Shown here: piece after piece, positions 1 to 64,000 of the stretch
Position numbering within the stretch: position 1 is the first letter of the stretch
How the letters are laid out: each line of letters starts with the position of its first letter
Virus record (IMG/VR): IMGVR_UViG_3300045988_085140
Reading direction: 5' to 3' (one strand)
DNA: 64,000 nucleotides
Origin: a virus
Translations under genes and position numbers: made by a program
The notes under the pieces: model-generated
Seen by the model: only the letters and a program-made list of their open reading frames with translations
The model's database searches: none
What the model was told of the DNA's origin: nothing

Positions 1-93
1 ATACTCTTGGGAACTCCATTGGGTTCCGTTTTGGGAAGTTCCCATTTGAACTTGCCCTGCTGCAATAATTTTACCAGTAAACTTTACGTTCAT
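1..93 (-). CDS. N-terminal fragment (31 codons) of a DUF3127-like small OB-fold protein; gene runs off the window
   Basis: ATG at 93..91 (too short for the ORF track). MNVKFTGKIIAAGQVQMGTSQNGTQWSSQEY resembles Bacteroidota DUF3127 N-termini. Co-oriented with the exonuclease/ERF pair. Confidence 0.4.
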   Translation of the reverse strand, partial: MNVKFTGKIIAAGQVQMGTSQNGTQWSSQEY

Positions 94-101
94 ATCTATA
101 C

Positions 102-1025
102 TTAATTAAGTTTGATTCTTATTGATGGCTTGGTGGTCGTTTCCTTTAGATAGTGCTCGTAGTGGTCAGGCTCCGTGTCCTTGAACAGCTTCGTGTCGAA
201 GGTCTTCTTGGTGGTAGCTGCCACATAAGAGTAAGAACCGATGTTGGTCTTGATGGATTTCTGCTTGTTGGCTTCCATCATCTTCATCATCTGCTCCTTC
301 AAATCATCCTGCTTGATTTTCAGGGCATCCATACGAGCGGTTATCAATCTGTACTCCTGCTCTAGTGCTGAGAACTGCTCAGGAACTTCCACCTTATACT
401 GATAGTCTGTATCATCAGCGAGATAAGCGTTGATTAAATCGTCAATCTGATAATCTGCTACCCTAGGTAGTGGCTGGAACTTGCTCTGTCCGTTCTTGAA
501 CCACATACAAACAATCTCCTTCACCTTCAAGTCAGGATTCTGCTCCTCGAACCATTTGGCATAGATTGATAGCTGGAGCGATACGTTGTCGTAGTGAAGG
601 GTGGCGGTGGTCTTGTAGTCTACCAGATAGATGTTGCCTTCGCTGTCGGCAAAGATTCCATCAATGGCAGATGCGAAGTTCTCACCATCTGTAACAAGAT
701 ACTCGGATGCGACATAGTGTAAACCGAATGAGACTAGCATGCTATGGAAGGCTTGAAGCTCTTCTGTAGGGTTCGGGTACTTCTTGATGTCTGCATCGAA
801 GATAGAGCAGAAGGTTTCAAACGTATTGTGGATAAGACCTCCTCGTTCTGCTGCCTTCATCAATACCGATTCAGGAATGTTCTTGTAGGTGTCGGGGAAG
901 GCTTTCTTGATGAGCGTTCCTGTCACTCCTTTCAGTTCCTTCTCGCCGAGGAAGTACTGATGAGACTCCTCAATGAATGTAATCTTTGGCACATTCAGAG
1001 TGATTTTCTTTGTTGCTGCTGTCAT
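102..1025 (-). CDS. PD-(D/E)XK (RecB/Cas4-like) recombination exonuclease
   Basis: 307 aa. Nuclease core AIDGIF...LVDYKT (D...D-x-K) and N-terminal ESHQY...VTG motif. Ends 1 nt from the ERF gene. Confidence 0.7.
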   Translation of the reverse strand: MTAATKKITLNVPKITFIEESHQYFLGEKELKGVTGTLIKKAFPDTYKNIPESVLMKAAERGGLIHNTFETFCSIFDADIKKYPNPTEELQAFHSMLVSFGLHYVASEYLVTDGENFASAIDGIFADSEGNIYLVDYKTTATLHYDNVSLQLSIYAKWFEEQNPDLKVKEIVCMWFKNGQSKFQPLPRVADYQIDDLINAYLADDTDYQYKVEVPEQFSALEQEYRLITARMDALKIKQDDLKEQMMKMMEANKQKSIKTNIGSYSYVAATTKKTFDTKLFKDTEPDHYEHYLKETTTKPSIRIKLN

Positions 1026-1026
1026 A

Positions 1027-1635
1027 TTATTGTATACCTAATTGTTTCTTCTTGGCTGATACTGCTTGCATGAACTGAGCGTTAGAGCAGAGCGGCTGGT
1101 AATGCTGAATTACCCACAACAGATTGCCCTTACTAACGCATCTGCTCAGGTAAGCCAATCCTTCGTTCAGGTCGCTCGGGTGGTACTGAGGGGATGCTGA
1201 CTGCTGGGCGGTTGGCTGCTGAGTCTGTGTCTGTTGCTGCGCTTCCTGATGCTGCCCATCGTTGGTGGTATCAGAATCAGCATTATCATCAATAGCAAAG
1301 AGACCGTTGAGAGCATACTTTCGGGCGTAAGATGAGGATGCTCCAGTAATCTGACTGCCATCCATACCTTTCTTGCTTTCCTCTTCTCTAGCCCAACCAG
1401 TTGTTGTTTCACACTCGCCATTCTCGTTCTTGATTGTAGCAGTTGCCTTCACGTAGATGCGGTTGCCTATCAAGACTACATCATCGGTGATGATGAGCGT
1501 ACATTTCTGCTTGGCGAGTAAAGGCTTAACAGCTTCCAAGATGTCCTCAGCCTTGCGATACTTGTAGCCACCGAATTTATTGAACTGACTCTTCGGGGCT
1601 TTGAGTTCCGATTGAATTGCCATAAGTTCTTTCAT
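1027..1635 (-). CDS. erf: ERF-family single-strand annealing protein
   Basis: 202 aa. KFGGYKYRKAEDILEAVKPLL and GASSSYARKYALNGLF are ERF hallmarks. Q/T-rich C-terminal tail. Confidence 0.8.
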   Translation of the reverse strand: MKELMAIQSELKAPKSQFNKFGGYKYRKAEDILEAVKPLLAKQKCTLIITDDVVLIGNRIYVKATATIKNENGECETTTGWAREEESKKGMDGSQITGASSSYARKYALNGLFAIDDNADSDTTNDGQHQEAQQQTQTQQPTAQQSASPQYHPSDLNEGLAYLSRCVSKGNLLWVIQHYQPLCSNAQFMQAVSAKKKQLGIQ

Positions 1636-1656
1636 ACCTTATATGTATTTAAGTTG

Positions 1657-1773
1657 TTATTGATACTTCCATTCATAGTGGCTGCATCTGTAGCCACCAT
1701 CTGGGTTCTTATTCGGATTGTCACACATGGTCAAGAAGATACAATCGTGACAACTGTTTGCTTTATATCTCAT
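1657..1773 (-). CDS. 38-aa Cys/His-rich mini-protein (zinc-ribbon-like)
   Basis: Own translation: MRYKANSCHDCIFLTMCDNPNKNPDGGYRCSHYEWKYQ. Fills the gap between the terminator and erf. Confidence 0.3.
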   Translation of the reverse strand: MRYKANSCHDCIFLTMCDNPNKNPDGGYRCSHYEWKYQ

Positions 1774-1796
1774 ATTGTATGGTTTGAAATGTTCAA

Positions 1797-1830
1797 ATAA
1801 AAAACCCCACGGTTCTCACGAATGGTGGGG
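1797..1830 (-). terminator. Intrinsic terminator ending the tRNA/ncRNA transcription unit
   Basis: Minus strand: CCCCAC-N14-GTGGGG followed by UUUUUU. Confidence 0.6.
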
Positions 1831-2407
1831 AGAATGAATTTTATTTTAGTTTAACCTGAGCGGTCGCTACCGCATCGCAAATGTAATCTGTATGGTAAAT
1901 TTTAATATGTCAATATTTGCAATTTCCTTTAGAAAAGGAGGGGCAGTAAAATGAATATGATAAAAACAGCCACCTCCGTGGAGCGACATCTATACAATCT
2001 TGCCGGATGCTGAATCGCTCCTTGGTTCCCTTCTGCATTTATGGAGGCTTAGGACTCCCAGCACTAGTAATCGCACATATTGTAATATATCTGATTTCTA
2101 TAAAATAACCAATTATAACTATTGAACCGAATAGAAAAAAGAAAGCGTGCTGGCTGCATTAGAACCGATTTGTAGTTGTGCGCTCCTACCTTTAGATGCT
2201 ACCTTATTATATAAGGGTCACGGCATCAGGTCTGCTTCTTCACAAGTGAACTCCAAGTTTTTCCAAATTCCACCTATCAGGTGTATGTACTCGCTTGCCA
2301 CTTCCACGTCTAAGCACCATCTGTGGTTAATGATGCTCCTTTTGGGTACGTGTACCTCTCTAGGAAGGTTTATCCTATCCGATATAAAGCCTTGGAATCG
2401 GGCTATA
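1831..2407 (-). ncRNA. Candidate large structured RNA co-transcribed downstream of the tRNA
   Basis: About 575 nt with no credible ORF in an otherwise gene-dense genome. Bounded by the tRNA 3' end and the terminator. At least 7 local helices can be paired by eye (see findings). Confidence 0.35.
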
Positions 2408-2486
2408 TGGGGCGCAAGGTGGGACTCGAACCCACGACCTCGAAGGCTCATAAACCTTCATACTCTACCAATTGAGTTACTTGCGC
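2408..2486 (-). tRNA. Phage tRNA-like gene with encoded CCA and an expanded anticodon arm; isotype unassigned
   Basis: Acceptor stem GCGCAAG/CTTGCGC, D arm ACTC-AATTGGTA-GAGT, T arm GTGGG-TTCGAGT-CCCAC, discriminator C plus CCA. The anticodon arm is TGAAGG-TTTATGAG-CCTTCG (20 nt where 17 is canonical). Confidence 0.7.
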
Positions 2487-2657
2487 TGGGTAAAAACTTA
2501 AAACATGTAAAATTATAACGACTAAAGTTATAGTGGAGACTGGGAGTAGCAAACTCCAAAAAACCTCTGCTGTTTTCAATGACTGAAAGATTATAAGACT
2601 TAACACATTAATAACTTAATACTTAACTATTCTTGTGAGGTTCAATCTCCATATATC

Positions 2658-2750
2658 TTACTTGCCTACCTCATTGAAGTAGGAGTGAATTTCCTTAACG
2701 GCAACAGCGATAGTGATTACGCTAGCTACCAACATTACATCTGCTATCAT
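2658..2750 (-). CDS. 30-aa hydrophobic mini-ORF
   Basis: Own translation: MIADVMLVASVITIAVAVKEIHSYFNEVGK. Lies directly after the Xis-like gene. Confidence 0.2.
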   Translation of the reverse strand: MIADVMLVASVITIAVAVKEIHSYFNEVGK

Positions 2751-2762
2751 AAGTTTATCTGT

Positions 2763-3077
2763 TTAATGGGTAAAACAATAGGCTGCTGCCTCTGATTTCA
2801 ACTCTGCCATGCTCTTTCTGCGGTTCTGAGTCATCCACTCTTCCAACTCGCTCTTCTTGAAGTAGAGTCGGTTGACGTTTGGTTTATAGCAAGGAATGAT
2901 GCGGTTCCTGACGTTCTCTCTCACTCCTCTAACCGTCATGCCAAGAATGATTGCAGCTTCATTAATGTTGAGCACATTCTTTGCAGCTATGAGCGAATAC
3001 TGCTCTATGCGGTCTAGCTGCTCCTTAATCTCTTTGTCTATCATATCAGTTGAATTTGATGGTTTGTTGACTGGCAC
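2763..3077 (-). CDS. Excisionase-family (MerR-like) HTH DNA-binding protein, putative Xis
   Basis: 104 aa. NINEAAIILGMTVRGVRENVRNRIIPCYKPNVNRLYFKKSELEEWM matches the excisionase-type HTH pattern. Confidence 0.55.
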   Translation of the reverse strand: MPVNKPSNSTDMIDKEIKEQLDRIEQYSLIAAKNVLNINEAAIILGMTVRGVRENVRNRIIPCYKPNVNRLYFKKSELEEWMTQNRRKSMAELKSEAAAYCFTH

Positions 3078-3939
3078 TAGCTGCCTTGGCTGGCTCTGTT
3101 CTACCAGTGCCCTTATCGCTGGGAGTGTTCTCCTGCTCTATCAAGGGGAGAATGCCCTTCGCTTTGAGTGATTCATATAGGAAGATTCTTCCTTTCGTTG
3201 TCCACTCGGTGTTGTACTTCACATCGTGCCGACCATCACTCCTTACGATTTCTACTGCTCTGCTGTGAACATATCCACCTTCTAGGAATTGTGCAAATAA
3301 TATCCATTTACCTCTTACCTTGTGTTGGATTCTCATAGACTCCAACTCCTTGTTGAGTCTCATGGCAGTCATGCCGTAGTCCTGAGCAATCTGAGTAACG
3401 GTCATGGTGGCATTACTCTGCAAGATTTTGTCGTAGTAGCTAACCTTAGGCAGCATTTCGGTAATCTTGTTGCCAAGTTCCATGTTCGCCTTGCTGATAG
3501 TGAGGATTTGTTCCTGCTGCTTCTTATTTTCCAAAGCTAGCTGCTGTTTCTCTTCCTCAGCCTTGACCAGAGATTTGAGAGCTTCGAGATAGTTCTGAGG
3601 AACGGATGGATTGGATTGTTCAATCTGTCTCTTCATAGCGTTGAAGGCTTCGATGTATTTCAGTTTGAACTCCATCGCCTTCTTGCCATTGAATCCCATC
3701 GCCAGCAGAGTGAAACCATCTTGATTCATAATGAACATAGGATAACTCTGTTTGTTCTGCTCGTTGATGTAGGTCGTTTCTTCAAACATCGGGGTCTCGT
3801 CGTTTTTAACGATACCCACTTGAAGTATCTTCCTTATCGCTTTGAGAACATTATCATGAGGTTTCTCAAAGACCTCGGCAACCAGTTTACTATTTGTTAG
3901 GGGTTGGTTACCTTCACCTCTATAAACGATTTCATTCAT
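3046..3939 (-). CDS. Rha-family regulator with C-terminal KilAC antirepressor domain
   Basis: 297 aa. N-terminal LTNSKLVAEVFEKPHDNVLKAIRKIL (pRha). C-terminal TVTQIAQDYGMTAMRLNKEL...GGYV (KilAC/ANT). Confidence 0.8.
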   Translation of the reverse strand: MNEIVYRGEGNQPLTNSKLVAEVFEKPHDNVLKAIRKILQVGIVKNDETPMFEETTYINEQNKQSYPMFIMNQDGFTLLAMGFNGKKAMEFKLKYIEAFNAMKRQIEQSNPSVPQNYLEALKSLVKAEEEKQQLALENKKQQEQILTISKANMELGNKITEMLPKVSYYDKILQSNATMTVTQIAQDYGMTAMRLNKELESMRIQHKVRGKWILFAQFLEGGYVHSRAVEIVRSDGRHDVKYNTEWTTKGRIFLYESLKAKGILPLIEQENTPSDKGTGRTEPAKAASASQQTIKFN

Positions 3940-3958
3940 ATTGCCTCCTTTTTTATTA

Positions 3959-4156
3959 TTAAAGGAACACTACCTTGTCTGCCTTAACACCTCCGAACTC
4001 ATTCAGGGCATCATTCCTGATGTCTTCGGCTTGCTTGCTCTGACTTCTAAAACCTAGAGCGTTGTAGATGGTTTCCCTTCGGCATCCATATCGCTCAGCA
4101 AGTTTTTTACGTCCTTCGGGCGAAACTTTGATAATTTTTATCTTTTTTGCTTGCAT
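3959..4156 (-). CDS. Small HTH protein, Cro-like
   Basis: 65 aa. Putative HTH RETIYNALGF. Divergent from the CI-like gene across an operator-bearing spacer. Confidence 0.45.
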   Translation of the reverse strand: MQAKKIKIIKVSPEGRKKLAERYGCRRETIYNALGFRSQSKQAEDIRNDALNEFGGVKADKVVFL

Positions 4157-4227
4157 ATCTTAATTTTTTATTGTACTTTTGCTTCTAATAATTAAGCAAC
4201 TTGTTGTTTACGAGTGCAAAGGTAGTC

Positions 4228-4263
4228 ATTTCTTGCTAATTCGCCAAATTTTTAGCAAGAAAT
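4228..4263. promoter_or_regulatory. Perfect 12-bp inverted repeat, candidate operator in the CI/Cro intergenic region
   Basis: ATTTCTTGCTAA-N12-TTAGCAAGAAAT, between divergent genes 3959..4156 and 4312..4713. Confidence 0.5.
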
Positions 4264-4311
4264 TATTAACCGATTATGAATAATTAAGTATGATTTATAA
4301 ATGTAAAATGT

Positions 4312-4713
4312 ATGGAAGTAACTATTTATCAGCGAATTATGCTAATTTTAGAGGACAAGCAAGTATCGGTTAATGCTCTATCAAAGTTAGTCGATATGTC
4401 TCAAACTACCCTTAATACTCAGTTGAATGGTGAGCGTACTTTGTCTGCAAACGTTGTTGCCAAGGTTCTTGTAGCTTATCCTGACGTGTCTGCTGAGTGG
4501 TTGATGCGTGGGGTAGGTACTATGTATAGCAACCAAGATGCAGATGATTCATCTTATATGGTTGCTGAGACTCCTCATCATGAAGAACCTAAGATAGAAG
4601 AGTCTCATCAGGATGATTCCGTCTGGAAGGCGAAGTACGAAGAGTTAGAGAAACGCTATGACCAGCTATTGTCTATCTTGGGCGGTGGCATGAGACAAGC
4701 AAATGTTGGATAA
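4312..4713 (+). CDS. XRE/CI-like HTH repressor
   Basis: 133 aa. VSVNALSKLVDMSQTTLNTQLNGERTLSANVVAKVLVAYPDVSAEWLMRG is the typical Bacteroidota phage-repressor HTH. Confidence 0.7.
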   Translation: MEVTIYQRIMLILEDKQVSVNALSKLVDMSQTTLNTQLNGERTLSANVVAKVLVAYPDVSAEWLMRGVGTMYSNQDADDSSYMVAETPHHEEPKIEESHQDDSVWKAKYEELEKRYDQLLSILGGGMRQANVG

Positions 4714-4729
4714 TTAAAATGTGGTAGGT

Positions 4730-5233
4730 ATGAAGTATTGTGCATATCTTATTGTTCTTTTTACTCTTTGTTCTTGTGGAGACAAATATTTGAGAAAAAG
4801 AGTCAATACTTTAGAAAAGGAAGTTGATACCCTTAGAAATGAGATAGCCATATACAAGGGAATGGAGAGGGACGTTAGGTCTAGAGATTTAGACGATTTA
4901 GTGTTTTATATCTCTTCAAATCCTAAATATTACCATTATTATTCTGATTGTGCAGGGCTTACGGTTGGAAGTGGTAAGGTTGAATCTATAAGATTAGAAG
5001 AAGCTATAGATAAAGGTAAGGTTTCTTGTTCTATTTGTGACGAAAATAAGCAAATCTATTATGGTCGCAAAGATGAATCAGAGTCAGTATATATATGTAC
5101 AGGAGAAACTTCTACCAAGTATCATAGCGACCCTGATTGCCGTGGTCTCTCTCGCTGCTCAGGAGAAATAGAAGAGGTAAGCGAGGAGGAAGCTGAGGAT
5201 ATGGGCAGAACACCTTGCAAGATATGTTATTAA
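4730..5233 (+). CDS. Lipoprotein with two Cys-rich YH-x3-DC-x-GL...C-x2-C repeats
   Basis: Lipobox LFTLCSC after MKYCAYLIV. Repeats are YYHYYSDCAGL...CSIC and KYHSDPDCRGL...CKIC. ATG at 4730 preferred over GTG at 4721. Confidence 0.6.
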   Translation: MKYCAYLIVLFTLCSCGDKYLRKRVNTLEKEVDTLRNEIAIYKGMERDVRSRDLDDLVFYISSNPKYYHYYSDCAGLTVGSGKVESIRLEEAIDKGKVSCSICDENKQIYYGRKDESESVYICTGETSTKYHSDPDCRGLSRCSGEIEEVSEEEAEDMGRTPCKICY

Positions 5234-5247
5234 TTAAATTGTGAGAT

Positions 5248-5673
5248 ATGAAAAAGATTTTATGTTTTATGATGTTTATCTTGCTGCTTGTATCATGTAG
5301 CAAGGATTCTGGTGAGGAAGTTGGGCTGACTTCAAACTATATAGAGGTTGCTGGAGTCAGACATCAGATTGATAAATTCACGATTGAGAACGAAACCTAT
5401 TTTCGTATAGGCTCCAAGAAGGATGGGACTTATATTTCTTTCGGTTATACTTGGTACAAAGTACCGATTGGCGAAAAGGTATATTTCGTTGAGACAGACG
5501 AGTATTTGGATTATTTTGAGTTGGTGGATAGTTACAGAAAATGCGACTTAACAGATGGTTCTTCTGATAGTTTTTACTTAATAAAGAAGAATGGTGATAA
5601 GTATATCGTTAATATATATATAGGTTCGTCTAGATATAAGACGATTGTACATTATGAAGGAAAAATGATATAA
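5248..5673 (+). CDS. Lipoprotein of unknown function (moron candidate)
   Basis: 141 aa. Signal peptide and lipobox MKKILCFMMFILLLVSCS. Confidence 0.6.
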   Translation: MKKILCFMMFILLLVSCSKDSGEEVGLTSNYIEVAGVRHQIDKFTIENETYFRIGSKKDGTYISFGYTWYKVPIGEKVYFVETDEYLDYFELVDSYRKCDLTDGSSDSFYLIKKNGDKYIVNIYIGSSRYKTIVHYEGKMI

Positions 5674-5676
5674 AGA

Positions 5677-5708
5677 AAAGGCATCGGGAATAAATCTCGG
5701 TGCCTTTT
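5677..5708. terminator. Bidirectional hairpin between convergent genes
   Basis: AAAAGGCATCGGGA-loop-TCTCGGTGCCTTTT. A-run upstream and T-run downstream. Confidence 0.6.
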
Positions 5709-5711
5709 CTG

Positions 5712-6869
5712 TTACTTATCGAAGAACTTATCAATCAGCCCCATCGCCTCATCCTTCTTCTTATCCACAATCTTAGCATATATCTCAGTAGTGGATATTC
5801 GGGAGTGACCGAGTAGCTTGCTGGTGGTGTATATGTCGGCTCCAAGCGTGAGCATCATGGTGGCGAAGGTGTGCCGAGCGGTATGGAAGGATATATTCTT
5901 CTTGATTCCTGCTGCCTTCGCCCATACCTTAATATGATAGTTGATGTTTGGCTGCTGGCATAGTTCATAGAATACCAGTTCGTCATCCGTCTTTTCAGGC
6001 AACCATTTCATCGCCTCGTTGGATAGCTGATAGCTTACTACTCGCTGAGTCTTCTCCATCGTTTTGGTCAGGCGGTAGGATGATGTTCCGTCAGTATTCT
6101 TCACCTCTTCAATATCGCTCCATTTCAGCTTCCTGATGTCCGAGATACGTAGACCCGAAAAACATGAGAACATAAATGCTTGTTTGGTATGCTTGCTGTA
6201 GCATTCTGTTGCAGCCAGTTTCTTCACCTCCTCAATATCTAGGTATACTCGCTCGCTCTCAGGAGACCCGAACTTATAGCTTGGGTCTATGAGCGATAGG
6301 GGATTCATCTGAATGATGCCATCACGGACAGCCTGATTCAGAACCGTACCAAAGCAAGTAAGGTACACCTTCTTGGTTATTTCGCTGAACGGCTGCCCAC
6401 CTCTCTTGGTGGCAGTCCTCAGATACTCTATCCACTTCATGCAAAACTTCTTGTCTATGTCGACCATCTTGGTAGACTCGCCACAAAACTTCATGATATG
6501 CTTCTTCACATTCTCAATGGTCTTGCTGGATTCGTCCGACCTACTTGCCTTCTGCTTGGCAACCTTCACGATGTCTAGCCATTCTACCAAGCGCATGTTC
6601 TTGTTACTGCTGAATACTCCTGCCTTTCGGTTCTTCAAGTCGAGAACCCTCTGAGCCTTGATGATATTCGCACTAGCCATCGTCTCAGCATTCTTCGCCC
6701 TCGCCTTCGCTCTTTCTCTGCCAACCTCTGGGATGAGGTATAGCTTTAGAAATTCATAACTCCTCTTTCCGTCCATATAGATGTCCAGATAGATACTCTT
6801 GTTTCCGTTGGCAAGTTCCTTGAATCTGATAGTGACTGGCTCCTTTTCGATTGTTTTCTTCCTTCCCAT
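5712..6869 (-). CDS. int: Tyrosine recombinase / phage integrase
   Basis: C-terminal HTARHTFATMMLTLGADIYTTSKLLGHSRISTTEIYA (R..H-x-x-R..Y catalytic set). Start set at MGRKK; the ORF track extends to 6923. Confidence 0.9.
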   Translation of the reverse strand: MGRKKTIEKEPVTIRFKELANGNKSIYLDIYMDGKRSYEFLKLYLIPEVGRERAKARAKNAETMASANIIKAQRVLDLKNRKAGVFSSNKNMRLVEWLDIVKVAKQKASRSDESSKTIENVKKHIMKFCGESTKMVDIDKKFCMKWIEYLRTATKRGGQPFSEITKKVYLTCFGTVLNQAVRDGIIQMNPLSLIDPSYKFGSPESERVYLDIEEVKKLAATECYSKHTKQAFMFSCFSGLRISDIRKLKWSDIEEVKNTDGTSSYRLTKTMEKTQRVVSYQLSNEAMKWLPEKTDDELVFYELCQQPNINYHIKVWAKAAGIKKNISFHTARHTFATMMLTLGADIYTTSKLLGHSRISTTEIYAKIVDKKKDEAMGLIDKFFDK

Positions 6870-6905
6870 AAGCCTACATTTATTAATCTGCTGCAAAGAT
6901 AAGCA

Positions 6906-7253
6906 ATTTTTTGTTACTCGCAAATTTTCGGTAACAAAATAGTAACAAAACTACAACATATCTATTGTATACCTACCTGTCATGTATTATACGGATAATT
7001 ATTTTTTCGTATAAATAAAATGTTGATAACCAAGCAGGTAGGTGTATAATAGATATACAAAAGGAGTACTTTCACAAGCACTCCTTCTCATATTATACAA
7101 AAACATTATGAATGCTTATTTGAACCTTGTAACCTATTGATAGTCAATACTATTAGAAATGGTCTGTTTTTATCGAGTAACAAAATAGTAACATAAAAGA
7201 GTTAAAGAAACTAAATCGCTTGTTTTGCTCGCTACAAAGGTAACAAAATAAAC
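6906..7253. repeat. attP-like region with GTAACAAAA arm-type repeats
   Basis: 17-bp perfect direct repeat GTAACAAAATAGTAACA at 6931-6947 and 7177-7193. GGTAACAAAATA at 7239-7250. Inverted copy TTTTGTTACTCG at 6909-6920 versus CGAGTAACAAAA at 7174-7185. Confidence 0.5.
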
Positions 7254-7375
7254 TTGAATGCCCAATATACTTTAACCTACTTTAACTTTGTAATCATTTG
7301 TATATCTACTGCACACCAAGCGTATACCTAAAATCTGAATATCTTACAGATTAACGAATTACATATTTTTTCACA

Positions 7376-7407
7376 TTTGGTAGTTTCAAAAATTATTTCT
7401 ATCTTTG
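7376..7407 (+). promoter_or_regulatory. Canonical Bacteroidota promoter (-33 TTTG / -7 TAtcTTTG)
   Basis: TTTG at 7376-7379, 20-nt spacer, TATCTTTG at 7400-7407. Confidence 0.55.
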
Positions 7408-7474
7408 CATCGTCAATGTTGCAGATTGGCTGGATAAAGTAGTCCTCCTTTCAAGGCGTAAGCCTACAAGATAT

Positions 7475-7520
7475 GAGTCCCTTAGTTCTTGCTGCAACCA
7501 AGACTTTAGGACTCTTTTTT
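7475..7520 (+). terminator. Promoter-proximal intrinsic terminator / attenuator directly before the ATG at 7526
   Basis: GAGTCCCTTAGTTCTTG-CTGCAAC-CAAGACTTTAGGACTC followed by T6. Confidence 0.55.
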
Positions 7521-7525
7521 ATGTT

Positions 7526-8329
7526 ATGCAGTATATAAATGTAACCATAGAACTTTTGAAAGCATACTCTTCAAGTAAGAGCATGAAGGAACTTCTTGCT
7601 GTTGCTATTTGGATAAAGATGCAGCATAGCAATTCTGTAATGTGGAATGTTACGGAATACAAATTGAGGAAAGGATTACATATTGGTAAACCAAAAGCAG
7701 AAAGACTTATTCAAGACATGAAAGATGATGCTTTGTTTTCGGTAGACGGAAACAAGGTTATTGTCTCTTCGTTCCGTGACAATACGATAAAGTGGACTCG
7801 AAAGGGTCGTGAGTATCGTGGTGCTATGGTATGTAAGTTTGAGGTAAAAGATTATACCTTGAAGGAATTATTCAATCTTATAAACGAGAAACTTTTTGAA
7901 TTTCAGATTTGTGCTGCCGAGCATAAGGACTGTTGTATGAAAGCACCTGAGGGTGAAAAGGTCGGTGCCAAAGGTAAAGCTATCACAATAAAGCAATTTC
8001 AGAAGGCTCTCAATACAAGTAGTAGTTCTGTTTCGAGAATAAAGAAAAGACTTATTGCCAGTGGTAAGATTAATTCTACTCTTGCCGAGAAACATTCCTT
8101 TGACATCAGGAATGAGGAAGAAACGAAGAGAACTTTGTTGAGAACGAGAAAATCCAAGGCAGACTTTATTGTCGGCACTCTTGGATTTGTAGTCCTTGCT
8201 TGTACTTACTCTATCGCTAATAGGGCGGTGACCGATGGATTCAGGCATCTTATCTATGGCAAGCAGAGTGAAAAGGTTATTCAGAGAGACATGAGTATTG
8301 GAGGAATCCCTGACGGATTTTTCTGTTAA
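7526..8329 (+). CDS. Hypothetical protein with a probable HTH
   Basis: 267 aa. ITIKQFQKALNTSSSSVSRIKKRLIASGKIN looks like an HTH. No family recognised. Confidence 0.4.
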   Translation: MQYINVTIELLKAYSSSKSMKELLAVAIWIKMQHSNSVMWNVTEYKLRKGLHIGKPKAERLIQDMKDDALFSVDGNKVIVSSFRDNTIKWTRKGREYRGAMVCKFEVKDYTLKELFNLINEKLFEFQICAAEHKDCCMKAPEGEKVGAKGKAITIKQFQKALNTSSSSVSRIKKRLIASGKINSTLAEKHSFDIRNEEETKRTLLRTRKSKADFIVGTLGFVVLACTYSIANRAVTDGFRHLIYGKQSEKVIQRDMSIGGIPDGFFC

Positions 8330-8394
8330 TTGCTTAGATGTTTGTTTTGGTAACCTACATTGAAAGAAAGAAAATATATAATAAACAATTAGTT

Positions 8395-9099
8395 ATGGAT
8401 AAACCTACTTATGAGAAGTTCAAGAGATATTGTATATCGAAGAACTATGGAACAGATGAGTACATCAAGAGTCTTTATGATTATCTTGATGAAAGGAAGT
8501 GGAAGAAGGCAAATGGAGTGGAACCAGTAAACTGGATGATTCTCACAGATGCTAACTTTGGTGTGTTCAACGCTAAAGGTAAATTCTCTAGAGCAATCAG
8601 AGAAAAATTGGCTGAAAAGTCGGAAAATTTCGACCCAGTTGAGCCATTTCCTGATAATGGCATGAACTATGTGGCTTATACGGATGGAAGTTGTGACAAC
8701 CGTTCCAAGTATAAGGCAGGAGGTTCTGCTTACATCGTATTGAAGGATGGAGAGATTGTCAAGATGAAGAATCATGGCAGACTACAGACAACAAACAATC
8801 GTATGGAATTGCTTGCTATCATTAGTGCAGCTAAGTCTTGTCCAGATGGTGCTTATCTTGATATTTATACGGATAGCCAGTACTGCATACTTGTGTTGGG
8901 GAAGAGTACTCCACCAATGAAGAATCCTGACCTCTATGAGTTGTACAAGAAATGCTCTGCTCATTTGGCAGGAGTTCGTTTTCACTGGGTGAAAGGTCAC
9001 AATGGTGACAAGTACAACGAAATGGTTGATAGCTTGGCTTATGGCGCATATTGCGACATTTGTGAACAATATAACATCGAGAAATCGAAAAGACATTAA
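8395..9099 (+). CDS. rnh: RNase H (type 1) domain fused to an unknown N-terminal domain of about 100 aa
   Basis: DEDD set: YTDGS, NNRMELLA, IYTDSQY, GHNGDKYNEMVD. Start placed at MDKPTYEK. Confidence 0.8.
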   Translation: MDKPTYEKFKRYCISKNYGTDEYIKSLYDYLDERKWKKANGVEPVNWMILTDANFGVFNAKGKFSRAIREKLAEKSENFDPVEPFPDNGMNYVAYTDGSCDNRSKYKAGGSAYIVLKDGEIVKMKNHGRLQTTNNRMELLAIISAAKSCPDGAYLDIYTDSQYCILVLGKSTPPMKNPDLYELYKKCSAHLAGVRFHWVKGHNGDKYNEMVDSLAYGAYCDICEQYNIEKSKRH

Positions 9100-9110
9100 A
9101 ATTTTGGCTT

Positions 9111-9491
9111 ATGGAACTTGATATGTTGATTAGAAGTGCCCTGAGTGATGCCCAGTGGTTAATTGCTAAGGGTGGCACGGATAGGGCAGAAGTCCTGAAT
9201 CGTGTGCTGGGTAAGATTGATAATGTCCTGAAAGAACTGGATGGGGTAGAACTCATTGGCCTCAACAAGGTGTGGCATCAGGCGAAAGATGTTATGCCAC
9301 CAAGAATTTATGGCGGCAATCATGCAGACTTGCTGTGTGTGCATCAGTTCAAGCCTACTTCTCATCCTCATCTTACTCACGAAGAGAACTGCCCTGAGTT
9401 TGAGGAGTATCTTAAAGCGAGTCCGAATGACTGGTGGTGTAGAACTGGGGATTTGTTGAAGAAGGAACATCGTGAACTTTATTGGAGATAG
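9111..9491 (+). CDS. Hypothetical protein
   Basis: 126-aa ORF in an operon context. No motif recognised. Confidence 0.45.
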   Translation: MELDMLIRSALSDAQWLIAKGGTDRAEVLNRVLGKIDNVLKELDGVELIGLNKVWHQAKDVMPPRIYGGNHADLLCVHQFKPTSHPHLTHEENCPEFEEYLKASPNDWWCRTGDLLKKEHRELYWR

Positions 9492-9516
9492 ATATATTAA
9501 TTTAAATTATTTAATT

Positions 9517-10086
9517 ATGTGTGAAAAAACAAGTAGTATGTCAATGTATATTGGCACAAAAGTAGTTATGGCAATGCCTATGACTATGACAGAAGCACAG
9601 AAGGTGCTAGGTAGAGAAATTAAGCCAGCAACCGTTGAGGAAGATGGCTACTTAGTAGGGTATAAGAACGGATATACGTCTTGGTCTCCTAAGAGTGTGT
9701 TTGATGATGCTTATCGTAAACTTGTCGGAATGGATTTTGGTAAGGTTATTGAGGCATTGAAGTCTGGTCTTGCGGTAAGACGCAAGGGATGGAATGGCAA
9801 AGGTATGTTTGTAGTCAAACAGATTCCTTCTCATATTGAAGGCGGCATCATTCCTACGATGCAGTCGCTGCCTCAGTCAGCTAAGGATATTCTGCTGAGC
9901 CGTGAGAATGCGCACATTGATTATACCAATCAGATGTTGATTATCAATCCTGATGGTCGTGCAGATTCTTGGGTTCCTTCTTCATCTGATGTTTTTGCTG
10001 AGGACTGGGAGCTTGTTGTAACCGAAGATGGTTGGGATTCTTTCCCTAATTGTGCAGTTCCTTCTGATTCTCCTATTGAAGATTAG
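9517..10086 (+). CDS. DUF2829 (Tad2-like) domain protein with a conserved phage N-terminal domain
   Basis: ALKSGLAVRRKGWNGKGMFV...WVPSSSDVFAEDWELV matches the DUF2829 consensus. N-terminal YIGTKVV.A.PMT...GY.SWSPKSVFDDAY. Start could be 9517 or 9538. Confidence 0.75.
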   Translation: MCEKTSSMSMYIGTKVVMAMPMTMTEAQKVLGREIKPATVEEDGYLVGYKNGYTSWSPKSVFDDAYRKLVGMDFGKVIEALKSGLAVRRKGWNGKGMFVVKQIPSHIEGGIIPTMQSLPQSAKDILLSRENAHIDYTNQMLIINPDGRADSWVPSSSDVFAEDWELVVTEDGWDSFPNCAVPSDSPIED

Positions 10087-10088
10087 TA

Positions 10089-10370
10089 ATGACTAGTTCA
10101 TCTGCTGAATACTACAGAACGCACCCATCAGCTAGGGCACGGAAGGCTTCCTACGATACTAATTTCGAGTCTTCTCCTGCTCAGAAGGCTAAGCGTAGGG
10201 AGTTGGCTCGTTACAACGCTGCCCACGATAAGAAGTATGGGGCAGCTTCTCGCAAGGGTATGGATGCTAGCCATACGAAATCAGGAATTAGGTATAAACC
10301 ATCATCGGTGAATCGTGGTTCCAAGACGGATATGGCTGGGGATAGAAGAGCGAGAGGTGGTCGCTGTTAG
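10089..10370 (+). CDS. Small basic hypothetical protein
   Basis: 93 aa, Arg/Lys-rich. Last gene before the terminator. Confidence 0.45.
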   Translation: MTSSSAEYYRTHPSARARKASYDTNFESSPAQKAKRRELARYNAAHDKKYGAASRKGMDASHTKSGIRYKPSSVNRGSKTDMAGDRRARGGRC

Positions 10371-10382
10371 TGAATAAAAAAG

Positions 10383-10410
10383 AATAGGGAGTGCTCACGC
10401 ATTCCCTATT
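10383..10410. terminator. Hairpin terminator between convergent genes
   Basis: AATAGGGAGTGC-TCAC-GCATTCCCTATT. Confidence 0.6.
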
Positions 10411-10487
10411 TCGTTATCCTAACAATCTTAAAACCTATAAACCAAAAACCTATGAAAAAAACAAACGTTCTTCTTATGAATTATATT

Positions 10488-10796
10488 TTATCCTTCCTCT
10501 TCTGACATCTGTCTCAACTTCTCGGTGAGGGCATTGTGAACCTCACGCTTATCGTCAAGAGTGACGGTCTGTAGCTTAGGGCAGTTAAACTCTAGTATCT
10601 TGATGAAAGTTGATACCTTGTCCTTCGGCTCACACTTATACCATGCAGCCATGAAGTCTTCCCAAGCCTCTCTAGAAAAGTCAGCACACAACTCACGAAA
10701 CTCCTTTGTGATAGGAGACTCGTAACCTTTCTGTTTACCTCCAGTCTTTGCTCTACCTTTCTCGAACTGACCTTTTGTATTTCTATCTGCTGCCAT
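10488..10796 (-). CDS. Hypothetical protein, DUF5681-like N-terminus (possible small terminase or DNA-binding protein)
   Basis: MAADRNTKGQFEKGRAKTGGKQKG. Start at 10796 fits the late promoter P1, whose -7 box lies 19 nt upstream. Confidence 0.45.
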   Translation of the reverse strand: MAADRNTKGQFEKGRAKTGGKQKGYESPITKEFRELCADFSREAWEDFMAAWYKCEPKDKVSTFIKILEFNCPKLQTVTLDDKREVHNALTEKLRQMSEEEG

Positions 10797-10814
10797 TGTC
10801 TTAACTATTTTGGT

Positions 10815-10858
10815 GCAAAGATAGTAATTTGTTGGCAAACGGAAACTTTATCCGTTAA
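10815..10858 (-). promoter_or_regulatory. Late-type promoter P1: GTTAACGGATAAAG-N22-TATCTTTG
   Basis: Read on the minus strand. Exact 22-nt spacing, as in the five other copies. Confidence 0.6.
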
Positions 10859-10870
10859 CTTACCACCTAA

Positions 10871-10914
10871 ATAAACGGATAAAATACGAATCTCGGATGG
10901 TATCTGTATCTTTG
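10871..10914 (+). promoter_or_regulatory. Late-type promoter P2: ATAAACGGATAAAA-N22-TATCTTTG
   Basis: Drives the 10946..27923 operon. Back-to-back with P1. Confidence 0.6.
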
Positions 10915-10945
10915 TACCATTATTAATAATTAAATTTTCATATAT

Positions 10946-11605
10946 ATGATAGGTGCATTAATAGGTGCTGGGCTTGGGCTTGCAAGCAGTATTGCTGGCG
11001 GTATAGCTAACCGCAAGGCGAGACGTAAGCAGGAGCAGATGATTGCCCAGCAACAGAGAGAAAATCAGGCATGGTATGACAGAACATACAATACCGACCC
11101 GACCAAGCGTGCTGATACGGTTCGCTTGCTCACACAGATGCAGGAGCAGATTAAGAACCGCAACAAGGCTGCCAAGGGTAGACAAGCGGTAATGGGCGGT
11201 ACGGATGATTCCACTACTGCGGTGAAGGAGGCAAACAACAAGACTCTTGCTGATACTACCTCACAGATTGTAGCTGCAAATGATGCCCGAAAGGATAACA
11301 TCGAGCAGCAGTATATGAACAGAAAGAATCAGTTGCAGAACCAGCAGATGGGTATGGAAGCTGAGAAGGCTGCTGATACTGCCAATGCGGTTGCAGGTGT
11401 GGCTGGTACAGCTGCAAACATCGCTGCATCACTTGATAGTGGTGCTGGTAAGAGTAAGGTGGCTCGTCCTAACGTGGAAATGCCTACCGATGCAGAAATG
11501 GCTAAGTTGGATGCAAAGGTGGGTGCGGCTCCTACCCAGCAGCAAGTAGTGAATGATTTGAACAATATGATTGGTGACAATGCGCCAAAGAAGATTAAAG
11601 CATAG
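10946..11605 (+). CDS. Putative internal virion/ejection protein (N-terminal glycine-zipper TM, Q/A-rich)
   Basis: 219 aa. MIGALIGAGLGLASSIAGGIA, then coiled-coil-like Q/N/A-rich sequence. First gene of the giant-ORF operon. Confidence 0.45.
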   Translation: MIGALIGAGLGLASSIAGGIANRKARRKQEQMIAQQQRENQAWYDRTYNTDPTKRADTVRLLTQMQEQIKNRNKAAKGRQAVMGGTDDSTTAVKEANNKTLADTTSQIVAANDARKDNIEQQYMNRKNQLQNQQMGMEAEKAADTANAVAGVAGTAANIAASLDSGAGKSKVARPNVEMPTDAEMAKLDAKVGAAPTQQQVVNDLNNMIGDNAPKKIKA

Positions 11606-11608
11606 CCT

Positions 11609-12796
11609 ATGAAAGCATCAGATATGTTACGAAACAACAATGGCTTGAAGACTACACAGAGTGTGCTCAACAAGCAGCAGAGTGGGGTGGATGCCGCTCA
11701 GAAGGTGGCACAGACTCAGGCTCCAGTCTTCACCCAGCAGCAACTTGATGCGGCTGGAAAGAAGGTTGACCAGATGAATGCTGCTACTCCCACCGATGAT
11801 GCTATGAAGGCGGCTAGGGCTAAGACTATCGCTACACAGCAAGCCATCGCCAATGGGGTGGACGTGAATCAGGGAGTGCCTAGTGATGAGGAGGATAAAC
11901 CATCTGTCCCTATCGTGAAGAAGGAAGAGCCTAAACCTCAGCCTAAGCAGTTGTCTTATGCTGATATGTATAAGATGCTGAATCCTGAACTGAATGAGAC
12001 TGCTGATCAGAAGGCGAACCGAGAGAAGAAGGAACGTACCAAGGCTCGTATCGCAGCTCTGGGTGATGGTCTCCGTGCGCTATCCAATATCTACTTTGCT
12101 ACAAAAGGTGCAAAGGTGGTACACAATCCTGAGTCGGATATGACTAAGGCGGTGAATAAACGCAAGGCATATATGGATGAGCAGAGAGAAAAGAATCGGG
12201 CATTATGGCTGGCTGGGTATCAGAGGGCACTCGCTCTTGATGAGGAAAAAAGAAAGAATAACCTGACTCTCGCTGAACTGGTGAGGTATCACGATATGCA
12301 GAACGAAATCAACAAGGTGAAGAATGGCCAAGGGCAGCAGAGAATTGACCAAGGTAACAGAAGACTTGAACTTAGTGAGTTGAAATATACCAATGATGCC
12401 GAGTATAAGGATAATCAGTTGAAGATTAAGAAGATGCTTGCTGATGGTCAGATAAGCCATTGGGCTGCTCAGGATGCACTTGCTAGACTGCGAGAAGGAC
12501 GAATTTCTAATAAGGCTCAGAAATCTTCTGGCGGTAATCAAACTACTGCTGGTTATTGGTATGAGTACTACGACCTGATGGACACTCCTGAGGGGCAGAA
12601 GAAGATTAATGAACTTAAAAGAAAGTTGAGAATCAAGAATGTTACTCAGACTAACGTGAGATATATTATGGATAGATTGAAAGGAAGAAGTAGTTCTGCT
12701 GGAGGTGGTAAACCGTCTGGTGGCGGCAAGCATACAACACATAAGGCTGGCGGTTCTTCGGCTGGTGGCAAGAAGAAGACTGGCGTAAAATGGTAA
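11609..12796 (+). CDS. Lys/Gln-rich putative internal virion protein
   Basis: 395 aa. Low-complexity basic C-tail SSSAGGGKPSGGGKHTTHKAGGSSAGGKKK. Confidence 0.45.
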   Translation: MKASDMLRNNNGLKTTQSVLNKQQSGVDAAQKVAQTQAPVFTQQQLDAAGKKVDQMNAATPTDDAMKAARAKTIATQQAIANGVDVNQGVPSDEEDKPSVPIVKKEEPKPQPKQLSYADMYKMLNPELNETADQKANREKKERTKARIAALGDGLRALSNIYFATKGAKVVHNPESDMTKAVNKRKAYMDEQREKNRALWLAGYQRALALDEEKRKNNLTLAELVRYHDMQNEINKVKNGQGQQRIDQGNRRLELSELKYTNDAEYKDNQLKIKKMLADGQISHWAAQDALARLREGRISNKAQKSSGGNQTTAGYWYEYYDLMDTPEGQKKINELKRKLRIKNVTQTNVRYIMDRLKGRSSSAGGGKPSGGGKHTTHKAGGSSAGGKKKTGVKW

Positions 12797-12824
12797 CAGA
12801 ATTGGTAACAAGAATTTGGTAACA
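12791..12824 (+). repeat. Three direct TGGTAACA repeats at the junction before the giant ORF
   Basis: Copies at 12791, 12803 and 12817. The first two contain in-frame TAA stops of the upstream gene. Confidence 0.5.
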
Positions 12825-12836
12825 AACATATATATC

Positions 12837-15800
12837 ATGGCAGAAAGACCATTATACACTTTATACAAGAATCTGAAAGCACAGAACTATGATGTGCCTG
12901 ATGATTACAATAAGTTTGAGAGTGCTCTGACAAGAGACGGAAAAGGTGGTGCGGATAACAGACATGCTATCTACGAGAACTTGAAGGCTCAGAACTTTGA
13001 TGTTCCATCAACTTATGAGCGTTTTTACTCTGCACTCTTTGAACCACGTAGTAAGACTTCATCTAGAGCGAAGGGCGGTAGTGTTCCTATGAGTGCTGCT
13101 GACCGTGCTCGTTTCTCTGCTGGGGCAGCAGCTATCTCGGCTAGTGCTCAGCAGACAATGAACAATGCTGGCAGATACAACAGACTGAAACAACGCAAGC
13201 AGAAACAGCAGAAGGATTTCGGTCGTGTGAACTTGGGTACACATCAGACTCCTTATGGTGGTGATGCAAACAATGTTGTGAAGGATGATTTTGCTTACAA
13301 TCCTGAGACTGGCAAGACTGGCGCATACGTTACATCGGACAATGAGAATGTTTATTCTCTTCCTGAAGCTGAGCAGAAACAAGCTATTCTTGACCAGCAA
13401 AACAATGCATATCAGGAAGCGGTAGATACTGGTGAGATACCATCTGCCTTTGATGTTCGTGACAAGAAAGGTAACTATGACTTGCAGGATAACATCGGCA
13501 AGAATGGAACCTACCTTACTGAGGAAGGTGCTCAAAAGCAGTTTGACAAGAAATTGGCTGATGCCTATGCCCGAAAGAAGGAGATTGAAGCTCTTATCGC
13601 TGAGGATAATCGCCAACACGGAAATCCTTTGCTCTCTTATGGTGCTAGTATCGGTGCAAGTAACGGAAGAACTGCTGAGCAGAGTGACTATAGAAATAAG
13701 TTGGCAACCTCTCTTTCTCTGGTTACTGAGCAGATTGGAGCGCTTGAAGCGGTGAAACAATATCCTACAAGTAGCTGGGGTGAGGATGCCTTGAAGGCTC
13801 TTGACAATACTGCATTTACTGCAAAAACATGGGATTTCGGTCTGACTGACTTCGCTATCATGGGGCAGATGGAACGTATCAAGACAAAGATGGATAACAA
13901 TATTCCTCTCTCTGGTTCTGATAAGATGCTCCTGAAGAGTAAACTTGGTGCGGATGCTGCTACGGCTATCGAAGATGAGAAGATGGGTAACGTCTATCGT
14001 TGGACGAAAATTGCAGGGAAGAGTCTCCCATTTATGGCTGACTTCTTCCTGACTGGCGGTTATGGTGGTATTACCAAGGGCATCAGTCGTGGAGCCTTGA
14101 AATTTGCTGCTAAACGTGGCATGGGCAAGGTGAGTGCTGCCATCTTGAAGAATACTGGTATCGTGGCTGGCGATGTTATCGGCTCGTATGCAATGGCTGG
14201 AACTGAGCAAGCGTTGAAGACTGGTGCTGACATCATGCAGCGACATCTTGGTAATCTGTATCAGGATGAGAAGGGTGATTATAAGTTTGGTACTTTCGAT
14301 GAGAATGGAAATCTTCTGCATGAGGGTGGTGAGTCTATTGGTACTGCTCTCTATAAGGGTATGACCTCTGCTATGGTAGAGAACTATACAGAAAAACTTT
14401 TCGGTCACAACTATGGTATCAAGAAGGGTGCTGTCAACTTCATGGAGAAACATGGTATGAATGCTTCTGCTGAGTTCTTCAAGAATATCGGCAAGAGTGG
14501 ATGGTACACCAATTCCAAGAAGTGGATGGAGAAGTTCGGTATCAATGGTTTCGCTGAGGAAGTGATGGAGGAGGAAATTGGTATTCCTCTTCATGCCCTG
14601 CTGGATGGTGAAGGTAAGGTGAGCGACCTTCTTGATGCTAAGCAGCAACTCGACATCATCGGTGGTATGGCTATCTCGGTCGGTTCTATGTATGCGATGG
14701 GTGCTGGCTCCCGACCAGTAAAAGGTATCTACAATCGTGCTCAGTACTACCGATTCCGCAACAAGGTGAACGTGGCTGATAGTGATGCAGAGAACCTTAT
14801 GGGCGATAACTGGGCAGACATCAAGGATAAGATAGACAACGCAACTAATGAGCAGATGGGTAGTGTGCTGGCTGATATTCTCAGACAGAGAGATACCATG
14901 ACCAAGGAACAGATTAATGCTGCTGTTAACTATGGTGTAAACCTGATGAAGATGCGTGGCTACAATATTGCCAAGACTGCTGAAATGAATGCCAAGGAGA
15001 TTACCAACGAACCAACAACACCTGAGGAGCAGCATCAGGCAGATATTGACAACGCTTATTCTGAGGGGCATGATGCTGATGATGCAGATAAGCATGATAT
15101 TCAGATTCAGCAGGAAGACCAGATGAAGACTCTTGCAGCAGCATTGGGTATCTCTGAGCAGCAGTTATCAGCCATGAGCGATGAGGAACTGGAATCCCTG
15201 ACTGGGCAGGATGATAAACTTGACCAAGCTATCTATGACTACCAGTTGTCTTCTGCCCGATACCAAGGTGTGGTTGATGATGCACAAGATAAGGTTGACC
15301 TCGCTGCACATCAGGCAGAACAGAGAGTTGATATGTACACAGACCAGAGTCGTGGTTCTGTTCGTAACGCTACTATCAAAGCATCAGGCGGCTTGGAAGA
15401 CTATGGTGTATATATTATCAGTGGTAATATTGCTACTCATGATGATGGCTCCATTGATGTAAGCAATAGCGATGATATGATTCTCTATTATGACCCGACA
15501 ACCAATAGCGTTGAACATGCTGATGCGTTGATGGTCGCTGAACTGGGTGAAGAACTACCTGCTGATGATGTGAAGGCTCAGGCGGTATCTGATGCTAAAG
15601 AGAATGCTATCAAGGAAGTGGCTGGCATCATTGATGGAACCGTTGAAGTTGGCTCCCAGTTCAATGTGACTGATACTGATGGTACTGAACATACCTATGA
15701 AGTGTTGGCTGACTATGGTGATGGTACTGCTGCTATTTCTATAGATGGTAACGTGGTGGAGAATCCTTATTCGCTTGCAGACTTGCAGCAGATGAAAGAC

Positions 15801-18800
15801 TTGGAAGACCAGAAGAGACTGGAAGCTGCCAAGGCTGAGCGTGAGCAGATGGAGAAAGAACGTGCTGCTCAGCAGAATCAGGAGACTGAGCAGACTCAAC
15901 CTTCATTTGACTTCAATCAGATTCTCAATGATAATGGTAACGTGGTGCTCGTTGATGTGCTCGACAAGGATGGTAATACCAAATACCCTGACTCTAGATT
16001 ATTCCTTATCCGTGATGCTGGTGCTAAAGCTAAGGTAGTTGAGTTGAAGAGTGATGGTACTCTTGTTCCTCATGCTGTGAACAAAGAAGATGTGGCTACA
16101 ATCTCTTCTATGTCGCTCGATGAATACAAACAAGCTATGCCTGAATCCTCAATGATTGAGGATAATAGTGGAGAGAATAGAGGTGAGATAGAGGTGGAAG
16201 CTCCGACAATAGAGGGCGAGGTCGCGGCTCCTGTTAATGAGGTCGCGGCTCCTGAATCTGCTGAGACTCCTGCAACTGAGCAGACTCCTGCTGCTCCTGC
16301 CATTACTCTTGAAGATGGAACCATCGTGCCTATGCTGGAGGATGGCAATCCTGACTTCTCGAAGCTGACTGCCGCACAGACTGCTGAGCTATATGATAAT
16401 CAGTTTGGTGAGGATGCAGATAGTATCGTATCTGGATATGTGTCTGATGCAAAGAAGGCACTCGACAAGGCTAGCAACATGACCGTGAAGGGCAAGACTT
16501 TCGTGGAACAGAAGGCTGCTAAGGATGCCAAGGAGAAGGCTATTGCTGATGCTAAGGCGGCTTATGACTCTGCTATCGCTATCCGTGATGCTTATAATGA
16601 GCGACAACTTGCCAAGGTGGAAGATACTGCTGAGGGTAGAAAGGAACTCATTGAGAAGGCAAGAAGAAAGTTCGCTCGCTTGAAGAGTGCGGTGAAGGAT
16701 GATGCTGAGGCGGTGGCTCAAATCTATAAGGAGACGGTTGGAACTCTGCTGCATCGTCTGTATGATGGTACTGGCATTGACGTGACAGATACGATTCCGC
16801 TTACTGCCGAGGAGTATGTGGCTAGTAACCTCGGTGCTCACTCTCTCAACTATGAGGGAACAGAGACAAGTAAGGGCGTTAAGCAGGAGACTGGATTGAG
16901 TAGAGAAGACTTTGCCAAGACTCAGTTGCTCGCTGCTGATGGCAATGGAACTACTATTGATGAGCTCGTTCATAGTCTGTGGGAGAATCGTCCATCCAAC
17001 CTTGAATCACTAGACACTCAGGATATTCGTAATGCTCTTATCAGTGTACTCAATAGCGGTTTCAAGGCATCGGAAGCAAGGAATTTTGTTGAAAATATTC
17101 GCATTGCTCAGGCAGAGAACATACTTGAAGAGCAGAAACGTGCTCAGGAGAATGCAGCCTATGCTGAGCAGCACAAGGCTGAGCAAGAGGCCGAGTTGAA
17201 GGCGAAGTCGGATGAAAAGGCTGAGTTGAAGGCGAAGTCAGAAGCGAAGTCGGATAATGAATCGGATAATAAATCTGATGATTTGTCTAATGAAACGGAT
17301 AATGATAAGATAAATGACAATATAAATGATAATATAAATGTTCCTGAGGATGCTACTGATGAGAATCCTTTAGGCGCAGAGCGTGATGAATCTGACCTTC
17401 CTTTCTCTACCAAGGAGAATGGCAAGCAGCAGACAACTGCCGAGCGTGCTGCTGACGTAGAGAAGAATAAGGTGGATGATATGAAGGTCGTTGACAATAT
17501 CGTGGGCGAGAAGACTCGCAAGGCTTTCGAGAGACTGGCTAAGATGATGGGTGCTAACATTCAATGGCAGTACTCAGACAAGTTGGGTAACGGCTGGATT
17601 CAGGAGACTACGGATGCCGATGGCAACGTTCATCGTACAATTTTCATCACTCTTGACTCTTCTATCACGGAAGGTGCTCAGTTTATCTTCGGTCACGAAA
17701 TGACTCACCAAATCAAGAACCTGAACCCTGCTGCATACAATGAGTTGACTCAGCTTGTGCTTGATACCTATGGCTCTGATGCCTTCGACAAGGCGGTAGA
17801 TGAGACTATGCAGAGATATTCCGATGCAGGATTCTCTGGACGTGCTAGAGATTACTATGCTGAGGAGGTTGTTGCTGATGCGGTAGGCGAAATGATTCGT
17901 GACCTCAACTTGGCTCATACTCTCGCCATGAAGATGTCTCATCCTCTGCTCGCTGCTATCCATGAGATATTACAGAAGATTAAGTTGGCATTCTTTGGTA
18001 CTGAGTATAGCGATGTGACCAAGAACATCATCCGCTCCATTGAACAAGCATACGTGAAGACTGCCAATGGTCAGGTGACAAACTCCGAGACTGGCGAAGA
18101 TGTTTCATTCTCTCTACGTCAAAAGCCTGAACCTAAGAAGAAGGGTATCGGATATAAGGTATTTGTGCTAAAGGATGGTAAACTCTATCCTCCGATGGTA
18201 GCGAACCCTGACGGTGCAGAAACCCCAGTCGGTGTGTGGCTCGATGCTGATGCGGCTCCTATTGCTGGAGAAAGCAAGACTGGCAGACCTCAGGTTAAGC
18301 AGGGCGGTAAGGGAACACAAGGGGGTAGCGGTAAGCTAGCCTATAGACCAGGCTGGCATCTTGGTGTCGTGCCTTACGCTATCCAGTTCAATCGCAAGGA
18401 TGCTGAGGGCAACAAGACTCTCTTCCCAAAGAACTTCGTTTTCGCTGAGGTGGAGTATGCTGCTGATGTAGATTATCAGGAGGAAGCTCGCCAAGAGGGT
18501 ATCAATCCATCGGGCAAGTATCAGCATTCATTGGCTGGCTTGAAACATCTGCCTACTGATGGATATTATATGTATCGTACCAACCCGAACCCTGAGACTG
18601 ACCCTTGGGTGATTACTGGTGCGATGAAGGTGAACCGTATCTTGACCAGAGCAGAGCAAGCGGAACTTGTGAAGAACGCTGGTCGTGAACCTCAGCAGAT
18701 TCAGGAGGGCGATATTGTTACTGATGATGTCGTGAACAGCATCAATCAGGAGATAGCTGATGCTCCTAAGTTCTCGTTGAAGGATAATCAGGAGAATCCT

Positions 18801-21800
18801 CTGAATCAGGATGGTACTTTGAAACTGGATAAGATTAAGTCCGTTGATGAATTGACGGATGAAGACTTCACTAGTGCCTTTCGTAATGTAGAGCTTCCTG
18901 CTATACCAAAGAATGTGGATGCTGCTATAGGGGCAAACGGAAAGCCTATTGTTATCAAGAAGAATATTTTTGAGAAGAATTGGAATGCTCACAAGTTTAC
19001 TCCTGCTGAAAGCAAAAAGGTATTGAATGATGCTTTATACAATACTGATTTAGTAAGGCACACACAGCCAACAAAGAAGCCTAACCATTGGGTTGCAATC
19101 AAGTTGGATGATAAAAGTCCTATCACCGTGTTGGAAGTAAACGACAACAAGAATAATGTTGAAGTTGTTGGTTGGTATACACTTGATGAAAGAAATCTTG
19201 GGAGAATAAAAAGACAAGCTGAACGAAATGGCGGCGAACTCATTATGTTAACTCCTAAAGATGATAAGGTGGAAAGCCTTTCCACTCCTCCGCTCAGCTC
19301 TGCTGCAAATATAATCAATTCTTTTGAAACTACCAAGGAAAATGGCGAAAAAGTTGATGTTGAGGGCACAAAATTCTCATTGAAAGATGAAGAATACCTG
19401 AAAGCGGTGGAAGATGGCAATATGGAAAAGGCTCAGAAGATGGTGAATGAAGCTGCTGATGCTGCTGGCTATTCTACAGATTCCAGCTATCAAGGTACAT
19501 CTGCCTTCAATGGTGCTGCACCTTGGGGTAATGGTTACTTCTTGACAAAGGACGAACGCAAGGAGGCATGGGATAATGGCGAGTTTGAAGGTGAATCAAC
19601 TCTTGGTGATTATATCAATGATGATATTGATGGCGGCAACTTGGAGGAGTTGACTAATGCCGCATCTTATCGTGCAGCTGACCCTATGCGTAAGGAGGCT
19701 ATTGATAACGTTCGTAATGCTATTCAGAAGAAAGCTAAGACTATTACAATGTATCGTAGTGTTCCTTCTGATGTGAAGGAAGGTTCTTTCCGAAATGGTG
19801 ACTGGGTTACTCCAAGTCGTGCTTATGCTGTTGATAATGCAAAATTGCATGGATGGGGTGACGATTACAACATCATCGAACAAAAAGTTCCTGTTGATGA
19901 TGTGTGGTTTGATGGCAACGATATTGCAGAATGGGGCTATGGTCGTGAGGAAGATTATATCAATGATACAGACTTCGCCTATAAGAACAGCAAGAACAAC
20001 AAAAAGTTGCTTGATGCCGTTACCTATGATGATAATGGTAATGTGATTCCTTTGTCTCAGAGATTCAATGAGAAGAATAAGGATGTGCGTTTCTCTTTGA
20101 AGGATGAAAAAACTCTTGCAGGAGTGCATAACATTACTGAGGAGAAACTGAGAAAGGCTTTGAAGCTGGGTGGCTTTGCCAATCCTTCTTTAGCTGTAAT
20201 TGATACCAACAAGACTGGTCACGACAACTTTGGAGAGATTTCCTTCATCGCTCCTTCTGCCCTTTTGGATAAGCGTACTGGCAATACTGGTGGTACATGG
20301 ATAACTGATGCCTATACTCAGCGTTATCCTTCCGTAGAGCGAGAAATGAGCGAAAAGGGGTATCGGAAGTTTGAAGACTGGGTTGATAGCCTTGATTACC
20401 CAAGTGGAGCTAAGGCTGAGATTGAGAGACAGGCAAAGGATGCCCTAAGTGACAATAATGCTCCTGCTTGGGAGTTGATGTACTTGAAGGAAAAGGGTAT
20501 TGATATTAAGGAGTATGATTCAAGAATTGATTATCGCTGGAAAGAGATTATCAGTGACCATCCTACTGCCGAGGATATTTTGAATAGTATGAAGACTGAC
20601 CCTGAACTGAATGAAAAGGTTACAAGTCTGGCTAAGCATGCCATCATCCATCCTACTTGGGAAAAGGTTTCTTTGGAGGTGAGAAGAAAGATGTATAAGG
20701 AGACTGGCGTTAAGGCTAGCCCTATCAATCCACAAGTAAGAAAACAGACTAAGGAAATCTTTGAGCGTGACTATGCGCCAACCTTGCTTAACAAGGACGG
20801 CAGTCCAAGAAAAAAAGATGTGAAGAAGGTTGTTGAGGATATTGTGAAGGAACATAAAGATACCAAGAAGTATGACTTCTATCTGTCTAAGGTGAAGGCT
20901 AGTAATTACGTCAACAAGAATGGTCTTTATGATGATTACATCAGATGGCAGGAGAACAAACTGGATGAGTTCGGAACGAAGAACCGTATCTTCCGTGGCT
21001 ATACTAGGGATGGTTCCCGAAAGTATGTGCCTGAGACTCTTGAAAATGTTTCAAAGGCTATGAGGGAAGAAGCAGATGGGCAGACCAATGGAAGCGAATA
21101 TACCTCGTTTGGTAGCTTTATCGCAAAGTTGGCTAGTCGTGTTGATTCTACAGACGAAATGCGTGCCAACAAGGATAAGTTGTCTTCTAATAAGGATAAG
21201 GAAGAATTTTACGAGAAATGGAGTGATGTTTATTATGACCTTGCCAAGTTCTTGTATAATGATGTGTTCTATGGTGAGCAGAGACTTCACGATATTGTAT
21301 TGCAGTCTGACCCTAAGAAGTATGCCAAGAAAGAATATGGCATTACCCTTACTCCTACCTTCATGAAGAAACTGGATGCCTTGAAGAATGCAGTACAGAC
21401 AGAGTTGAAGAGTGCGTACTTTGAGACTAAGTACAACAGACCTCTCCGTCTAAACGAGTTTGCTGCTGCTGTGGTTCCTGATAACTTGGGCAAAGATGTA
21501 CGCAAGGGTATAGAGAATGCTGGCTTACCAATGTATGACTACGACCCGAATAAGGAAGGTGACCGCAGTCGTGCTTTCAATGAAGCTATCAATAGTAGCG
21601 ACAATATCCGGTTCTCTCTCGCTGGTGTGCGTGGTGCGGCTGCTGCTGACAAGGCAGAGGAGCGTAATGCTCGTATGGATAATCTCTCCGTGGCTCGCAA
21701 GATGGAAGAAGAGAAGAAAGATGCCAAGGCTATCAAGATGGCTACTGGATGGGAGCGTGGTGCTGATGGCAAGTGGAGATACGAAATGCCTGATGCCAAG

Positions 21801-24800
21801 ATAAAGGACACGATGGACGTAGGCGGTGGACACATCGTTAAGCGTTACGAGGATGATATGCTCTGGAATGGCGGCAAACTATTTGATGTGATTGATGCAC
21901 CTGAATTATTTAAGGCTTATCCTCAGTTGAAGGGTGTTCGTATTGATACGGATGCCATTATGAACGATATGCCTTCACATGGTGAATATGATTCAAAAAC
22001 CAACACCATAACCATTCATGCTGATGAGTTGAAATATATGAATGACATATTGAATCACGAGATTCAGCATGCTATTCAAGGTATTGAGGGATTTGCCACT
22101 GGAGGTAGTCCTACAACTATTAGAGGTGAAGTCAAGAAGAGGTTTAATGAGGTCACAAAACAGATTAAGCAGCTACGAGCAGAAGGTAAGGAAGATGAGG
22201 CGAAGGCTCTCATAGAGAAGAACAGAGGTCTTTATGATGCCTACATGAAGAATGATGATTTCAATAGCTACAAGTCACTTGCTGGCGAGGTGGAGGCAAG
22301 AAATGTGCAGGAAAGAATGAACATGACTCCTGAGGAGAGAAGAAAAACTCTCGCTGAATCTACTGAGGACGTGGCTCGTAAAGACCAGATTTTCTTGGGT
22401 GTGGGTGATGTGTCCTTCTCCCTCCGTGATATGGCTGACGGAAAGGAGAGTGGGGCGGCAGATATGGCTGAGGATTTGAAGAGTCTGAACACTCCTGATG
22501 AGGTGGATGATGCTATCAAGACTGCTATTGAGGATATGCCGAGCGGCTGGAAGATGGCTAACAAGAAGATGATTCATATTGCTCAGGCTCTGGGCGAGAA
22601 TCGCAAGGCAGAGATTGCTGGCGAGGAACCTAAATTCTCCCTGAAGGATGGCACTCTCATTAAGGCTGGAACATACTTTAGCGGTGGCGGTCTTGTTGAG
22701 GAAGGCTTGAAGGGTATCATCGACCCAGTGGTGGCAGTGGAGTATGATGAGAAGATAAGCGGCGTATATCGCAACAATTTCGGGCAGCACATCGTTACTG
22801 CTGATGTTCGTGATGTTGACCCTAAGGAGTTGGTTAAGCAGATAGATGGCGAGGTGGAGTACTTCCATGCCAGCCCAGTCTGCAAGAACTACTCTCAGGC
22901 AAAGAGTAACCATGCTGAGGTGGAACTTGACAAGGAGACTGCTGCTAGTACTGCCGAGTTTATCAATGCTATTAAGCCAAAGGTTGTGACCATTGAGAAC
23001 GTGAAGGGATATAAGGATTCCGAAGCGATGAAGACTATCACCGATGCTCTGGATGCCAACGGCTATACTTGGGATGCAGATGTGTATAATGCTGCTGACT
23101 ATGGCGGCTACACAAACCGAGAGAGATTGATTGTCCGTGCGGTTCGTGATGGTAAACTTCCTGCCAAGCCTGAGAAGATGGCACGCAAGAGCGGATGGTA
23201 TGAAGCTGTGGCTGATATTATCCCGACCTTGACAGAGAAGAAGAATGGTGTGGCTCCTTGGATGGATATTCGCTTGAAGGCTGATGGCATTGACTGGAGA
23301 AACATTGACAAGCCATTGTATGTGATGGGTAGTGCCTATGCTGACGGCAAGGTCCCTCATGCCTTCGCTGATGAACTGCTGCCAACACTCAGAACGAAGA
23401 GTGGTGATGTGATTGTGATGCCTGATGGTAAGGTATATCGTGCCATGGGAAGAGTGCTCGCAAGAGTATCAGGAGTGAGCGATGATTACAAGATGCCATT
23501 CTCCGAGAACCTGAGCCATATCATCATCGGCAACGGAATCCCTACCCAGTTGACGGAACATGTGATTGCTCCTCTGCTTACTGGCTCTGACCCTAAGTTT
23601 AGCATCCGTACCTATCATGGTACTGGTGCTAGCTTTGACAAGTTCGATTTCAGCCACATGGGTGAAGGCGAAGGTTCACAAGCATTTGGATGGGGTGGTT
23701 ATGTTACTAACTCTAAGGATATTGCTGAGGACTACACAAGACGTGCCAAGATAAGGAAAGATAATGACGGTTTTGAATTTGTGACAGATATGTCTGCCAA
23801 TAACAAAGATATGGTAAGACAATATATCTATAAATATAAAGATGTAAACAAGGGATTGGATGCTATGAGAAAAGACCTTTCTTCTGCTCTAGAAATGTTC
23901 CCTGATGATGATGATTTAAAGGAACTTAGCAATATTCTTGCAAAGAAGAATGAGGAAATAGCTGTTCCTGATAATATTGCTTATCTTTATGATGTGGATA
24001 TTCCTGATGATAATGGAGATTATCTTGACTGGGAGAATAAACTGAAAAAATCTCATTTGAATAAGGTAAATAAGGAGTTGGTTAGAATAGGCAAGGAGCC
24101 TATTGAGACCATTTATCCAAGTCGTGTTGATGGTAAGGTAAGAGGTCAAGACTTGTATGATGAACTTTCCTCTATGCTTGGTTCTAAAGAAGCAGCTAGT
24201 AAGTTGTTAAGTGATGCTGGCTTTGTTGGAATCAAGTACCCTGCTGGAACCATTTATGGCGGTGCAGAGGAAGGCGATTACAACTATGTGATATTCGATG
24301 AGACCAATGCCAATATCGTGGGTAATACCCGATTCTCCTTGCGCTATGACCAGTTTGAGCACGACCTGAACCAGTGGAAGAAGGATAATAATCTGCCAAA
24401 GGATGCTCAGAGGCCAACCATCCCACAACGCAACGCTGGTGAGAGTGCCGTTGACTTCCTGAGGAGAGTGGACGAGTACCGCAAACAGATGGCTCTGTGG
24501 AAGACTGCTCCAACCTACGAGCAGCATCTTCTAAGTGATGATACTGCCCTTGGAGAGTTCAACCGAGAGTTGCAGCGTGGTTCTGTTCTGAAACGTATCG
24601 CCTTCCAAGATAGTATGCTGGCTATCCGCAAGGCTCAGGAAGCTATCATGAAGGAAGTGGGTGTTGACCGTCTGAACATGGCTGAGGATGCCTATACTGC
24701 CGAGAACCGCAGTCACGGCAAGGGAAAGAACGAGTTTGAGGAATACAATAATGAGTTCTTGCAGCCATTGAGAAAGGCTTATCATCAGATGAAGAAGATA

Positions 24801-27800
24801 CTGGGTGACAGCTATGATAATGTCCGTATCTACATGATGGCTAAGCATGGCTTGGAGCGTGATTCTCAGATGGCTTTCAAAAAGTCTCTGGAAGCTGACT
24901 ATGAGGACGTGGCTCAGAGAAGTGCAGCATATAAGGCTTACAAAGGCGATATGAACCGTATCATCAATGATAGCGACTTGGAGTTTGGTAGAGTAGACTT
25001 CACTACTTGGAGACAGAGAGACAATGCACTCAGGGCGAAATATTCTCCATCTTATATGAACTATCGCTACGACAAGAATGGTATTGCCTACGATTACTCA
25101 GGTTTGTCTGCTCTCTTTGACGGCTCAGACTTTGAGGAAGCTGCCTACAAACTGGTAAAGGATATTGAGGATAAGTATGTAACCGAGACTCACAACCTCT
25201 GGGATGCAACGAATGCGGCTACCAAGAAGATTCTCCGTGATGGCTATAAGGCTGGCATGATGAGCAAAGATACTTATCAGTATGTGCGTGATATGTATAG
25301 CCATTATATTCCTCTCCGTGGCTGGTATGGCACTACTGCCGACCAAGTATGGGACTATATTGGTGGTGGAAAGGGTGCGTTCAATCAGACCTTGAAGAAG
25401 GCACACGGACGAACCTCTATCGCTGATGACCCTATCGCCTACATCGAGAATATGGCAGAGAGTGGAATCCTGCTGAACAACAAGAACTGGGTGAAACAAC
25501 ACCTGATGCTCTTGGCTCAGAATCATCCAACTTCCCTGCTGACCCTGAGCAAGGCTTGGTATGTGAAGAGTACGGATGCCAACGGCAACGAGGAGTGGAT
25601 TCCTGCTACACCTCAGATTACTTCTCAGATGGATAGCAATCAGGTGAAGGCTGCCATTGATGCTTTCGAGAAGAAGATGGAGCAGATGGCTCAGGCTGGC
25701 GATGCTACTCAGAAGAGAGACGGATTGAACATAGCCTATCCTCAGACTCACAGCGAGGAGAGAGAACATGAGGTGCGAGTGATGAAGGATGGCGAGGAAT
25801 ATGTTATCTATGTGAATGGTGACCCTCAGTTGGCTCAGGCGATGAATAATACCAGAGCACACCGAGTAAGAGAGATTCAGAGCGGTAAACTTGATAGGGC
25901 TGCTGCTTGGTTGGGCAGAAAGATGGCTGCTGCCTATACCAGTCTTTCACCTCTCTTCATTCCTTCCAACTACTTCCGAGACCTGACCATGACGCTGGCA
26001 TCTACAGCTATCCGTGAGGATGCAAAGTACAACTATCTGCTCAGAAAGAATCTGGCTACCTCTTGGAATCTCGGATTCATGCTGAGAGATTTTCAGAACG
26101 GAAAGTTGAGAGATAAGGTAAACAACGGAAACGCTACACCAAAGGAACAGATGTTCTATGACTTCATGATGAATGGTGGTGAAACTGGCTTTGTCTCTTC
26201 GCTTGACGTGGAAGACTTGAAGAAGAAATTCAAGAACGACTTGAAGGATTTGGATAGATGGAAGGCGAACCCAGTAAAGGTAGGACATACCATTATGGAT
26301 AGCATTGAGTTCCTGAACAGAGCAATTGAGGATAGTAACCGATTTGCGGTTTACATGACCTCCATTCAATATGGGCGTTCTATTGATGAGGCTGTGAATG
26401 ATGCCAAGAATGTAACATTGAACTTCAACCGCAAGGGTACTGGCGAATATGGCTGGCAGATGATTAGAAACCTCTATCTCTTCATCAACCCAGCAGTACA
26501 GAGTTTGCAGACTTTGGGTGCGCTTGCTAAGCATCATCCATTCAAGTTCACGGCTGTTACTGCATCGTGGTTGGCGAGTGGTGTACTGGTTCCTATCGTT
26601 AACGCTGCCCTGATGAGTATGTTGGGTGGTGATGATGATAAGGATAAGTACTGGCAGTTCACCAAGTGGGATAGAAGAAACAACCTGATTATGTGGGTTC
26701 CGTTTACTCATGAGTATGTGAAGATTCCGCTTGCTCAGGAGTTCCGTGCCTTCTATGGAATAGGCGATATGATTGCATCTAAGATGATGGGTGGCGAGTT
26801 GGCTGAGGAAAGTTGGAGCCAGTATGCAGAAGATTTGCTCGGTCAGGTAGTGGATATGCTTCCGCTTGACCCTACTGGCTATGATGGCAATATTGCTGTC
26901 AGTCTGATGCCGAATGCTATTCGACCAGTCTTTGAGTTGGCTTTCAATGTTGACTTCACTGGCAAGCCATTATTCAAGGACACAGAGTACAACAAGTATG
27001 ACCCTAACTTTACCAAGGCATACGTGGGCACTCCTGATTGGTTGGTTCGTGCATCAAGGATGGTTAACTCAATCGGAAACGACTATCCAGATGTGCAGCA
27101 GAACAGCATTGATGCTTTCGGTGACCCAAGATACAATCTGAATAACCCTGCTGTGGTTGACCATGTATTGTCTTCTTATCTCGGTGGTGCTTACACCATG
27201 GGCAGTCAGGTGCTCGGTTTGCTTACCAAGTCGCTCAATGACCCGAAGGAAATTAAGGTGGCTGATATTCCATTATTCAGTAAGTTCGTCAGCAATCCTG
27301 ATGATAGACCGGTTACTAAGAAACAAGGTGATGAGTTCTGGAATATGAAGGAGAACCACGACCGTGCAGCCAATACCCTGAGCAAGTTGAAGAAACAAGC
27401 TAAGGTGGATGGCGATTACTCAATGCTGGAGCGGTTCTACGGCTCAGAGGAGTATAAGAAGTACAAGCAGGATGATGTGAAGGTGAAGAAGTATGAGGAA
27501 GACAAGAAGAAGGAACGTGCTGAGGAGAGTGGGGAGGAGTATAGACCTCACAAGTTGAATGCCGAGGATATATACAAGGCTCATGCTACTCCGAAGGATG
27601 ATTTCGAGGACTTGAAGCTGAAACAACTCTACACCAAACTGAACGGATTCAAGACTTCCTATGACCTCTTGGTTGATACGGCTCCTAGTCAGAGCGATGG
27701 CTACTACAACAACAACAAGGCTGCCATTGATGCCATTGACGAGATTTCCCTTGACAAGCAGGAGATTTCCGAGTTGAAGAAAGGTTTCTTGGATGATGGC

Positions 27801-27923
27801 AAGGATGCCTACAACGCTGAGGACATGAAGCAGATTCGTGACCTGAGAAAGAAGATTCTTTCCGTGCTGGAGAAGGCTAACAAGGTAGTTGTGGCTAACC
27901 AGAAGGCAAAGGCTAAGAAGTAA
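12837..27923 (+). CDS. Giant multidomain polyvalent protein (about 5,028 aa), probably packaged and ejected
   Basis: 15.1-kb uninterrupted ORF. Contains two HExxH modules, all C5-MTase motifs, a PARP-like H-Y-E pattern and C-terminal TM helices. ATG at 12837 preferred over TTG at 12816. Confidence 0.9.
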   Translation: MAERPLYTLYKNLKAQNYDVPDDYNKFESALTRDGKGGADNRHAIYENLKAQNFDVPSTYERFYSALFEPRSKTSSRAKGGSVPMSAADRARFSAGAAAISASAQQTMNNAGRYNRLKQRKQKQQKDFGRVNLGTHQTPYGGDANNVVKDDFAYNPETGKTGAYVTSDNENVYSLPEAEQKQAILDQQNNAYQEAVDTGEIPSAFDVRDKKGNYDLQDNIGKNGTYLTEEGAQKQFDKKLADAYARKKEIEALIAEDNRQHGNPLLSYGASIGASNGRTAEQSDYRNKLATSLSLVTEQIGALEAVKQYPTSSWGEDALKALDNTAFTAKTWDFGLTDFAIMGQMERIKTKMDNNIPLSGSDKMLLKSKLGADAATAIEDEKMGNVYRWTKIAGKSLPFMADFFLTGGYGGITKGISRGALKFAAKRGMGKVSAAILKNTGIVAGDVIGSYAMAGTEQALKTGADIMQRHLGNLYQDEKGDYKFGTFDENGNLLHEGGESIGTALYKGMTSAMVENYTEKLFGHNYGIKKGAVNFMEKHGMNASAEFFKNIGKSGWYTNSKKWMEKFGINGFAEEVMEEEIGIPLHALLDGEGKVSDLLDAKQQLDIIGGMAISVGSMYAMGAGSRPVKGIYNRAQYYRFRNKVNVADSDAENLMGDNWADIKDKIDNATNEQMGSVLADILRQRDTMTKEQINAAVNYGVNLMKMRGYNIAKTAEMNAKEITNEPTTPEEQHQADIDNAYSEGHDADDADKHDIQIQQEDQMKTLAAALGISEQQLSAMSDEELESLTGQDDKLDQAIYDYQLSSARYQGVVDDAQDKVDLAAHQAEQRVDMYTDQSRGSVRNATIKASGGLEDYGVYIISGNIATHDDGSIDVSNSDDMILYYDPTTNSVEHADALMVAELGEELPADDVKAQAVSDAKENAIKEVAGIIDGTVEVGSQFNVTDTDGTEHTYEVLADYGDGTAAISIDGNVVENPYSLADLQQMKDLEDQKRLEAAKAEREQMEKERAAQQNQETEQTQPSFDFNQILNDNGNVVLVDVLDKDGNTKYPDSRLFLIRDAGAKAKVVELKSDGTLVPHAVNKEDVATISSMSLDEYKQAMPESSMIEDNSGENRGEIEVEAPTIEGEVAAPVNEVAAPESAETPATEQTPAAPAITLEDGTIVPMLEDGNPDFSKLTAAQTAELYDNQFGEDADSIVSGYVSDAKKALDKASNMTVKGKTFVEQKAAKDAKEKAIADAKAAYDSAIAIRDAYNERQLAKVEDTAEGRKELIEKARRKFARLKSAVKDDAEAVAQIYKETVGTLLHRLYDGTGIDVTDTIPLTAEEYVASNLGAHSLNYEGTETSKGVKQETGLSREDFAKTQLLAADGNGTTIDELVHSLWENRPSNLESLDTQDIRNALISVLNSGFKASEARNFVENIRIAQAENILEEQKRAQENAAYAEQHKAEQEAELKAKSDEKAELKAKSEAKSDNESDNKSDDLSNETDNDKINDNINDNINVPEDATDENPLGAERDESDLPFSTKENGKQQTTAERAADVEKNKVDDMKVVDNIVGEKTRKAFERLAKMMGANIQWQYSDKLGNGWIQETTDADGNVHRTIFITLDSSITEGAQFIFGHEMTHQIKNLNPAAYNELTQLVLDTYGSDAFDKAVDETMQRYSDAGFSGRARDYYAEEVVADAVGEMIRDLNLAHTLAMKMSHPLLAAIHEILQKIKLAFFGTEYSDVTKNIIRSIEQAYVKTANGQVTNSETGEDVSFSLRQKPEPKKKGIGYKVFVLKDGKLYPPMVANPDGAETPVGVWLDADAAPIAGESKTGRPQVKQGGKGTQGGSGKLAYRPGWHLGVVPYAIQFNRKDAEGNKTLFPKNFVFAEVEYAADVDYQEEARQEGINPSGKYQHSLAGLKHLPTDGYYMYRTNPNPETDPWVITGAMKVNRILTRAEQAELVKNAGREPQQIQEGDIVTDDVVNSINQEIADAPKFSLKDNQENPLNQDGTLKLDKIKSVDELTDEDFTSAFRNVELPAIPKNVDAAIGANGKPIVIKKNIFEKNWNAHKFTPAESKKVLNDALYNTDLVRHTQPTKKPNHWVAIKLDDKSPITVLEVNDNKNNVEVVGWYTLDERNLGRIKRQAERNGGELIMLTPKDDKVESLSTPPLSSAANIINSFETTKENGEKVDVEGTKFSLKDEEYLKAVEDGNMEKAQKMVNEAADAAGYSTDSSYQGTSAFNGAAPWGNGYFLTKDERKEAWDNGEFEGESTLGDYINDDIDGGNLEELTNAASYRAADPMRKEAIDNVRNAIQKKAKTITMYRSVPSDVKEGSFRNGDWVTPSRAYAVDNAKLHGWGDDYNIIEQKVPVDDVWFDGNDIAEWGYGREEDYINDTDFAYKNSKNNKKLLDAVTYDDNGNVIPLSQRFNEKNKDVRFSLKDEKTLAGVHNITEEKLRKALKLGGFANPSLAVIDTNKTGHDNFGEISFIAPSALLDKRTGNTGGTWITDAYTQRYPSVEREMSEKGYRKFEDWVDSLDYPSGAKAEIERQAKDALSDNNAPAWELMYLKEKGIDIKEYDSRIDYRWKEIISDHPTAEDILNSMKTDPELNEKVTSLAKHAIIHPTWEKVSLEVRRKMYKETGVKASPINPQVRKQTKEIFERDYAPTLLNKDGSPRKKDVKKVVEDIVKEHKDTKKYDFYLSKVKASNYVNKNGLYDDYIRWQENKLDEFGTKNRIFRGYTRDGSRKYVPETLENVSKAMREEADGQTNGSEYTSFGSFIAKLASRVDSTDEMRANKDKLSSNKDKEEFYEKWSDVYYDLAKFLYNDVFYGEQRLHDIVLQSDPKKYAKKEYGITLTPTFMKKLDALKNAVQTELKSAYFETKYNRPLRLNEFAAAVVPDNLGKDVRKGIENAGLPMYDYDPNKEGDRSRAFNEAINSSDNIRFSLAGVRGAAAADKAEERNARMDNLSVARKMEEEKKDAKAIKMATGWERGADGKWRYEMPDAKIKDTMDVGGGHIVKRYEDDMLWNGGKLFDVIDAPELFKAYPQLKGVRIDTDAIMNDMPSHGEYDSKTNTITIHADELKYMNDILNHEIQHAIQGIEGFATGGSPTTIRGEVKKRFNEVTKQIKQLRAEGKEDEAKALIEKNRGLYDAYMKNDDFNSYKSLAGEVEARNVQERMNMTPEERRKTLAESTEDVARKDQIFLGVGDVSFSLRDMADGKESGAADMAEDLKSLNTPDEVDDAIKTAIEDMPSGWKMANKKMIHIAQALGENRKAEIAGEEPKFSLKDGTLIKAGTYFSGGGLVEEGLKGIIDPVVAVEYDEKISGVYRNNFGQHIVTADVRDVDPKELVKQIDGEVEYFHASPVCKNYSQAKSNHAEVELDKETAASTAEFINAIKPKVVTIENVKGYKDSEAMKTITDALDANGYTWDADVYNAADYGGYTNRERLIVRAVRDGKLPAKPEKMARKSGWYEAVADIIPTLTEKKNGVAPWMDIRLKADGIDWRNIDKPLYVMGSAYADGKVPHAFADELLPTLRTKSGDVIVMPDGKVYRAMGRVLARVSGVSDDYKMPFSENLSHIIIGNGIPTQLTEHVIAPLLTGSDPKFSIRTYHGTGASFDKFDFSHMGEGEGSQAFGWGGYVTNSKDIAEDYTRRAKIRKDNDGFEFVTDMSANNKDMVRQYIYKYKDVNKGLDAMRKDLSSALEMFPDDDDLKELSNILAKKNEEIAVPDNIAYLYDVDIPDDNGDYLDWENKLKKSHLNKVNKELVRIGKEPIETIYPSRVDGKVRGQDLYDELSSMLGSKEAASKLLSDAGFVGIKYPAGTIYGGAEEGDYNYVIFDETNANIVGNTRFSLRYDQFEHDLNQWKKDNNLPKDAQRPTIPQRNAGESAVDFLRRVDEYRKQMALWKTAPTYEQHLLSDDTALGEFNRELQRGSVLKRIAFQDSMLAIRKAQEAIMKEVGVDRLNMAEDAYTAENRSHGKGKNEFEEYNNEFLQPLRKAYHQMKKILGDSYDNVRIYMMAKHGLERDSQMAFKKSLEADYEDVAQRSAAYKAYKGDMNRIINDSDLEFGRVDFTTWRQRDNALRAKYSPSYMNYRYDKNGIAYDYSGLSALFDGSDFEEAAYKLVKDIEDKYVTETHNLWDATNAATKKILRDGYKAGMMSKDTYQYVRDMYSHYIPLRGWYGTTADQVWDYIGGGKGAFNQTLKKAHGRTSIADDPIAYIENMAESGILLNNKNWVKQHLMLLAQNHPTSLLTLSKAWYVKSTDANGNEEWIPATPQITSQMDSNQVKAAIDAFEKKMEQMAQAGDATQKRDGLNIAYPQTHSEEREHEVRVMKDGEEYVIYVNGDPQLAQAMNNTRAHRVREIQSGKLDRAAAWLGRKMAAAYTSLSPLFIPSNYFRDLTMTLASTAIREDAKYNYLLRKNLATSWNLGFMLRDFQNGKLRDKVNNGNATPKEQMFYDFMMNGGETGFVSSLDVEDLKKKFKNDLKDLDRWKANPVKVGHTIMDSIEFLNRAIEDSNRFAVYMTSIQYGRSIDEAVNDAKNVTLNFNRKGTGEYGWQMIRNLYLFINPAVQSLQTLGALAKHHPFKFTAVTASWLASGVLVPIVNAALMSMLGGDDDKDKYWQFTKWDRRNNLIMWVPFTHEYVKIPLAQEFRAFYGIGDMIASKMMGGELAEESWSQYAEDLLGQVVDMLPLDPTGYDGNIAVSLMPNAIRPVFELAFNVDFTGKPLFKDTEYNKYDPNFTKAYVGTPDWLVRASRMVNSIGNDYPDVQQNSIDAFGDPRYNLNNPAVVDHVLSSYLGGAYTMGSQVLGLLTKSLNDPKEIKVADIPLFSKFVSNPDDRPVTKKQGDEFWNMKENHDRAANTLSKLKKQAKVDGDYSMLERFYGSEEYKKYKQDDVKVKKYEEDKKKERAEESGEEYRPHKLNAEDIYKAHATPKDDFEDLKLKQLYTKLNGFKTSYDLLVDTAPSQSDGYYNNNKAAIDAIDEISLDKQEISELKKGFLDDGKDAYNAEDMKQIRDLRKKILSVLEKANKVVVANQKAKAKK
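12861..13037 (+). repeat. Coding tandem repeat at the giant-protein N-terminus
   Basis: LYKNLKAQNYDVPDDYNKFESAL and IYENLKAQNFDVPSTYERFYSAL, 36 codons apart. Confidence 0.6.
17190..17340 (+). repeat. Coding low-complexity repeats (AELKAKS x2, SDN, NDNIN)
   Basis: GAGTTGAAGGCGAAGTC occurs twice; GATAATATAAATG-type repeats follow. Confidence 0.6.
17490..18035 (+). other. Giant-ORF module: zincin metallopeptidase 1
   Basis: FIFGHEMTHQIKN, with the HEMTH codons at 17694-17708. Downstream EEVVADAVGE could supply the third ligand. Confidence 0.55.
18108..18770 (+). other. Giant-ORF module A: conserved YKVF.LKDGKLYPPMV...AYRPGWH...YRTNPN domain, function unknown
   Basis: Bounded by FSLRQ (18108) and FSLKD (18771). 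Confidence 0.4.
18771..19373 (+). other. Giant-ORF module B: possible barnase/EndoU/RelE-like (PBECR-type) nuclease module
   Basis: KPIVIKKNIFEKNWNAHKFTPAESKKVL...HWVAIKL. Tentative resemblance only. Confidence 0.25.
19374..20090 (+). other. Giant-ORF module C: unknown (MYRSVPSD...GDWVTPSRAYA...IAEWGY)
   Basis: Bounded by FSLKD motifs. An R-S-E ART-like reading is possible but weak. Confidence 0.25.
20091..21611 (+). other. Giant-ORF module D: unknown conserved module (LAGVHNITEEKLRKALKLGGFANPSLAVID...)
   Basis: Bounded by FSLKD (20091) and FSLAG (21612). Confidence 0.3.
21612..22415 (+). other. Giant-ORF module E: zincin metallopeptidase 2
   Basis: ATGWERGADGKWRYEM...ILNHEIQHAIQGIEGFA...LAGEVEARNV, with the HEIQH codons at 22056-22070. 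Confidence 0.55.
22635..23597 (+). other. Giant-ORF module G: complete C5 DNA cytosine methyltransferase
   Basis: Motif I YFSGGG, II AVEYD, IV ASPVCKNYS (Cys codon at 22881), VI TIENVKGY, VIII TNRERL, IX YRAMGRVLARVSG, X IIGNGIP. Confidence 0.8.
23598..24332 (+). other. Giant-ORF module H: PARP-like (H-Y-E) ADP-ribosyltransferase-fold candidate
   Basis: TYHGTGASF, GWGGYVT and DYNYVIFDE parallel the PARP motifs HGS / G.G.Y.A / Y.E.IVY. Confidence 0.35.
24333..27920 (+). other. Giant-ORF C-terminal module of about 1,190 aa with predicted TM helices
   Basis: Hydrophobic stretches near 25900-26010 and 26470-26630 (NLYLFINPAVQSLQTLGALA...WLASGVLVPIVNAALMSMLGG). Lys/Glu-rich tail. Confidence 0.4.
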
Positions 27924-27935
27924 TACATATATGAC

Positions 27936-27968
27936 TATCCCCTGAAAGTGCTATGCTTTCGGGGGATA
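27936..27968 (+). terminator. Strong hairpin terminator after the giant ORF
   Basis: TATCCCCTGAAAG-TGCTATG-CTTTCGGGGGATA. Confidence 0.65.
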
Positions 27969-28088
27969 ATTGCTTTCAATCTGAAACTTTTTACCCCTTT
28001 TTCTTGTGTGAATCTATCAATCTGTAAGTATTTACAAGGTTTAACTTTTAAAGTTGTGTACAAATGTAGCTATTTCCTAATTTATTAT

Positions 28089-28096
28089 TATATTTG
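28089..28096 (+). promoter_or_regulatory. Possible -7 box TATATTTG
   Basis: Lies 71 nt upstream of the ATG at 28168. No clear -33 TTTG. Confidence 0.3.
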
Positions 28097-28167
28097 CCAC
28101 CTCTAAGATTTTTTATTAAATAAGTAAAAGAACCTCAATCATATAAACTTTTAGAAAACAATGGCTT

Positions 28168-28650
28168 ATGAGAAAAGAAGAAGACGAAGACCAACGGGTC
28201 AGGAATTTGTTTAGAGAGATAACTAAGTTACTCCCTGAACGCAGCAAGATTAAGACGGACTTGCTTTATTTCAAGTATGCGCCTATATTGGTCATGCTTT
28301 TCAGATGGTATAGTGTATCTCAGTTCTACGACAGCAAGATGGAGATAACGCTGTGGTATGAAGAGAACGAGGAACCTATCTGGTTCTTCTACTTCATCAC
28401 TTACATTCTTTACCCGATTTCTCTTTGGAAAGGTCAGGTACTGCACAGATTGTGCGTGGAGTGGAGAATACCGCTCTTATATGCAGCAGGAGTCAACGTA
28501 ATACACATCATGTTCGGCTCTATCGTTATCACAAACAATATGTACTATTGTGATATGTTCCTGATTACAATCATTTTAATTTTATATACTTATGTCGCAA
28601 TTAGTAAATTACAGCATCATCGAAGCTGGACTTCGTGCTCTCGCAGATAA
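28168..28650 (+). CDS. Multi-pass membrane protein, unknown function
   Basis: 160 aa with 3-4 hydrophobic segments (APILVMLFRWY, IWFFYFITYILYPISLW, MFLITIILILYTYVAI). Confidence 0.4.
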   Translation: MRKEEDEDQRVRNLFREITKLLPERSKIKTDLLYFKYAPILVMLFRWYSVSQFYDSKMEITLWYEENEEPIWFFYFITYILYPISLWKGQVLHRLCVEWRIPLLYAAGVNVIHIMFGSIVITNNMYYCDMFLITIILILYTYVAISKLQHHRSWTSCSRR

Positions 28651-28963
28651 GGCACATGAATCAGCAGTTGCCCAAGCAGAGGGCAAGCCTATCCCTTGCG
28701 GTCTGTCTGAAGGAGATATGGAACTTGTGGAACTTCTTACTGCCATGATGAATGATACACAAGCCAACAAGGGATGGTGCGCTCACGAAATGGGCAAGTC
28801 TATCTCATCCTTCGAGAAGTATGTTCACGATGGCAAGATACCCGAAGGCATCCATGACCAGTTCGGGCATGAAAAGAAGTGGAATAAGTCGCTCATCCGA
28901 TACTTTGCCAACAAGAAGGCTTTCTTCCGCAAGCTATCACGAAAGTATGGAATAAACCTCTAG
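28592..28963 (+). CDS. Hypothetical protein
   Basis: 123-aa ORF that overlaps the previous gene by 59 nt. Confidence 0.4.
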   Translation: MSQLVNYSIIEAGLRALADKAHESAVAQAEGKPIPCGLSEGDMELVELLTAMMNDTQANKGWCAHEMGKSISSFEKYVHDGKIPEGIHDQFGHEKKWNKSLIRYFANKKAFFRKLSRKYGINL

Positions 28964-29074
28964 AAGTAGCTACACATTTTATATATATAGGAGAGACCCA
29001 ATCGCCCCTCCTGTATATTTATGACCTTTTCCGTAACCATAAATCTTTGCTCATCAAACACTTATATAATCTTT

Positions 29075-29115
29075 TACGAGTTTATCTATCTCTATCCATA
29101 TTATTCGTATCTTTG
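29075..29115 (+). promoter_or_regulatory. Class-2 phage promoter: TACGAGTTTAT-N22-TATCTTTG
   Basis: The element, the spacing and the extended ATTCGTATCTTTG box are identical at 45680-45720. Confidence 0.55.
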
Positions 29116-29173
29116 TGCTCGTAACGTTACGTAGTATTAATAAATTAATGTTTAACAAAAGATTCAGGATAAT

Positions 29174-30118
29174 ATGGAAAGTAAAACGTATGTATTCGGA
29201 AATGAAGGCTCCACATCTAACAATGGGATGCTCGGTCTTCTTGCGCCTCTGCTCCAGAAGCAGGGTGTTGACCCAAATGTCCTTCTTGCCATGAAGGGAA
29301 ACAATGGTTTCGGTGGCGAAGGTGGATGGTTCATGTGGGTAATCTTCCTTTTCTTCCTCATGGGCTGGGGAGGTAACGGCTGGGGAGGTTTCGGCAATAA
29401 TGGTCGTGGTGGTCTCGCTAACGAGATTAACAATGATTATGGTCGTGGTCTCCTGATGGATGCCATCGGTGGCAACCGCAATGCACTCAGCAATTTGGCT
29501 ACCCAGTTGAACTGCACCGAAGGTCAGATTCAGAGTGCCATTTCTGCCTTGATCTCTCAGGTTCAGAGTGTAGGTAATCAGGTGGGTATGAGCGGTATGC
29601 AGACTATCAATGCCTTGCAGCAGGGTAATATGCAGATTGCTCAACAGATTGCCAACTGCTGCTGCGAGAACCGCATGGCTATCTGCCAGCAGACTGGAAC
29701 CTTGCAGAATGCCATCAACAATGTAGCTAATGGTCAGGAGCGTGGCTTCGCCAATGTAGCTTACGAGACTCAGAGACAAACTTGTGACTTGCACAACGCT
29801 ATCAAGGATAGCACTCAGACCATCGTTGACGGACAAAAGCAAGCTGAAATGAGAGAGTTACAGAACAAGATTGATGCTCTTCGTGAAGAGAACAGCACCT
29901 TCAAGTCTTCTGCTATGACCTCTCAGATTGTGGGTCAGGCTGTGGCTCCTATCAATCAGGTATTGGCTGGCTTGCAGAACGAGGTGGCTGGTATCAAGTG
30001 TAAGTTGCCTGAGACCATTACTACTCCTTATAGCCCATTTACTGCGGTTCCTAACTGCGTGGCTTATCAGGCTGGCTTGTATGGTTTGAATGCTGCTAAC
30101 AACGGATTCTGGGGTTAA
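29174..30118 (+). CDS. Gly-rich TM / Gln-Asn-Cys-rich coiled-coil protein, putative virion component
   Basis: 314 aa. GGEGGWFMWVIFLFFLMGWGGNGWGGFGNNGRGG, then Q/N-rich heptads with a CCC cluster. Confidence 0.45.
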   Translation: MESKTYVFGNEGSTSNNGMLGLLAPLLQKQGVDPNVLLAMKGNNGFGGEGGWFMWVIFLFFLMGWGGNGWGGFGNNGRGGLANEINNDYGRGLLMDAIGGNRNALSNLATQLNCTEGQIQSAISALISQVQSVGNQVGMSGMQTINALQQGNMQIAQQIANCCCENRMAICQQTGTLQNAINNVANGQERGFANVAYETQRQTCDLHNAIKDSTQTIVDGQKQAEMRELQNKIDALREENSTFKSSAMTSQIVGQAVAPINQVLAGLQNEVAGIKCKLPETITTPYSPFTAVPNCVAYQAGLYGLNAANNGFWG

Positions 30119-30133
30119 AGAAAGGAGGCTGCT

Positions 30134-30478
30134 ATGTTTTGGTTAAGACCATATACAAGGGTGAATCGTAATGGTTCGGCAGCTATCGCTTCTACGGGCG
30201 TGGTTGTGAACACCAACAATGTTGTTTTCTCGTTCAAAAACCACGCCTTCCTGAATGCCAGCTACAGAGGAACGATTTTCGTAAACCTGATGCAGGCTAT
30301 TCCGACTGGAACGACTGGTACGCTGCCTATCCTTTTCGAGACCAACGGAAGTACTCAGGCTGTGACCAAGTATAATGGCGCACCATTGACGGTTGCAGAC
30401 GTGCAGGGAACTGGTGTTTATCAGTTCTGGTTTGAGAGAGATACTAACACCCTACAGATGATGTCGGGTATTGTTTAA
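30134..30478 (+). CDS. Hypothetical small beta-rich protein
   Basis: 114-aa ORF in an operon context. Confidence 0.45.
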   Translation: MFWLRPYTRVNRNGSAAIASTGVVVNTNNVVFSFKNHAFLNASYRGTIFVNLMQAIPTGTTGTLPILFETNGSTQAVTKYNGAPLTVADVQGTGVYQFWFERDTNTLQMMSGIV

Positions 30479-30505
30479 CAAGAATAGATAATAGGAGATT
30501 ACATT

Positions 30506-31006
30506 ATGTTTCAAGGTTTAAGAACTAACTCTTTGTTCTATGTCCTAGACAAGGGCGAGAACCCGAACTTGCGAATCGGTCAGGTGGTTTCAGTAAGCAA
30601 TCCTCAGACGAAATATCCTACCTTTAACAACGGCTTTACTCCTCAGCCTATGGAGACCGTAGTGGACGTGAAGGTGAAGCTGGGTGACGAGGAAGTGGAT
30701 TTCAAGCAACTGCCAGCAAACGGACAGATAGCGAACGACAAGAACCTTGTGGTTAGCGACAATAAGGATGCCATGAGTACTGAGGTGGATGCCATGCTGA
30801 GGCAATCCAAGGCGATACTGGAGAGCGTAGATTACAACAAGAGGGTAGTAGAATCTTGTGAGGGAATGCTACAGAAACTCAACCCACAGATAGCCAAGGA
30901 GAAGGAACAGACCGAGAAAATCAATAAACTGGAAGGTAAAGTTTCAGGAATTGAGGGCAAGATTGACAAGATGATGGGATGGCTTCAACAGACCATGAGC
31001 AAGTAA
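30506..31006 (+). CDS. Hypothetical coiled-coil protein
   Basis: 166 aa. C-terminal heptad-like KLEGKVSGIEGKIDKMMGWL. Confidence 0.45.
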   Translation: MFQGLRTNSLFYVLDKGENPNLRIGQVVSVSNPQTKYPTFNNGFTPQPMETVVDVKVKLGDEEVDFKQLPANGQIANDKNLVVSDNKDAMSTEVDAMLRQSKAILESVDYNKRVVESCEGMLQKLNPQIAKEKEQTEKINKLEGKVSGIEGKIDKMMGWLQQTMSK

Positions 31007-31038
31007 TCTCCTATCTATTCACTTAAAATCATAAGATT

Positions 31039-31320
31039 ATGGTAATGATTGAGATTACAGAAGATAAGTTCGATGATTTGTATGACAACATCGAGTCTAT
31101 GCTTGGTTTTGGCAGCAAGGCTATGTCTTGTCTGAAAAAGATGAAGCAGGAGCGTATGGGTGAGCGTATGCCTGATTATCGTGACGATTGGAGAAGAGAA
31201 CGTGAGGAACGTGAAGAGCGTGAGAACAGACGTAGATTCAACAACGTGAACGATGATTGGAACTACCCGAACCGCTATGGTGAAAGAGGTGGTGGCGGCT
31301 ACAATGGTGGCGGTCGCTAG
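31039..31320 (+). CDS. Small charged protein with an RE-rich and GGG tail
   Basis: 93 aa. RREREEREERENRRR...GGGGYNGGGR. Confidence 0.4.
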   Translation: MVMIEITEDKFDDLYDNIESMLGFGSKAMSCLKKMKQERMGERMPDYRDDWRREREEREERENRRRFNNVNDDWNYPNRYGERGGGGYNGGGR

Positions 31321-31387
31321 TGTTTAACTTGGGAGTTTTGGTAGCGACATTTATGTCGTGACCAGACTCCCTTTAATATTCAGTAAT

Positions 31388-31816
31388 ATGGGAAAATGCA
31401 GAATGCCATTGGATATGTATGACCTCAAACCTGAGGGAATGGTTTCTTATCTCAGATACAATGGCTATCATTTCAGCAAGAAGATGTGCGAGTGGGCGGT
31501 GAGCCTGATGTATAAGTATGACCCTTCCTCCAAGCGTGATGTAAGTGTCTCGTTTTGGGATAAGGAGAAGGTGGATGCCTTGCTGCTTGGTCAGGGTGTA
31601 GAGGTGAAGAATAAGATAGGCTACGACCATGTATATGTGGCGAATATGGCGAGGGCTGACTTCTACAAGTCTTCCATCAAGGATGAGGAGCAACTAGCCC
31701 AGTTTATCAAGGATATGGTGGATGATGCCGACCAGAAGGATGGTTTTATCTTTAACAGATTTTATGCCGACTGCTGCCATAATGGTGTACCTATTCCTTG
31801 GGAAGATGTGTTATGA
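31388..31816 (+). CDS. Hypothetical protein
   Basis: ATG at 31388 preferred over GTG at 31358. YLRYNGYHFSKKMCEWAVSLM motif is seen in phage proteins. Confidence 0.45.
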   Translation: MGKCRMPLDMYDLKPEGMVSYLRYNGYHFSKKMCEWAVSLMYKYDPSSKRDVSVSFWDKEKVDALLLGQGVEVKNKIGYDHVYVANMARADFYKSSIKDEEQLAQFIKDMVDDADQKDGFIFNRFYADCCHNGVPIPWEDVL

Positions 31817-32193
31817 TGAGAAGAGTGATACAGCTTCCGAAGTACGATTGGAGCATAGTATGTTTCATAGGTTATCAGCCGCCTGATGCCAATGAGATAT
31901 GCCATGCTCTTTCGGATATTGGCTGCAACGGAAATCCGTTATCGGAAGCTTACGAACATCTAACCAAGGAGAGTGTGGATAGGGGGCTTACCTATTCCAA
32001 CCTATCAGAAAGAAGGAGTGTTCTTGCCATTGGGGAGTGTGAATCTGATGGCAGCATCATCAACACCATCGGTCATGAGCTTCTTCATGTGGTAGCGCAT
32101 ATCTGTGAGCAGGATGGAATAGATATGCTTAGCGAGGAACCATGCTATATGATGGGGAGTTTATGTGAGAAGTTCTTCAAGGTGTATGATTAA
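31813..32193 (+). CDS. Small HExxH metallopeptidase-like protein
   Basis: IINTIGHELLHVVAHICEQDG. Start is an ATGA overlap with the previous stop. Confidence 0.45.
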   Translation: MMRRVIQLPKYDWSIVCFIGYQPPDANEICHALSDIGCNGNPLSEAYEHLTKESVDRGLTYSNLSERRSVLAIGECESDGSIINTIGHELLHVVAHICEQDGIDMLSEEPCYMMGSLCEKFFKVYD

Positions 32194-32217
32194 TGTTGTT
32201 TTTACTTGGTGCATAAG

Positions 32218-32250
32218 AAAAGGGTGAATCTTTCGACTCACCCTTTATTT
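32218..32250. terminator. Bidirectional terminator between convergent operons
   Basis: AAAGGGTGA-ATCTTTCGAC-TCACCCTTT followed by a T-run. Confidence 0.65.
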
Positions 32251-32271
32251 TTAATATTTCATTTATAACCT

Positions 32272-33528
32272 TTAGGAAAGCTGAGTACCATCCATGTTTA
32301 CCCATGAAGAGCCATCCCATATAATTAACTTTCCTAAAGAGGTGTCTTTAAAAATATAACCTATCTGTACACCTGATGGTCTTTCTTCTGTTGTACCTTT
32401 TTTCTTGGCGTCAGCCGGATTTCCATTTGCATCTATCCATTTTCCATTTCCATTACTCCATATTGGCATTTGTAAAGTTTTATCAAAATACATATAACCA
32501 GCCAAAGCATCAGAAGGTCTATTCTCTGTAAGACAAGCATTATTTGATACCTCTAAAAGATAATAGTTATCTTTGTCTTTTCTGCCATAACAAAAAATAA
32601 GACGTCCAGGTAAATTTTTAAATGCATAAAAGCAATTAGTTCTTCCATACTTCTTAATATCATCTAAACTAGAAATATAAACTATATTTTCTAAATGGTA
32701 TGGAATAACATATACTAGAGTTTGCTTATGATTCACTTCATCTTTACTCCATAAAAGGAAATAATAATTCCCATAAACATTATTTATATCTCTAGTACCT
32801 TCGTGATAAAATGCTATTGTTATTGGTTGTACTGCATCTGTCAAATCATATCCTATATTGTCAATATATGGTATATCTTTTTTATTAGCATCAATAGCTT
32901 GTGTTACATATCCATTGCTTTGGTCGATGTATAAATACTTAATATTTTTAGTATAAAACGTAAATGATTTTACAAATCCAGAACCTATACTTACAATTGC
33001 GTTATTACCATTATAAGGAATAATACAAGGTGTATTCAAGCTCTTGTAATCGTTTTGATAATGTTGTCCCTTAATTACTTGAACATTTTCTTTTAAAACC
33101 TCTTTTGGGTCAAAATAAAAATTATTTTGAACTTGATATGAAGTTTCGTTAGAAAATACAAGAACTTTACACCCAACACATTGTGTCATATAGATACCAT
33201 ACTCACGCTTGCCATCTTCAGTTTGCTCATAACCAATAACAAGTGTAAATGGTTTTCCAAAAAGATGCACATTACTATAGATGATTTTCCATTCATAGTC
33301 TTTATTTATCTTATAATCACTACTATTATTATATGCCCCGACCTGTAATAGTGTAGCATCTGAATTTATTGAAATACCTTCAGTAGTATATGTATTATTG
33401 TGACCAGTTAGTACTAAAATAGAAAATGTTGATAATGGACCTGTTATTGAAAATAGTTTCAAATATTTTGTTCCATCATCAGCAGCACTAACTGAATTAA
33501 CCATAAATGATTGTATCGCTGATTCCAT
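32272..33528 (-). CDS. Tail fibre / receptor-binding protein
   Basis: 418 aa. C-terminus duplicated: YFDKTLQMPIWSNGNGKWIDANG and FKDTSLGKLIIWDGSSWVNMDG. AT-rich. Confidence 0.55.
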   Translation of the reverse strand: MESAIQSFMVNSVSAADDGTKYLKLFSITGPLSTFSILVLTGHNNTYTTEGISINSDATLLQVGAYNNSSDYKINKDYEWKIIYSNVHLFGKPFTLVIGYEQTEDGKREYGIYMTQCVGCKVLVFSNETSYQVQNNFYFDPKEVLKENVQVIKGQHYQNDYKSLNTPCIIPYNGNNAIVSIGSGFVKSFTFYTKNIKYLYIDQSNGYVTQAIDANKKDIPYIDNIGYDLTDAVQPITIAFYHEGTRDINNVYGNYYFLLWSKDEVNHKQTLVYVIPYHLENIVYISSLDDIKKYGRTNCFYAFKNLPGRLIFCYGRKDKDNYYLLEVSNNACLTENRPSDALAGYMYFDKTLQMPIWSNGNGKWIDANGNPADAKKKGTTEERPSGVQIGYIFKDTSLGKLIIWDGSSWVNMDGTQLS

Positions 33529-33532
33529 ATTA

Positions 33533-35212
33533 TTAAATATTTAAAAAATAATTATATAAGGAGTCTAATGCTCCTTTAGAAAAGTTACTATAATAATCTC
33601 TATATTTACCAAAACATTCTATATACCACATACAAATATCTTTAATTCCATTTGTTTTGGCAGCATAGAATACAGTATCAAAGAAGCATTTTGTGAATAT
33701 AAAATCCTTATCAATATTTATTGTTTCGAATTTGTTTCCAATTTGATAATCAACAGGATTTAAAGAATTTTCATAGAATGGCATACATCCTGCTTCTGTA
33801 AAAGTTAATTCTTTATTATAAAGAGAATAACCATTAAAATAATTTTCTGCACGAGTTTTTAATACATTATCAAAAGTAGTCCTTTCCTTCAAATACGGTA
33901 TTTTAGGATAATAATTTTTACCAATTATGTCAAGTTCATCTAATAATATTTTATTTATTATTGATGGTGAATAATTGGTTGAAACACCTACTTTTTTCCC
34001 ATAGCTATGTACTATATTAGCTATACTTACAAGTATACTTGCATCTTCTTGTTTAGAAACATTAGTTGTATTTTCATTTGATATATAAACATGTTTTATG
34101 CTCTGATATTTTTCAATTAGAGGAATAACATTTTTTATAAACAAAGAAACATAATTACTTCTATTCTTCTCTGTTATACTTGTATGAAGTTTTATATCTG
34201 TTATATTTATTTTATATTTTTCTATTAGTCTAATTTGCTCGTCAATAGGAAGAGAATTATTAGAAACCACCCACTGAAAATCATTGAAACCTAAATTCCT
34301 TGCAGGCTCTAAAAGTTGGACAATATTAGTTTCGTTATTAACAAATGCTAAATTTGTATAGAAATGCAATGAACGATTTATTATATCTAACTTTGTAGTA
34401 GCTTCTTTTCCATCTATAAAGCATTTTCCAACAAACTCAATATTACTAAAGTTTTTCTTTGTACATCTTTCCAAATCAATTTTGAACGATGCTAGTCTTC
34501 CATTCCTCAACATACCCCCTTCAAACTTCAAGATACAATTATCAGGAATGATAATCTCATTACCATCTAAATCAAAGTCATACCGAATCTCATAGATAGT
34601 ATTAGACTGATTCATCATAATTGGCATTAGGATATTTCGAAGCTCCTTCTTAGTACTATCAGTAATTGAACATGACGCACCAGTGCTAACTGCACTAAAA
34701 GATGATGGTGAGGAGACGTCACCACCAAACTTGCGAGTAATATTAATCGTTGAAGCATCTTTTGATACTTCATACTCTGTCATGGTTGCAGAAAGTTTTG
34801 CGGCAATCTTGTCAGCAACTTTATCCGTTGTGGTATCTGTTGATGCTACGACATCTACGTGGTTTTCTATACCATTGATGATGAAAGATATGTAACCATC
34901 TGATGTTGGAACAGATGATACTACTATTTTTGTTACAGCAAGAGAGACTGGTTTGATATTCTTACGTAGAATCTTGTAGCCCTTACCGCTGAAATTCTGA
35001 GGGGAATAGGAACGGTCGGCAAATTTTGTCACAGAACGTCCGTTATCATCGAATGACCTAGTAAGGTCTTCTTCGTCAACGGGAGATAGAGAAGAAACCT
35101 CTTGGTTGATTTCCTCCTGCATCTTGCCTAGTTTCTTGTCATATATATTATCTGAATTTGCTAACCTTTTGTCTTTTCTTGAAGATTCTAGCGTACTACC
35201 TAATTTTACCAT
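33533..35212 (-). CDS. Tail spike with a possible clan GH-A (TIM-barrel) glycosidase C-terminal domain
   Basis: 559 aa. HVYISNENT (NE acid/base-like) and LTFTEAGC (TE.G nucleophile-like) at appropriate spacing. N-terminal virion-attachment-like region. Confidence 0.4.
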   Translation of the reverse strand: MVKLGSTLESSRKDKRLANSDNIYDKKLGKMQEEINQEVSSLSPVDEEDLTRSFDDNGRSVTKFADRSYSPQNFSGKGYKILRKNIKPVSLAVTKIVVSSVPTSDGYISFIINGIENHVDVVASTDTTTDKVADKIAAKLSATMTEYEVSKDASTINITRKFGGDVSSPSSFSAVSTGASCSITDSTKKELRNILMPIMMNQSNTIYEIRYDFDLDGNEIIIPDNCILKFEGGMLRNGRLASFKIDLERCTKKNFSNIEFVGKCFIDGKEATTKLDIINRSLHFYTNLAFVNNETNIVQLLEPARNLGFNDFQWVVSNNSLPIDEQIRLIEKYKINITDIKLHTSITEKNRSNYVSLFIKNVIPLIEKYQSIKHVYISNENTTNVSKQEDASILVSIANIVHSYGKKVGVSTNYSPSIINKILLDELDIIGKNYYPKIPYLKERTTFDNVLKTRAENYFNGYSLYNKELTFTEAGCMPFYENSLNPVDYQIGNKFETINIDKDFIFTKCFFDTVFYAAKTNGIKDICMWYIECFGKYRDYYSNFSKGALDSLYNYFLNI

Positions 35213-35214
35213 AT

Positions 35215-36216
35215 TTATTTAGCTTTTATTGTATAAGTATTGTCACCAGCAATAAGTGGGTCTGAATTATAATAATATAATGCACCAATAATCGTTTCGT
35301 GGAAATCAGCTTCTATGTTTCCTTGAATGAATTGTAATGGAGTGTCTGAAATAAACCAAACTACATCGTTTTCATCTGTTGTAGTAACCGTTATCGTCTG
35401 ATTGACCAAAGAAGTATTACTTCCGTTCAGTACAGATAGGTCTAATTCGTTTGCATCTGATAAAGATGATGCACCATACATATTCTTTGCACCGATTGTA
35501 ACAAAAGCAGTTGCTTTATATATTTTTCCGTTCATCGTGACTATGATATGGAAAGCGTATGAACCTACTTGTGAACGTGAAACATTGGCTGACGTATCTG
35601 TTGTCTTAGGTTCAATGACATTACTTCCGTCAATAATCTTAATATTGTCGGGAATAGTATCAATACCATTCTTCCTAATTTGCCATGAGAGTTTAATGGT
35701 GTGTTCTGTTCCATCATAAGCAATAACAGAAGGTGACGCTTCCAGATATACATTTGTATCGTCCACATCAGCATCATTCTGATTGTTCAGTTCTATCCAG
35801 TACTTCGCATTGTACATACCTCCCATTTCACCCTCTACGATACCGAGAGGAATATGTGACTTTCCATTTCGCTCCACGATACGGAAAAGGCGGTGCTCGA
35901 TGCTACAGATGTCGTTTCCGTTGTACTTGCCACGAATGGTAATGCCATATAACCCTTCCTCTAGAAATGGTGGGAACTTGACACAAATATCACTCGGCTC
36001 TACTTCACTATTATTTGTTCCGCTCTGAACAAAAGGCATTTTTGCTACACACTCTCCAAAGGCATCAGTAAGGTGTACTTCTAGATTACTGATGGCAGCC
36101 ACGTCAATATCTTCCAACATCTGCTTATTCTTGCTGATGTAGGCTTTCTGAAGCTTGATGAAAAGGTCGAAGCTGTTACCTTTAACAATCTTATAAATAT
36201 CCATATACGTATACAT
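35215..36216 (-). CDS. Tail-associated protein (Ig-like/beta-rich)
   Basis: 333 aa. First gene behind late promoter P3. Confidence 0.4.
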   Translation of the reverse strand: MYTYMDIYKIVKGNSFDLFIKLQKAYISKNKQMLEDIDVAAISNLEVHLTDAFGECVAKMPFVQSGTNNSEVEPSDICVKFPPFLEEGLYGITIRGKYNGNDICSIEHRLFRIVERNGKSHIPLGIVEGEMGGMYNAKYWIELNNQNDADVDDTNVYLEASPSVIAYDGTEHTIKLSWQIRKNGIDTIPDNIKIIDGSNVIEPKTTDTSANVSRSQVGSYAFHIIVTMNGKIYKATAFVTIGAKNMYGASSLSDANELDLSVLNGSNTSLVNQTITVTTTDENDVVWFISDTPLQFIQGNIEADFHETIIGALYYYNSDPLIAGDNTYTIKAK

Positions 36217-36229
36217 TATTAATAATAGA

Positions 36230-36273
36230 CAAAGATAGGCAGAAATTTCTCCACCTATCTTTTATCCGTTTAT
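36230..36273 (-). promoter_or_regulatory. Late-type promoter P3: ATAAACGGATAAAA-N22-TATCTTTG
   Basis: Read on the minus strand. 13 nt separate the box from the ATG at 36216. Confidence 0.6.
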
Positions 36274-36289
36274 TTAGGGCAGAAAAATT

Positions 36290-36595
36290 TTAGATTAAGC
36301 CCTTCCATCTGAGAAATTTGCGCTTTCGGCTGCGCTTTCCCTTCTCACTCTTGCAGTTGGTATGGTAGACACAATCCTTGAAGAGGTCTCTGACCTTCAT
36401 GTCGCTGTCTACCAGTTTGGTTTTCTTGAATGCCTCGAAGAGTGAGCGATTCATAATCATGAGGTTGCCCTTCTGCGTAGGAAGAACATAGAAGATTTCA
36501 CCATTGTTCTTCTTAGATGCGTAGTCTGCCTTAGCCGTAGCTTGGCGGTACATAATTTCGCACTTGATGCGCTTAAAAATCTTTGTTACTTTCAT
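36290..36595 (-). CDS. Small basic hypothetical protein
   Basis: 101-aa ORF downstream of TerL. Confidence 0.4.
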   Translation of the reverse strand: MKVTKIFKRIKCEIMYRQATAKADYASKKNNGEIFYVLPTQKGNLMIMNRSLFEAFKKTKLVDSDMKVRDLFKDCVYHTNCKSEKGKRSRKRKFLRWKGLI

Positions 36596-36619
36596 AATCG
36601 TAATTATTATTGTTTGAAA

Positions 36620-38764
36620 CTATATGATGGTTGCTGCCGAAACAGAAACCTTTCTTCTCATTACTCTTGCCTGAATGGAAATCATCTTAGGCATTTCCAT
36701 TTCATTGAAACAGATGTGGAGTCCGATGGCTCTAGTCATGAGCAAATCATCGTGCTTTCCGTCTGCTGCCTCGTATACGGTTCCGTTCTTCTCGTATGTG
36801 AGATATTCATCTAAGCATCTATCGTCTCGCTCTACATAGAGTTGTTCACGGATAACCTGAACCAATACTGAGATAACCATTGGCTTGGTTGCCACGTTGG
36901 TATGGAATCCGTACTTCACTGGAACCTTATTCTTGATGTCTGATTCACTCTGCTTGCGTGCATAGAGGTTGTCGTATACGTCCTTGATTTGATTCAGGAT
37001 GAACTCAGACTGGTCACCACCTTCCAAGATGTGCTCCTTGTCTTTCGTCTCCAAGGTGTTGGATTCAATCACCAACAGAGCATCGTTGTAGTATTTGGCT
37101 ATCTGAGCCGCCTTCCATGCCAGCAAGTCCATATCAATATGCCCATACCATTGGGCTACCACATACGGCTTGCCACCTTCCATCATCCAATAGCGGTCGA
37201 AGACACAGATAACAGACCAGTCGGCATTCTTGCTACGTCCACCAATATCCACTACGACCAGATAGCGGTTTATCACCTTGCAATCATCAAAGGTCTCAGG
37301 CTTGCTCCATATCCACAACTGCCCCTGCTTGTCTTCACAGAATCGGACATTCTGCATACACTTCTTGCCCTTGTAGCCATCACCATAAACATCACCGATG
37401 AACTTAGGTGCTCGGCATCCCTTGCGGAACTTGTCAACCTTGTCTTCGGCAAACACCTTGGCTCCTGAATGCTTGAATGCTTCAATATCATCGGTAGGGT
37501 AGCCAGCAGCCATATCGGCATGGTCGGTGAACTTCCTGCGCTCGGCAATATACCAGTTGATGGCTTCGAGTGGAGCACCAAGCGTCCATAACTTCCAAAG
37601 ATAGGTGCATGGCTCCTCTCGGTCGGACATCGTATTGGTATTGTTGCGGTTCTCATATAGCCATTTGGCAAACTCTACCTTCTGTTTCTTGCTTTCAAAT
37701 TCAAGATGATACATATCGTATATCTCGTACCAAGGAACAAAGAATGGCTCAAACTGAGATTCACCTTTGACTGCTGCAAGCCACTCCTTATGGAAGAAGT
37801 TACCAGTACCATTGGCGGTGGATTCATAGGCAATCATCGTGTATGGTCGATACAAGATACCATTTGTTGCATTCTGTACTACCTCCTCAGGAGATTTACC
37901 ATCTGTCTTTTTCCACAAACCCACCTCGGAAAGGTGTACCAAGTTGTAGTCTTCACCATTGGCTGACAATGGTCGTTCCATGGAACCCACCTTAATTTTG
38001 CAGAATCGCTGAGGAACCTTCTTTACGTTGCCTGATGTTCCCACTCCAACAAACTTCGGCTCGTTCTCAGAGAATGCTTCTCCCATTTCGTAGAGAAACT
38101 TGGTCGGGAAGTTTTTCAGAGCTTCCTCGAACATACCACGGATGGTCTCTGCTGTGTCCTTGACCTGAGCCACGATGAGCGAGTTGAGACCCTTCTGCCA
38201 CATGAGTTGCAGCCAGAGGAAGTACATCTGGATAACCGTAGAACCTCCCCATTGTCGGGCTTTCAGCAGGATGAGACGGATAGGGCGATTCTTCTTTCTT
38301 CGCTCCTCCAGCCACCTGAGCAGTCTGCGCTGCGGTCTTCTGAGCACAAAACGGAAGGGGAGACCTCCACCTTTCGGCTTGATATAGATGAATGTGGCGA
38401 AGAAGAAGAAAGGGTCGTGTTTCATCCTGATGCGAGTGAACTGCTCCACCAGTTGCTCCATTTCTTCCTCTAGATTGTACGGCTCGTCTATATCCTTGTG
38501 CAGTTCCTCGATTACAGCCTTGCAACTACCAAACTCGATGAGCATCTTGACGAGCGGAATCTTCTTCATGGAAACTGGAAGCTGCTGTCTCTGAATCGGG
38601 AAATCAGGAAGGAAGAGCAGGAATCGCTTATCTCCACAACCTTCACCCTTGATAGGATTGAAAGGTGTGTTGATTTCCTTGATTCGTTTCTCGTTCTCTT
38701 TCAGGATGCCCAGTACATGTTTGTCTACAGCATCAGTCAGTTTGGCGGTTACTTGTCTTGGCAT
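36620..38764 (-). CDS. terL: Terminase large subunit
   Basis: ILLKARQWGGSTVIQMY (Walker A-like) and VVVDIGGRSKNADWSVICVFD (RNase H-fold nuclease). Start set at MPRQV. Confidence 0.85.
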   Translation of the reverse strand: MPRQVTAKLTDAVDKHVLGILKENEKRIKEINTPFNPIKGEGCGDKRFLLFLPDFPIQRQQLPVSMKKIPLVKMLIEFGSCKAVIEELHKDIDEPYNLEEEMEQLVEQFTRIRMKHDPFFFFATFIYIKPKGGGLPFRFVLRRPQRRLLRWLEERRKKNRPIRLILLKARQWGGSTVIQMYFLWLQLMWQKGLNSLIVAQVKDTAETIRGMFEEALKNFPTKFLYEMGEAFSENEPKFVGVGTSGNVKKVPQRFCKIKVGSMERPLSANGEDYNLVHLSEVGLWKKTDGKSPEEVVQNATNGILYRPYTMIAYESTANGTGNFFHKEWLAAVKGESQFEPFFVPWYEIYDMYHLEFESKKQKVEFAKWLYENRNNTNTMSDREEPCTYLWKLWTLGAPLEAINWYIAERRKFTDHADMAAGYPTDDIEAFKHSGAKVFAEDKVDKFRKGCRAPKFIGDVYGDGYKGKKCMQNVRFCEDKQGQLWIWSKPETFDDCKVINRYLVVVDIGGRSKNADWSVICVFDRYWMMEGGKPYVVAQWYGHIDMDLLAWKAAQIAKYYNDALLVIESNTLETKDKEHILEGGDQSEFILNQIKDVYDNLYARKQSESDIKNKVPVKYGFHTNVATKPMVISVLVQVIREQLYVERDDRCLDEYLTYEKNGTVYEAADGKHDDLLMTRAIGLHICFNEMEMPKMISIQARVMRRKVSVSAATII

Positions 38765-39228
38765 AGCGGTGCATTTAGATAACCCCACAACAGACCAAGT
38801 ACATAGCAATAGATGTGGACTCCAACTGCCATGCAAGGGAAGAAGATTCCAACACAGATATATAGGAGAATGGTGAGATTGTATCTTACCTTATTCTCCA
38901 CGTATGGGGCGATAAAGCCCATGTAAGCATAGATAAATCCGCTGAGACCGATGATTGGTAGGGGAGAGGTGAATGGATAGCTGATGGCTATGAGATAGAA
39001 TGCCACCAAGTGACCGATGCCACAAGGGATGGCTCGGTAGCATTGATGGAAGACATATAGGTTGATGGCTGCATGAAAGATATTCTGATGAAAGAAAGGG
39101 TAGCTTAGTCGGTTCTGAATAGAACAATCGTCAAAGAGACCCATGCCATCATATCCAAGAAAAGTGATACACATTATTATAATGTACCCAGCATAAAGCG
39201 CAATCTTCTCTTTCGTCTCTCGTAGCAT
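38749..39228 (-). CDS. Rhomboid-family intramembrane serine protease
   Basis: Six hydrophobic segments. TM2 FHAAIN (H-x3-N), TM4 IGLSGFIYAYMG (GxSG; compare GlpG GLSGVVYALMG), TM6 VHIYCYVLGLLWG (H-x4-G-x3-G-like). An alternative start at 39174 would remove TM1. Confidence 0.7.
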   Translation of the reverse strand: MLRETKEKIALYAGYIIIMCITFLGYDGMGLFDDCSIQNRLSYPFFHQNIFHAAINLYVFHQCYRAIPCGIGHLVAFYLIAISYPFTSPLPIIGLSGFIYAYMGFIAPYVENKVRYNLTILLYICVGIFFPCMAVGVHIYCYVLGLLWGYLNAPLCQDK

Positions 39229-39632
39229 CTTTGCTTCTCCTCCTTTCTCACCCTGCTAAGAATTACGTGTATGCTTTGAGGAGTCAAATAGAAACTGGGT
39301 GCTTTTTCAGCACATACACGTTTGATAATATCCATATTACTGAGATATGGCTCATTACTCTTATGAATCTGGAATCGTCTGAAAATCTCCTGATACATTT
39401 CCTTTCGGGTAGGAATCATGTTATCAAGAGGTTTTCCTTTCAGTAAGTCTAATATGACTATATAAGCACGGTCTTCTGAAACCCAAAATCTTCTGCTCGG
39501 AGATTGGGCTAGCTTTTCCTCAATCTCTGAGAGTCTGATATTGTCTCTTACATTAATAATTTCTTTGTAAGCCCTCAATAAATCAGCATCACGTTCCTCT
39601 ATAAAATAGCATCGTGAATCCTTATATTTCAT
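39177..39632 (-). CDS. Putative DNA-binding protein (small-terminase or regulator candidate)
   Basis: 151 aa. C-terminal LTPQSIHVILSRVRKE is HTH-like. First gene of the terminase operon. Confidence 0.35.
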   Translation of the reverse strand: MKYKDSRCYFIEERDADLLRAYKEIINVRDNIRLSEIEEKLAQSPSRRFWVSEDRAYIVILDLLKGKPLDNMIPTRKEMYQEIFRRFQIHKSNEPYLSNMDIIKRVCAEKAPSFYLTPQSIHVILSRVRKEEKQRCYERRKRRLRFMLGTL

Positions 39633-39643
39633 ATCTGACCCTG

Positions 39644-39651
39644 CAAATATA
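39644..39651 (-). promoter_or_regulatory. -7 box TATATTTG for the terminase operon
   Basis: Lies 11 nt upstream of the ATG at 39632. The upstream AATCGGATG resembles the late element but sits 3 nt closer. Confidence 0.4.
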
Positions 39652-39689
39652 CAAAAAAGTATTGAATTAGTCGCATCCGATTAGATTAA

Positions 39690-39733
39690 ATTAACGGATA
39701 AAAGATGAAAATCGGAAAAAAGCATTAATTTTG
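39690..39733 (+). promoter_or_regulatory. Late-type promoter P4: ATTAACGGATAAAA-N22-TAATTTTG
   Basis: 31 nt from the box to the ATG at 39765, the same distance as P2. Confidence 0.6.
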
Positions 39734-39764
39734 GGCATTGATTTATAACTATACACATATATAT

Positions 39765-40580
39765 ATGGACGAAAATACAAATATTGAGCAGAATGCTGGT
39801 GCTACAAAACAGCAAGATACCAAGACCAAGAGAGACTTGGCTTTGGAGCGTTTGAAGACCCGCCACCCTGATACGGAGTATGCGGATGATGAAGCTATGT
39901 ATGGAGCCATCAACGATGATTATGATGCTGACCAGAAGGCTTTGCAGGGTTATAAGGATAATGAAAAGGCGATGGGCGATTGGCTGGGTAGTGACCCTGA
40001 GGCGGCTACCTTCCTTCAAGCGATGAAGGCTGGCAAGAGTCCTTACGCTGAGTTGATTCGTACTCATGGCGAGGATGCCATTGATTACTATTCAGACCCT
40101 GACAATGCGGATGAGATTGCATCGGCTCAGTCGGAGTTCTTGCAGAATGCTGCCAACGGCAAGAAATTGCAGGAGGAGTATGACAAGAACATGCCTTCCA
40201 GTTATGAGGTGTTCGACAAGTTGGAAGAGAAGTATGGAGAGGAAGCTGTGAACGATGCTATCGACCAGTGCTTTCAGACAATGCGCAATGTGGTGACTGG
40301 CAAGTTTACAGAGGAAATGATTACTGCTTTTATCAAGGCTAAGAACCATGATACCGATGTGGCTGATGCAGCCCATGAAGGTGAGGTTCGTGGCAAGAAC
40401 AGCAAGCACGTCAAGAATCTTGAACTGAGAAAGAAGGGCGATGGTACTGCTGACCTTGATTCTGCCAATGCAGAGACCAAGCAGACGGATAACCAGCCTG
40501 ACTTTGGTGCAGTAGGAAGAGCAGCACGTAGGGGTAACATCTGGGAGCGTGGCAACGAGAAGAGAACACGCATTAGATAA
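39765..40580 (+). CDS. Scaffolding protein candidate
   Basis: Acidic, helical, about 270 aa, immediately upstream of the capsid gene. C-terminal NIWERGNEKRTRIR. Confidence 0.5.
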   Translation: MDENTNIEQNAGATKQQDTKTKRDLALERLKTRHPDTEYADDEAMYGAINDDYDADQKALQGYKDNEKAMGDWLGSDPEAATFLQAMKAGKSPYAELIRTHGEDAIDYYSDPDNADEIASAQSEFLQNAANGKKLQEEYDKNMPSSYEVFDKLEEKYGEEAVNDAIDQCFQTMRNVVTGKFTEEMITAFIKAKNHDTDVADAAHEGEVRGKNSKHVKNLELRKKGDGTADLDSANAETKQTDNQPDFGAVGRAARRGNIWERGNEKRTRIR

Positions 40581-40631
40581 TTCGACAATGTGAAAAGATA
40601 ATATATAATGTTTAATTAATTTAGGATAACA

Positions 40632-42170
40632 ATGAAGAAAAGTACATTTAATCGGCTGCTTTCCGTCTTCCTGATGGTTATGGCAGTTATTTTTGGAGTG
40701 AATGGTCAGGTTATCATGGCTGAGGCGGCTCTGCCTGATGGCGGTACGACCGAGAGTGGTCATGCTGCTGAGGCAGGTGGGGCTGCTGCTGCCGATGATG
40801 CTGGCAATGGCGGTGCGGCTCGTCAGGATGATGGTATCGCTACTGAGGGAAAAGGTCGTGAGCACTTTAACGAGAATGGTACTGAGTTCTATGAGAACGA
40901 CATCAACGACAAGATTACCAAGATTCGTCCGATGGCTACTCCAGTTGACCAGATTTCACGCTATGCGACAACCAAGTCTGCTAGTTCGTTTGTAGTTGAG
41001 TATTGGAGTATCGGTACACGCCCTATCAAGACAACCGTCAAGGAGGCGACCGTGGAGAGTACTGGTACATCTATGGTATTGAAGGTAGAAGACCCTGAAA
41101 TGTTTACGCTGGATGATACCATCCGAGTGGTAGGTGTTAAGGCGATTACCAATTATGAAGGTAAGGCTTATACAGACCTTACCGATGAGCCTACTCCAGA
41201 CTTGGAACTTTGCGTTTGCGGTAAGGACACAGAGGGTTTCCCAATCGTGTTTGCCGTAAACGGTAAGTTGGTAAAGAAACAGGCTATCGGTATTCCTGCC
41301 TTGAAGAATGGTCAGAAACTTATCCGTATGGCTAAGAGTTGCGGTGAGTTGGACGTACAGACTGGTCGTTTCAACAACCTTCCAGATTCTGATATTCAGT
41401 ACTGCCAGAACTTCATGATTCAGGTTGAGGAGAGTACCTTCAACAAGATTGCTGCTAAGAGAGTAGATTGGGACTTCTCAGACATTGAGGAGGATAGCAT
41501 CTACGATATGCGCCTTGCGATGGAGGGTACTTATCTCTTCGGTGATATGGCTTGTATCAAACATACTACCAAGAACAACTCTGCCCAGTGGTTTACCAAG
41601 GGTATTTGGTGGATGGCTGGTAAGGATATTGAGGTAGGTCATGTTGCTACTGCTGACGATATTAAGAAGGGCTACGGCAAGAATGAACGAGTGATTACTG
41701 ATTTGGAATTGGTTGACATTTCAAAGGACTTGTTTGTTGGTACTGGTATCGGCAACAAGCGCAAGGTGATTATCGCTGGTTCTGCCTTCGTGAGTGCATT
41801 CAGTAAGATTGACTCTGACAAGTTCCGCTTGAAGGACACCGTAGAGGTTTGGAATTTGAAGTTCAAGAGTTGGGAGACTGACTTCGGTGAGGTACTGATG
41901 ATTCACTCTGAGTTGTTTGACCTCTTTGATATGAGTGATTGCGGCTTCGCCCTTGACCCTGAGTTCTTGGTTAAGCGAGTACACTTGTCTTGGACTCGAA
42001 ACGTGCTCGACTTGAAGAAGGCTGGCATCCGTAACACCGATGCAGTAGTTATTCAGGAGGTAGCTTGTCTGTACTTGAAGTACCCTAAGGCACACGCTCG
42101 TATGCGCCTTGCTGCGGTTTCTGCAACAGATAGCCCTTCTGATACAGAGGTAACCAAGGCTGCTGCCTAA
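40632..42170 (+). CDS. Major capsid protein candidate
   Basis: 512 aa. Position between the scaffold gene and a strong terminator. The N-terminus is unusually hydrophobic, followed by an Ala/Gly/Asp-rich stretch. Confidence 0.6.
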   Translation: MKKSTFNRLLSVFLMVMAVIFGVNGQVIMAEAALPDGGTTESGHAAEAGGAAAADDAGNGGAARQDDGIATEGKGREHFNENGTEFYENDINDKITKIRPMATPVDQISRYATTKSASSFVVEYWSIGTRPIKTTVKEATVESTGTSMVLKVEDPEMFTLDDTIRVVGVKAITNYEGKAYTDLTDEPTPDLELCVCGKDTEGFPIVFAVNGKLVKKQAIGIPALKNGQKLIRMAKSCGELDVQTGRFNNLPDSDIQYCQNFMIQVEESTFNKIAAKRVDWDFSDIEEDSIYDMRLAMEGTYLFGDMACIKHTTKNNSAQWFTKGIWWMAGKDIEVGHVATADDIKKGYGKNERVITDLELVDISKDLFVGTGIGNKRKVIIAGSAFVSAFSKIDSDKFRLKDTVEVWNLKFKSWETDFGEVLMIHSELFDLFDMSDCGFALDPEFLVKRVHLSWTRNVLDLKKAGIRNTDAVVIQEVACLYLKYPKAHARMRLAAVSATDSPSDTEVTKAAA

Positions 42171-42205
42171 AAGCAGGTAGAATTGCAAATTATTCATTAA
42201 ATAGT

Positions 42206-42238
42206 GAGGGGTGTGGGCACTAGCCCCATCCCTTTTTT
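42206..42238 (+). terminator. Intrinsic terminator after the capsid gene
   Basis: GGGGTGTGGGC-ACTA-GCCCCATCCC followed by T6. Confidence 0.6.
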
Positions 42239-42267
42239 AGTAACACTTATATAAATAAGGTATAATC

Positions 42268-42675
42268 ATGTTTAATAAATATCAAGCAGGTACTGATTTG
42301 GCATTCAGCGTTATTGTAGGTGATGAGCGAATGCGTATTGTTTTTGAGGGTAAGACCATGGGAAGTAGTGTCTATATGACAAGAGACCCGAAGGTACAGA
42401 AGGCTATCGAGTCTCATTATTGGTTCAACGACAAGTTCTTCTTGGTGGAGAGTGTTGACGAGAAGAAGGAAGCTGCGGAAGCCAAGAAGAAGGCTGCTGC
42501 CAAGGCAAAGAAGAAAGTGGCTGACGAGAAGAAGACCCACGTAGTGACAGACGTTGAGGATGCCAAGGACTATCTGGCTGAGACCTATGGTGTGAGCCGT
42601 TCCAAGATGAAGACCAAGGAAGACATCTTGGCGATTGCTAAAGAAAATGGTGTTGAACTAGAAGGTTTAGAGTAA
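42268..42675 (+). CDS. Hypothetical head-associated protein (Lys/Ala-rich centre)
   Basis: 135-aa ORF. Confidence 0.4.
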   Translation: MFNKYQAGTDLAFSVIVGDERMRIVFEGKTMGSSVYMTRDPKVQKAIESHYWFNDKFFLVESVDEKKEAAEAKKKAAAKAKKKVADEKKTHVVTDVEDAKDYLAETYGVSRSKMKTKEDILAIAKENGVELEGLE

Positions 42676-43325
42676 TGGTAGAATATGCTGTATCTGATTT
42701 AGTGAAAGAGGTGAAGGTGCTCTTGGATAGAAACCAAGAGTCTGCTGGCTTGCTGGCTCCTGACGATTCTGATACACTCTCGCAAGCAGAACTTATTGAG
42801 AGTAAAATCGTAGATGCAGCAAGAATCATTCTTTCGGATGCTCCTGAGGTGGAAGGTACTTCGTGTAAGAATGCTGTAACGTGGACGGATAGCAACGGCT
42901 ATTACGTGGGTAAGATGGTTTTGCCTACCGATATGCTGAGAATACTTTCTGTGAAGGCAGAAGGCTGGAACCGTCCTGCTGAAATCATTTCAGAGAGTGA
43001 TGATGCCTACAAGTATCAGAACTGCAAATATGGAGTTAGGGGAAATCCTGAGCGACCGATTGCGGCTATCGTGCATACGGCTAACGGCAAGAGTATCGAA
43101 CTATATACCAGCACAAAGCAGGATGCTACGTTGGCATTCATCTACGTTCAGGTTCCATCTATCACTACCGAACAGAAAATCAGTCTGCCTTCCGTCCTGA
43201 AAGATTCCATCTTATACATGGCTGGCTATCTTACTTGTATCAGCCTTGGCGATACCGATACTGCAAGCGGATTCCTTGGAGTGGCTAGAAAGTTGGCACA
43301 TATTGTTGAACCTACAACATCATAA
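42675..43325 (+). CDS. Hypothetical head-completion/connector candidate
   Basis: 216 aa, called by position only. Confidence 0.35.
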   Translation: MVEYAVSDLVKEVKVLLDRNQESAGLLAPDDSDTLSQAELIESKIVDAARIILSDAPEVEGTSCKNAVTWTDSNGYYVGKMVLPTDMLRILSVKAEGWNRPAEIISESDDAYKYQNCKYGVRGNPERPIAAIVHTANGKSIELYTSTKQDATLAFIYVQVPSITTEQKISLPSVLKDSILYMAGYLTCISLGDTDTASGFLGVARKLAHIVEPTTS

Positions 43326-43328
43326 ATT

Positions 43329-45365
43329 ATGGCAAAGAAGAAAGATGAAACCAAACTGCTATCGTTGAGTAGGGTACTTGACAAGGAAGAACTGGATAGC
43401 GTGAAGGCATCCAAGAACCGATTTGACAAGCCTTACGAGCGTGCCTTCTCTATCTTGCTGGAGGCTCAACGATACTATAACAACATGGATAACTTCCGAA
43501 AGCGAAGACTGAGAAACAAGCGATACTGCTATGGAGACCAGTGGGGCGATACCATTGAGTTCAAAAGCAAGTGTGGCTTTACTAAGCGTATCAGAGAGGA
43601 AGACTATATCCGTGAGCAGGGTAGCGAACCATTGAAGAACAACCTTATCAGAAGATTGGTGAAGAATGTACTGGGTGTATATCGCTCCCAGAGCAAGGAA
43701 CCAACATGCAACGCTAGAGATAAGGATGAAAAGCGATATGGCGAGACCATGAGCGTGGTGCTGCAATGTAACCGACAACTGAACCGAGAGACGGAACTGG
43801 ATGCACGAACCATGGAAGAGTTCCTGATAAGCGGTGCTGCTATCTATAAGAAAAAGTATGGATGGCGAAGAGGTAGGTTGGATTGTTGGACGGACTACGT
43901 GAACCCGAACAATTTCTTCATAGACAACAATATGATGGATTTCCGTGGTTGGGACGTGAGTTGCTTGGGTGAGGTACATGACATTACCATCGGCAACGTA
44001 CTGAGAGAGTTTGCCAAGTCTCCTGCTGAAGCTAGGAAGTTGAAGGAAATATACCGGTTAGCGGCTAACCGAGATTTCGTGATTGCAGACTGCACTCAGC
44101 GATTCGGTGAGTTCGACCCTAAGACTATCGACTTTATGAATCCTGCCAACCCTTCGCTCTGCCGAGTGATTGAGGTTTGGCGCAAGGAGAGTAAGCCAAG
44201 GTACCGATGCCACGACTACAACAATGGCGATGATTTCAAGATTGATATTGAGGATAAGGCTGATATTGTAGATGCAGAGAACAGAGACAGAATCAGACGA
44301 GGTATGGCTGCTGGCATGCTGGAAGAGGATATTCCTCTGATTGATGCCGAGTGGTTTATGGATGATTACTGGCATTTCTACTATCTTTCTCCTTTCGGTG
44401 ATATTCTGAGAGAAGGCGAGACCCCTTATGCTCATGGTGAGCATCCGTACTGCTTTAAGTTCTATCCGTTCATTGATGGTGAGATACACAGCTTCGTGGA
44501 AGATGTGATAGACCAGCAGAGATACGTGAACCGACTTATCACGATGTATGACTTCATCATGAGGGCGAGTGCCAAGGGTGTGCTGCTCTGTCCTGAGGAT
44601 TGTCTTCCTGATGATATGAGTTGGGATGATTTCTGCGATGAGTGGAGTAGATTCAATGGTGTGGTGAGATACAAGCCAAACAAGAGCGGTCAGGTTCCTC
44701 AGCAAGTGGTGAATAACTCTACGAACATCGGTATCGGTGATTTGCTCAGCTATCAGTTGAAGTTCTTTGAGGATATATCGGGAGTGAACGGAGCATTGCA
44801 AGGTAAACCAGGAGTATCAGGTACGAGCGGTTCGCTCTATGCACAGCAGACACAGAATGCTACCATGTCGCTGCTTGATATATTGGAGACATTCAGCCAG
44901 TTCATCATTGATGGTGCTTACAAGACCGTGAAGAATATGCAGCAGTACTATGACGTGGCTCGTAACTTCAATATCGTGGGTAGGGCAGGACAGATTGTAC
45001 ACTACGACCCTAAGAAGATACGAGACGTTGAGTTTGACATCAACATCACGGAAAGTACGGCTACTCCTGTATACAGACAGATGGCAAATGAGTTCCTTAT
45101 GACCTTATGGCAGAATCAGGCTATCACGCTGGAGCAGTTGTTGCAAGTAGGAGATTTCCCATTTGGAGAGGAGTTGTTGCAATCGGTTGCATCCAACCAG
45201 CAAGCCATTCAGAATGGTGAGACTCCACAAGGATTCTCTCCTCAGCTTCAAGCCCAAGTTGCTCAGGCATCACAGAGCAATCCGAAGGCTCAGGCGATGT
45301 TGCAGCAGATGATGAGCGGTCAGGGAGTGAGTCCTGACGGACAGAACCCACCGCTTGCTGCTTAG
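43329..45365 (+). CDS. Portal protein candidate
   Basis: 678 aa. N-terminal RYCYGDQWGD (portal-type Y.G.QW motif). Q-rich C-tail. Confidence 0.6.
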   Translation: MAKKKDETKLLSLSRVLDKEELDSVKASKNRFDKPYERAFSILLEAQRYYNNMDNFRKRRLRNKRYCYGDQWGDTIEFKSKCGFTKRIREEDYIREQGSEPLKNNLIRRLVKNVLGVYRSQSKEPTCNARDKDEKRYGETMSVVLQCNRQLNRETELDARTMEEFLISGAAIYKKKYGWRRGRLDCWTDYVNPNNFFIDNNMMDFRGWDVSCLGEVHDITIGNVLREFAKSPAEARKLKEIYRLAANRDFVIADCTQRFGEFDPKTIDFMNPANPSLCRVIEVWRKESKPRYRCHDYNNGDDFKIDIEDKADIVDAENRDRIRRGMAAGMLEEDIPLIDAEWFMDDYWHFYYLSPFGDILREGETPYAHGEHPYCFKFYPFIDGEIHSFVEDVIDQQRYVNRLITMYDFIMRASAKGVLLCPEDCLPDDMSWDDFCDEWSRFNGVVRYKPNKSGQVPQQVVNNSTNIGIGDLLSYQLKFFEDISGVNGALQGKPGVSGTSGSLYAQQTQNATMSLLDILETFSQFIIDGAYKTVKNMQQYYDVARNFNIVGRAGQIVHYDPKKIRDVEFDINITESTATPVYRQMANEFLMTLWQNQAITLEQLLQVGDFPFGEELLQSVASNQQAIQNGETPQGFSPQLQAQVAQASQSNPKAQAMLQQMMSGQGVSPDGQNPPLAA

Positions 45366-45395
45366 TTTATAACTTATAGTTAATAGTTTATAGTT

Positions 45396-45617
45396 ATGAT
45401 TGCAGACAAACCAAGTGACAAGGAATGGTATGGCAATGGGAAACCTGATGCCAGCCAAGGTGGCAACCCGAATGGTGGTGTTGCTTCAGAGACCCAAGGT
45501 AGGGAGAATAAGCCAGAACTTTACGAGAATGACGTTATCGGAAAGGTGGCGAAACGCAAGAAAAGCGACATCTGGACGAGGGGTGGAGAGAAGAGAACCA
45601 GATTTAAGGACGAATAA
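45396..45617 (+). CDS. 73-aa protein sharing the scaffold C-terminal peptide
   Basis: DIWTRGGEKRTRFK versus scaffold NIWERGNEKRTRIR. The DNA is also similar. Confidence 0.5.
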   Translation: MIADKPSDKEWYGNGKPDASQGGNPNGGVASETQGRENKPELYENDVIGKVAKRKKSDIWTRGGEKRTRFKDE

Positions 45618-45679
45618 AGAAAGGAGGTGTTTTTATCGTAACTGTATTTGTCTGATATTCAGATAGCTACAGAAATATC

Positions 45680-45720
45680 TACGAGTTTATGGTGCTGCGT
45701 TTAAGATATTCGTATCTTTG
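45680..45720 (+). promoter_or_regulatory. Class-2 phage promoter: TACGAGTTTAT-N22-TATCTTTG
   Basis: Second copy of the 29075-29115 element. 30 nt from the box to the ATG at 45751. Confidence 0.55.
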
Positions 45721-45750
45721 CAACATCATAAACTTTTAATTTGTATAGGT

Positions 45751-46236
45751 ATGAATTTCGTAGATTTCGTAGAAAAGTATCAGCAGGAAATGGCTCCTGA
45801 ACAGATGTTGGCTATAGCTAAGGCAGTCGGCAAGTATCTCTCATGCAAGTTGAGCGATGTGGAGGAGCATCATCTTTGTGCGATGGTGTATGGTGTGTTG
45901 AGCGAAGAGCATTTTGATAAGCACTTTGCCGATGATGCTATCAGCAAGATGTGGTATGAGGATGCTGACGGAACCAAGCACATGGCTCCCTTCTTCTCGG
46001 ACGATGAGATAAGAGAAGCCTTTGACAAGCATCAGGATGATATTTCTGACTATACCATCTATGACTTGGCGGTAACTATGAATCTGCTGAGGAGTGACCA
46101 TCATCTTCTGCTGGAGCGATATAGCAATGATGCAGAGGAGTTGAAGGAAATGGTGGTTTTGATGGCTATCGAGTATCTGCAAGACCCTGACTGCTTGCAT
46201 CCTACCAGCAAAATATGGCACACAATAAACGGATAA
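45751..46236 (+). CDS. Hypothetical protein
   Basis: 161 aa from MNFVDF. The start follows from the promoter position. Confidence 0.45.
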   Translation: MNFVDFVEKYQQEMAPEQMLAIAKAVGKYLSCKLSDVEEHHLCAMVYGVLSEEHFDKHFADDAISKMWYEDADGTKHMAPFFSDDEIREAFDKHQDDISDYTIYDLAVTMNLLRSDHHLLLERYSNDAEELKEMVVLMAIEYLQDPDCLHPTSKIWHTING

Positions 46237-46268
46237 AGTAACTAATTGGGAATCATTTCTTATCTTTG
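46225..46268 (+). promoter_or_regulatory. Late-type promoter P5: ATAAACGGATAAAG-N22-TATCTTTG
   Basis: Overlaps the stop of the previous gene. 30 nt from the box to the holin ATG. Confidence 0.6.
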
Positions 46269-46298
46269 CATATTATTAATAATATATAAATATAAGAT

Positions 46299-46562
46299 AT
46301 GACTCCAAATGTACGTGAAGGATTGCAATATGGTGCAGCTATAGGAATGCTAGTGAGTGGTGTTGTACTCACCTTCCTATCATTCTTTCTCGACAATTAT
46401 GTGGTGTCTGATGGTGTGCTGTGGTATGTCAGTCAGACATTGGTTTACTCTGGAGCAATATTCGGGGTAAACGTTTATTTCAAGACAAAACTAGGCAACT
46501 TTGAGAGCAAGGTGAAGGATGAACTCGCAAGTATGCTGAAACAAGTGAAGGAGGGCAAGTAA
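46299..46562 (+). CDS. Holin candidate (two TM helices)
   Basis: 87 aa. AAIGMLVSGVVLTFLSFFL and LVYSGAIFGVNVYF. Immediately upstream of the endolysin. Confidence 0.6.
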   Translation: MTPNVREGLQYGAAIGMLVSGVVLTFLSFFLDNYVVSDGVLWYVSQTLVYSGAIFGVNVYFKTKLGNFESKVKDELASMLKQVKEGK

Positions 46563-46563
46563 T

Positions 46564-47112
46564 ATGAAGGTAACAAGAGAACAGATTTTGGCTATTATGC
46601 CGAATGCCAAGGATAAGATGGATGCGTTTCTTCCTTATATCAATGGCTATGCTGAGGTGTTCCATATTGATACTCCTAAGCGAATGGCTCATTTCTTGGC
46701 TCAAATTGCACATGAAAGTGGTGAACTGAGATACACCAAGGAACTCGGCAACAAGGACTACTTCCATAGGTATGATGTGGGCAAGTTGAAGAACATGCTC
46801 GGCAACCTTAAAGATGGTGATGGCTACAAGTATCGGGGTAGGGGATTGATTCAGATTACTGGCAGAGCCAACTATCAGGCTTATCAGAACAGCAAGTATT
46901 GCACTGGTGACATCATGGAGAATCCTCAGTTGCTGGAGCTTCCGCTAGGAGCAACGAAGAGTGCTATGTGGTGGTGGTGGAAACATGACCTGAACAAACT
47001 GGCTGATAGTGATAGTTTCGTGGCTATTACCAAGACAATCAATGGTGGAACCAACGGCTTGAAATCAAGACGAAAGTTTCTTACAAGAGCAAAGAAGGTC
47101 TTTAATGTTTAG
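46564..47112 (+). CDS. GH19-family endolysin
   Basis: MAHFLAQIAHESGELRYTKE...YRGRGLIQITGRANY are GH19 signature blocks. Confidence 0.85.
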   Translation: MKVTREQILAIMPNAKDKMDAFLPYINGYAEVFHIDTPKRMAHFLAQIAHESGELRYTKELGNKDYFHRYDVGKLKNMLGNLKDGDGYKYRGRGLIQITGRANYQAYQNSKYCTGDIMENPQLLELPLGATKSAMWWWWKHDLNKLADSDSFVAITKTINGGTNGLKSRRKFLTRAKKVFNV

Positions 47113-47115
47113 CCT

Positions 47116-47583
47116 ATGAAAGTAAAATGGTACGATACTGATTTTTGGCAAGTAGCACTCTACGTGATTGGTATCTTGCTGGTGGCTTTTCTTCTGTCGG
47201 GATGCAAGACAAAATACGTCCCGATGGAAAAAGTTATATGTCGGGACGTAGTAAAACACGATACGCTGCATACTTCTGACAGCGTTTTTGTGCGTGATTC
47301 CATCTTTCTCAGACAGAAGGGAGATACTTGCTTTCTTGACCGATGGCATGAGAAGAGCATTTATAAAAATGTGTATAAGGTGAAGGTGGATTCCTTCCTG
47401 AAAAGAGATTCCATCCCAGTTCCCTACCCAGTTGAAAAACAACTCTCCAAGTGGGAGCAGTTTCAGTTGAAATATGCAGTATGGTCATTTTTGGCACTCT
47501 GCATGCTGTTAATCGTATTAGGCTATAAACTCTATAAAAAGATAAAGAATGGCAAATTTCACATTGACAATCACGAAAAGTGA
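47116..47583 (+). CDS. Unimolecular spanin candidate (N-terminal lipoprotein plus C-terminal TM)
   Basis: Lipobox LLSGC and C-terminal AVWSFLALCMLLIVLGYKLY. Confidence 0.55.
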   Translation: MKVKWYDTDFWQVALYVIGILLVAFLLSGCKTKYVPMEKVICRDVVKHDTLHTSDSVFVRDSIFLRQKGDTCFLDRWHEKSIYKNVYKVKVDSFLKRDSIPVPYPVEKQLSKWEQFQLKYAVWSFLALCMLLIVLGYKLYKKIKNGKFHIDNHEK

Positions 47584-47998
47584 CATCTATGAGGAGGTGG
47601 CAAAGACTACTGCCTACATAGGAGGAAAGAACTTGGATAAAAACGGAAAAAGTCTGTATGACCAAGTGTTTGTGACGGAAGCTGATAGAGAAATGCTGGA
47701 AGGCTTTTGGGAAGATTCCATTGATGATGTTTCCGTAGCCTTGGAGAGTATTCTTGTATGGAAGAAGTGTGACTCAGGCAGCAACGAGGTCTTTGGTCTG
47801 AGAGTAAGCAGCCTTTTTAATGAGAGTTTATTTAAGACCTTAGAATCAACGGTTTTTAGTTATGTAGTCAACAAAATAGTAGCAGAATGGTGCTCAGTAG
47901 TCTATAAAGATAAGGTGGAAGATTATCTCTCCAAGGCAAACGTTTTGCTGCTAAAGATTGACGCAATCATTTATACACGTAAAAGACCAACAAGATAG
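47549..47998 (+). CDS. Hypothetical protein
   Basis: 149-aa ORF. Confidence 0.4.
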   Translation: MANFTLTITKSDIYEEVAKTTAYIGGKNLDKNGKSLYDQVFVTEADREMLEGFWEDSIDDVSVALESILVWKKCDSGSNEVFGLRVSSLFNESLFKTLESTVFSYVVNKIVAEWCSVVYKDKVEDYLSKANVLLLKIDAIIYTRKRPTR

Positions 47999-48009
47999 GA
48001 GGATAGGAT

Positions 48010-48558
48010 ATGAGGTATTGTAATAAAGGATATAAAGTGATGATAGAGTTGGAAAAGAATGAGTTGGTATATGACATCAAGAATACTGCTTTTTCTTTTG
48101 CTGATTCTTATTCCAAGCAGAAAGGTATAGATGCAAAACAATTAAAGAATGTGTTTGACGTATCAGAGGAAGGAAACCGAGATAAGTTAGCAAGGATTCT
48201 AGACTCAGCAGTAGAGGATTGCAGAGAAATGCTTTTCCGTTTCACCAAGGTGGAAATGCTCGGTGGCGGCTTTGATTCCAACGAGTGGGAAGAGTGTATA
48301 GGTTCGCCTACCAACGAGGAGGATGCCTACTACTTGGCGATGAGGATGCCGCAAGGTTTTTCTAAGACAAGTGTACATACCATGACCGTCTACTTGCATG
48401 ACTATATCGTGAACCAATGCCTTTATGAATGGTTAATGATTGTGTTTCCTGATGGTGCTGATAGATTCTGGGCACTGGCTGAGGATAAGAAACAGAAGAT
48501 TAAGGATGCAAGCAACCGCTCGGCTGTTAGAGCAAGAATCGCTTTGCATCCATTTTAA
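48010..48558 (+). CDS. Hypothetical protein
   Basis: 182-aa ORF. The start may be 48040 (MIELEK). Confidence 0.4.
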   Translation: MRYCNKGYKVMIELEKNELVYDIKNTAFSFADSYSKQKGIDAKQLKNVFDVSEEGNRDKLARILDSAVEDCREMLFRFTKVEMLGGGFDSNEWEECIGSPTNEEDAYYLAMRMPQGFSKTSVHTMTVYLHDYIVNQCLYEWLMIVFPDGADRFWALAEDKKQKIKDASNRSAVRARIALHPF

Positions 48559-48588
48559 ATGATTAGTCGTTTAAGGCTAAGATAAAGC

Positions 48589-48630
48589 AAGGGAAGCTAT
48601 CCATCACGGACTGCTTCCCTTTATTTTTTA
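48589..48630. terminator. Terminator between convergent operons
   Basis: AAGGGAAGC-N15-GCTTCCCTT followed by TATTTTTT. Confidence 0.6.
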
Positions 48631-48656
48631 TATAGCAAAAAAATATTTATCTAAGT

Positions 48657-49499
48657 TTATGTTCCACTAGACGTGGACTCCTGCTTGGTAGTTACCGAAC
48701 CAGTAACAGCAGCATTAATATTGATACTCTCAGGCAAGGTCTTGACATTTACGTCTGTAGCAGCCAGCTTCAATCCGTTCTTCTGCTGGTCGGCATACTG
48801 ATTCTTATCCTGAGCGATAAAGTTGTTGATAGCTGTAGCTATGTTGTAGAGCAGTTTATCGGTGTCGCTGCTGAGAGAATCAGAATCAACTGATGCGTAC
48901 TTGTTGTTCTCAACGGTTGCCGATGTTGTCTCCTTCTCACGATAAAGAACAGCCTGATTGATGAACTCCTGAGCAAACAAGAATGACTTGCTTACAAGTT
49001 GCTTAATCTTGGTGTTGTCTATATTGAGCGGATTTTCATACTTCTGTAGCATAGCCTGCAAGCAACTTGCGGCTACTTCTTCTCTAGGCTGTAGGGTAGC
49101 GATTGAGAAGATTTCCTCTTCTTTGCCGCTTTCCTCTGTTCCACCTGTCTCTGATGCGGTAGATATTCCGTATTTAGGGAATGGGCGAGCATTTGATGTT
49201 CCATCAGATGAGGTTTCTCTGACGAGTTTAGTGCCAGTTGTTTTTGTGATGTTGGAGTCTACAATATAGGCAACACCTACTTTAGTTTTATTCAGATTAT
49301 AGAGATTTCCGTCTGAGTCGAAATAGAACAACTGGTATAAGTTGTTGTTGAATATCACATATCCCATGTACATATTTGTACCTAAAGGATAAATGTTGAT
49401 ACATGTGGATAGAACTATCTTGTCATCTATTTTCGTTCCCAAGGATGCACCTTGCTCAACCTTGTATTTATCGAAGTCGGTTAATGTATATTCTGCCAT
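48657..49499 (-). CDS. Putative tail/structural protein
   Basis: 280 aa. Last gene of the P6 operon. Confidence 0.4.
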   Translation of the reverse strand: MAEYTLTDFDKYKVEQGASLGTKIDDKIVLSTCINIYPLGTNMYMGYVIFNNNLYQLFYFDSDGNLYNLNKTKVGVAYIVDSNITKTTGTKLVRETSSDGTSNARPFPKYGISTASETGGTEESGKEEEIFSIATLQPREEVAASCLQAMLQKYENPLNIDNTKIKQLVSKSFLFAQEFINQAVLYREKETTSATVENNKYASVDSDSLSSDTDKLLYNIATAINNFIAQDKNQYADQQKNGLKLAATDVNVKTLPESININAAVTGSVTTKQESTSSGT

Positions 49500-49501
49500 A
49501 A

Positions 49502-52423
49502 TTATCTGAGTTTATTTTGTAATCTTGTTTGGAATTCTGTAGATAGTGCGCTGATAGATTCTTTTGGGGCAAGATTGCCCATAAGCGCAAGCCTGAAATA
49601 TTTGTATGGCGAACCGACAAGGTTTCTGAGATACATATTTACAGAAGAACCAACGTAATACCAATTAGCTAAATCATTACTTCCAAACAGAACCGTTTCA
49701 CACTTTCCTGCCTGAATGCTGCTGAAATATCCTCTTGTAATGCAATCGAACATGGTCTTATAGGCATCCTGACCAAGCGTTAAAGGACGGCTAGATAGGA
49801 AGAATGGAACATTCTCTGTTGGCTCCTTCACATACACATCGAGTATGTTTCCTGCTTTGTCTGTAGCGTATGACTCTGGATATATGTTTACTCGCTTGTT
49901 GAAGACATTGTGCATGGTTCCCCACATCTTGCTTTTCAAAGAGTAAACGTAAGCATAAGTATAGTTTGGGTTGAACACTATGATACGGCTATCGTAATAG
50001 TCGTAAATCATATCAGCTTCTTCGAGATACTTACGGAAACGGACATACTTCACATCTGACTCAGGAATATTACCTAGTGCAAGGAGTTTATTCGGATAGG
50101 TCTTATCCTTTGTTGAATGTGAATAAATGGATAGAAAATCGAAAGGATAATCATCCAGTACATCGGTAAGACAAACAGACTCTCTTCCTTGCTGCATCAT
50201 GATTCCTCGCTCTGTCGGGAACAGAACTGCATCATCAATCTGCAAAATGCCTTTAGGGTTGGAGCAAATTTCACGTAAAGCTGGTTGTCGTGACTGATAT
50301 GTTCCTGTATCAGTCAACATGACTACCCATACACCTTCATCGGTGAATGCGTATATTGGAGCATCACCAAATTGACCTTCGCTGATTGGTCGGGTGTTGG
50401 CGGCTAGTGCGCTGATGATAGAAGAACCTACCTGAACAGAATTTGCTGCTGGGAATACCAAAGGATTCTCGGCTTCGCTAACCTTTATGACGTTTGGATG
50501 CTGTGTGATATATTTTTGGCTCACGACATTACTTAAAGCAGCATCGTATTCTTCCTTGGTTATCTCTGTGAAGTCACCTGTATCTATTGGTGTGTTGTCC
50601 CAATAATATGAAGATGAAATGACCGTTCCACCTTGATTTCCAAAACTACCACCTCCATTACTTCCTGCTCTCGTTGTTCCACCTGATGAATCCTTTTTAA
50701 GGAGTTTATGGCGGTATATTTGCATGAAAGCAGGAAGACCAGCATCATCGTGATATAGGTACATGTAATCAGACAACTCAGCTTTTTCTTCTTCTGTAGG
50801 CGCATCAACTCTTCCTCCAAAACCTTGATTATCCAAAGAACCAGAAGATTGTCTATCAACTGCGATAGGAGTGGTACGATTCTTACTGATATTGATATAG
50901 TAAGACATACCGAATGTATCGGAAGGCTTTAAACTTACCCTCTTGGAATAATACTTGTCATACTTCGGTAAGTGAAAATAGATAGTCATTGCCGTAGCAA
51001 GCGTGTTGGGATATGCCAAGATAGGGCAGATAGGATATTGCAGTTTCCCCTTGTGGTATATATCTCGTTTGATGCTATTTTCGCTGATGCTTACCTTGAA
51101 GACTGCATCGCAAATATAATCGGTGGTAGCGGTGCTACTAGTTGCAACATCTACATACTCATTTAGGCATAGCTGTGCATTTGAAATTTTTCTCTTGGAG
51201 AAAATATCTGTATCGAAAGCATTATAGATGGTCTTCTTTACGTTTCCTATATGCAATCGGTTGTTGTATGTTATAGAGCACTTGCCTCCAAAAGTGTCTC
51301 GCTTGAAGTCTGCCAAAGAAATACTTTCTCCTGTCTGTAAAACTCGTTTGAGTTGTATATCTGTGCCTAGCTTTTCCTTGCTGATACTGGCACTTAGATA
51401 GAAGGATTTGTTTTCAAACGACTGATAAATATCTTCCTCTGACAAATATTGGAAGGCATCACAATTCACACCTGATGCCATTTTGTTATTCCAAAGAAAA
51501 CAATTATTTCGTGAAATACCTCTAGTTCTTTTTTCTGTATCAATAAAAGATTCAGGCTGGGACAGATAAACATCTACACCAAGAATAAGGTCTTCCAAGC
51601 CTTCGGGTATATCCATGCTGACATTTATGGTGTGGGTGTGAAGACTTGTGCTTGTGCCTACAGATTTCTTTTCCTGATACCAGATAAACTTATTGAATGA
51701 TGTTTCAGGCGCAAGGATGAATGGATTTGATATATTTATGTGTGAGGTTCCATCATATAACTTGATAGCCAATACTCCAAAAACTGTATATTTGAAGTAC
51801 TCCTTGCCTTTTTCGTTTAGTCGTTTGTTGATAAGTGAATCAAATGCGTTGAATATGATAGATGCGCCTTTGAGAGAAGTATCTACGTTATTATTAAAGT
51901 GTCTGTTCGTCTCAAAAGCATTATCCCAATCATCGCCAAGGTTGATTGATACATCACATTTATCAGACTTAACATTGGTGATTGTTGCACTATATCTAAG
52001 TGAAGAAAGGTCGAAACTTGTGTAGTTGCTACCTTTCCAATATGCGTACATTGTTTTCTCGTCACCTATGAAACATAAGATATTGCCAACTGCTGTGACG
52101 GCATTGACGTGGAATCCGTTGAGGTTGATGGTGTTCTTGGTTCCGTCTCCACTTTTCTCTAGCCAGTACCAAGTATCATCTGATTTACGGATGATGTAGT
52201 GAGAGTGAATCGTTTCATCGTGTGTTACCTTATGAACCAGTTCTATTGTGTCTCCTGAATCCAGCGTGATGTTCTGCTCTACTACTACTGGCTGGTGAAT
52301 AGGGTGGAGTGCCCCATCCTCGTTGATGAGGTTGAGGCAGGTTGCCAACTCCCCATCCTGACAATCGTAGTCGGATGGAGAGTGGGTAAGCCCTTTGAGT
52401 ATTACTTCTTGTCTTGTTGCCAT
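49502..52423 (-). CDS. Large tail/baseplate structural protein
   Basis: 973-aa ORF in the late operon. No catalytic motif seen. Confidence 0.45.
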   Translation of the reverse strand: MATRQEVILKGLTHSPSDYDCQDGELATCLNLINEDGALHPIHQPVVVEQNITLDSGDTIELVHKVTHDETIHSHYIIRKSDDTWYWLEKSGDGTKNTINLNGFHVNAVTAVGNILCFIGDEKTMYAYWKGSNYTSFDLSSLRYSATITNVKSDKCDVSINLGDDWDNAFETNRHFNNNVDTSLKGASIIFNAFDSLINKRLNEKGKEYFKYTVFGVLAIKLYDGTSHINISNPFILAPETSFNKFIWYQEKKSVGTSTSLHTHTINVSMDIPEGLEDLILGVDVYLSQPESFIDTEKRTRGISRNNCFLWNNKMASGVNCDAFQYLSEEDIYQSFENKSFYLSASISKEKLGTDIQLKRVLQTGESISLADFKRDTFGGKCSITYNNRLHIGNVKKTIYNAFDTDIFSKRKISNAQLCLNEYVDVATSSTATTDYICDAVFKVSISENSIKRDIYHKGKLQYPICPILAYPNTLATAMTIYFHLPKYDKYYSKRVSLKPSDTFGMSYYINISKNRTTPIAVDRQSSGSLDNQGFGGRVDAPTEEEKAELSDYMYLYHDDAGLPAFMQIYRHKLLKKDSSGGTTRAGSNGGGSFGNQGGTVISSSYYWDNTPIDTGDFTEITKEEYDAALSNVVSQKYITQHPNVIKVSEAENPLVFPAANSVQVGSSIISALAANTRPISEGQFGDAPIYAFTDEGVWVVMLTDTGTYQSRQPALREICSNPKGILQIDDAVLFPTERGIMMQQGRESVCLTDVLDDYPFDFLSIYSHSTKDKTYPNKLLALGNIPESDVKYVRFRKYLEEADMIYDYYDSRIIVFNPNYTYAYVYSLKSKMWGTMHNVFNKRVNIYPESYATDKAGNILDVYVKEPTENVPFFLSSRPLTLGQDAYKTMFDCITRGYFSSIQAGKCETVLFGSNDLANWYYVGSSVNMYLRNLVGSPYKYFRLALMGNLAPKESISALSTEFQTRLQNKLR

Positions 52424-52845
52424 GTGCTCGAATTTAAGTTTGGTCGCATGATTTCATAAAAAGGTTCGCCTTTGGCTGACTTGCGTGGGATGCAAGTCAG
52501 GCGAACCATTCTGTTGAGAGGAAGGTTGTACTCATCAAGGATGGCGGTGATGGAAGGGTAGTCACTTCTGAAACCTACCTTCTTATGCTCCTGATTGAAC
52601 TGAAGCTGAGCGAAGGCGGTGTTGGCTTTGCGAAGTTCTTCCCAGTCCTCACGCATGCAGAATCCGTATGTACCTCTTTCAGATAACCTGAACACGAAGA
52701 TGGAATTGTCTGTTCGCTCCTTCTGCATGATGTGGTCGTAGATGCCCTTGGAGAGCGTGACCGAATTGGCTCTTCCGTCCAGTACCACAAAATCGTTGCG
52801 GTGTCTGAAACCATTGACTTTATCTATTAAATACTTGAATTTCAT
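52402..52845 (-). CDS. Hypothetical structural-operon protein
   Basis: 147 aa. The ATG lies only 4 nt after the P6 -7 box, so the mRNA is probably leaderless. Confidence 0.45.
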   Translation of the reverse strand: MKFKYLIDKVNGFRHRNDFVVLDGRANSVTLSKGIYDHIMQKERTDNSIFVFRLSERGTYGFCMREDWEELRKANTAFAQLQFNQEHKKVGFRSDYPSITAILDEYNLPLNRMVRLTCIPRKSAKGEPFYEIMRPNLNSSTWQQDKK

Positions 52846-52849
52846 GTTG

Positions 52850-52893
52850 CAAATATAATATGAAAAGTGATAAAATGGATATTATCCGTTAAC
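52850..52893 (-). promoter_or_regulatory. Late-type promoter P6: GTTAACGGATAATA-N22-TATATTTG
   Basis: Read on the minus strand. The upstream element overlaps the stop of gene 52882..53145. Confidence 0.55.
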
Positions 52894-53145
52894 TTTGTCT
52901 TTCCGCTTGGGTCTACCATTGCGGTTGCCATACTTGGTGATGATGGCAGATGCTCGCTCTGAGCGGTAACAGCCACATGATTTGGTTCGTCCGTCACGAA
53001 GAGCAGCACCTAGAACCGTACAACCTCTGCCACAATCACATTTGCATATCCAGAACGCACCATGCTGGTGGTTCTCTTTATCAGATTTTCGGCAGACGAG
53101 TAATCTGCCGAAACGCTGTCCAGTAAGGTCTATCAACTTTCCCAT
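52882..53145 (-). CDS. Zinc-ribbon protein (LTGQRFGRL...CKCDCG...SCGC family)
   Basis: 87 aa from MGKLIDL. Cys pattern is common in phage DNA-binding and HNH-associated N-domains. Confidence 0.5.
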   Translation of the reverse strand: MGKLIDLTGQRFGRLLVCRKSDKENHQHGAFWICKCDCGRGCTVLGAALRDGRTKSCGCYRSERASAIITKYGNRNGRPKRKDKVNG

Positions 53146-53146
53146 A

Positions 53147-53443
53147 CTACTTCTCTGCCATTTTCTTTGCCTCTTCAACTGATACTGGCTTTCCGCTAAG
53201 AGGAATGCGGAAGTCGAACTTAGAACGGAAACCATAATAGCCTACGAAATCGAAGCTCTGTTTCATACGCTCGTCTGTGGTGATGTACTTCTTGTAAGCC
53301 TTCACCTCCTTCTCTGAGCGGTAGATGGTAGAGTTGACGAAGTAGGAACTGGTTCCCTTGTTAGCGATAACTGCAATAAAGAACTGCTTACCAAGGAACT
53401 TTTCCTTGATACGCTGAATGATTGAAATTTTCTTTGTATTCAT
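53147..53443 (-). CDS. Hypothetical protein
   Basis: 98-aa ORF. Confidence 0.4.
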   Translation of the reverse strand: MNTKKISIIQRIKEKFLGKQFFIAVIANKGTSSYFVNSTIYRSEKEVKAYKKYITTDERMKQSFDFVGYYGFRSKFDFRIPLSGKPVSVEEAKKMAEK

Positions 53444-53497
53444 ATATAAAATTTGATTAATTATTAAGAAGAATGCAGATAGGCTGCACTCTTAAAA

Positions 53498-53689
53498 CTA
53501 TTCGATTCCACAAGATACGATACCATCTTCTTTGTTGATACCTCGGAAGTGCTCGCATCGCTGGCAAGCAAGGCTACCTACATATAGTATTTCGTTGGTG
53601 TACTTGCCTTGGATGCCGAATGGGCAGGGAGTTATGTACTCGAAGTGCCCACCGACATATTCGTTAACGATATATTTAGGATTCTTCAT
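53498..53689 (-). CDS. Small Cys-rich (zinc-ribbon-like) protein
   Basis: 63 aa with five Cys: a lone PCPF, then CQRC, then a C-terminal VSCG. Confidence 0.4.
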   Translation of the reverse strand: MKNPKYIVNEYVGGHFEYITPCPFGIQGKYTNEILYVGSLACQRCEHFRGINKEDGIVSCGIE

Positions 53690-54258
53690 TGGTTGCTTTG
53701 GTATGTTTCAAGATTTTTGTAGAATTTTCTTATGATGGGAAACATGCTTATCTTATCTCTGCCACATGATTTCGGCTCAGTGCAGAAACCTCTATAAACA
53801 CATTGAGGAACACAAGCGGATGCAAGCAAAGGTTCAATTCGTGCCACCTCGTCAAGAACCTTATACCACACCTCTCTCGTCTCCTCGGATGCCTTGTTGC
53901 AGAGTCTCAACTTCGAGATATTGATAATCTCCTGAGCATTGAGGGATAGCTGCAAGTTGACCAAATCATCCTGACGCATATCGTGACGTGATACCTTGGA
54001 GCCAGTAATATCTGGTCGTGATGTGGAGACGAATGGCTGTGCATGAACATGGCGAACAAAGTGATTGCTCACCCAATATGGTATGCCATACATCTTAATA
54101 TCGAACTCCAATTCTCTGAGCGGTGAATGCTCGCTGAGAATCATCTGTTTCTTAAACTCATCGCTAGGCTCATGTCCCAGCGGTTCCTTACCTTGTGTGA
54201 ACCGAGCAGCATCCACAACTCGCTGCCAGTCCGTTACTCTTTTGATTTCTATTTTCAT
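53686..54258 (-). CDS. thyX: ThyX-like (flavin-dependent thymidylate synthase fold) protein, divergent
   Basis: AARF...SEHSPLRELEFDIKMYGIPYWVSNHFVRHVHAQPFVSTS aligns by eye with ThyX AAR...HETPFEH..F.F.....FRHR.......S. RHR is replaced by RHV. Confidence 0.5.
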   Translation of the reverse strand: MKIEIKRVTDWQRVVDAARFTQGKEPLGHEPSDEFKKQMILSEHSPLRELEFDIKMYGIPYWVSNHFVRHVHAQPFVSTSRPDITGSKVSRHDMRQDDLVNLQLSLNAQEIINISKLRLCNKASEETREVWYKVLDEVARIEPLLASACVPQCVYRGFCTEPKSCGRDKISMFPIIRKFYKNLETYQSNQ

Positions 54259-54353
54259 AATCTATTTTACTTTCGTGAATAATATCCTATTATAAACCCT
54301 ATAGCAGTCGTACAAGAAAAAAGAAAAATGTCAAATAACAATTCAGCCATAAG

Positions 54354-54722
54354 CTATTCCTCCTTTCCGCTATCCACATCATTCTCTCCAAGAATATCTT
54401 TGATTTCCTTTTCGATGAACTCATCAGAAGCTAGTTCCTTAAGAAGTTCATCTATATCAGGTAACTTTGCATCAACTCCGTCTTCTTGATTTTTGGAGGC
54501 AACATATTCCTTTAGTGCTTTTACCCATGAACTATTAGCCATATCTGCCAATGAATCCTTTTTGCTTTCATAGGCTTTCTTCAACTCTCCGTTGTCACGG
54601 AAATATCTGAGCACTTCCGTCAAAGAGAGAATAAAGTTCTTTTCAGCAATCGGGTTACTCTTTGCCTCTTCCAGTTTTAGCATCAGGAAGAGTAATGATG
54701 CATGTAATTTTGTTTTGTCCAT
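54354..54722 (-). CDS. Acidic hypothetical protein
   Basis: 122-aa ORF. Confidence 0.4.
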   Translation of the reverse strand: MDKTKLHASLLFLMLKLEEAKSNPIAEKNFILSLTEVLRYFRDNGELKKAYESKKDSLADMANSSWVKALKEYVASKNQEDGVDAKLPDIDELLKELASDEFIEKEIKDILGENDVDSGKEE

Positions 54723-54724
54723 AA

Positions 54725-55006
54725 CTATTCTTCGTTACATAAAGTTTCTACTACCTTTGTTCTTGTGGTTTTTGTTGCAGGGTCATATTCGTTATGAATA
54801 GCTTTTGCCACACCTTTTTTGTTGGTAAAATAAACAACTCTGCCACCATCATAGAAACGATATACGGTTATACCATCCACAACAAAAAGCTTCTCTACTT
54901 TAATTTCATTAATAGAGTCTGATGTTGGAACATTAATTCCTTTGTTCTCGTTGCAAGAAACGAGCAGGAATATAACCGATACAAATAATAATATAATCTT
55001 CTTCAT
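54725..55006 (-). CDS. Small lipoprotein
   Basis: MKKIILLFVSVIFLLVSCN lipobox. Confidence 0.5.
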   Translation of the reverse strand: MKKIILLFVSVIFLLVSCNENKGINVPTSDSINEIKVEKLFVVDGITVYRFYDGGRVVYFTNKKGVAKAIHNEYDPATKTTRTKVVETLCNEE

Positions 55007-55009
55007 ACG

Positions 55010-55366
55010 CTACTTCTTTTTATCCAGCCATTGCATAACATTATAATAGGAAACATCTTTATACGACCTTAATGTTACATCAAAATTGCCATCTTTAAAA
55101 TAATCAGATAAATCACCTCTCCAATAACCATTTATGAGTTTCTCTCGTATGATACTTGCAGTTTCATTAATACAACGCTTAATGAGTTTCTGCTGCTCCG
55201 CATTCTTGTTGTAATGAAGAAGCGAACATGATGCTCGTTTGAGCCATTTCCACCACTTTGATTTGAACTTCTTTACTTCTATCCTTTCGGGAAGTTCCTC
55301 TCTTTTCGTGTGCATATCAATGAGCTTGTTATACTCTTCTATGCTAATTGTTATTTGTCTTTCCAT
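55010..55366 (-). CDS. Hypothetical protein
   Basis: 118-aa ORF. Confidence 0.4.
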   Translation of the reverse strand: MERQITISIEEYNKLIDMHTKREELPERIEVKKFKSKWWKWLKRASCSLLHYNKNAEQQKLIKRCINETASIIREKLINGYWRGDLSDYFKDGNFDVTLRSYKDVSYYNVMQWLDKKK

Positions 55367-55369
55367 AAG

Positions 55370-55561
55370 CTATTCTTCTTTAAGTTCTACTGTCTCATCT
55401 TTCCAAGATAATTCTCTTCCGATGAGTTTTTTAATGCTACCTTTAGGTATTTCTATACATTTGCAAGAACCATAATCGTCTATTCAGCTATATACAGATT
55501 TGTGAGGCTCTGTTTCAAATATAAGTTCTGTACCAAAACTATTAACACATACCCATGCCAT
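55370..55561 (-). pseudogene. 63-codon small gene interrupted by an in-frame TGA (codon 26)
   Basis: Own translation: MAWVCVNSFGTELIFETEPHKSVYS*IDDYGSCKCIEIPKGSIKKLIGRELSWKDETVELKEE. TGA at 55486..55484. No ATG downstream of the stop. Confidence 0.5.
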
Positions 55562-55563
55562 AT

Positions 55564-55710
55564 CTATTCCTCCTTATCTTTTATTTTCTTAATCTCATTG
55601 TATAATTCCATAAGTTGCTTCTTGTCAACCCATACATCTTTGTCGGGGTCAATGAAGAAACCATATATAGAATACAATTCACCCTTGTCGTGTTTGTGTA
55701 TTTGAATCAT
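55564..55710 (-). CDS. 48-aa hypothetical protein
   Basis: Own translation: MIQIHKHDKGELYSIYGFFIDPDKDVWVDKKQLMELYNEIKKIKDKEE. Confidence 0.35.
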   Translation of the reverse strand: MIQIHKHDKGELYSIYGFFIDPDKDVWVDKKQLMELYNEIKKIKDKEE

Positions 55711-55713
55711 AAT

Positions 55714-56112
55714 CTATTCCTCCGTTTTTACACCGAAAGGAGTACCGTCAACAAAGGTGAAATCTTCAAACACTTCCTTAAAAGTACATGTACCCTCATC
55801 ATAAACTTCGACAAAACTTCTTGAATCTACTTTTTCAATAACGAATGCACTACCATTTCTGTCTTTTACCCACCCAAACGGCTGATGCTTTTGCATTTCA
55901 TTCCAGCATTCTTCTGCGTCCTTGAATGGACGGAACTTTGGTTCTGGCTTAATTCGGAACTTGAAATTTTTAATCATTCCAATAGGAAAATCTGTAACTT
56001 CTCTCCATGCTTTACTTACATCAGTAATACTAGAAAATTCGATAATCCTTCCTTCGCCAAACGCCTTAATAAATGGCGATAACTCTGCTGCTTCTTTACG
56101 ATTCATAATCAA
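55714..56112 (-). CDS. Hypothetical protein
   Basis: 132-aa ORF. The ATG at 56106 is more likely than 56112. Confidence 0.4.
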   Translation of the reverse strand: MIMNRKEAAELSPFIKAFGEGRIIEFSSITDVSKAWREVTDFPIGMIKNFKFRIKPEPKFRPFKDAEECWNEMQKHQPFGWVKDRNGSAFVIEKVDSRSFVEVYDEGTCTFKEVFEDFTFVDGTPFGVKTEE

Positions 56113-56246
56113 TCCTCCAATTCTTTAAGTGCATCCTCAATATTGCCCATTGCCTTCCAAAGAAGGTTATGCTGAGTAGCACCACCTTTATTGTACTCGT
56201 CAAGCTGACTGTATGCTTGACTTAATAATTCCTTAATCTTACTCAT
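56109..56246 (-). CDS. 45-aa hypothetical protein
   Basis: Own translation: MSKIKELLSQAYSQLDEYNKGGATQHNLLWKAMGNIEDALKELED. Confidence 0.3.
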   Translation of the reverse strand: MSKIKELLSQAYSQLDEYNKGGATQHNLLWKAMGNIEDALKELED

Positions 56247-56374
56247 CGCTTATCCTCCTTTTTTCTGTTTCTTTCTATATGCTTTAATTGCGTAATACTT
56301 ATGTTGCCATATCGTTTATACATACCTTGGAGATATACAATATAGCCAGCTAATGTTATTTTACTTGCATCCAT
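56243..56374 (-). CDS. 43-aa hypothetical protein
   Basis: Own translation: MDASKITLAGYIVYLQGMYKRYGNISITQLKHIERNRKKEDKR. ATGA overlap with the next gene. Confidence 0.3.
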   Translation of the reverse strand: MDASKITLAGYIVYLQGMYKRYGNISITQLKHIERNRKKEDKR

Positions 56375-56386
56375 ATTCTCTTCTTT

Positions 56387-56548
56387 TTAATCTTTGCTCT
56401 CAAGAGCAAGTCCAATTAGAAATAATCCAGAACCTAGAACAATAGTGCCAAGTTCCCAACATACCGAAAATAGTGCATAAAATAAAGCAAAAAATACTAA
56501 AAAAGCACCAACTATTTCACATAAATAAGCCAATTTCTTTATATTCAT
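56387..56548 (-). CDS. 53-aa two-TM membrane mini-protein
   Basis: Own translation: MNIKKLAYLCEIVGAFLVFFALFYALFSVCWELGTIVLGSGLFLIGLALESKD. Confidence 0.35.
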   Translation of the reverse strand: MNIKKLAYLCEIVGAFLVFFALFYALFSVCWELGTIVLGSGLFLIGLALESKD

Positions 56549-56594
56549 ATTCTCTTCTTTTTACCCTCTCCCTTTTACAGGAGAGGGTGGTTAG

Positions 56595-56822
56595 TTACTT
56601 CTCAGGCATTGCGTCACCATTCAACAAGCCCATATCTGTCAAACGAGCAGTTAAAGCGAGGTAGTACTTCTTCATACCTAACGACTGCTCATTCATCAAT
56701 TTAAACTGATAGTCCCCAACTTTCTCACGGAAGCCATCTTTAGCTAAAGCTGCATTCAACTTTAGCCAACGGTCTTTCAACTCACTATGCTCATCGAGCA
56801 TTCTTTTCTGATAATCTTCCAT
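56595..56822 (-). CDS. Hypothetical protein
   Basis: 75-aa ORF. Confidence 0.4.
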   Translation of the reverse strand: MEDYQKRMLDEHSELKDRWLKLNAALAKDGFREKVGDYQFKLMNEQSLGMKKYYLALTARLTDMGLLNGDAMPEK

Positions 56823-56827
56823 ATTAA

Positions 56828-56974
56828 TTATATTTTAGAATGAATATTACTATTTCTATCAATTTCTGCTGGGTCATAACACCCATCTATTCTACACTTT
56901 TGCCCTTGCACAGAATATTTACATCTAATATTCTCAAAAACAGGACAAGGTGGGTTCTTTCTTTGTTTACCCAT
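56828..56974 (-). CDS. 48-aa Cys-rich mini-protein
   Basis: Own translation: MGKQRKNPPCPVFENIRCKYSVQGQKCRIDGCYDPAEIDRNSNIHSKI. Confidence 0.3.
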   Translation of the reverse strand: MGKQRKNPPCPVFENIRCKYSVQGQKCRIDGCYDPAEIDRNSNIHSKI

Positions 56975-57005
56975 ATTACTTATATTTATATCCTTTGCAG
57001 GATGG

Positions 57006-57158
57006 TTAATAAATCACAACACAATCATCAAATACTGATATACTATCAACATTCATGGGGTTCCCATTCTCTTGTGTACCATGAGAATATGGGAAGTTGA
57101 CTTCCATAGTCTTATCCTCTACCTTTGATAATTCGTTAATTAATTCTTCTACTGTCAT
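57006..57158 (-). CDS. 50-aa hypothetical protein
   Basis: Own translation: MTVEELINELSKVEDKTMEVNFPYSHGTQENGNPMNVDSISVFDDCVVIY. Confidence 0.3.
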   Translation of the reverse strand: MTVEELINELSKVEDKTMEVNFPYSHGTQENGNPMNVDSISVFDDCVVIY

Positions 57159-57183
57159 ATTCTATCTATTATGCCCGAAGGCG

Positions 57184-57420
57184 TTAATCACCATATTTAT
57201 ATAATTCTCCTTCACCACTTGAATCATACCCACAACAAGGACAAACCCATCCATCTATTATAACGGATTTTTTACACTTAGGGCATAAGCCTCTGACTTT
57301 ATTAAAACTTTCTAAAGCATATTGGCAAGCTTTCAAATACTCTAATTCATCTTCGTCAGCTTGATTATCAATAAGTGCATTATATTCATCCTTATCTAAA
57401 ACTACAACTTCTAATGCCAT
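57184..57420 (-). CDS. Small zinc-ribbon protein
   Basis: 78 aa. CPKC...CPCC. Confidence 0.4.
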   Translation of the reverse strand: MALEVVVLDKDEYNALIDNQADEDELEYLKACQYALESFNKVRGLCPKCKKSVIIDGWVCPCCGYDSSGEGELYKYGD

Positions 57421-57421
57421 A

Positions 57422-57802
57422 CTACACCTCCATTTCTGAGTTAAGTCCTAGACCGAAAAGAAGATGTTGTAAATCAGAAACATTTTCTACAGCTCTTAAC
57501 CATACAATAGAATTATTTACTACTTTATAAGCAACATAATTAGTACTACTTTCACAAAGTCTTATATGATAAGAATCATTAAAATAACCATCTTTATTCT
57601 TTTTCCATCCATTCTTCTCCAGAATCTCAGGAGTAAGAGGAATTGGTTTTATAGCATCCTCTCTAATCCAACCACATTCTCCATCTCTATAATAGAATAA
57701 TTTAGTACCTTTTAAATAAGAACTTGTAATTCTTATTATTTCTTTTTTGTGGTTATACACAATATCTCCTGGTATATACTTAGGATTAAAATTTATTACC
57801 AT
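57422..57802 (-). CDS. Hypothetical protein
   Basis: 126-aa ORF. Confidence 0.4.
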   Translation of the reverse strand: MVINFNPKYIPGDIVYNHKKEIIRITSSYLKGTKLFYYRDGECGWIREDAIKPIPLTPEILEKNGWKKNKDGYFNDSYHIRLCESSTNYVAYKVVNNSIVWLRAVENVSDLQHLLFGLGLNSEMEV

Positions 57803-57803
57803 A

Positions 57804-58037
57804 CTACTTTCCTTTTAAATGTTTGTACTTCTTTATGGCATCCTTCTTAGAAGCTGCCATAATCTTAACACCCTTGATGGTGAACTCATGCTATGCCTTT
57901 GGCTGGCACTTCTGCTTGTCAGACGGAATATTGCCTTTCGGAATAGCTAACGGTGTACCTCCAAAACACGCAGCGAAGTCACCTATTAGATAATCTAATT
58001 CAGTTTGCATTCCAATCATTGATAACAATCCATTCAT
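57804..58037 (-). pseudogene. 77-codon small gene interrupted by an in-frame TAG (codon 49)
   Basis: Own translation: MNGLLSMIGMQTELDYLIGDFAACFGGTPLAIPKGNIPSDKQKCQPKA*HEFTIKGVKIMAASKKDAIKKYKHLKGK. TAG at 57893..57891. The frame abuts both neighbouring genes. Confidence 0.5.
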
Positions 58038-58042
58038 ACGCT

Positions 58043-58249
58043 TTACTCCTTAACTTCTTTGAATATTACATGTTTTCCGTCAGAACGTTCTTCAGGTTCA
58101 CACAGAAATCCATCACCCCAACCATTATAGGTCGGGTTATAGCATGTATCATCATAGCCAAAGAAGCAATCATCACAGCCATTACAAACATCCTGCTCAA
58201 TAACTTCAAGTGTTACTTTTTCTCCAACTTTAAGTTCTTCCATAATCAA
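58043..58249 (-). CDS. Small Cys-rich protein, paralog of 59694..59903
   Basis: L.VGEKVTLEV.E...CNGC..CFF...C...C....RSDGKHV.FKEVK pattern is shared. Confidence 0.5.
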   Translation of the reverse strand: MIMEELKVGEKVTLEVIEQDVCNGCDDCFFGYDDTCYNPTYNGWGDGFLCEPEERSDGKHVIFKEVKE

Positions 58250-58407
58250 AACGCTATTCTAAAATCCTTGCCTTTCAAAGTAGGTCTCTTTTGGAGGACG
58301 AACTTCTCTAAATCTTCAAAATCTATCGGGAAGAGCGCACAATATTTATACTTTAATGTGCAGATGAATCTTCCGTTGAGCATTATATCAAATACAAATG
58401 TTTTCAT
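58250..58407 (-). CDS. About 52-aa hypothetical protein
   Basis: Own translation: MKTFVFDIMLNGRFICTLKYKYCALFPIDFEDLEKFVLQKRPTLKGKDFRIAF. ATGA overlap with the upstream gene. End coordinate is approximate. Confidence 0.3.
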
Positions 58408-58793
58408 TGTTCACCTCCTTCCTTTGGAAGTAAATCACTAATATAGAGCCAGCTAATAATATCATAATTAGTTCCAATATATTTGAAATCGTAATCATAC
58501 CATCCAAAATCGTGAAAAGATGATTGTTCTATTCTTTCTTCATCTTGAAACATCCCATGATTATGATGATAAACAACTCTTACCAAGCATGTTCTATTTT
58601 TATCAGGCTTTTCACTAGCAGGATGCCATAAATTCTTCAAGAACTCATTGATAGCCCACTTAGCACCTTCTTTGAAGCTATCTTTGCCCCTAAGACAAAT
58701 CATTTCTTCCTCAACCTCGCCACTATTGTATCTAGCATACTCTGTCTCAATATGCTTATTAGCAGCTTCTTCTATTTTCTTATCGTCTATCAT
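58404..58793 (-). CDS. Hypothetical protein (DUF551-like C-terminus)
   Basis: 129 aa. WHPASEKPDKNRTCLV motif. Confidence 0.4.
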   Translation of the reverse strand: MIDDKKIEEAANKHIETEYARYNSGEVEEEMICLRGKDSFKEGAKWAINEFLKNLWHPASEKPDKNRTCLVRVVYHHNHGMFQDEERIEQSSFHDFGWYDYDFKYIGTNYDIISWLYISDLLPKEGGEQ

Positions 58794-58795
58794 AA

Positions 58796-58981
58796 TTATC
58801 TTCCTTTCTTACTATTTTTATCCAATACCTCTTTAATCTCGAAATATTGAGCCTTTATAAATTTTTCCATCTCTAACTTAGTTATTCTACCAATAACTGA
58901 AATAGACCCATCCCTTACAGATACTGAGAAATAATCAGTATTGATAAAACTAATGTTAACATCTATGCTTTCATCATTCAT
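58796..58981 (-). CDS. Hypothetical protein
   Basis: 61-aa ORF. Confidence 0.35.
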   Translation of the reverse strand: MNDESIDVNISFINTDYFSVSVRDGSISVIGRITKLEMEKFIKAQYFEIKEVLDKNSKKGR

Positions 58982-58999
58982 ACCTAGTCCTCCATATCT

Positions 59000-59692
59000 T
59001 TATTCTTTGCCTAAAAGTTCTTCGTTGCCTATGTAAGGAATGCACTCCATGAAGGCAGCACCGCCAACCATTATATGAGCACCTTCTTTATTCTGATAGG
59101 CATACTGGAAGAGATTATAAACCTTCATATTGTAGCAAGCTGTGCTTTTGCAGAGGACATAATCTAATGGCTTGAACTCTGGCTGAGTCTTCTCAATTTC
59201 CAAGGTCTCCATGTTCAACTTGCCACCCAGTCTTTTCTCTATTTTGTGGATATATTCCTGAGCGTCTTCTTTGTTTGCTTTGTTGAACTCAGATGTTTGC
59301 ATGTAGTTTTCATTCTCTTCAAAGTTATTTATGTTACCCTCATTTTCCAATAGATAATTCTTACCATGGAAAGTTTTGTAGGTATCATCTTCAAACCCTT
59401 CGAAGATAATATGTACACTTCCATCTTTGTGAACTAGGATGTCTCCTTTCTTCCAACCGAACTTAGACCAGTCTTGCATTTCCTTTGATGGGAATAGCAG
59501 TATTTCTGATTCTTTATAAGCTGTATATCTACCATTATATAGAAAATCATTTGTTGTGGAATGATGCAGTACATTTATATCATTTCTTGCACCTATATGT
59601 GAAAAATATACATCACCATACAAAGGCGAATATAACTTTGTATTTACTGGCTTATCCTTTAGAATTTCCGCTACATTAATCTTTGTCTCCAT
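59000..59692 (-). CDS. Hypothetical protein
   Basis: 230-aa ORF. Confidence 0.4.
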   Translation of the reverse strand: METKINVAEILKDKPVNTKLYSPLYGDVYFSHIGARNDINVLHHSTTNDFLYNGRYTAYKESEILLFPSKEMQDWSKFGWKKGDILVHKDGSVHIIFEGFEDDTYKTFHGKNYLLENEGNINNFEENENYMQTSEFNKANKEDAQEYIHKIEKRLGGKLNMETLEIEKTQPEFKPLDYVLCKSTACYNMKVYNLFQYAYQNKEGAHIMVGGAAFMECIPYIGNEELLGKE

Positions 59693-59693
59693 A

Positions 59694-59903
59694 TCACTTC
59701 ACTCTTTTAAATTGAACATTTTTTCCGTCTTTTCTGTCGATTGCGGCACAACAAATATCTTTGCAGATATTTTCATAAATATTGCTGCTTATCTCGTCAA
59801 AGAAGCAACCATTACATTCTTCTGTCTCGCTTTCAACCACCTTTAAGGTGATTTCTGAGCCAATAGGTAAATCTTCCATAATTAATTCCTCATTATGTGA
59901 CAC
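59694..59903 (-). CDS. Small Cys-rich protein, paralog of 58043..58249
   Basis: LPIGSEITLKVVESETEECNGCFF...C..IC...DRKDGKNVQFKRVK. Confidence 0.5.
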   Translation of the reverse strand: MSHNEELIMEDLPIGSEITLKVVESETEECNGCFFDEISSNIYENICKDICCAAIDRKDGKNVQFKRVK

Positions 59904-60082
59904 TTAACAACCTTGTTTACTGCAAGAGGTTGCGATTTGTTAAAATTCTCGATGATATTGCGTTCCATCTGCTCAGGGAAGATGGGTTTGGTGGGCTTTG
60001 GAATGTAGATGGTAACTTGTAGCTTGCTGCCATCACTAAAAGTCATTAAGCACCTTCTTGAAATCTGTTCTATTCCAAACAT
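59882..60082 (-). CDS. Hypothetical protein
   Basis: 66-aa ORF. Confidence 0.35.
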   Translation of the reverse strand: MFGIEQISRRCLMTFSDGSKLQVTIYIPKPTKPIFPEQMERNIIENFNKSQPLAVNKVVKCHIMRN

Positions 60083-60094
60083 AATTTTATCCTC

Positions 60095-60712
60095 CTAATA
60101 TTTGCATCCGTGAAGATACGGACGTGATTCGTTATACTTCATTTTTAACTTGATGTACTCCATCAGGTCGATATTGTGATTGTGGGCGATTGCGAATACC
60201 CTCATGAGTATATCCTGAAGGGTATCTGATACAAACCAACTGCAAGACTCATTATCAACAAACCTACTAAAGTGTCCGTTGAGTCGGTACAAATCTTTTG
60301 CGATACTGCCTTTATTGATTGTGTTTTGAACCTTATATTGAATTTTGGCAACTTCATATTTGTCAGCAAGGCTAGAATCGCTTTTTAGTTTAATCAGCAT
60401 ATTGCTTTTCATCCATCCCAAGAGAGATAAGATACGAATGGCAATATCAGCGAACTCGGATTCAACCGTTCCTTCAAGAGCGTTCTTGTAGGCGGTAGGA
60501 ATATCTCTGCCCATCTGAATCTCGCTCTCATAGTCTTCGATACTTCCGTGACGATTTTTGCGGTCTGCCTGAACAGCTTCTGCCATTTCTGTGATGATGA
60601 GCATCAATGCGGTTTCTATTTCTGTGCTCTCATTATAAAAACCATGCTTGTAGGCATTCTCAAAAGCATCTCCTGCTAAGGATGCCAGTTCTTTCTGCGT
60701 TATAATTTTCAT
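60095..60712 (-). CDS. All-alpha NTP pyrophosphohydrolase (MazG-like) candidate
   Basis: ALMLIITEMAEAVQADRK and EFADIAIRILSLLG resemble MazG-type EExxE/D helices. Tentative. Confidence 0.35.
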   Translation of the reverse strand: MKIITQKELASLAGDAFENAYKHGFYNESTEIETALMLIITEMAEAVQADRKNRHGSIEDYESEIQMGRDIPTAYKNALEGTVESEFADIAIRILSLLGWMKSNMLIKLKSDSSLADKYEVAKIQYKVQNTINKGSIAKDLYRLNGHFSRFVDNESCSWFVSDTLQDILMRVFAIAHNHNIDLMEYIKLKMKYNESRPYLHGCKY

Positions 60713-60727
60713 ATTGTTCTTGATTTA

Positions 60728-60940
60728 TTATTTTCTGATAGTGAATGCCATATCGTTGATGGTTCTGCACCAGTTTATCTTGCCTTCTGCGCATAACTCG
60801 TTGAGGGTTTGATAAGGATGCTGGAATCCTCTGTTGATGATTTCGGCTGTGAGGACGTGGGGCGGCACGATGTGGGCAGCTTCACGCTCTGCCTGAATCT
60901 CTGCGATGATGGCTAGGATTTTTTCTTTCTCTGTCTTCAT
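60728..60940 (-). CDS. Hypothetical protein
   Basis: 70-aa ORF. Confidence 0.4.
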   Translation of the reverse strand: MKTEKEKILAIIAEIQAEREAAHIVPPHVLTAEIINRGFQHPYQTLNELCAEGKINWCRTINDMAFTIRK

Positions 60941-61154
60941 TTGGCGAAGGTAAAAATGAGACGTGTGTGACTTCGGACTGGAACATTAATAGTTCCCACA
61001 TTCCGTTCAAGTCTTGTTGATACCACAAGCCATCGTGCATTGTTCCGATGATTGGGTTGCCTTTGTACCATATTACCATGGTCTTGTGGGTAAACATGGC
61101 TTTATGCGCTTTGCTGATACGCTTGCCTATCTTGATATATCCAAAAATATCCAT
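60882..61154 (-). CDS. Hypothetical protein (3' end uncertain; 59-nt overlap with the next gene)
   Basis: 90-aa ORF. Confidence 0.35.
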   Translation of the reverse strand: MDIFGYIKIGKRISKAHKAMFTHKTMVIWYKGNPIIGTMHDGLWYQQDLNGMWELLMFQSEVTHVSFLPSPNEDRERKNPSHHRRDSGRA

Positions 61155-61157
61155 AAG

Positions 61158-62776
61158 CTAGAAGAGTGATAGCTGACCAGTCTTGTCGTGGTAGTGATTC
61201 CCTGAAGGGAATATCAGTTCCTCGAACATGGCGGTCAGGCAGTTGGTTACTATTGAATTTCCTGCTAGGGCATAGAGTTTGCTCTTGCTGATAATGAGTT
61301 GACCAGACTTCTCCTTGCTCAGGAGTTTGTCTATGTCAGCTTCGTGTACTCACATCAGTCGGAAACAATCTCTTGGAGTGTACTTTCTGATTTGGATGGA
61401 GTATTTCTTTCCGTTTGGTGCGGTGTGAATGATTTCTTTGTTCATGATTGTTACGAATGTCATGTTTGCAGTATCAATGGTTGTCTTGATGGTAGGGGAG
61501 ATACCTTGCATTACAGATTGGTTGTAGATGTCGAGAACTTGCCCCCCATATCAGGCTTGACCTTCCCTGATAGGAGTAGGGATTTCATACGTTTTCCTCC
61601 AGTTATCATATCTCTTTTACAATTAAGAATAGTGGGATGCAGTTACCTCCGTGACCCATAGCAGAATTGAGAGTAGGGGAGATTCCCTTGGTGGAGTAGA
61701 CTCTGGTCTGCTGCTCTATCCTGCCTTTGATTTGGAGGTTTGCTAGCTTTATAATTTTGTCGCACATTATAATTTCTTGATGATTAAAACTGCGTTGGCT
61801 GCTCTGCCATCGTTATGTATATAGTTGGCAAAACCAGCCTTATAATAACTTGTACGGATGGTTCTACTTAAACCATCTACGTCTGAGTTGATGAGGAGTT
61901 TTCTGCTTGTAACTTTTTGATTATCAGTACCCCCCCCTAGGGAAATGGTCAACACCAAGAAGATTGGCTATGCTGATTCCTGCGCTAAACGATGATGTGA
62001 TGGTTGGTGAGCATCCATCAGCAGTTTTCGGTATTGCTATCTTCGGGGTAGAGTTTTTCGATTGATTCATTGATGTCTGCTTTGGTGAGATACTTTTCGA
62101 GAAGGGGCTGGGATAGGAAATATTCGGGAGATACGTTGTCTTCCAAGATGTCCTCAACCGTTGTCTCTAGTTTAATGGGAGAAGGGAAGTGATACTCTGG
62201 GTTCGGCTCGTCTTCTGTGCGTAGGATGGAGATAACGAAGATGCGCTCACGATTCTGAGGGATTCCGTAATCTTTTGCATTCAGTACCTTGTAGAAGGAG
62301 GTGTAACCAAAGGAGTCGAGGTCTTTGAGGTATTGGAAGAAGTACTTCCTCATCTTATCTGTGAGTAGACCTTTCACGTTCTCTAGCATAACGTATTTTG
62401 GTTTCTTGACTGCCAGCATTCTCTTCTCCTGAAAGATAAGGGATGAGCGTGTGCCGCTTCCTTCCTCTGCTCCTTGGCGAAGTCCTGCATTGGAGAAATC
62501 TTGGCAAGGTGAAGACCATGATATGAAGTCGAAGTCGGGAACCTCATTCCAGACTATCCTTGTCACGTCTCCGAAGTTAGGTATGTCTCTTCCGTGCAGT
62601 AGTCCGTAGGCTTGGATGGCTGATGGTTCTATCTCTGAGTAGCCCACAACCTTAAAGTCGAACTCAGGATGCTTATCTTTGAGGTACTTGAAGGCTAGGC
62701 TCTGACTGCCATAGCCAGCGAATGCCTCAAAGACTCTGAGAGGATGCTGCTTGTTGTACTTACTGATTGCTATCAT
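61158..62776 (-). pseudogene. Disrupted multi-TRD C5 DNA cytosine methyltransferase
   Basis: An intact frame (62776..62018) carries motif I FAGYGS, IV SSPCQDFS, VI ENVKGL and VIII QNRERIF. Downstream frames carry four S(P/R)T(I/L) TRD cores, motif IX RKYTPRDCFRLM*V and motif X LAGNSIV. At least 5 frame changes plus one in-frame TGA. Confidence 0.8.
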
Positions 62777-62797
62777 TTTGGTAAACAGATTTGTGGT

Positions 62798-63331
62798 TTA
62801 TGGATTCCATTGGATGCCCAAGCGTTCCATTGTTCCGTTATCACGATATATCTCCAACTGCTTTCGGCATAGGCTATGAGGATTCTTTTGCAGAAGCTCT
62901 ATCATACCTATGATGCGTGTCTTGAAAACGTTGTCCTTATCCGCATTTGTTACGTTCTGTTCAGCCTTCGTCTTTGCGATGAGTTGACTGATTTCGGAAG
63001 GATTCTCGTTAACGGATGCTGGCGGTGGTGTTGCTCCGATGAGTTCGTCTTCCCATCCTCGCTGGTTGAGAAAGGTTTGGAAGTTCTTTCTGAACTGCTT
63101 GTCTGGCTTTGAGATTACATAGAGAGGTATGTACTCTATAGCTGCCTTGCGGTCTTTCTGGCTCATAGAGTTCCACTTCTTTTCCAGTTTAGCCTTGCAG
63201 CCTACCTTCTTTTCGTAGAGGTTCCATGCTCGCTCAAAGGTATATTCGTCTTTAACTTCCTTGGGTGGAGCGGTAATCTTGTAGCCATTCTCTTCTAGAA
63301 GCTGGATGGCTTGTTTGATTTCATCTGTCAT
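62798..63331 (-). CDS. Hypothetical protein (possible replication-associated)
   Basis: 177 aa. FERAWNLYEKKVG...WNSMSQKDRKAAIEYIPLYV motif recurs in phage replication modules. Tentative. Confidence 0.35.
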   Translation of the reverse strand: MTDEIKQAIQLLEENGYKITAPPKEVKDEYTFERAWNLYEKKVGCKAKLEKKWNSMSQKDRKAAIEYIPLYVISKPDKQFRKNFQTFLNQRGWEDELIGATPPPASVNENPSEISQLIAKTKAEQNVTNADKDNVFKTRIIGMIELLQKNPHSLCRKQLEIYRDNGTMERLGIQWNP

Positions 63332-63753
63332 AGTTCACCATTTAAATAATTGTCGATTGCTTGGATAAATTCATCTATAGAGCGGATGATGATGTACTTA
63401 CCACCATGTCGTTCTACTTCATACTGGAATACTTTCTGTTCGGGTTCCTGCCTACCTTTCGGTGTCTTGTTTTCGATACAGAGGAAACCGTACTGAGAGG
63501 TGCGCTTCAGGAGCAGCATATCAGATACTCCTGCCTTCATACCTTCTTCTTTGAGCCATGCGGCTTGTCGGGAGGTTCGCTTGCCACCATTGGGAACGGC
63601 AAAGAAGACACCTTCAAGGTCAGGATATACCCCACGGATATACCTGACCTCTGCGGCTTGCAAGTTGTGCTCATCGTAGGATGCTCGCTTGCGTATCTTC
63701 TTGCCTTCCTGCTCTAGCTTTGCTTTGATTTCAGCGTAGCTTGCCATTACCAA
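63328..63753 (-). CDS. VRR-NUC domain nuclease
   Basis: FAVPNGGKRT...GMKAGVSDMLLL...GFLCIENKTPKGRQEPEQKVF (PD-(D/E)XK core D...E-x-K). Confidence 0.75.
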   Translation of the reverse strand: MVMASYAEIKAKLEQEGKKIRKRASYDEHNLQAAEVRYIRGVYPDLEGVFFAVPNGGKRTSRQAAWLKEEGMKAGVSDMLLLKRTSQYGFLCIENKTPKGRQEPEQKVFQYEVERHGGKYIIIRSIDEFIQAIDNYLNGEL

Positions 63754-63968
63754 TCTGTTGAGAAAAGGTCGTTGAGAGATTCTTCACCCATCAAGCAGAT
63801 GGCTTCATTGGTAAGGTCTTCGTTTTTGAAGTAAACACTTCCATCGTTTACCATCTGATTATATTTTGGATAGAAATTTCCTCCTTCCTTAACGATAGCC
63901 CATTTTTTTTCGTAGTGGCAAAAGTCTGGACACCAGCCATCGTTAAGATACTTGGCGATGTTCTGCAA
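63747..63968 (-). CDS. Hypothetical protein
   Basis: 73-aa ORF. Confidence 0.35.
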   Translation of the reverse strand: MQNIAKYLNDGWCPDFCHYEKKWAIVKEGGNFYPKYNQMVNDGSVYFKNEDLTNEAICLMGEESLNDLFSTDW

Positions 63969-64000
63969 CTTGATGAAAGCAGCTACATGTTTTGCCTGAG

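Follow-up and report, generated by a model that had tools for sequence, protein, structure and literature searches.

A tRNA or tRNA-like fold beside a functional non-coding RNA can serve its processing, as exemplified by the C4 antisense RNA of phages P1 and P7, which is matured by RNase P and sits in an anti-repressor immunity operon, and by the tRNA-like handles of mascRNA/MALAT1. Engineered cassettes include tRNA-guide-RNA and ribozyme-guide-RNA-ribozyme designs. We know of no natural bacterial or phage pairing of a tRNA-like element with a twister ribozyme, and in the literature no description of a natural arrangement of tRNA-like element, non-coding RNA, and twister was found. Twister ribozymes have been known since 2014; according to reviews, the role of the bacterial representatives is unknown, they are located near phage genes, and transcript processing has been proposed for them. 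The large RNAs GOLLD and ROOL are another point of comparison, as both are prophage encoded and often adjacent to tRNAs. A Met-tRNA precedes GOLLD env-38, and the linker of some GOLLDs contains tRNAs.

The DNA analyzed here is the 64,000-nt stretch of IMG/VR record IMGVR_UViG_3300045988_085140, which as a whole is referred to as the window. Relatives of the locus in the chromosome of Segatella copri HDE04 and in a Prevotella genome assembled from a metagenome indicate that it derives from a temperate phage of Segatella (Prevotella) copri. Positions 1 to 7000 hold the lysogeny and early region (Table 1), and within the early-left operon we identify a non-coding RNA module with the anti-repressor and HTH genes on one side and the Erf/exonuclease recombination genes on the other. 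Read along the minus strand, it comprises a leader hairpin, a tRNA-like element, a conserved two-domain RNA, a twister, one or two variable hairpins, a small hairpin, and a terminator, and the surrounding gene order (Erf, then the RNA, then HTH_17 and Ant/Rha) is constant across relatives. A Bacteroidota-type promoter (TTTG ... TAnnTTTG) was sought upstream at a conserved distance, and none was identified. A preliminary description of this DNA had proposed a dedicated non-coding transcription unit. The comparison with relatives supports a dedicated, structured unit that is coupled to a tRNA-like gene and conserved in every relative found, but the earlier coordinates omit the tRNA-like element and the leader, which belong to it.

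Table 1. Features of the early region and of the RNA module, with mean pairwise differences among related phages
Feature	Position	Strand	Mean pairwise difference	Sequence or remark
Exonuclease gene	102-1025	minus		
Erf gene	1027-1635	minus		
38-aa ORF	1657-1773	minus	0.055	
Intrinsic terminator	1830->1797	minus		CCCCACCAUUC-GUGA-GAACCGUGGGG-U6; long stem, GUGA tetraloop
Small hairpin	1860..1873	minus		GCGGU-AGCG-ACCGC; nearly invariant in most lineages
Hairpin B	1937..1977	minus		GGAGGUGGC...GCCCCUCC; lineage-specific
Hairpin A	1980..2021	minus		GGAGCGA...UCGCUCC; lineage-specific
Twister 3' half	2024..2064	minus		RNAalifold; RF03160 matches in orthologues
Twister P3 insert	2065..2146	minus	0.055	82 nt; U-rich tract and AT-rich variable spacer
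Twister 5' half	2147..2166	minus	0.003	RNAalifold pairing with 3' half
Twister P1	2166-2162/2028-2024	minus		GGUUC/GAACC
Twister cleavage-site loop	U2161, A2160, A2159	minus		predicted cut between U2161 and A2160
Twister P2	2158-2155/2037-2034	minus		UGCA/UGCA
Twister P3	2152-2147/2064-2059	minus		CAGCAC/GUGCUG; encloses the 82-nt insert
Twister P4	2058-2055/2046-2043	minus		GGAG/CUCC; loop UCCUAAGC
Twister strands	2042-2038; 2033-2029	minus		AUAAA; GAAGG (L1 3' strand)
Pseudoknot T1	C2053 C2052 U2051 with A2031 G2030 G2029	minus		
Pseudoknot T2	G2154 C2153 (L2) with G2048 C2047	minus		
Conserved block	2407->2167	minus	0.009	two-domain RNA
Domain II	2176..2245	minus		closing helix 2245-2241/2180-2176
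Domain II inner helices	2231-2228/2191-2188; 2225-2223/2199-2197	minus		plus hairpin 2216-2202
Domain I	2249..2399	minus		RNAalifold; long-range closing helix 2399-2391/2257-2249
Domain I hairpins	2384-2371; 2369-2354; 2337-2313; 2283-2271	minus		
tRNA-like element	2408..2486	minus	0.0755	ARAGORN and Rfam tRNA model
Leader element	2531..2565	minus		GAGG-U6-[GGAGU UUGCU ACUCC]-CAGUCUCCAC; 5' of the tRNA-like part
30-aa ORF	2658-2750	minus		hydrophobic product
HTH/excisionase-like gene (HTH_17)	2763-3077	minus	0.029	
Ant/Rha gene	3046-3939	minus		
cro-like gene		minus		same early region
Repressor gene		plus		
Integrase gene	5712-6923			

More than 200 distinct related sequences were recovered from IMG/VR, from ENA and Logan assemblies, and from gut metagenomes, by exact-pattern scans and by a detour via the translations of spurious ORFs. 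IMG/VR gave 59 contigs at first and then at least 119, the ENA and Logan assemblies contributed diverged contigs of 71 to 87% identity, and the locus is present in at least 119 human-gut metagenome contigs and in two species-representative genomes (the S. copri HDE04 chromosome and an uncultured Prevotella); among the deposited phage genomes of INPHARED there were no close relatives. Conservation was compared as the mean pairwise difference among approximately 60 phages that are 90 to 97% identical overall. In this close group, which was picked by an exact 36-mer inside the conserved block so that the contrast is slightly inflated, the block is 3 to 6 times more conserved than the flanking coding sequences (0.029 to 0.055) and approximately 8 times more than the tRNA-like element, and the P3 insert of the twister differs approximately 6 times as much as the block. 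The strongly conserved part is limited to 2407 to 2024, and within the locus constraint is greatest on the RNA of approximately 245 nt. An account of this ultra-conservation by a mobile element or an att site was considered and set aside, since the twister, the cloverleaf, and the covariation explain it better.

The fold of the conserved RNA was derived with RNAalifold from 109 distinct sequences, and it is covariation that supports it. Across the whole block, the 58 pairs are 99.2% paired (33 to 41% in slid-partner controls), and 10 of them change on both sides. Alignment cells changed on both sides number 134 versus 26.7 +/- 4.3 in shuffles, with none of 500 shuffles reaching 134, and the counts hold on 208 sequences. 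In 14 to 21 sequences, for example, an A-U pair takes the place of C-G at 2215/2203, and by eye the divergent L222 lineage shows further compensated variants. The covariation in related phages that the preliminary description had suggested looking for is therefore present, in the twister and the cloverleaf as well as in the block, and the helices drawn there at 2337 to 2313, 2283 to 2271, and 2216 to 2202 show either compensation or a stem that is kept while its loop varies. The portrayal of the 0.6 kb as hairpin-dense fares differently, as the structure is evident by covariation but the folding energy is at chance level, with z-scores of -1.19 for 611 nt and -0.83 for the conserved 280 nt that are not beyond those of shuffled sequence. 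Similar z-scores are obtained for the plus strand (overall -0.7 to -1.3, non-significant on either strand), and thermodynamic evidence of structure was consequently rejected; support for the folds of the module comes from covariation and not from hairpin density.

A likeness to GOLLD or ROOL, or else a new class, had been put forward earlier, together with a search with the Rfam models. No model of GOLLD, ROOL, or another large RNA matched the window at the gathering threshold or at E<=10, or four relatives at E<=1, and the assignment of the conserved block to any of these families was rejected for lack of a covariance-model match. The notion of a counterpart is thereby not supported. The block has no match among the families of Rfam 15, and the RNA of approximately 245 nt is a candidate new RNA family.

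The absence of a credible protein gene between 1774 and 2657, also part of the preliminary description, is confirmed from several sides. Each of the three stop codons is present in all six frames of this interval, which rules out stop-codon recoding as well, and the ORFs crossing the tRNA (2147 to 2518, plus strand, and 2218 to 2451, minus strand) match no PHROG family. A plus-strand frame is open over the conserved block in most relatives, and gene callers predicted proteins there, but this frame is open merely because the DNA of the block is nearly invariant. The supposed homologues are mutually frame-shifted, past approximately 45 residues the frame switches between lineages, and in diverged relatives the "proteins" change frame while the DNA alone stays colinear. 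The block of relatives contains indels of 1 and 2 nt, its substitutions track base pairing rather than codon positions, and the homologous phages carry no conserved protein gene at this place. On the grounds of frame switching, indels, and missing family matches, protein coding was rejected for both strands, and a coding or decayed gene, whether one of the two ORFs named or a smaller one, is so improbable that it can in practice be dismissed.

In the RNAalifold consensus, the 3' end of the ultra-conserved block pairs with a weak Rfam twister motif, and together they form a complete type-P1 twister. When the stems, loops, and pseudoknots that define the class in a twister review are sought, the essential stems P1, P2, and P4 are found in canonical order with L1, L2, and a terminal L4. 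The 24 pairs of the twister are paired in 99.8% of cells across 101 sequences versus 31 to 47% in slid controls. Pseudoknot T1 is formed by CCU/AGG in most copies, by UCU/AGA in 4 distinct sequences, and by CAC/GUG in another 4, so that three of three pairs are compensated; in P1, the variant GGUUU/AAACC represents a compensatory change of one pair. Pseudoknot T2 is likewise present, with invariant pairs that are thus uninformative for covariation. The core nucleotides UAA, GUCCUAAGCC in L4, AUAAA, and GAAGG align with the Rfam consensus UAA, GUCCCAAGCC, UAAA, and GAGGG, an alignment made with the window for the 3' half and with an orthologue for the full model, and the Infernal alignment of the L092 orthologue assigns the same twister nucleotides. 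The twister is retained in every one of the 73 distinct copies whose sequence extends far enough. These comparisons show that the element is, as judged by sequence and pairing, a homologue of the known twister class, type P1, in every relative that could be checked, and the retention of the catalytic-core features in 73 of 73 copies together with the covariation of T1 argues for an active ribozyme.

The Rfam scan overlooked the twister of the window because of its 82-nt P3 insert, the length of which varies from 47 to 93 nt among relatives. In E-value mode, the window gives a weak match to the Rfam twister-P1 model (2091 to 2025, 21.4 bits) in which the 5' half is misassigned. Orthologues with inserts of approximately 47 nt match RF03160 over the full model (1-68) with 56.8 and 56.7 bits and E-values of 1.4e-12 to 1.7e-10, the match of 56.8 bits having an E-value of 1.4e-12 for a 211-nt stretch alone and of 1.6e-10 for four whole loci. 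As all these scores are lower than the RF03160 gathering score of 67.2 bits, the family is left unannotated and the copy in the window is invisible to a standard scan, which illustrates that covariance-model scans can overlook ribozymes with long inserts. The U-rich tract at 2140 to 2130 was considered as a terminator and rejected, as it is missing in other lineages and lies inside the P3 loop.

On the 5' side of the conserved RNA, the tRNA noted earlier at 2486 to 2408 is recovered by ARAGORN, as tRNA-??? (tatg), and by the Rfam tRNA model with 53.8 bits. Its acceptor, D, and T arms are sound and conform to the cloverleaf of a canonical decoding tRNA. The cloverleaf is 96.3% paired, and 10 pairs are changed on both sides, with covariation in four pairs of the acceptor arm, two of the D arm, and two of the T arm; in one lineage the acceptor stem is fully compensated (GCAUAGG/CCUAUGC). 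The anticodon arm, however, lacks the combination that marks a decoding tRNA, namely an anticodon shared by the orthologues and a 5-bp stem whose 7-nt loop has U33 and a purine at position 37, and for this reason we call the element tRNA-like. In the window the anticodon stem has 6 bp and the hypervariable loop 8 nt (UUUAUGAG, 2454 to 2447). Variation within the element is concentrated in this loop, for which at least 17 alleles were counted. Loops of 8 nt, with four-base "anticodons," occur in 84 of 109 distinct copies, and a 6-bp stem with an 8-nt loop is found in 77% of copies. CCA is encoded in the window copy and is not conserved among relatives.

A genuine decoding tRNA, either Met/Ile-like or a quadruplet/frameshift suppressor, would leave the remainder of the module as a 3' trailer and unrelated elements. 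The good tRNA score and cloverleaf agree with this, as do the 17 of 109 copies with a 7-nt CAU loop that are called tRNA-Met, but position 37 in these 7-nt alleles is a pyrimidine, most copies have the enlarged stem and loop, and near-identical phages differ in the anticodon. Some anticodon arms are replaced by a 4-bp mini-hairpin that shows compensation of its own, the D loop of some copies has large insertions, and the "trailer" is approximately 8 times more conserved than the tRNA, all of which makes decoding very unlikely. By its variation the element is not a normal decoder, and a plastic anticodon arm with kept acceptor and T arms fits a processing handle or mimic instead.

The outer parts of the module differ in how they are conserved. 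The leader is present in all lineages, and its hairpin covaries (GGAGU/ACUCC, GAAGU/ACUUC, GGAAU/AUUCC). The distal part from 2020 to 1880 is a swappable hairpin module: there are hairpins at 2021 to 1980 and at 1977 to 1937, where the preliminary description had placed helices, but other lineages have different hairpins there, with completely different sequences. Hairpin A is replaced by AAGACAC...GUGUCUU or CCUAG...CUAGG and is missing in the L025, L041, and L075 types, and hairpin B is replaced by GGGCGCAC...GUGCGCCC or GGCGGUGGUG...CACCACCGCC. Hairpin B is followed by an AT-rich spacer, the conserved GCGGUAGCGACCGC hairpin, and the conserved terminator. Of the remaining helices drawn earlier, that at 1873 to 1860 holds and that at 1923 to 1874 is not conserved. 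The proposed terminator is present in the relatives as well, and in L061 (CCCGAUGGUUC-GUGA-GAAUAGUCGGG) compensatory changes keep its pairing; a simple terminator scan had missed it because of the loop-size rule of that scan.

With a complete twister mid-way along the transcript, for which a cut between U2161 and A2160 is predicted, the module is probably not one intact RNA of approximately 650 nt, and the single RNA of approximately 0.6 kb envisaged at the outset gives way to a composite. The fusion of the twister to the 3' end of the non-coding RNA suggests 3'-end formation as its concrete role. We consider it moderately probable that a stable trans-acting phage RNA owes its 3' end to the twister and its 5' end to tRNA-processing enzymes. 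Cleavage would free the conserved RNA from the terminator and the dispensable hairpins on its 3' side and leave it ending in ...GGUUCU with a 2',3'-cyclic phosphate. On the 5' side, RNase P and the tRNA 3'-end machinery, recruited by the acceptor/T-arm half of the tRNA-like element, would define the boundary. What results would be a stable RNA of approximately 247 nt, or of approximately 326 nt with the tRNA-like part attached, and might act in trans during lysogeny or early infection.

As a counterpoint to a trans-acting RNA, the terminator inside the operon could instead indicate a cis-regulatory role, in which leader, folded RNA, twister, and terminator gate transcription or mRNA stability in the early-left operon, with the downstream recombination genes (38-aa ORF, Erf, and exonuclease) as targets. 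This could take the form of put/nut-like antitermination or of a ribozyme-timed switch, in which the cut separates the RNA from the polymerase or gives the downstream RNA a 5'-OH. The module lies between early genes and on their strand, a strong conserved terminator stands just before Erf, the 5-bp stem and 5-nt loop of the leader with conserved single-strand flanks recall boxB/nut, and reviews propose ribozyme processing of polycistronic transcripts. However, a 245-nt two-domain RNA, better conserved than the genes under its supposed control, far exceeds the needs of known put/nut elements, it is not obvious what the tRNA-like element would do in such a device, and no N-like protein was identified, the upstream 30-aa ORF being hydrophobic; cis regulation, these targets included, retains a modest chance. 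It is, in turn, rather improbable that the module acts as one intact large RNA of approximately 650 to 700 nt, analogous to GOLLD or ROOL, with a twister fold that is inactive or structural. Conserved structure on either side of the predicted cleavage site and a prophage context with an adjacent or fused Met-like tRNA would suit such an RNA, but no Rfam match to GOLLD, ROOL, or other large RNAs was obtained, the full set of twister core features and the T1 covariation argue for an active ribozyme, and the 3' hairpins are lineage-specific and partly dispensable.

Counting against the excision of a trans-acting RNA by twister and tRNA-processing enzymes is the extreme variability of the anticodon loop, which a pure processing-handle role does not explain. 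Within the RNA, no site complementary to the loop lies at a consistent position. In the upstream HTH_17/Ant mRNAs, 7- to 9-mer complements occur near -600 and do not covary with the loop allele, and a search for antisense targets of the tRNA-like element and the block elsewhere in the window returned 12- and 13-mers alone, which by a rough calculation is about the level of chance. These searches, which covered the RNA itself, the upstream mRNAs, and the rest of the window, turned up neither a partner of the loop nor a target or partner of the conserved RNA. It could be speculated, as a joint reading to which we attach a low probability, that the tRNA-like element is the specificity module and the 245-nt RNA the effector or scaffold of a trans-acting phage RNA; that its mostly 8-nt loop is under diversifying selection and mimics or engages variable host factors such as anticodon nucleases, other tRNA-targeting defences, or tRNA-modifying enzymes; and that the 2',3'-cyclic-phosphate end left by the twister matters for activity or ligation. 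If true, the module would exemplify a new class of RNA that phages use for counter-defence or regulation, and a biological role would for the first time be defined for a bacterial twister ribozyme.

The locus thus provides a direct way to study by experiment what bacterial twisters do. With a twister joined on the 3' side to the most conserved sequence of the locus and a tRNA-like element on the 5' side, the arrangement leads to a testable excision hypothesis and would give bacterial twisters a testable job, the trimming of a phage RNA. S. copri is an abundant, cultivable human gut bacterium, and more than 200 natural variants are available for comparison. The hypervariable 8-nt anticodon loop, found across the family, stands as an unexplained feature of tRNA mimicry.

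When placed beside the described systems, the module shares features with each of them. Like YrlA (Y RNA-like), it is a modular RNA with a tRNA-like domain fused to other helices; YrlA (RF02553) matches are weak, however, at 20 to 24 bits versus a gathering score of 69, they cover only the T arm and adjacent sequence, and no Rsr/Ro gene was seen nearby. With GOLLD and ROOL, for which function and protein partner are both unknown, it shares the prophage-encoded, tRNA-adjacent context, here with the tRNA-like gene fused upstream, but it matches neither in sequence or structure, its core is just approximately 245 nt, and it contains a ribozyme of a self-cleaving class. As in tRNA-linked processing systems, a tRNA-like fold stands beside a functional RNA where it could set an end, with a ribozyme at the other; unlike P1/P7 C4, no antisense target covarying with the variable loop was found. 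With the type-P1 twisters of RF03160, the twister element shares the order P1, U-AA (cut after U), P2, GC, P3, P4 (loop GUCCUAAGCC), AUAAA, P2', GA(A)GG, and P1', both pseudoknots T1 and T2, the vicinity of phage genes, and, in orthologues, a significant Infernal match. It differs from them in its poorly conserved P3 insert, in scoring under the gathering threshold, in its Bacteroidota host (Segatella), and in being fused directly to a conserved non-coding RNA, at the 3' end of the latter. What is new is an atypical member of a known twister class joined to a conserved block that stands outside the families of Rfam 15.

Among near-identical phages, no part of the locus varies more than the anticodon loop of the tRNA-like element (window 2447-2454), with at least 17 alleles, mostly of 8 nt; in many of them a CAU is present but shifted in position. 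Such variability is not explained by relaxed constraint alone, and the loop may serve as a specificity determinant.

A gut-metagenome contig, L240, carries a CRISPR array of 68 repeats (2295-6783), with the repeat GTTCTAATCGCACCTTTATGGAATTGAAAT in its likely transcribed orientation. Spacer 20 of this array is identical at 36 of 36 positions to the 3' half of the twister ribozyme in relatives and at 35 of 36 positions to that of the window. The window phage has a second matching site, for spacer 31. With the array oriented by where its degenerate repeat lies and by the side of the AT-rich leader, crRNAs from both spacers would be complementary to minus-strand transcripts. Such an orientation would fit RNA-guided targeting of an expressed RNA, but two spacers are no proof of it.

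Positions of features in the window and in related contigs
Feature	Location	Strand	Remark
38-aa Cys-rich ORF (C..HDC..C..C)	window 1657-1773	-	between terminator and Erf
Protospacer, L240 spacer 20	window 2067->2032		
Leader element	window 2531-2565	-	conserved in every lineage
30-aa ORF, strongly hydrophobic	window 2658-2750	-	directly upstream of RNA module
Tyrosine integrase gene	window 5712-6923	-	
Giant ORF, 5035 aa	window 12816-27923	+	single
Protospacer, L240 spacer 31	window 61112->61079		second site
HNH homing-endonuclease gene(s) (NUMOD4/HNH_3)	L064:310-2094		further downstream
HNH homing-endonuclease gene(s) (NUMOD4/HNH_3)	L066:2088-2687		adjoins Erf

Downstream of the RNA, the place of the Cys-rich ORF is taken in other lineages (L065, L066, and L071) by a 112-aa gene, for which there was no Pfam match. 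In some relatives (L064 and L066), homing-endonuclease genes have inserted into the recombination module, which points to active mosaicism there. Following the tyrosine integrase gene, GC content falls to 27-29% at window 6900-7400, a stretch that may represent an attachment site or a prophage end.

On the upstream side, the hydrophobic 30-aa ORF may encode a small membrane peptide; in two diverged relatives, L060 and L064, an ORF of equal length was called at the matching position. The leader consists of GAGG-U6, followed by a hairpin of 5 bp with a 5-nt loop (GGAGU UUGCU ACUCC), which covaries, and then by CAGUCUCCAC. In shape, this leader is reminiscent of the nut/boxB sites of lambda.

Follow-up and report, generated by a model that had tools for sequence, protein, structure and literature searches.

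Two 14-base boxes stand back to back at positions 10815–10914 of the window, by which we mean the whole analysed stretch of 64,000 nucleotides from IMG/VR virus record IMGVR_UViG_3300045988_085140, and each of them precedes a -7 element of the host type. What kind of promoter do they mark, how widely is the design used in this genome and its relatives, and what reads the box? The window covers nearly the whole genome (~65 kb) of a temperate podovirus-like phage and opens inside the early operon. This is a gut phage, and its host is Prevotella/Segatella. It encodes a tyrosine integrase (5712–6923), a divergent CI-like/Cro-like pair, a Rha/ANT protein, an HTH_17 protein, ERF and a PD-(D/E)XK nuclease; a Pfam scan of the window identified a T7 gp14-like internal virion protein, an SU10-type major capsid protein and a P22-type portal. 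About 1.5 kb is absent between the window ends and, judging from relatives, would encode DUF3127, DUF1367 and a 255-aa protein. Close kin are found among Prevotella/Segatella copri prophages and in many IMG/VR contigs of 65–70 kb. The nearest relatives in culture are the Bacteroides phages BS-TP4, BKO1-TP3 and BF1-TP2, which come from a study that did not analyse promoters (PMC12694917). The capsid protein of the phage family has 547 matches in IMG/VR, and phages of this family abound in Prevotella, Segatella and Bacteroides of human and rumen origin.

The pattern RTWAACGGATAAWR-N22-TANNTTTG, in which a box of 14 bases ends exactly 22 bp upstream of a host-type -7 element TAnnTTTG, has exactly six matches in the window and none in 100 dinucleotide-preserving shuffles. 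A spacing scan of the window gave the six matches at N22 and none at sixteen other spacings. Each copy faces its downstream operon:

P1, 10816–10859, minus strand: box 10859->10846 (GTTAACGGATAAAG), 22-nt spacer, -7 box 10823->10816 (TATCTTTG); operon of one 102-aa gene (10796->10488), DUF5681-like
P2, 10871–10914, plus strand: box 10871–10884 (ATAAACGGATAAAA), -7 box 10907–10914; operon of the T7 gp14-like protein, a 395-aa protein, a 5035-aa polyvalent protein and further genes to ~32193
P3, 36230–36273, minus strand: box 36273->36260, -7 box 36237->36230; operon of low-GC tail-fibre/virion-protein genes (36204->32272)
P4, 39690–39733, plus strand: box 39690–39703, -7 box 39726–39733 (TAATTTTG); operon of scaffold, SU10-type major capsid protein, portal and then others (39765–46236)
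P5, 46225–46268, plus strand: box 46225–46238, -7 box 46261–46268; lysis cassette (46299–48558) with the endolysin at 46564–47112
P6, 52850–52893, minus strand: box 52893->52880, -7 box 52857->52850; operon of 147-aa, 973-aa and 280-aa genes (52845->48657)

Six oriented copies of this arrangement were what the earlier note had read from the same DNA, and both their number and their absence from shuffled sequence bear it out. Its coordinates hold for P2 to P6, and for P1 they were one base off (10815–10858). The note had also placed the six sites in a single late class, and they do face virion, packaging and lysis operons. The product of the P1 gene, which resembles DUF5681 proteins, is more likely a small terminase than a late regulator.

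The -7 element TAnnTTTG is matched exactly at all six sites. None of them (0/6) has a TTTG at the -33 position, 19–21 nt upstream of the -7 element, in agreement with the claim that the host -33 element is replaced; the sole TTTG near the six sites lies in the P1 spacer, 12 nt from the -7 box. The early promoter at 7376–7407, which had been cited for its normal TTTG, is indeed canonical (TTTG at 7376–7379, N20, TATCTTTG at 7400–7407). The P1 and P2 boxes, described as back to back, are inverted, with 11 nt between them. The interval between -7 box and ATG is 19 nt at P1, 31 at P2, 25 at P3 (to the conserved second ATG at 36204), 31 at P4, 30 at P5 and 4 at P6, which reproduces the 31, 31 and 30 nt reported for P2, P4 and P5 and the leaderless look of P6.

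The core of the box, ACGGATAA, occurs 13 times in the window, compared with 1.24 expected copies. The seven copies outside the promoters (6991, 16006, 17295, 34821, 36848, 40485 and 41320) all lack both the TWAA prefix and a correctly placed -7 box. The earlier list of off-target copies was thus right in that none has a -7 box, and wrong in two positions: there is no copy at 8685, and the one given as 40494 is really at 40485.

A box without any role in transcription, be it a repeated binding site for a packaging, replication or partition protein or a remnant of duplicated DNA, is in our view highly improbable. Every copy is oriented with, and at a fixed distance from, a -7 box that precedes an operon start. 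The six 22-nt spacers are unrelated in sequence to one another, so the likeness is limited to the box and the -7 element, stopping at the box edges, and is not left over from a duplication. The position is also kept before orthologous operons in distant genomes, as described below.

Conservation was first assessed in ~80 close relatives fetched by capsid homology, in which the equivalents of P3, P4 and P5 have the exact architecture at syntenic places. Promoters were then found by flanking coding sequence alone, to keep the motif from biasing the choice. In this coding-anchored footprint the box core, the -7 box and the leader were each conserved in at least 95% of unique sequences, and the spacer of P4 and P5 just downstream of the box varied freely. 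As judged from these alignments, the box and the -7 element are under purifying selection and the spacer is under none. The CGG of the box is fixed in all six window promoters and throughout the ~80 relatives. A scan of IMG/VR with the correct spacing returned at least 119 stretches, and among the matches listed almost all belong to this phage family; an off-by-one control, with a spacer one base longer, gave 12 single matches among 2.9 million contigs.

The same architecture extends beyond the lineage. The pattern GTWAAnnRWTAAAn-N22-TAnnTTTG precedes the scaffold/capsid operon, and often the portal operon too, in relatives with 57–65% capsid identity from Bacteroides, Phocaeicola, Muribaculaceae, Rikenellaceae, Odoribacteraceae and Porphyromonadaceae. 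The family form of the box is GTWAAHRGATAAAM, at the same distance from the -7 element, and Bacteroides phage BS-TP4 is among the phages that have it. In 80 distant loci (1.37 Mb, both strands) the generic core combined with TAnnTTTG gave 54 unique cases at the exact spacing and none at sixteen other spacings. Box positions 7, 13 and 14 had been left free in the search pattern; position 7 turned out to be a purine in 62 of 62 cases, position 13 an A in 52 of 62, and position 14 a T in none of the 62. A C or T follows the -7 G in 60 of the 62 cases. From the family consensus, G-T-W-A-A-H-R-G-A-T-A-A-A-M, the window lineage departs mainly at position 7, where all six promoters have G in place of A; at position 6, which varies, they have C. 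Rumen Prevotellaceae relatives (L019–L042) were set aside as evidence on the scaffold promoter, since their gene order differs: the capsid gene lies inside a long operon and makes them uninformative on this point.

The element had been called phage-specific in the earlier note. This has to be withdrawn, as the architecture is shared across a broad Bacteroidales family of temperate podovirus-like phages. BS-TP4 itself has five promoters of the same design before the equivalent operons:

BS-TP4 P2-like promoter: box GTAAAAAGATAAAA
BS-TP4 portal promoter: box GTAAATAGTTAAAC
BS-TP4 scaffold promoter: box GTAAAAAGATAAAC
BS-TP4 lysis promoter: box GGAAAAAGATAACA
BS-TP4 P6-like promoter: GTAAAAAGTTAAAC-N22-TATTTTCG, then 4 nt and ATG

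A further site lies next to P4 on the opposite strand:

39644–39684, minus strand: possible seventh promoter, degenerate, with CTAATCGGATGCGA (39684->39671), a 19-nt spacer and TATATTTG (39651->39644)

Its -7 box is conserved in relatives, and its upstream box only partly. The operon of the 151-aa protein, a rhomboid protein and the large terminase begins 11 nt after the conserved TATATTTG, and there is no -33 TTTG at this site. In distant relatives an equivalent minus-strand -7 box lies just ~9–12 nt from the scaffold-promoter box, so that the divergent promoters of the scaffold operon and the 151-aa operon overlap there. Taken over these genomes, the element would define a complete late regulon, recognisable by computation, in a large family of Bacteroidales temperate phages.

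What the box could do depends on its place on the polymerase. With a start site assumed ~5 nt past the -7 G, it would extend from ~-48 to -35 with its centre near -41, which is the location of a class II activator site, and the leaders would be 20–27 nt long; the modal leader in B. thetaiotaomicron is 23 nt (PMC7366714). Relative to the canonical sigma-ABfr promoter (-33 TTTG / -7 TAnnTTTG), the -7 element is identical and the leaders are typical. The difference is upstream, where the -33 TTTG is missing and a 14-bp box is present instead, its 3' end overlapping the place where TTTG would be. The spacing differs as well: host promoters combine the -33 TTTG with a spacer of variable length (PMC7366714), whereas here it is invariant at 6 of 6 sites in the window and 54 of 54 in distant loci.

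We consider it probable that the six sites serve the host sigma-A RNA polymerase as late promoters and that it is helped by a phage-encoded activator or sigma-appropriating factor. Initiation at the sites, their late timing and a phage protein as the reader are what we infer from the arrangement of the DNA. In such a mechanism the late promoters would be weak on their own and hence silent in the lysogen. A phage protein from the early operon would bind the box in one orientation only and, in a class-II-like manner, would touch sigma region 4 and/or the alpha subunit, or else remodel sigma. Host RNA polymerase recruited in this way would turn on the virion, packaging and lysis operons together. 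Antitermination at a single promoter, as by lambda Q, is excluded by the six or seven dispersed promoters on both strands.

The candidate immunity operator of the phage is a perfect 11-bp inverted repeat, TTTCTTGCTAA-N12-TTAGCAAGAAA, at 4229–4262 between the Cro-like and CI-like genes, and it is not present at any late promoter. Because constitutive expression of holin, endolysin and virion genes would be intolerable in a prophage, and because this operator is absent, the late operons including the lysis cassette would need positive control.

The main competing explanation dispenses with a phage factor. The box could be an UP-element-like site or an alternative -33 contact, read by the Bacteroidales polymerase itself through the alpha C-terminal domain or sigma-A region 4; we think this rather unlikely. 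The promoters would then be intrinsically strong and lateness would have to come from elsewhere, for example from a repressor at a leader palindrome, from DNA replication or from copy number. UP elements are A/T-rich, lie at -40 to -60, are bound by the alpha C-terminal domain and stimulate transcription without other factors. Both the position and the A-richness of the box are compatible with such an element: the family consensus is A-rich (GTAAAAAGATAAAC) and, at ~-48 to -35, would occupy the place of a proximal UP element. Its consensus is nearly constant between phages of different Bacteroidales host families, so recognition by a conserved host polymerase would also fit, and domain scans of the window ORFs did not find a phage activator. 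In some distant genomes, moreover, box positions 6–7 are unlike between promoters of one genome, which weakens the case for a co-evolving reader.

There is also a precedent to consider. The Bacteroides phage promoter P_BfP1E6 is said to contain 'UP elements' and is constitutively active in B. thetaiotaomicron without phage proteins (bioRxiv 10.1101/2025.03.18.644028). The Bacteroides siphovirus B124-14 (L294), which is unrelated to this family, has five near-identical promoters on the minus strand at 37968, 24522, 6405, 4193 and 2836. In each of them a pair of GTTAAA repeats, spaced 11 bp apart, comes with a TTG at -33, TAnnTTTG and the conserved leader caaaaggaaacaaattactaaca, and the engineered 'B. 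fragilis phage promoter' may have been taken from them. With P_BfP1E6 and the B124-14 promoters, the sites described here share the consensus -7 box and conserved upstream GTTAA(A) elements. They differ from the B124-14 promoters in that the latter keep the -33 TTG and carry two GTTAAA repeats in another register, 6 bp out of step with our box. B124-14 contains 24 generic cores, and none of them has the box-N22-TAnnTTTG geometry.

A repressor acting at the leader would have a possible target in the following element, found after the -7 box of three promoters:

10919–10930 (P2), 36215–36226 (P3) and 46272–46283 (P5): leader palindrome ATTATTAATAAT, 3–4 nt after the -7 box

This perfect palindrome has three exact copies in the window, all at P2, P3 and P5. 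Relatives conserve it too, and it could act as an operator or in the initiation of translation. A copy with one mismatch, ATTATGAATAAT, is located at 4273–4284, just upstream of the CI-like gene. As a general source of late timing the palindrome falls short, since half of the six promoters lack it and none carries the candidate CI operator. Promoters driven by the host alone would also have to reconcile constitutive lysis and virion operons with the prophage state, a spacing invariant to the base with the variable -33/-7 spacers of the host (PMC7366714), and the CGG fixed throughout the window lineage with a general host contact. For these reasons host polymerase assisted by a phage factor remains our preferred reading.

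The factor might instead be a sigma. Phage-encoded sigma factors for late genes are known in SPO1 and T4, and the rigid two-block layout with an asymmetric upstream block resembles sigma-type recognition. The box would then be a -35-type element of an alternative sigma whose -10 specificity mimics that of the host. Pfam searches of ~60 window ORFs, supplemented by PHROGs and NCBIfam for subsets of these ORFs, found no sigma-70 (region 2 or 4), MotA/AsiA, Mor/C, Ogr/Delta or RinA/ArpU-type domain, and nothing sigma-like is expected in the missing ~1.5 kb, with its DUF3127, DUF1367 and 255-aa proteins. The downstream block is exactly the host consensus, whereas an alternative-sigma promoter is expected to have a -10 distinct from that of the primary sigma. 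In addition, 24 bp separate the end of the conserved box core from the -7 element, more than the 19–21 bp that sigma-A uses (Bayley et al. 2000, cited in PMC7366714). With none found among the ORFs searched and the downstream block of host type, a phage sigma is improbable.

Among known systems, the T4 middle promoter appears to be the functionally closest analogue of the host polymerase plus phage factor that we favour, followed by Mu Mor/C, P2 Ogr and MarA-type activators. At T4 middle promoters (MotA box and AsiA, sigma appropriation), as at the sites in question, an asymmetric phage box at tightly fixed spacing stands in for the -35 element, a host -10-type element is retained, and many dispersed promoters would make up one temporal class; the likeness is architectural only. 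In contrast to T4, the host is a member of the Bacteroidetes with sigma-ABfr, the phage is temperate, the box sequence is unrelated, and the box would lie farther upstream, with its centre at ~-41 rather than -30. Homologues of MotA and AsiA gave no Pfam match among the ~60 window ORFs and no PHROG match in the subsets searched.

In Mu (Mor/C) and the P2 family (Ogr/Delta), several late promoters with a poor -35 are activated through the host polymerase by small phage proteins that come from the ends of earlier operons. Mor/C sites are dyad-symmetric inverted repeats, and the Ogr site is TGT-N12-ACA with its dyad at -55. Mor binds at -43.5 (PMC4390567). The box, in contrast, is asymmetric, and no conserved Ogr-like dyad was found in the upstream flanks of the box (positions -14 to 0). 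Neither a Mor domain nor an Ogr_Delta zinc finger was detected in the window ORFs. Membership in either group therefore fails, the protein side being absent and the site symmetry different. Class II monomeric activators such as MarA, SoxS and Rob have an asymmetric site, strict in orientation and spacing, at or abutting the -35, as the box may have by analogy only; no AraC-type domain was found in the window. In temperate phages of Gram-positive bacteria, RinA, ArpU and LtrC are phage factors required for the late packaging, morphogenesis and lysis operons (PMC3753634, PMC3152322). In those phages a single late promoter usually lies upstream of terS, unlike the six or seven dispersed promoters here, and no RinA/ArpU/LtrC homologue was found in the window.

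A more specific and quite tentative version of the phage-factor reading is that the box is the dock of an undescribed, Bacteroidetes-specific system that redirects sigma-ABfr, in which a small conserved phage protein without known relatives replaces -33 recognition and imposes the 22-bp geometry. The 98-aa gp29-like protein and the 151-aa tandem three-helix protein are possible, still doubtful, readers in such a system, which, if real, would have arisen independently in abundant gut prophages as a functional counterpart of T4 MotA/AsiA. The genes considered in the search for a trans factor are the following:

53147–53443, minus strand: 98-aa protein, whose gene is the last conserved one of the early operon and lies directly upstream of P6; candidate late regulator
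53498–53689, minus strand: 63-aa Cys-rich protein (C-X19-C-X2-C-X14-C), adjoining the 98-aa gene with synteny conserved in relatives; second candidate
52402–52845, minus strand: 147-aa protein, first gene of P6, phrog_30264, conserved family-wide; third candidate
39177–39632, minus strand: 151-aa protein, divergent from P4, phrog_27246, conserved family-wide
12816–27923, plus strand: giant polyvalent protein of 5035 aa with LPD13, LPD23, LPD38, PBECR5 nuclease and C5 cytosine methylase domains

The first four are candidates by position and conservation only. The 98-aa protein is homologous to gp29 of BS-TP4 by profile comparison (hhalign probability 78%, E 1.9e-5), a relationship that BLASTP did not detect, and gp29 adjoins the P6-like promoter of BS-TP4, the same place as that of the 98-aa gene. 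The order 63-aa gene, 98-aa gene, P6, 147-aa gene recurs in diverged relatives. Neither the 98-aa nor the 63-aa protein has a match in PDB, Pfam or NCBIfam; the 63-aa protein also has no PHROG match and no detectable relationship to gp31 of BS-TP4.

The 147-aa gene is included because read-through from the early operon could reach it; once primed in this way it could amplify itself. Its AlphaFold model, built from too shallow an alignment, is unusable (pLDDT 39.7). A likeness to AbrB/MazE seen by eye was rejected, with no Pfam match even at E<=10 and an hhalign probability of 0.2%. The 151-aa protein might be either a fourth regulator candidate or a packaging protein. Its AlphaFold model is confident (pLDDT 90.6) and consists of two tandem helix-helix-strand-helix (three-helix) modules with a beta bridge between them. 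A Foldseek search of this model against PDB and BFVD gave no match at E <0.6 (best E 0.6), a profile search of PDB was empty, and the predicted fold may be previously undescribed. As a reader of the box it was tried and set aside: its putative recognition helices show no co-variation with the box centre, being nearly identical in one relative with CGG (L051) and another with TAA (L049).

The giant protein has an ADP-ribosyltransferase match below threshold, and a domain scan did not find an RNA polymerase domain in it. A 267-aa protein (7526–8329) with a weak MarR-like match was rejected as a family-wide factor, as BS-TP4 lacks the gene.

In the literature we found no paper describing the motif or the promoters of these phages, no account of how tailed phages of Bacteroidetes time their late genes, and no description of a phage-encoded activator or appropriator for the unusual primary sigma factor of these bacteria. 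The rigid geometry and the short defined box make the question of the reader directly testable by pull-downs, reporter assays and co-folding. If the promoters are factor-dependent, they would provide tightly off, strongly on, orthogonal switches for the engineering of Bacteroides and Prevotella.

Several observations concern individual promoters. The box of P6 overlaps the stop codon of the last early gene, and its mRNA is probably leaderless, because the ATG is exactly 4 nt after the -7 box. The 4-nt gap is found in the window lineage (52845; L015, L016, L295 and L296) and at gp28 of BS-TP4, and in the relative L299 the P6-equivalent leader is 16 nt. Leaders below 10 nt account for only ~3.7% in B. 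thetaiotaomicron (PMC7366714). An HNH endonuclease gene (52882–53235, minus strand) is situated between the 98-aa gene and P6, with its stop codon inside the P6 box. L295–L297 lack it at this place, which gives it the look of a mobile element inserted where the early and late regions meet. A 14-pair hairpin takes in the P3 spacer and -7 box (36231–36262, minus strand; AAAGATAGG...CCTATCTTT) just past the end of the upstream terminase operon. The relative L017 keeps a hairpin at the P3 position despite changed sequence, as judged by eye, and the hairpin may be terminator and promoter in one. In the window as a whole, intrinsic terminators are not enriched (14 compared with 13.3 expected).

The region 6924–10370 is a probable attP region, with arm-type GTAACAAAATAGTAACA repeats near 6930–6955, 7175–7200 and 7240. 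The canonical promoter at 7376–7407 precedes genes for the 267-aa protein, an RNase H-domain protein and a Tad2-like anti-Thoeris protein (9472–10086) together with small ORFs, and this cluster is missing from BS-TP4.

An Rfam scan of the window found nothing beyond one tRNA. This sole phage tRNA (2411–2486, minus strand; 53.8 bits) lies in the ORF-poor part of the early operon, 1650–2760. ARAGORN reports it as 'tRNA-???' with a four-base anticodon, tatg, and its anticodon arm, read as GAAGG-TTTATGAG-CCTTC, has an 8-nt loop.

Follow-up and report, generated by a model that had tools for sequence, protein, structure and literature searches.

A single open reading frame takes up a quarter of the window, the 64,000-nucleotide stretch of viral DNA analysed here, and raises the question of what kind of protein it encodes and how the many parts of so long a chain might be put to use. 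From a TTG at 12816 to position 27923 the frame is open on the + strand, with a translation free of internal stops in the ORF listing; the ATG at 12837 corresponds to the start in relatives, whose residue 1 aligns with residue 1 of the query. In-frame Pfam and PHROG matches span aa 546 to aa 4901, so the frame is coding along its whole length. Comparable single frames occur independently, namely in a relative with an N-terminus 97% identical to that of the window protein (P0203; 5452 aa), in Prevotella sp. UBA746 (L009; 5823 aa), in a further genome (L004; >5600 aa) and in the cultured Bacteroides phage BKO1-TP3 (5553 aa), confirming that the window ORF is no assembly chimera and that the uninterrupted 5035-codon frame described in the initial annotation is real. 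Several relatives carry broken copies, with an in-frame TAG in L002 and L003, an out-of-frame deletion in L001 and a truncated gene in L005 (S. copri HDE04, the only complete isolate genome), so an intact gene is not always kept in prophages. These defects, and the protein-database entries for relatives, which are mostly fragments, would fit an artefact of assembly, or a pseudogene in decay whose frame is open by chance. A frame of 5035 codons cannot last by chance, however, and given the family matches along its entire length, the intact catalytic motifs and the intact frames named above from independent assemblies and a cultured phage, we attach almost no weight to this explanation. The size of the protein is normal for its family: 4000–6700 aa is a common range among giants terminated by an LPD38 domain, and an exhaustive search found dozens of relatives of 5000–6743 aa, so that its earlier description as extreme in size does not hold.

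The carrier is a temperate podovirus that resides as a prophage in Segatella (Prevotella) copri, a bacterium of the gut, and the window also encodes an integrase, Ant, TerL, an SU10-type capsid protein, an adaptor and a P22-type portal. Two smaller genes precede the giant gene (Table 1). The 219-aa product of the first matched Pfam T7_gp14 over profile positions 1–173 of 187 (E 6.8e-6; 26.6 bits, cut-off 27) and is 58% identical to BKO1-TP3 gp57. The 395-aa product of the second had no match in Pfam, PHROG or NCBIfam; it has weak homologues at the same position in the Bacteroides phages BKO1-TP3 (gp56) and BS-TP4, and its counterpart in phage JC1, gp68, is virion-associated (PMC9144972). The three genes (219 aa, 395 aa, giant) follow one another as gp57/56/55 do in BKO1-TP3 and gp67/68/69 in JC1, in agreement with the earlier proposal of two internal-virion genes ahead of the giant. 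The gene had also been called the last of its operon; a terminator-like hairpin 13 nt past the stop codon, the only such site in 27.6–32.4 kb, agrees with this, but further + strand genes follow after a gap of 245 nt.

Table 1 Features of the giant gene and its surroundings (positions in the window; M1–M9, cassettes)
Feature	Position	Strand	Remarks
T7-gp14-like internal virion protein, 219 aa	10946..11605	+	first of three-gene ejection-protein block
395-aa protein, second internal-virion position	11609..12796	+	position-matched weak homologues
Giant CDS	12837..27923	+	ATG start, 5028 aa; 5035 codons if TTG at 12816
N-terminal tandem repeat LY.NLKAQN[YF]DVP..Y..F.SAL, two copies	12852..13040	+	translation
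Chassis core, aa 246–1422	13572..17102	+	includes Gly-rich and acidic low-complexity stretches
Zincin 1, HExxH...EExxAD (predicted)	17502..18068	+	H1620, E1621, H1624, E1676/E1677, D1681
Delimiter 1, S-FSLR	18105..18119	+	immediately past zincin 1, predicted disordered segment
M1, aa 1758–1978	18108..18770	+	phrog_30118, E 2e-33
Delimiter 2, K-FSLK	18768..18782	+	exact cassette-swap breakpoint vs L003
M2, LPD13, aa 1979–2179	18771..19373	+	PF18825, E 1.6e-41, aa 1991–2128
Delimiter 3, K-FSLK	19371..19385	+	motif search
M3, aa 2180–2418	19374..20090	+	no Pfam match at E<=1
Delimiter 4, R-FSLK	20088..20102	+	motif search
M4, PBECR5 predicted RNase, aa 2419–2925	20091..21611	+	PF18814 at aa 2422–2559
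Delimiter 5, R-FSLA (variant)	21609..21623	+	motif search
M5, LPD23 then zincin 2, aa 2926–3193	21612..22415	+	LPD23 at aa 2936–2989
Delimiter 6, S-FSLR	22413..22427	+	motif search
M6 mini-cassette, 73 aa, aa 3194–3266	22416..22634	+	relatives' architectures
Delimiter 7, K-FSLK	22632..22646	+	motif search
M7, C5 cytosine DNA methyltransferase, aa 3267–3587	22635..23597	+	PF00145, domain aa 3281–3577
Delimiter 8, K-FSIR	23595..23609	+	motif search
M8, ART-PolyVal / DUF3990-like, aa 3588–3832	23598..24332	+	PF18760 below cut-off
Delimiter 9, R-FSLR	24330..24344	+	starts C-terminal unit, 1196 aa from end, as in relatives
M9, 1196 aa, aa 3833–5028	24333..27920	+	TM-like helix then LPD38
TM-like helix, aa 4568–4600	26538–26636	+	Kyte-Doolittle 1.79
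LPD38, aa 4603–4813	26643–27275	+	Pfam E about 8.5e-23 to 1.5e-22
Terminator-like hairpin, 15-bp stem	27936–27968	+	13 nt past stop codon

Assignment of the window protein to the phage polyvalent proteins, a kind already known (Iyer et al., 2017), is supported by several findings. Where two or more repertoire domains in one polypeptide mark the class, five Pfam families exceeded their gathering cut-offs (LPD13, PBECR5, LPD23, DNA_methylase and LPD38), four of them defined on polyvalent proteins; the gene adjoins packaging and virion genes, and the architecture varies among close relatives. More precisely, the protein is a giant with a C-terminal LPD38, often annotated 'DarB-like', of podoviruses related to 933W, Bcep22, GP4 and BKO1-TP3: its LPD38-bearing C-terminal unit is homologous to theirs, and, within a podovirus morphogenesis module, its gene is preceded by two small ones for internal virion proteins. 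Mass spectrometry has detected LPD38 giants in virions: JC1 gp69 in purified particles with 51 unique peptides (PMC9144972) and the abundant phi24B gp47 in a study that independently proposed a role as ejection protein or conduit (bioRxiv 10.64898/2026.04.10.717836). With the families, podovirus context, internal-virion neighbours and virion-detected homologues all pointing the same way, the polyvalent-protein reading of the initial annotation, a single chain with several counter-defence enzymes encoded alongside internal-virion genes, was upheld, and from the homologues we infer that the window protein would likewise be packaged in the virion. It might instead be a cytoplasmic multi-enzyme protein of the prophage or of lytic growth, with roles such as self-methylation, superinfection exclusion or host takeover. 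Packaging of the window protein itself rests on homologues, a MuF or portal-binding domain had no Pfam match in the giant protein, and the prophage has soluble anti-defence genes, a Tad2-like protein being among their products. We consider this improbable, however, since the gene stands in one block with the T7-gp14-like gene, in the order seen in JC1 and BKO1-TP3, and the C-terminal unit is homologous to virion-detected proteins.

On sequence comparison, the N-terminal ~1750 aa form a conserved 'chassis' that ends in zincin 1. Three features reported earlier for this part were found again: the tandem NLKAQN(Y/F)DVP repeat, with copies at aa 12–21 and 48–57; the Gly-rich region, at aa 388–645 (nt 13998–14771), which is weakly hydrophobic and has 15% Gly vs 7% overall; and acidic, low-complexity sequence, at aa 700–1540. 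Distant giants retain the first ~120 aa (best stretch 3–117), 486 representative clusters match aa 1–1200 with a core at about aa 230–1050, and comparison of the chassis with BKO1-TP3 gp55 (aa 196–1327) gave 25% identity. A weak Pfam match to LPD14 lies at aa 546–628. As for zincin 1 itself, the HEMTH previously noted at nt 17694 is present, and in all of 71 close relatives too, but the domain had no significant Pfam peptidase match (none to any family at E<=1) and no solved peptidase fold corresponded to it, with no PDB match by profile and a best E of only 0.2 with Foldseek against the PDB. FGHExxH, a Y, EExxAD and a G are invariant in 21 sequences with identity down to 25%. The AlphaFold2 model (pLDDT 80.5, pTM 0.73) places three strands before the HExxH helix and a helix with EExxAD after it, the gluzincin pattern of an HExxH helix following a small sheet, with a downstream Glu. 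Foldseek against BFVD returned other phage polyvalent-protein domains (E 1e-6 to 1e-3), one annotated as IrrE N-terminal-like. By its motifs, its topology and its matches to unannotated polyvalent-protein domains, zincin 1 is a predicted metallopeptidase.

Past zincin 1, the rest of the protein is split into discrete cassettes by nine copies of a delimiter motif, [KRS]-F-S-[LI]-[KRA]. All nine lie within aa 1758–3833, compared with ~0.4 copies expected in the window from the composition of relatives, and the other reading frames of the window lack the motif save for one antisense match. Across 201 relatives, 606 copies were counted, 17 times the expectation. The copies use different codons (for Ser, TCT, TCG, TCA, TCC or AGC; for Leu, CTA, TTG, CTC or CTG), indicating conservation at the peptide level. 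Pfam domains begin 3–15 aa past each motif, the surroundings of delimiter 1 (aa 1745–1775) were modelled by AlphaFold2 with a pLDDT of ~40, and the last copy in a protein is usually ~1191–1211 or ~1351–1407 aa from the C-terminus.

The cassettes so delimited carry unrelated domains. M1 is the most conserved, near-invariant in the alignment and next to zincin 1 in most relatives. The initial annotation had listed four modules of unknown or tentative function after zincin 1, two of which Pfam identified as LPD13 (M2) and PBECR5 (M4; E about 5.5e-20 to 4.8e-19); some 365 residues without a family follow the latter match. In M5, behind LPD23 (E about 4e-13 to 3.6e-12, Pfam), the second proposed zincin retained its HEIQH at nt 22056 (aa 3074) and its GEVEARN but had only sub-threshold peptidase matches, to DUF6782, SprT-like and DUF2268 families, weak and recurring in several members. 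Of 43 homologous segments, nearly all keep HE[IVML]QH, with one having no copy in its aligned range, and most keep GEVEA; hhalign related zincin 2 to zincin 1 with a probability of 88% (E 3e-6). The mini-cassette M6 stands directly ahead of the methylase cassette in relatives wherever the next cassette is readable. M7 had been taken for a complete C5 DNA methyltransferase, and this was corroborated by a near-full-length match to PF00145 (profile positions 7–319 of 324; E about 2e-28; 100 bits, cut-off 22), by PDB matches to M.HhaI and M.HaeIII, by PADLOC MTase_II (E 7e-31) and by a translation showing FSGGG, PVC, ENV, NRER and GNGIP for C5 motifs I, IV, VI, VIII and X; TIGR00675 matched in its N-terminal half only, below cut-off. 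M8 is of the commonest cassette type among relatives. For the PARP-like H-Y-E module placed here earlier, an ART-like start at nt 23598 was recovered, with 'YHGT' and 'GWGGY', but ART-PolyVal (PF18760) remained below its cut-off (E 2e-5; 24–25.6 bits, cut-off 31.2) and covered only profile positions 8–46, 39 of 140, the remainder being interrupted by an insert; from its sequence, M8 is a probable ADP-ribosyltransferase. The C-terminal unit M9, 1196 aa long and carrying LPD38, corresponds to the ~1190-aa region recognised before, and matched phrog_14770 (E 2e-145) and, by tblastn, 337 phage records with E down to 5e-108 (933W, Stx, GP4, Bcep22-like/Burkholderia, Ralstonia, Vibrio and BKO1-TP3). 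Of the several TM helices attributed to it, there is one convincing helix, its hydrophobicity conserved in 150 homologues, and a weak neighbour.

Relatives that are 95–98% identical in the chassis have different cassette orders, and comparison of close relatives showed that cassettes are swapped exactly at the motif. Between the window and L003, nucleotide identity is 60/60 upstream and ~30% straight past AAGTTCTC (delimiter 2), which sets the breakpoint inside the motif codons; the protein comparison concurs. At greater distance, the N- and C-terminal parts of BKO1-TP3 gp55 align with the window protein. One interpretation is that the motif is a cassette-boundary element at which zincin 1 does not cut, the class and the delivery of the protein being the same. 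The motif could then be a joint that yields viable in-frame recombinants, comparable to the VENN or pre-toxin motifs of polymorphic toxins, a short first strand common to the cassettes, or a target of some other protease. All enzymes of the giant would stay tethered and work as a single chain, and zincin 1 would be directed, as an effector, at proteins of the host. A swap breakpoint that is exact at the nucleotide level suits this interpretation, as do the ART and PBECR5 Pfam domains, which begin only 3 residues past the motif start, so that the fold may include the motif. The DNA common to motif copies amounts, however, to only ~5–8 nt, with varying codons, too short for homologous recombination, and peptide-level selection must therefore conserve the motif. 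Since the folds behind it are unrelated (methylase, ART, RNase, LPD13 and zincin), it is also unlikely to supply each of them with a structural strand.

The distribution of the motif bears on the same question. Among 104 giant relatives with this chassis, 123 motifs (1.8 expected) fall in the 21 proteins that have zincin 1, at least two in each, and 4 (6.2 expected) in the 83 that lack it. Polarity is strict: the 36,070 residues upstream of zincin 1 contain no copy, the 72,285 residues downstream 137. A boundary element or mere joint offers no obvious cause for this polarity or for the restriction to zincin-1 proteins. On a neighbour-joining tree of the chassis, however, the co-occurrence needs only two state changes, so a Fisher test overstates its independence, and an association of about two evolutionary events is compatible with an uncut boundary. 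So are giants that have neither motif nor protease, such as BKO1-TP3 gp55, which presumably work unprocessed. Iyer et al. (2017; PMC5512222) report, too, that transfer occurs at full length for the N4 vRNAP and for certain polyvalent proteins of plasmids. Taken together, we regard an uncut boundary element as a serious contender whose chances fall somewhat short of even.

The delimiter peptide may, on the other hand, be the cutting site of a protease within the same protein, and the explanation we favour, with confidence and doubt in about equal parts, is a packaged, self-processing polyvalent ejection polyprotein made up of chassis and cargo. The giant would be synthesised late together with the T7-gp14-like and 395-aa proteins, be packed inside the capsid and, at infection, leave via the tail, either together with the DNA or before it. 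Its two conserved ends, the chassis and the 1196-aa unit with its helix and LPD38, would serve packaging, exit and envelope crossing. The middle consists of interchangeable cassettes, in the series M1, LPD13, M3, predicted PBECR5 RNase, LPD23 with zincin 2, mini-cassette with C5 methylase, and probable ADP-ribosyltransferase; as effectors, they would target the defences of the host and the DNA entering it. Each opens with the motif, here in the broader form [KRS]-[FYL]-S-[LI]-[KRA], behind a flexible linker. Zincin 1 would be the cognate protease, and its cut would most plausibly fall on the N-terminal side of the aromatic or Leu residue; embedded metallopeptidases have been predicted to process polyvalent proteins (Iyer et al., 2017; PMC5512222). 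Cleavage would free up to nine products and leave the protease on the chassis. The motif is also the exchange point between related phages, so that cargo turns over quickly on a nearly constant chassis.

The polyvalent proteins of Iyer et al. (2017) likewise combine several repertoire effector domains (2–15 domains per protein; PMC5512222) with virion-gene neighbours and variable architectures, and their repertoire shares LPD13, LPD23, LPD38, PBECR5, ART-PolyVal, DNA methylase and metallopeptidase with the window protein. The latter differs in its fixed chassis, its chassis-anchored HExxH domain without a Pfam match and its repeated delimiter peptide; we found no linker, boundary motif or cleavage site described by Iyer et al. 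(2017; PMC5512222), and a repeated short peptide separating enzyme modules is what appears to be novel here. The closest cultured relative is gp55 of BKO1-TP3 (PQ571269; PMC12694917), a temperate Bacteroidota phage whose genome measures ~65 kb. This protein, annotated 'DarB-like antirestriction' and not discussed in the phage's paper (PMC12694917), shares gene order, chassis and LPD38 unit (32% identical), but its middle 3000 aa bear no relation to those of the window protein and contain a DEAH-type helicase motif, and it has neither zincin 1 nor delimiter. JC1 gp69 (4515 aa; Bcep22 gp75; PMC9144972), annotated 'DarB-like antirestriction protein', is likewise the product of a giant ORF, which occupies 22% of the genome and closes the virion module after genes for virion proteins of 196 and 510 aa, and it has LPD38 near its C-terminus. 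It differs in its N-terminal lytic transglycosylase, N6-type methylase and helicase and in its proteobacterial hosts, and BLAST detected no N-terminal similarity to the window protein. In phi24B gp47 (933W L0134; 2811 aa) the LPD38 C-terminal region is ~25% identical over ~590 aa. That protein is half the size, with LPD5, LPD1 and a domain termed MuF-C metallopeptidase by its authors, and is not visible in cryo-EM maps despite its abundance in virions; it was proposed to form a trans-periplasmic conduit (bioRxiv 10.64898/2026.04.10.717836).

P1 DarB is similarly large and capsid-packaged, has a DNA methylase and shields incoming DNA from restriction. It combines an N6-adenine methylase with a helicase, whereas the methylase of the window protein is of C5 type and no helicase or N6-methylase family was matched; orthology to DarB was therefore rejected, and 'DarB-like' is an annotation habit here. 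The T7 genes for gp14, gp15 and gp16 offer a parallel in three consecutive internal-virion genes rising in size, the first gp14-like and the last enzymatic. Sequence similarity to T7 gp15 or gp16 was not detected, the neighbouring gp14-like gene alone giving a match, and the window giant exceeds gp16 about fourfold in size and has no lytic transglycosylase domain. A gp16-type ejection protein was rejected, as Pfam, PHROGs and NCBIfam gave no SLT/LT or gp16 match. In viral polyproteins, a protease within the single translation product cleaves it at recurrent sites; to our knowledge, polyproteins of this kind have not been established for tailed phages. In polymorphic toxins, a short conserved peptide (VENN in CdiA, PxxxxDPxGL in Rhs) borders exchanged variable modules. 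Each such toxin has a single border and a single variable tip, whereas the window protein has nine borders in series.

The gene under study occupied a single open frame of 5,035 codons on the + strand, from a TTG at 12816 to 27923, and far exceeded every other ORF of the window in length. Its translation contained no internal stops, and the ATG at 12837, a start shared with relatives, gave a protein of 5,028 aa, hereafter the giant. Homology was searched region by region; relatives in protein databases were mostly fragments, and megablast of the gene against phages returned 0 matches. In-frame family matches spanned aa 546-4901, indicating that the ORF is coding over its whole length, and the landmarks named along it in the initial annotation were all found where they had been placed. 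That annotation had taken the long ORF as genuine, which was confirmed by independent single ORFs in other assemblies, arguing against an assembly chimera: P0203 (5,452 aa, N-terminus 97% identical to that of the giant), the Prevotella sp. UBA746 MAG (L009; 5,823 aa), an uncultured Prevotella contig (L004; >5,600 aa) and, in a cultured phage, Bacteroides phage BKO1-TP3 (5,553 aa). Its claim of extreme size did not hold, as an exhaustive HMMER search with aa 1-1200 resulted in 486 representative clusters, many of them of 4,000-6,743 aa.

An antisense ORF of 678 aa (13059-15095, - strand), codon-aligned with the giant CDS, was considered as an overlapping gene and judged spurious; it is open through the scarcity of TTA, CTA and TCA codons in the giant (55 of 5,028, absent across 702 consecutive codons; p ~0.03), and its composition, rich in L, S, I, T and C, is implausible. 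In the relative L001, the gene caller had annotated this antisense ORF in place of the giant's N-terminus. Giant genes of relatives were often broken, including by an in-frame TAG, an out-of-frame deletion or truncation. Two relatives (L002 and L003) carried one in-frame TAG within the ART cassette (9992-9994 in L003), resulting in ORFs of 4,286 and 1,287 aa, and in L001 the cassette containing the second of two zincin domains was deleted out of frame (~9800-9910). In the prophage of Segatella copri HDE04 (L005, ~15400), similarity to the giant stopped at ~aa 4030 and was followed by a 1,340-aa fibre-like ORF on the opposite strand. Amber-reassigned S. copri phages have been reported (bioRxiv 10.64898/2026.08.21.746148).

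The window represents a temperate prophage of podovirus type. Besides an integrase, it encodes a Rha/Ant regulator, a large terminase, an SU10-type major capsid protein, an adaptor and a P22-type portal. The nearest genomes, at 97% identity over the probe, were the S. copri HDE04 chromosome and assemblies from uncultured Prevotella. S. copri, the host, is a prominent species of the human gut, and HDE04, a complete isolate genome, contains a related prophage. The giant was gene 3 of a tight + strand block, with a hairpin of 15-bp stem downstream of its stop codon. Block gene 1 matched a phage T7 family at a score just under the cut-off, block gene 2 (395 aa) was assigned to no family, and homologues of both precede the BKO1-TP3 giant gene in identical order. 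A gene encoding a Tad2-like (Thoeris anti-defence 2) domain was located ~860 nt upstream of this ejection-protein block, the phage thus having a soluble anti-defence gene as well. An RNase H-like protein and an endolysin candidate are ordinary phage genes, and two DUF7841 paralogues flank morphogenesis genes. GC content was 0.30-0.35 at 32000-36000, compared with ~0.45 elsewhere; the - strand genes of this block (32272-35212) are tail-fibre- or virion-structural-like ORFs, and the block looks like a swapped host-range module. Another low-GC stretch was present at 54-60 kb.

Positions of features in the window (nt) and in the giant (aa)
Feature	Position	Strand	Match or remark
tRNA-like gene	nt 2408-2486	-	ARAGORN; four-base anticodon (tatg), identity undetermined
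Tyrosine integrase	nt 5712-6923	-	Bacteroidota-type
RNase H-like protein	nt 8338-9099	+	phrog_531, E 7e-36
Tad2-like protein, 204 aa	nt 9472-10086	+	Pfam, E 4e-20
Block gene 1, 219 aa	nt 10946-11605	+	Pfam T7_gp14, full length, E 6.8e-6, 26.6 bits vs cut-off 27
Zincin 1	nt 17502-18068	+	
Delimiters 1-9	aa 1758, 1979, 2180, 2419, 2926, 3194, 3267, 3588, 3833		
LPD13	aa 1991-2128		Pfam, E 1.6e-41
PBECR5	aa 2422-2559		Pfam
LPD23	aa 2936-2989		Pfam
Cassette M5, with zincin 2	nt 21612-22415	+	
C5 DNA methylase, full	aa 3281-3577		Pfam, E 2e-28
ART-PolyVal/DUF3990 start	aa 3591-3646		Pfam, sub-threshold
LPD38	aa 4603-4813		Pfam, E ~1e-22
DUF7841 paralogue	nt 31358-31816	+	Pfam, E 1e-23
DUF7841 paralogue	nt 45718-46236	+	Pfam, E 5e-11
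Endolysin candidate, glycoside hydrolase family 19	nt 46564-47112	+	Pfam, E 4e-6

The domain content of the giant placed it among known phage proteins. Four of its Pfam families were defined on polyvalent proteins, and LPD38 is listed as confined to those of phage type (Iyer et al. 2017, PMC5512222). M.HhaI and M.HaeIII in the PDB, as well as PADLOC MTase_II, also supported the methylase assignment, beyond which NCBIfam and PADLOC searches contributed nothing. A PDB sequence search with the N-terminal half of the giant gave no match, and the profiles A1 and A2 had no meaningful match in the PDB. A tblastn search with the C-terminal unit (aa 3833-5028) revealed hits in 337 phage records, including Ralstonia GP4, Burkholderia Bcep22-like and Vibrio phages and Stx phages such as 933W, and 32% identity to BKO1-TP3 gp55 over 80% of the query. 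The Pfam polyvalent families, together with the detection of LPD38 homologues in virions, indicate that the initial reading as a polyvalent virion protein was essentially right. The giant very probably belongs to the LPD38 giant family as a packaged polyvalent/ejection protein which, judging from homologues, would be carried in the capsid and leave it at infection. This kind of protein is already known from the survey of Iyer et al. (2017), the JC1 and Bcep22 proteins, phi24B and the GenBank annotation of BKO1-TP3.

The giant contained nine copies of a peptide, [KRS]-F-S-[LI]-[KRA], termed the delimiter, compared with ~0.4 expected from the composition of relatives; elsewhere in the window, one antisense instance only was found in stop-free stretches of at least 100 aa in six frames. 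Delimiters 1-8 open the cassettes M1-M8 and delimiter 9 opens the C-terminal unit. Codons vary over the nine copies (TCT, TCG, TCA, TCC or AGC for Ser; CTA, TTG, CTC, CTG or ATC for Leu/Ile), showing that the delimiter is conserved as a peptide and not as DNA. Each Pfam domain begins 3-15 residues downstream of a delimiter. In 201 relatives, 606 delimiters were counted, 17 times the expectation, with K, R or S at position -1, K or R at +3 and variable flanks, and cutting all relatives at delimiters gave cassettes of discrete, recurring length (221, ~200, 171, 215, 233-235, 268, 321 and ~507 aa). Cassettes differed in order and number between relatives, and the N-terminal ~1,750 aa, the chassis, was nearly constant. 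Comparison of the window with L003 located a cassette swap to the nucleotide, with 60 of 60 nt identical through AAG TTC TC of delimiter 2 and ~30% identity from the very next base. In the L009 giant, a longer near-identical linker, NVDN[FS]SE[TS][ST]K..[GE]EKFSL[KR], was observed at three junctions (aa ~3005-3025, 3196-3216 and 5136-5156), suggesting that some linkers may have been duplicated along with the delimiter and are possible recombination substrates.

The chassis ends in zincin 1, a domain whose HEMTH was conserved throughout the close relatives (71 of 71). FGHExxH, a single Tyr, EExxAD and one Gly were invariant across 21 aligned sequences with identities as low as 25%; by sequence, this is the signature of a Glu-zincin. 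An AlphaFold2 model of zincin 1 alone (21 sequences; pLDDT 80.5, pTM 0.73) contained a helix, three strands, the HExxH helix and a later helix bearing EExxAD, and the following 30 residues, delimiter 1 included, were predicted to be disordered; modelling of zincin 1 with M1 (9 sequences) gave a pLDDT of 44 and meaningless Foldseek output. No solved structure in the PDB matched the zincin 1 model by Foldseek (best E 0.2), searches of Pfam families and PDB sequence profiles gave no match, and a homology search recovered 11 short fragments only. Among predicted viral structures, the matches (E 1e-6 to 1e-3) were domains within other phage polyvalent proteins, including one labelled IrrE N-terminal-like, a metallopeptidase family. 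PF18819, considered in relatives as a polyvalent metallopeptidase, was rejected; it is MuF_C and located on other cassettes, so that neither zincin is backed by a Pfam peptidase. In zincin 2, the HEIQH domain of cassette M5, HE[IVML]QH and GEVEA were each kept in most of 43 homologous segments, and peptidase matches were all sub-threshold. By hhalign, the two zincins are related in the region of the sheet and active-site helix (probability 88%, E 3e-6). Of the two, zincin 1 alone is a constant component of the chassis, and zincin 2, present in just 9 of the 17 giants having at least three strict-motif copies, behaves as an exchangeable cassette.

The association of zincin 1 with the delimiter was analysed with the relaxed motif [KR][FYL]S[LI][KR] in 104 chassis-sharing giants longer than 3,000 aa (50%-identity representatives); apparently discordant giants had Y or L in place of F. 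The 21 giants with zincin 1 contained 123 motifs (1.8 expected), at least two per protein, and the 83 without it contained 4 (6.2 expected), at most one per protein. The Fisher test of this association (p = 4e-16) is misleading at face value, as two changes in zincin-1 presence suffice on a neighbour-joining chassis tree and the co-occurrence therefore represents few evolutionary events. Polarity and peptide-level conservation are stronger arguments. Carriers of zincin 1 had 0 motifs upstream of it (36,070 residues) and 137 downstream (72,285 residues), and in most of them the last motif was at a fixed distance from the C-terminus, ~1,191-1,211 or ~1,351-1,407 aa. A recurrent 4-mer search for an alternative delimiter in zincin-free giants was unconvincing, though a gapped or degenerate motif could escape it.

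Based on this anatomy, zincin 1 may remain on the chassis and cut at the delimiters, N-terminal to F/Y/L. Zincins usually favour a hydrophobic P1' residue, which a cut at this position fits. Cleavage would set free the RNase, methylase, ADP-ribosyltransferase and remaining cassettes, with the chassis and C-terminal unit serving exit and envelope crossing; the latter contains one TM-like helix (Kyte-Doolittle score 1.79), a hydrophobicity property conserved in 150 homologues. We put the chance that the delimiter is the zincin-1 cleavage site at slightly short of even, and an example of a candidate substrate is the fluorogenic peptide ADAPKFSLKDNQ. The complete scheme is advanced tentatively: a tailed-phage polyprotein in which the capsid delivers a chain of ~560 kDa and zincin 1 cuts nine [KRS]-[FYL]-S-[LI]-[KRA] sites between their first and second positions, freeing a programmable set of anti-defence enzymes that is rapidly reshuffled. 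It accords with the prediction that embedded metallopeptidases process polyvalent proteins (Iyer et al. 2017, PMC5512222). The main rival explanation, that the delimiter is merely a cassette joint or boundary element of a chain that functions uncut, fits the exact nucleotide breakpoint at delimiter 2, motif-free giants such as BKO1-TP3 gp55 and the reported full-length delivery of polyvalent proteins (Iyer et al. 2017, PMC5512222). If zincin 1 does cut ahead of F/Y/L, the first residue of every product would be a bacterial N-degron; that the effectors are thereby short-lived by design is pure speculation and improbable.

In the prevailing view, polyvalent proteins are the earliest phage molecules facing host defences; on the route from a chain of 4,000-6,000 aa to working enzymes, Iyer et al. 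offered a prediction only. The locus provides a testable rule, in which the peptide, the candidate protease and the polarity are all specified and each of the nine predicted products has exact coordinates, and turns the old auto-processing prediction into an experiment on defined residues. In the literature searched, coverage of which was incomplete, neither the delimiter nor an HExxH domain anchored in the chassis and without a match in any curated family was described, nor were their strict coupling and polarity, and no paper discussed the BKO1-TP3 giant. If the rule is true, automatic parsing would become possible for the cargo of hundreds of metagenomic giants, foreign proteins to be delivered via virions could naturally be inserted at cassette borders, and cassette turnover on a near-identical chassis would be a readable record of the gut phage-defence arms race; if false, the gene is a further member of a documented family.

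Among studied homologues, JC1 gp69 (4,515 aa, LPD38 at 4195-4401) is encoded after genes for virion proteins of 196 and 510 aa, and 51 unique peptides revealed it in CsCl-purified virions (PMC9144972). The LPD38 protein gp47 of phi24B (2,811 aa) is abundant in virions, is not seen in the cryo-EM map, and has been proposed to act in ejection, as a protein that forms a trans-periplasmic conduit (bioRxiv 10.64898/2026.04.10.717836). Unlike the window giant, BKO1-TP3 gp55 is free of delimiters, and the two proteins align at their ends only (aa 246-1422, 25% identity; aa 3904-4863, 32% identity), the window protein thus consisting of exchangeable cargo flanked by an N-terminal chassis and a C-terminal unit that are both conserved.
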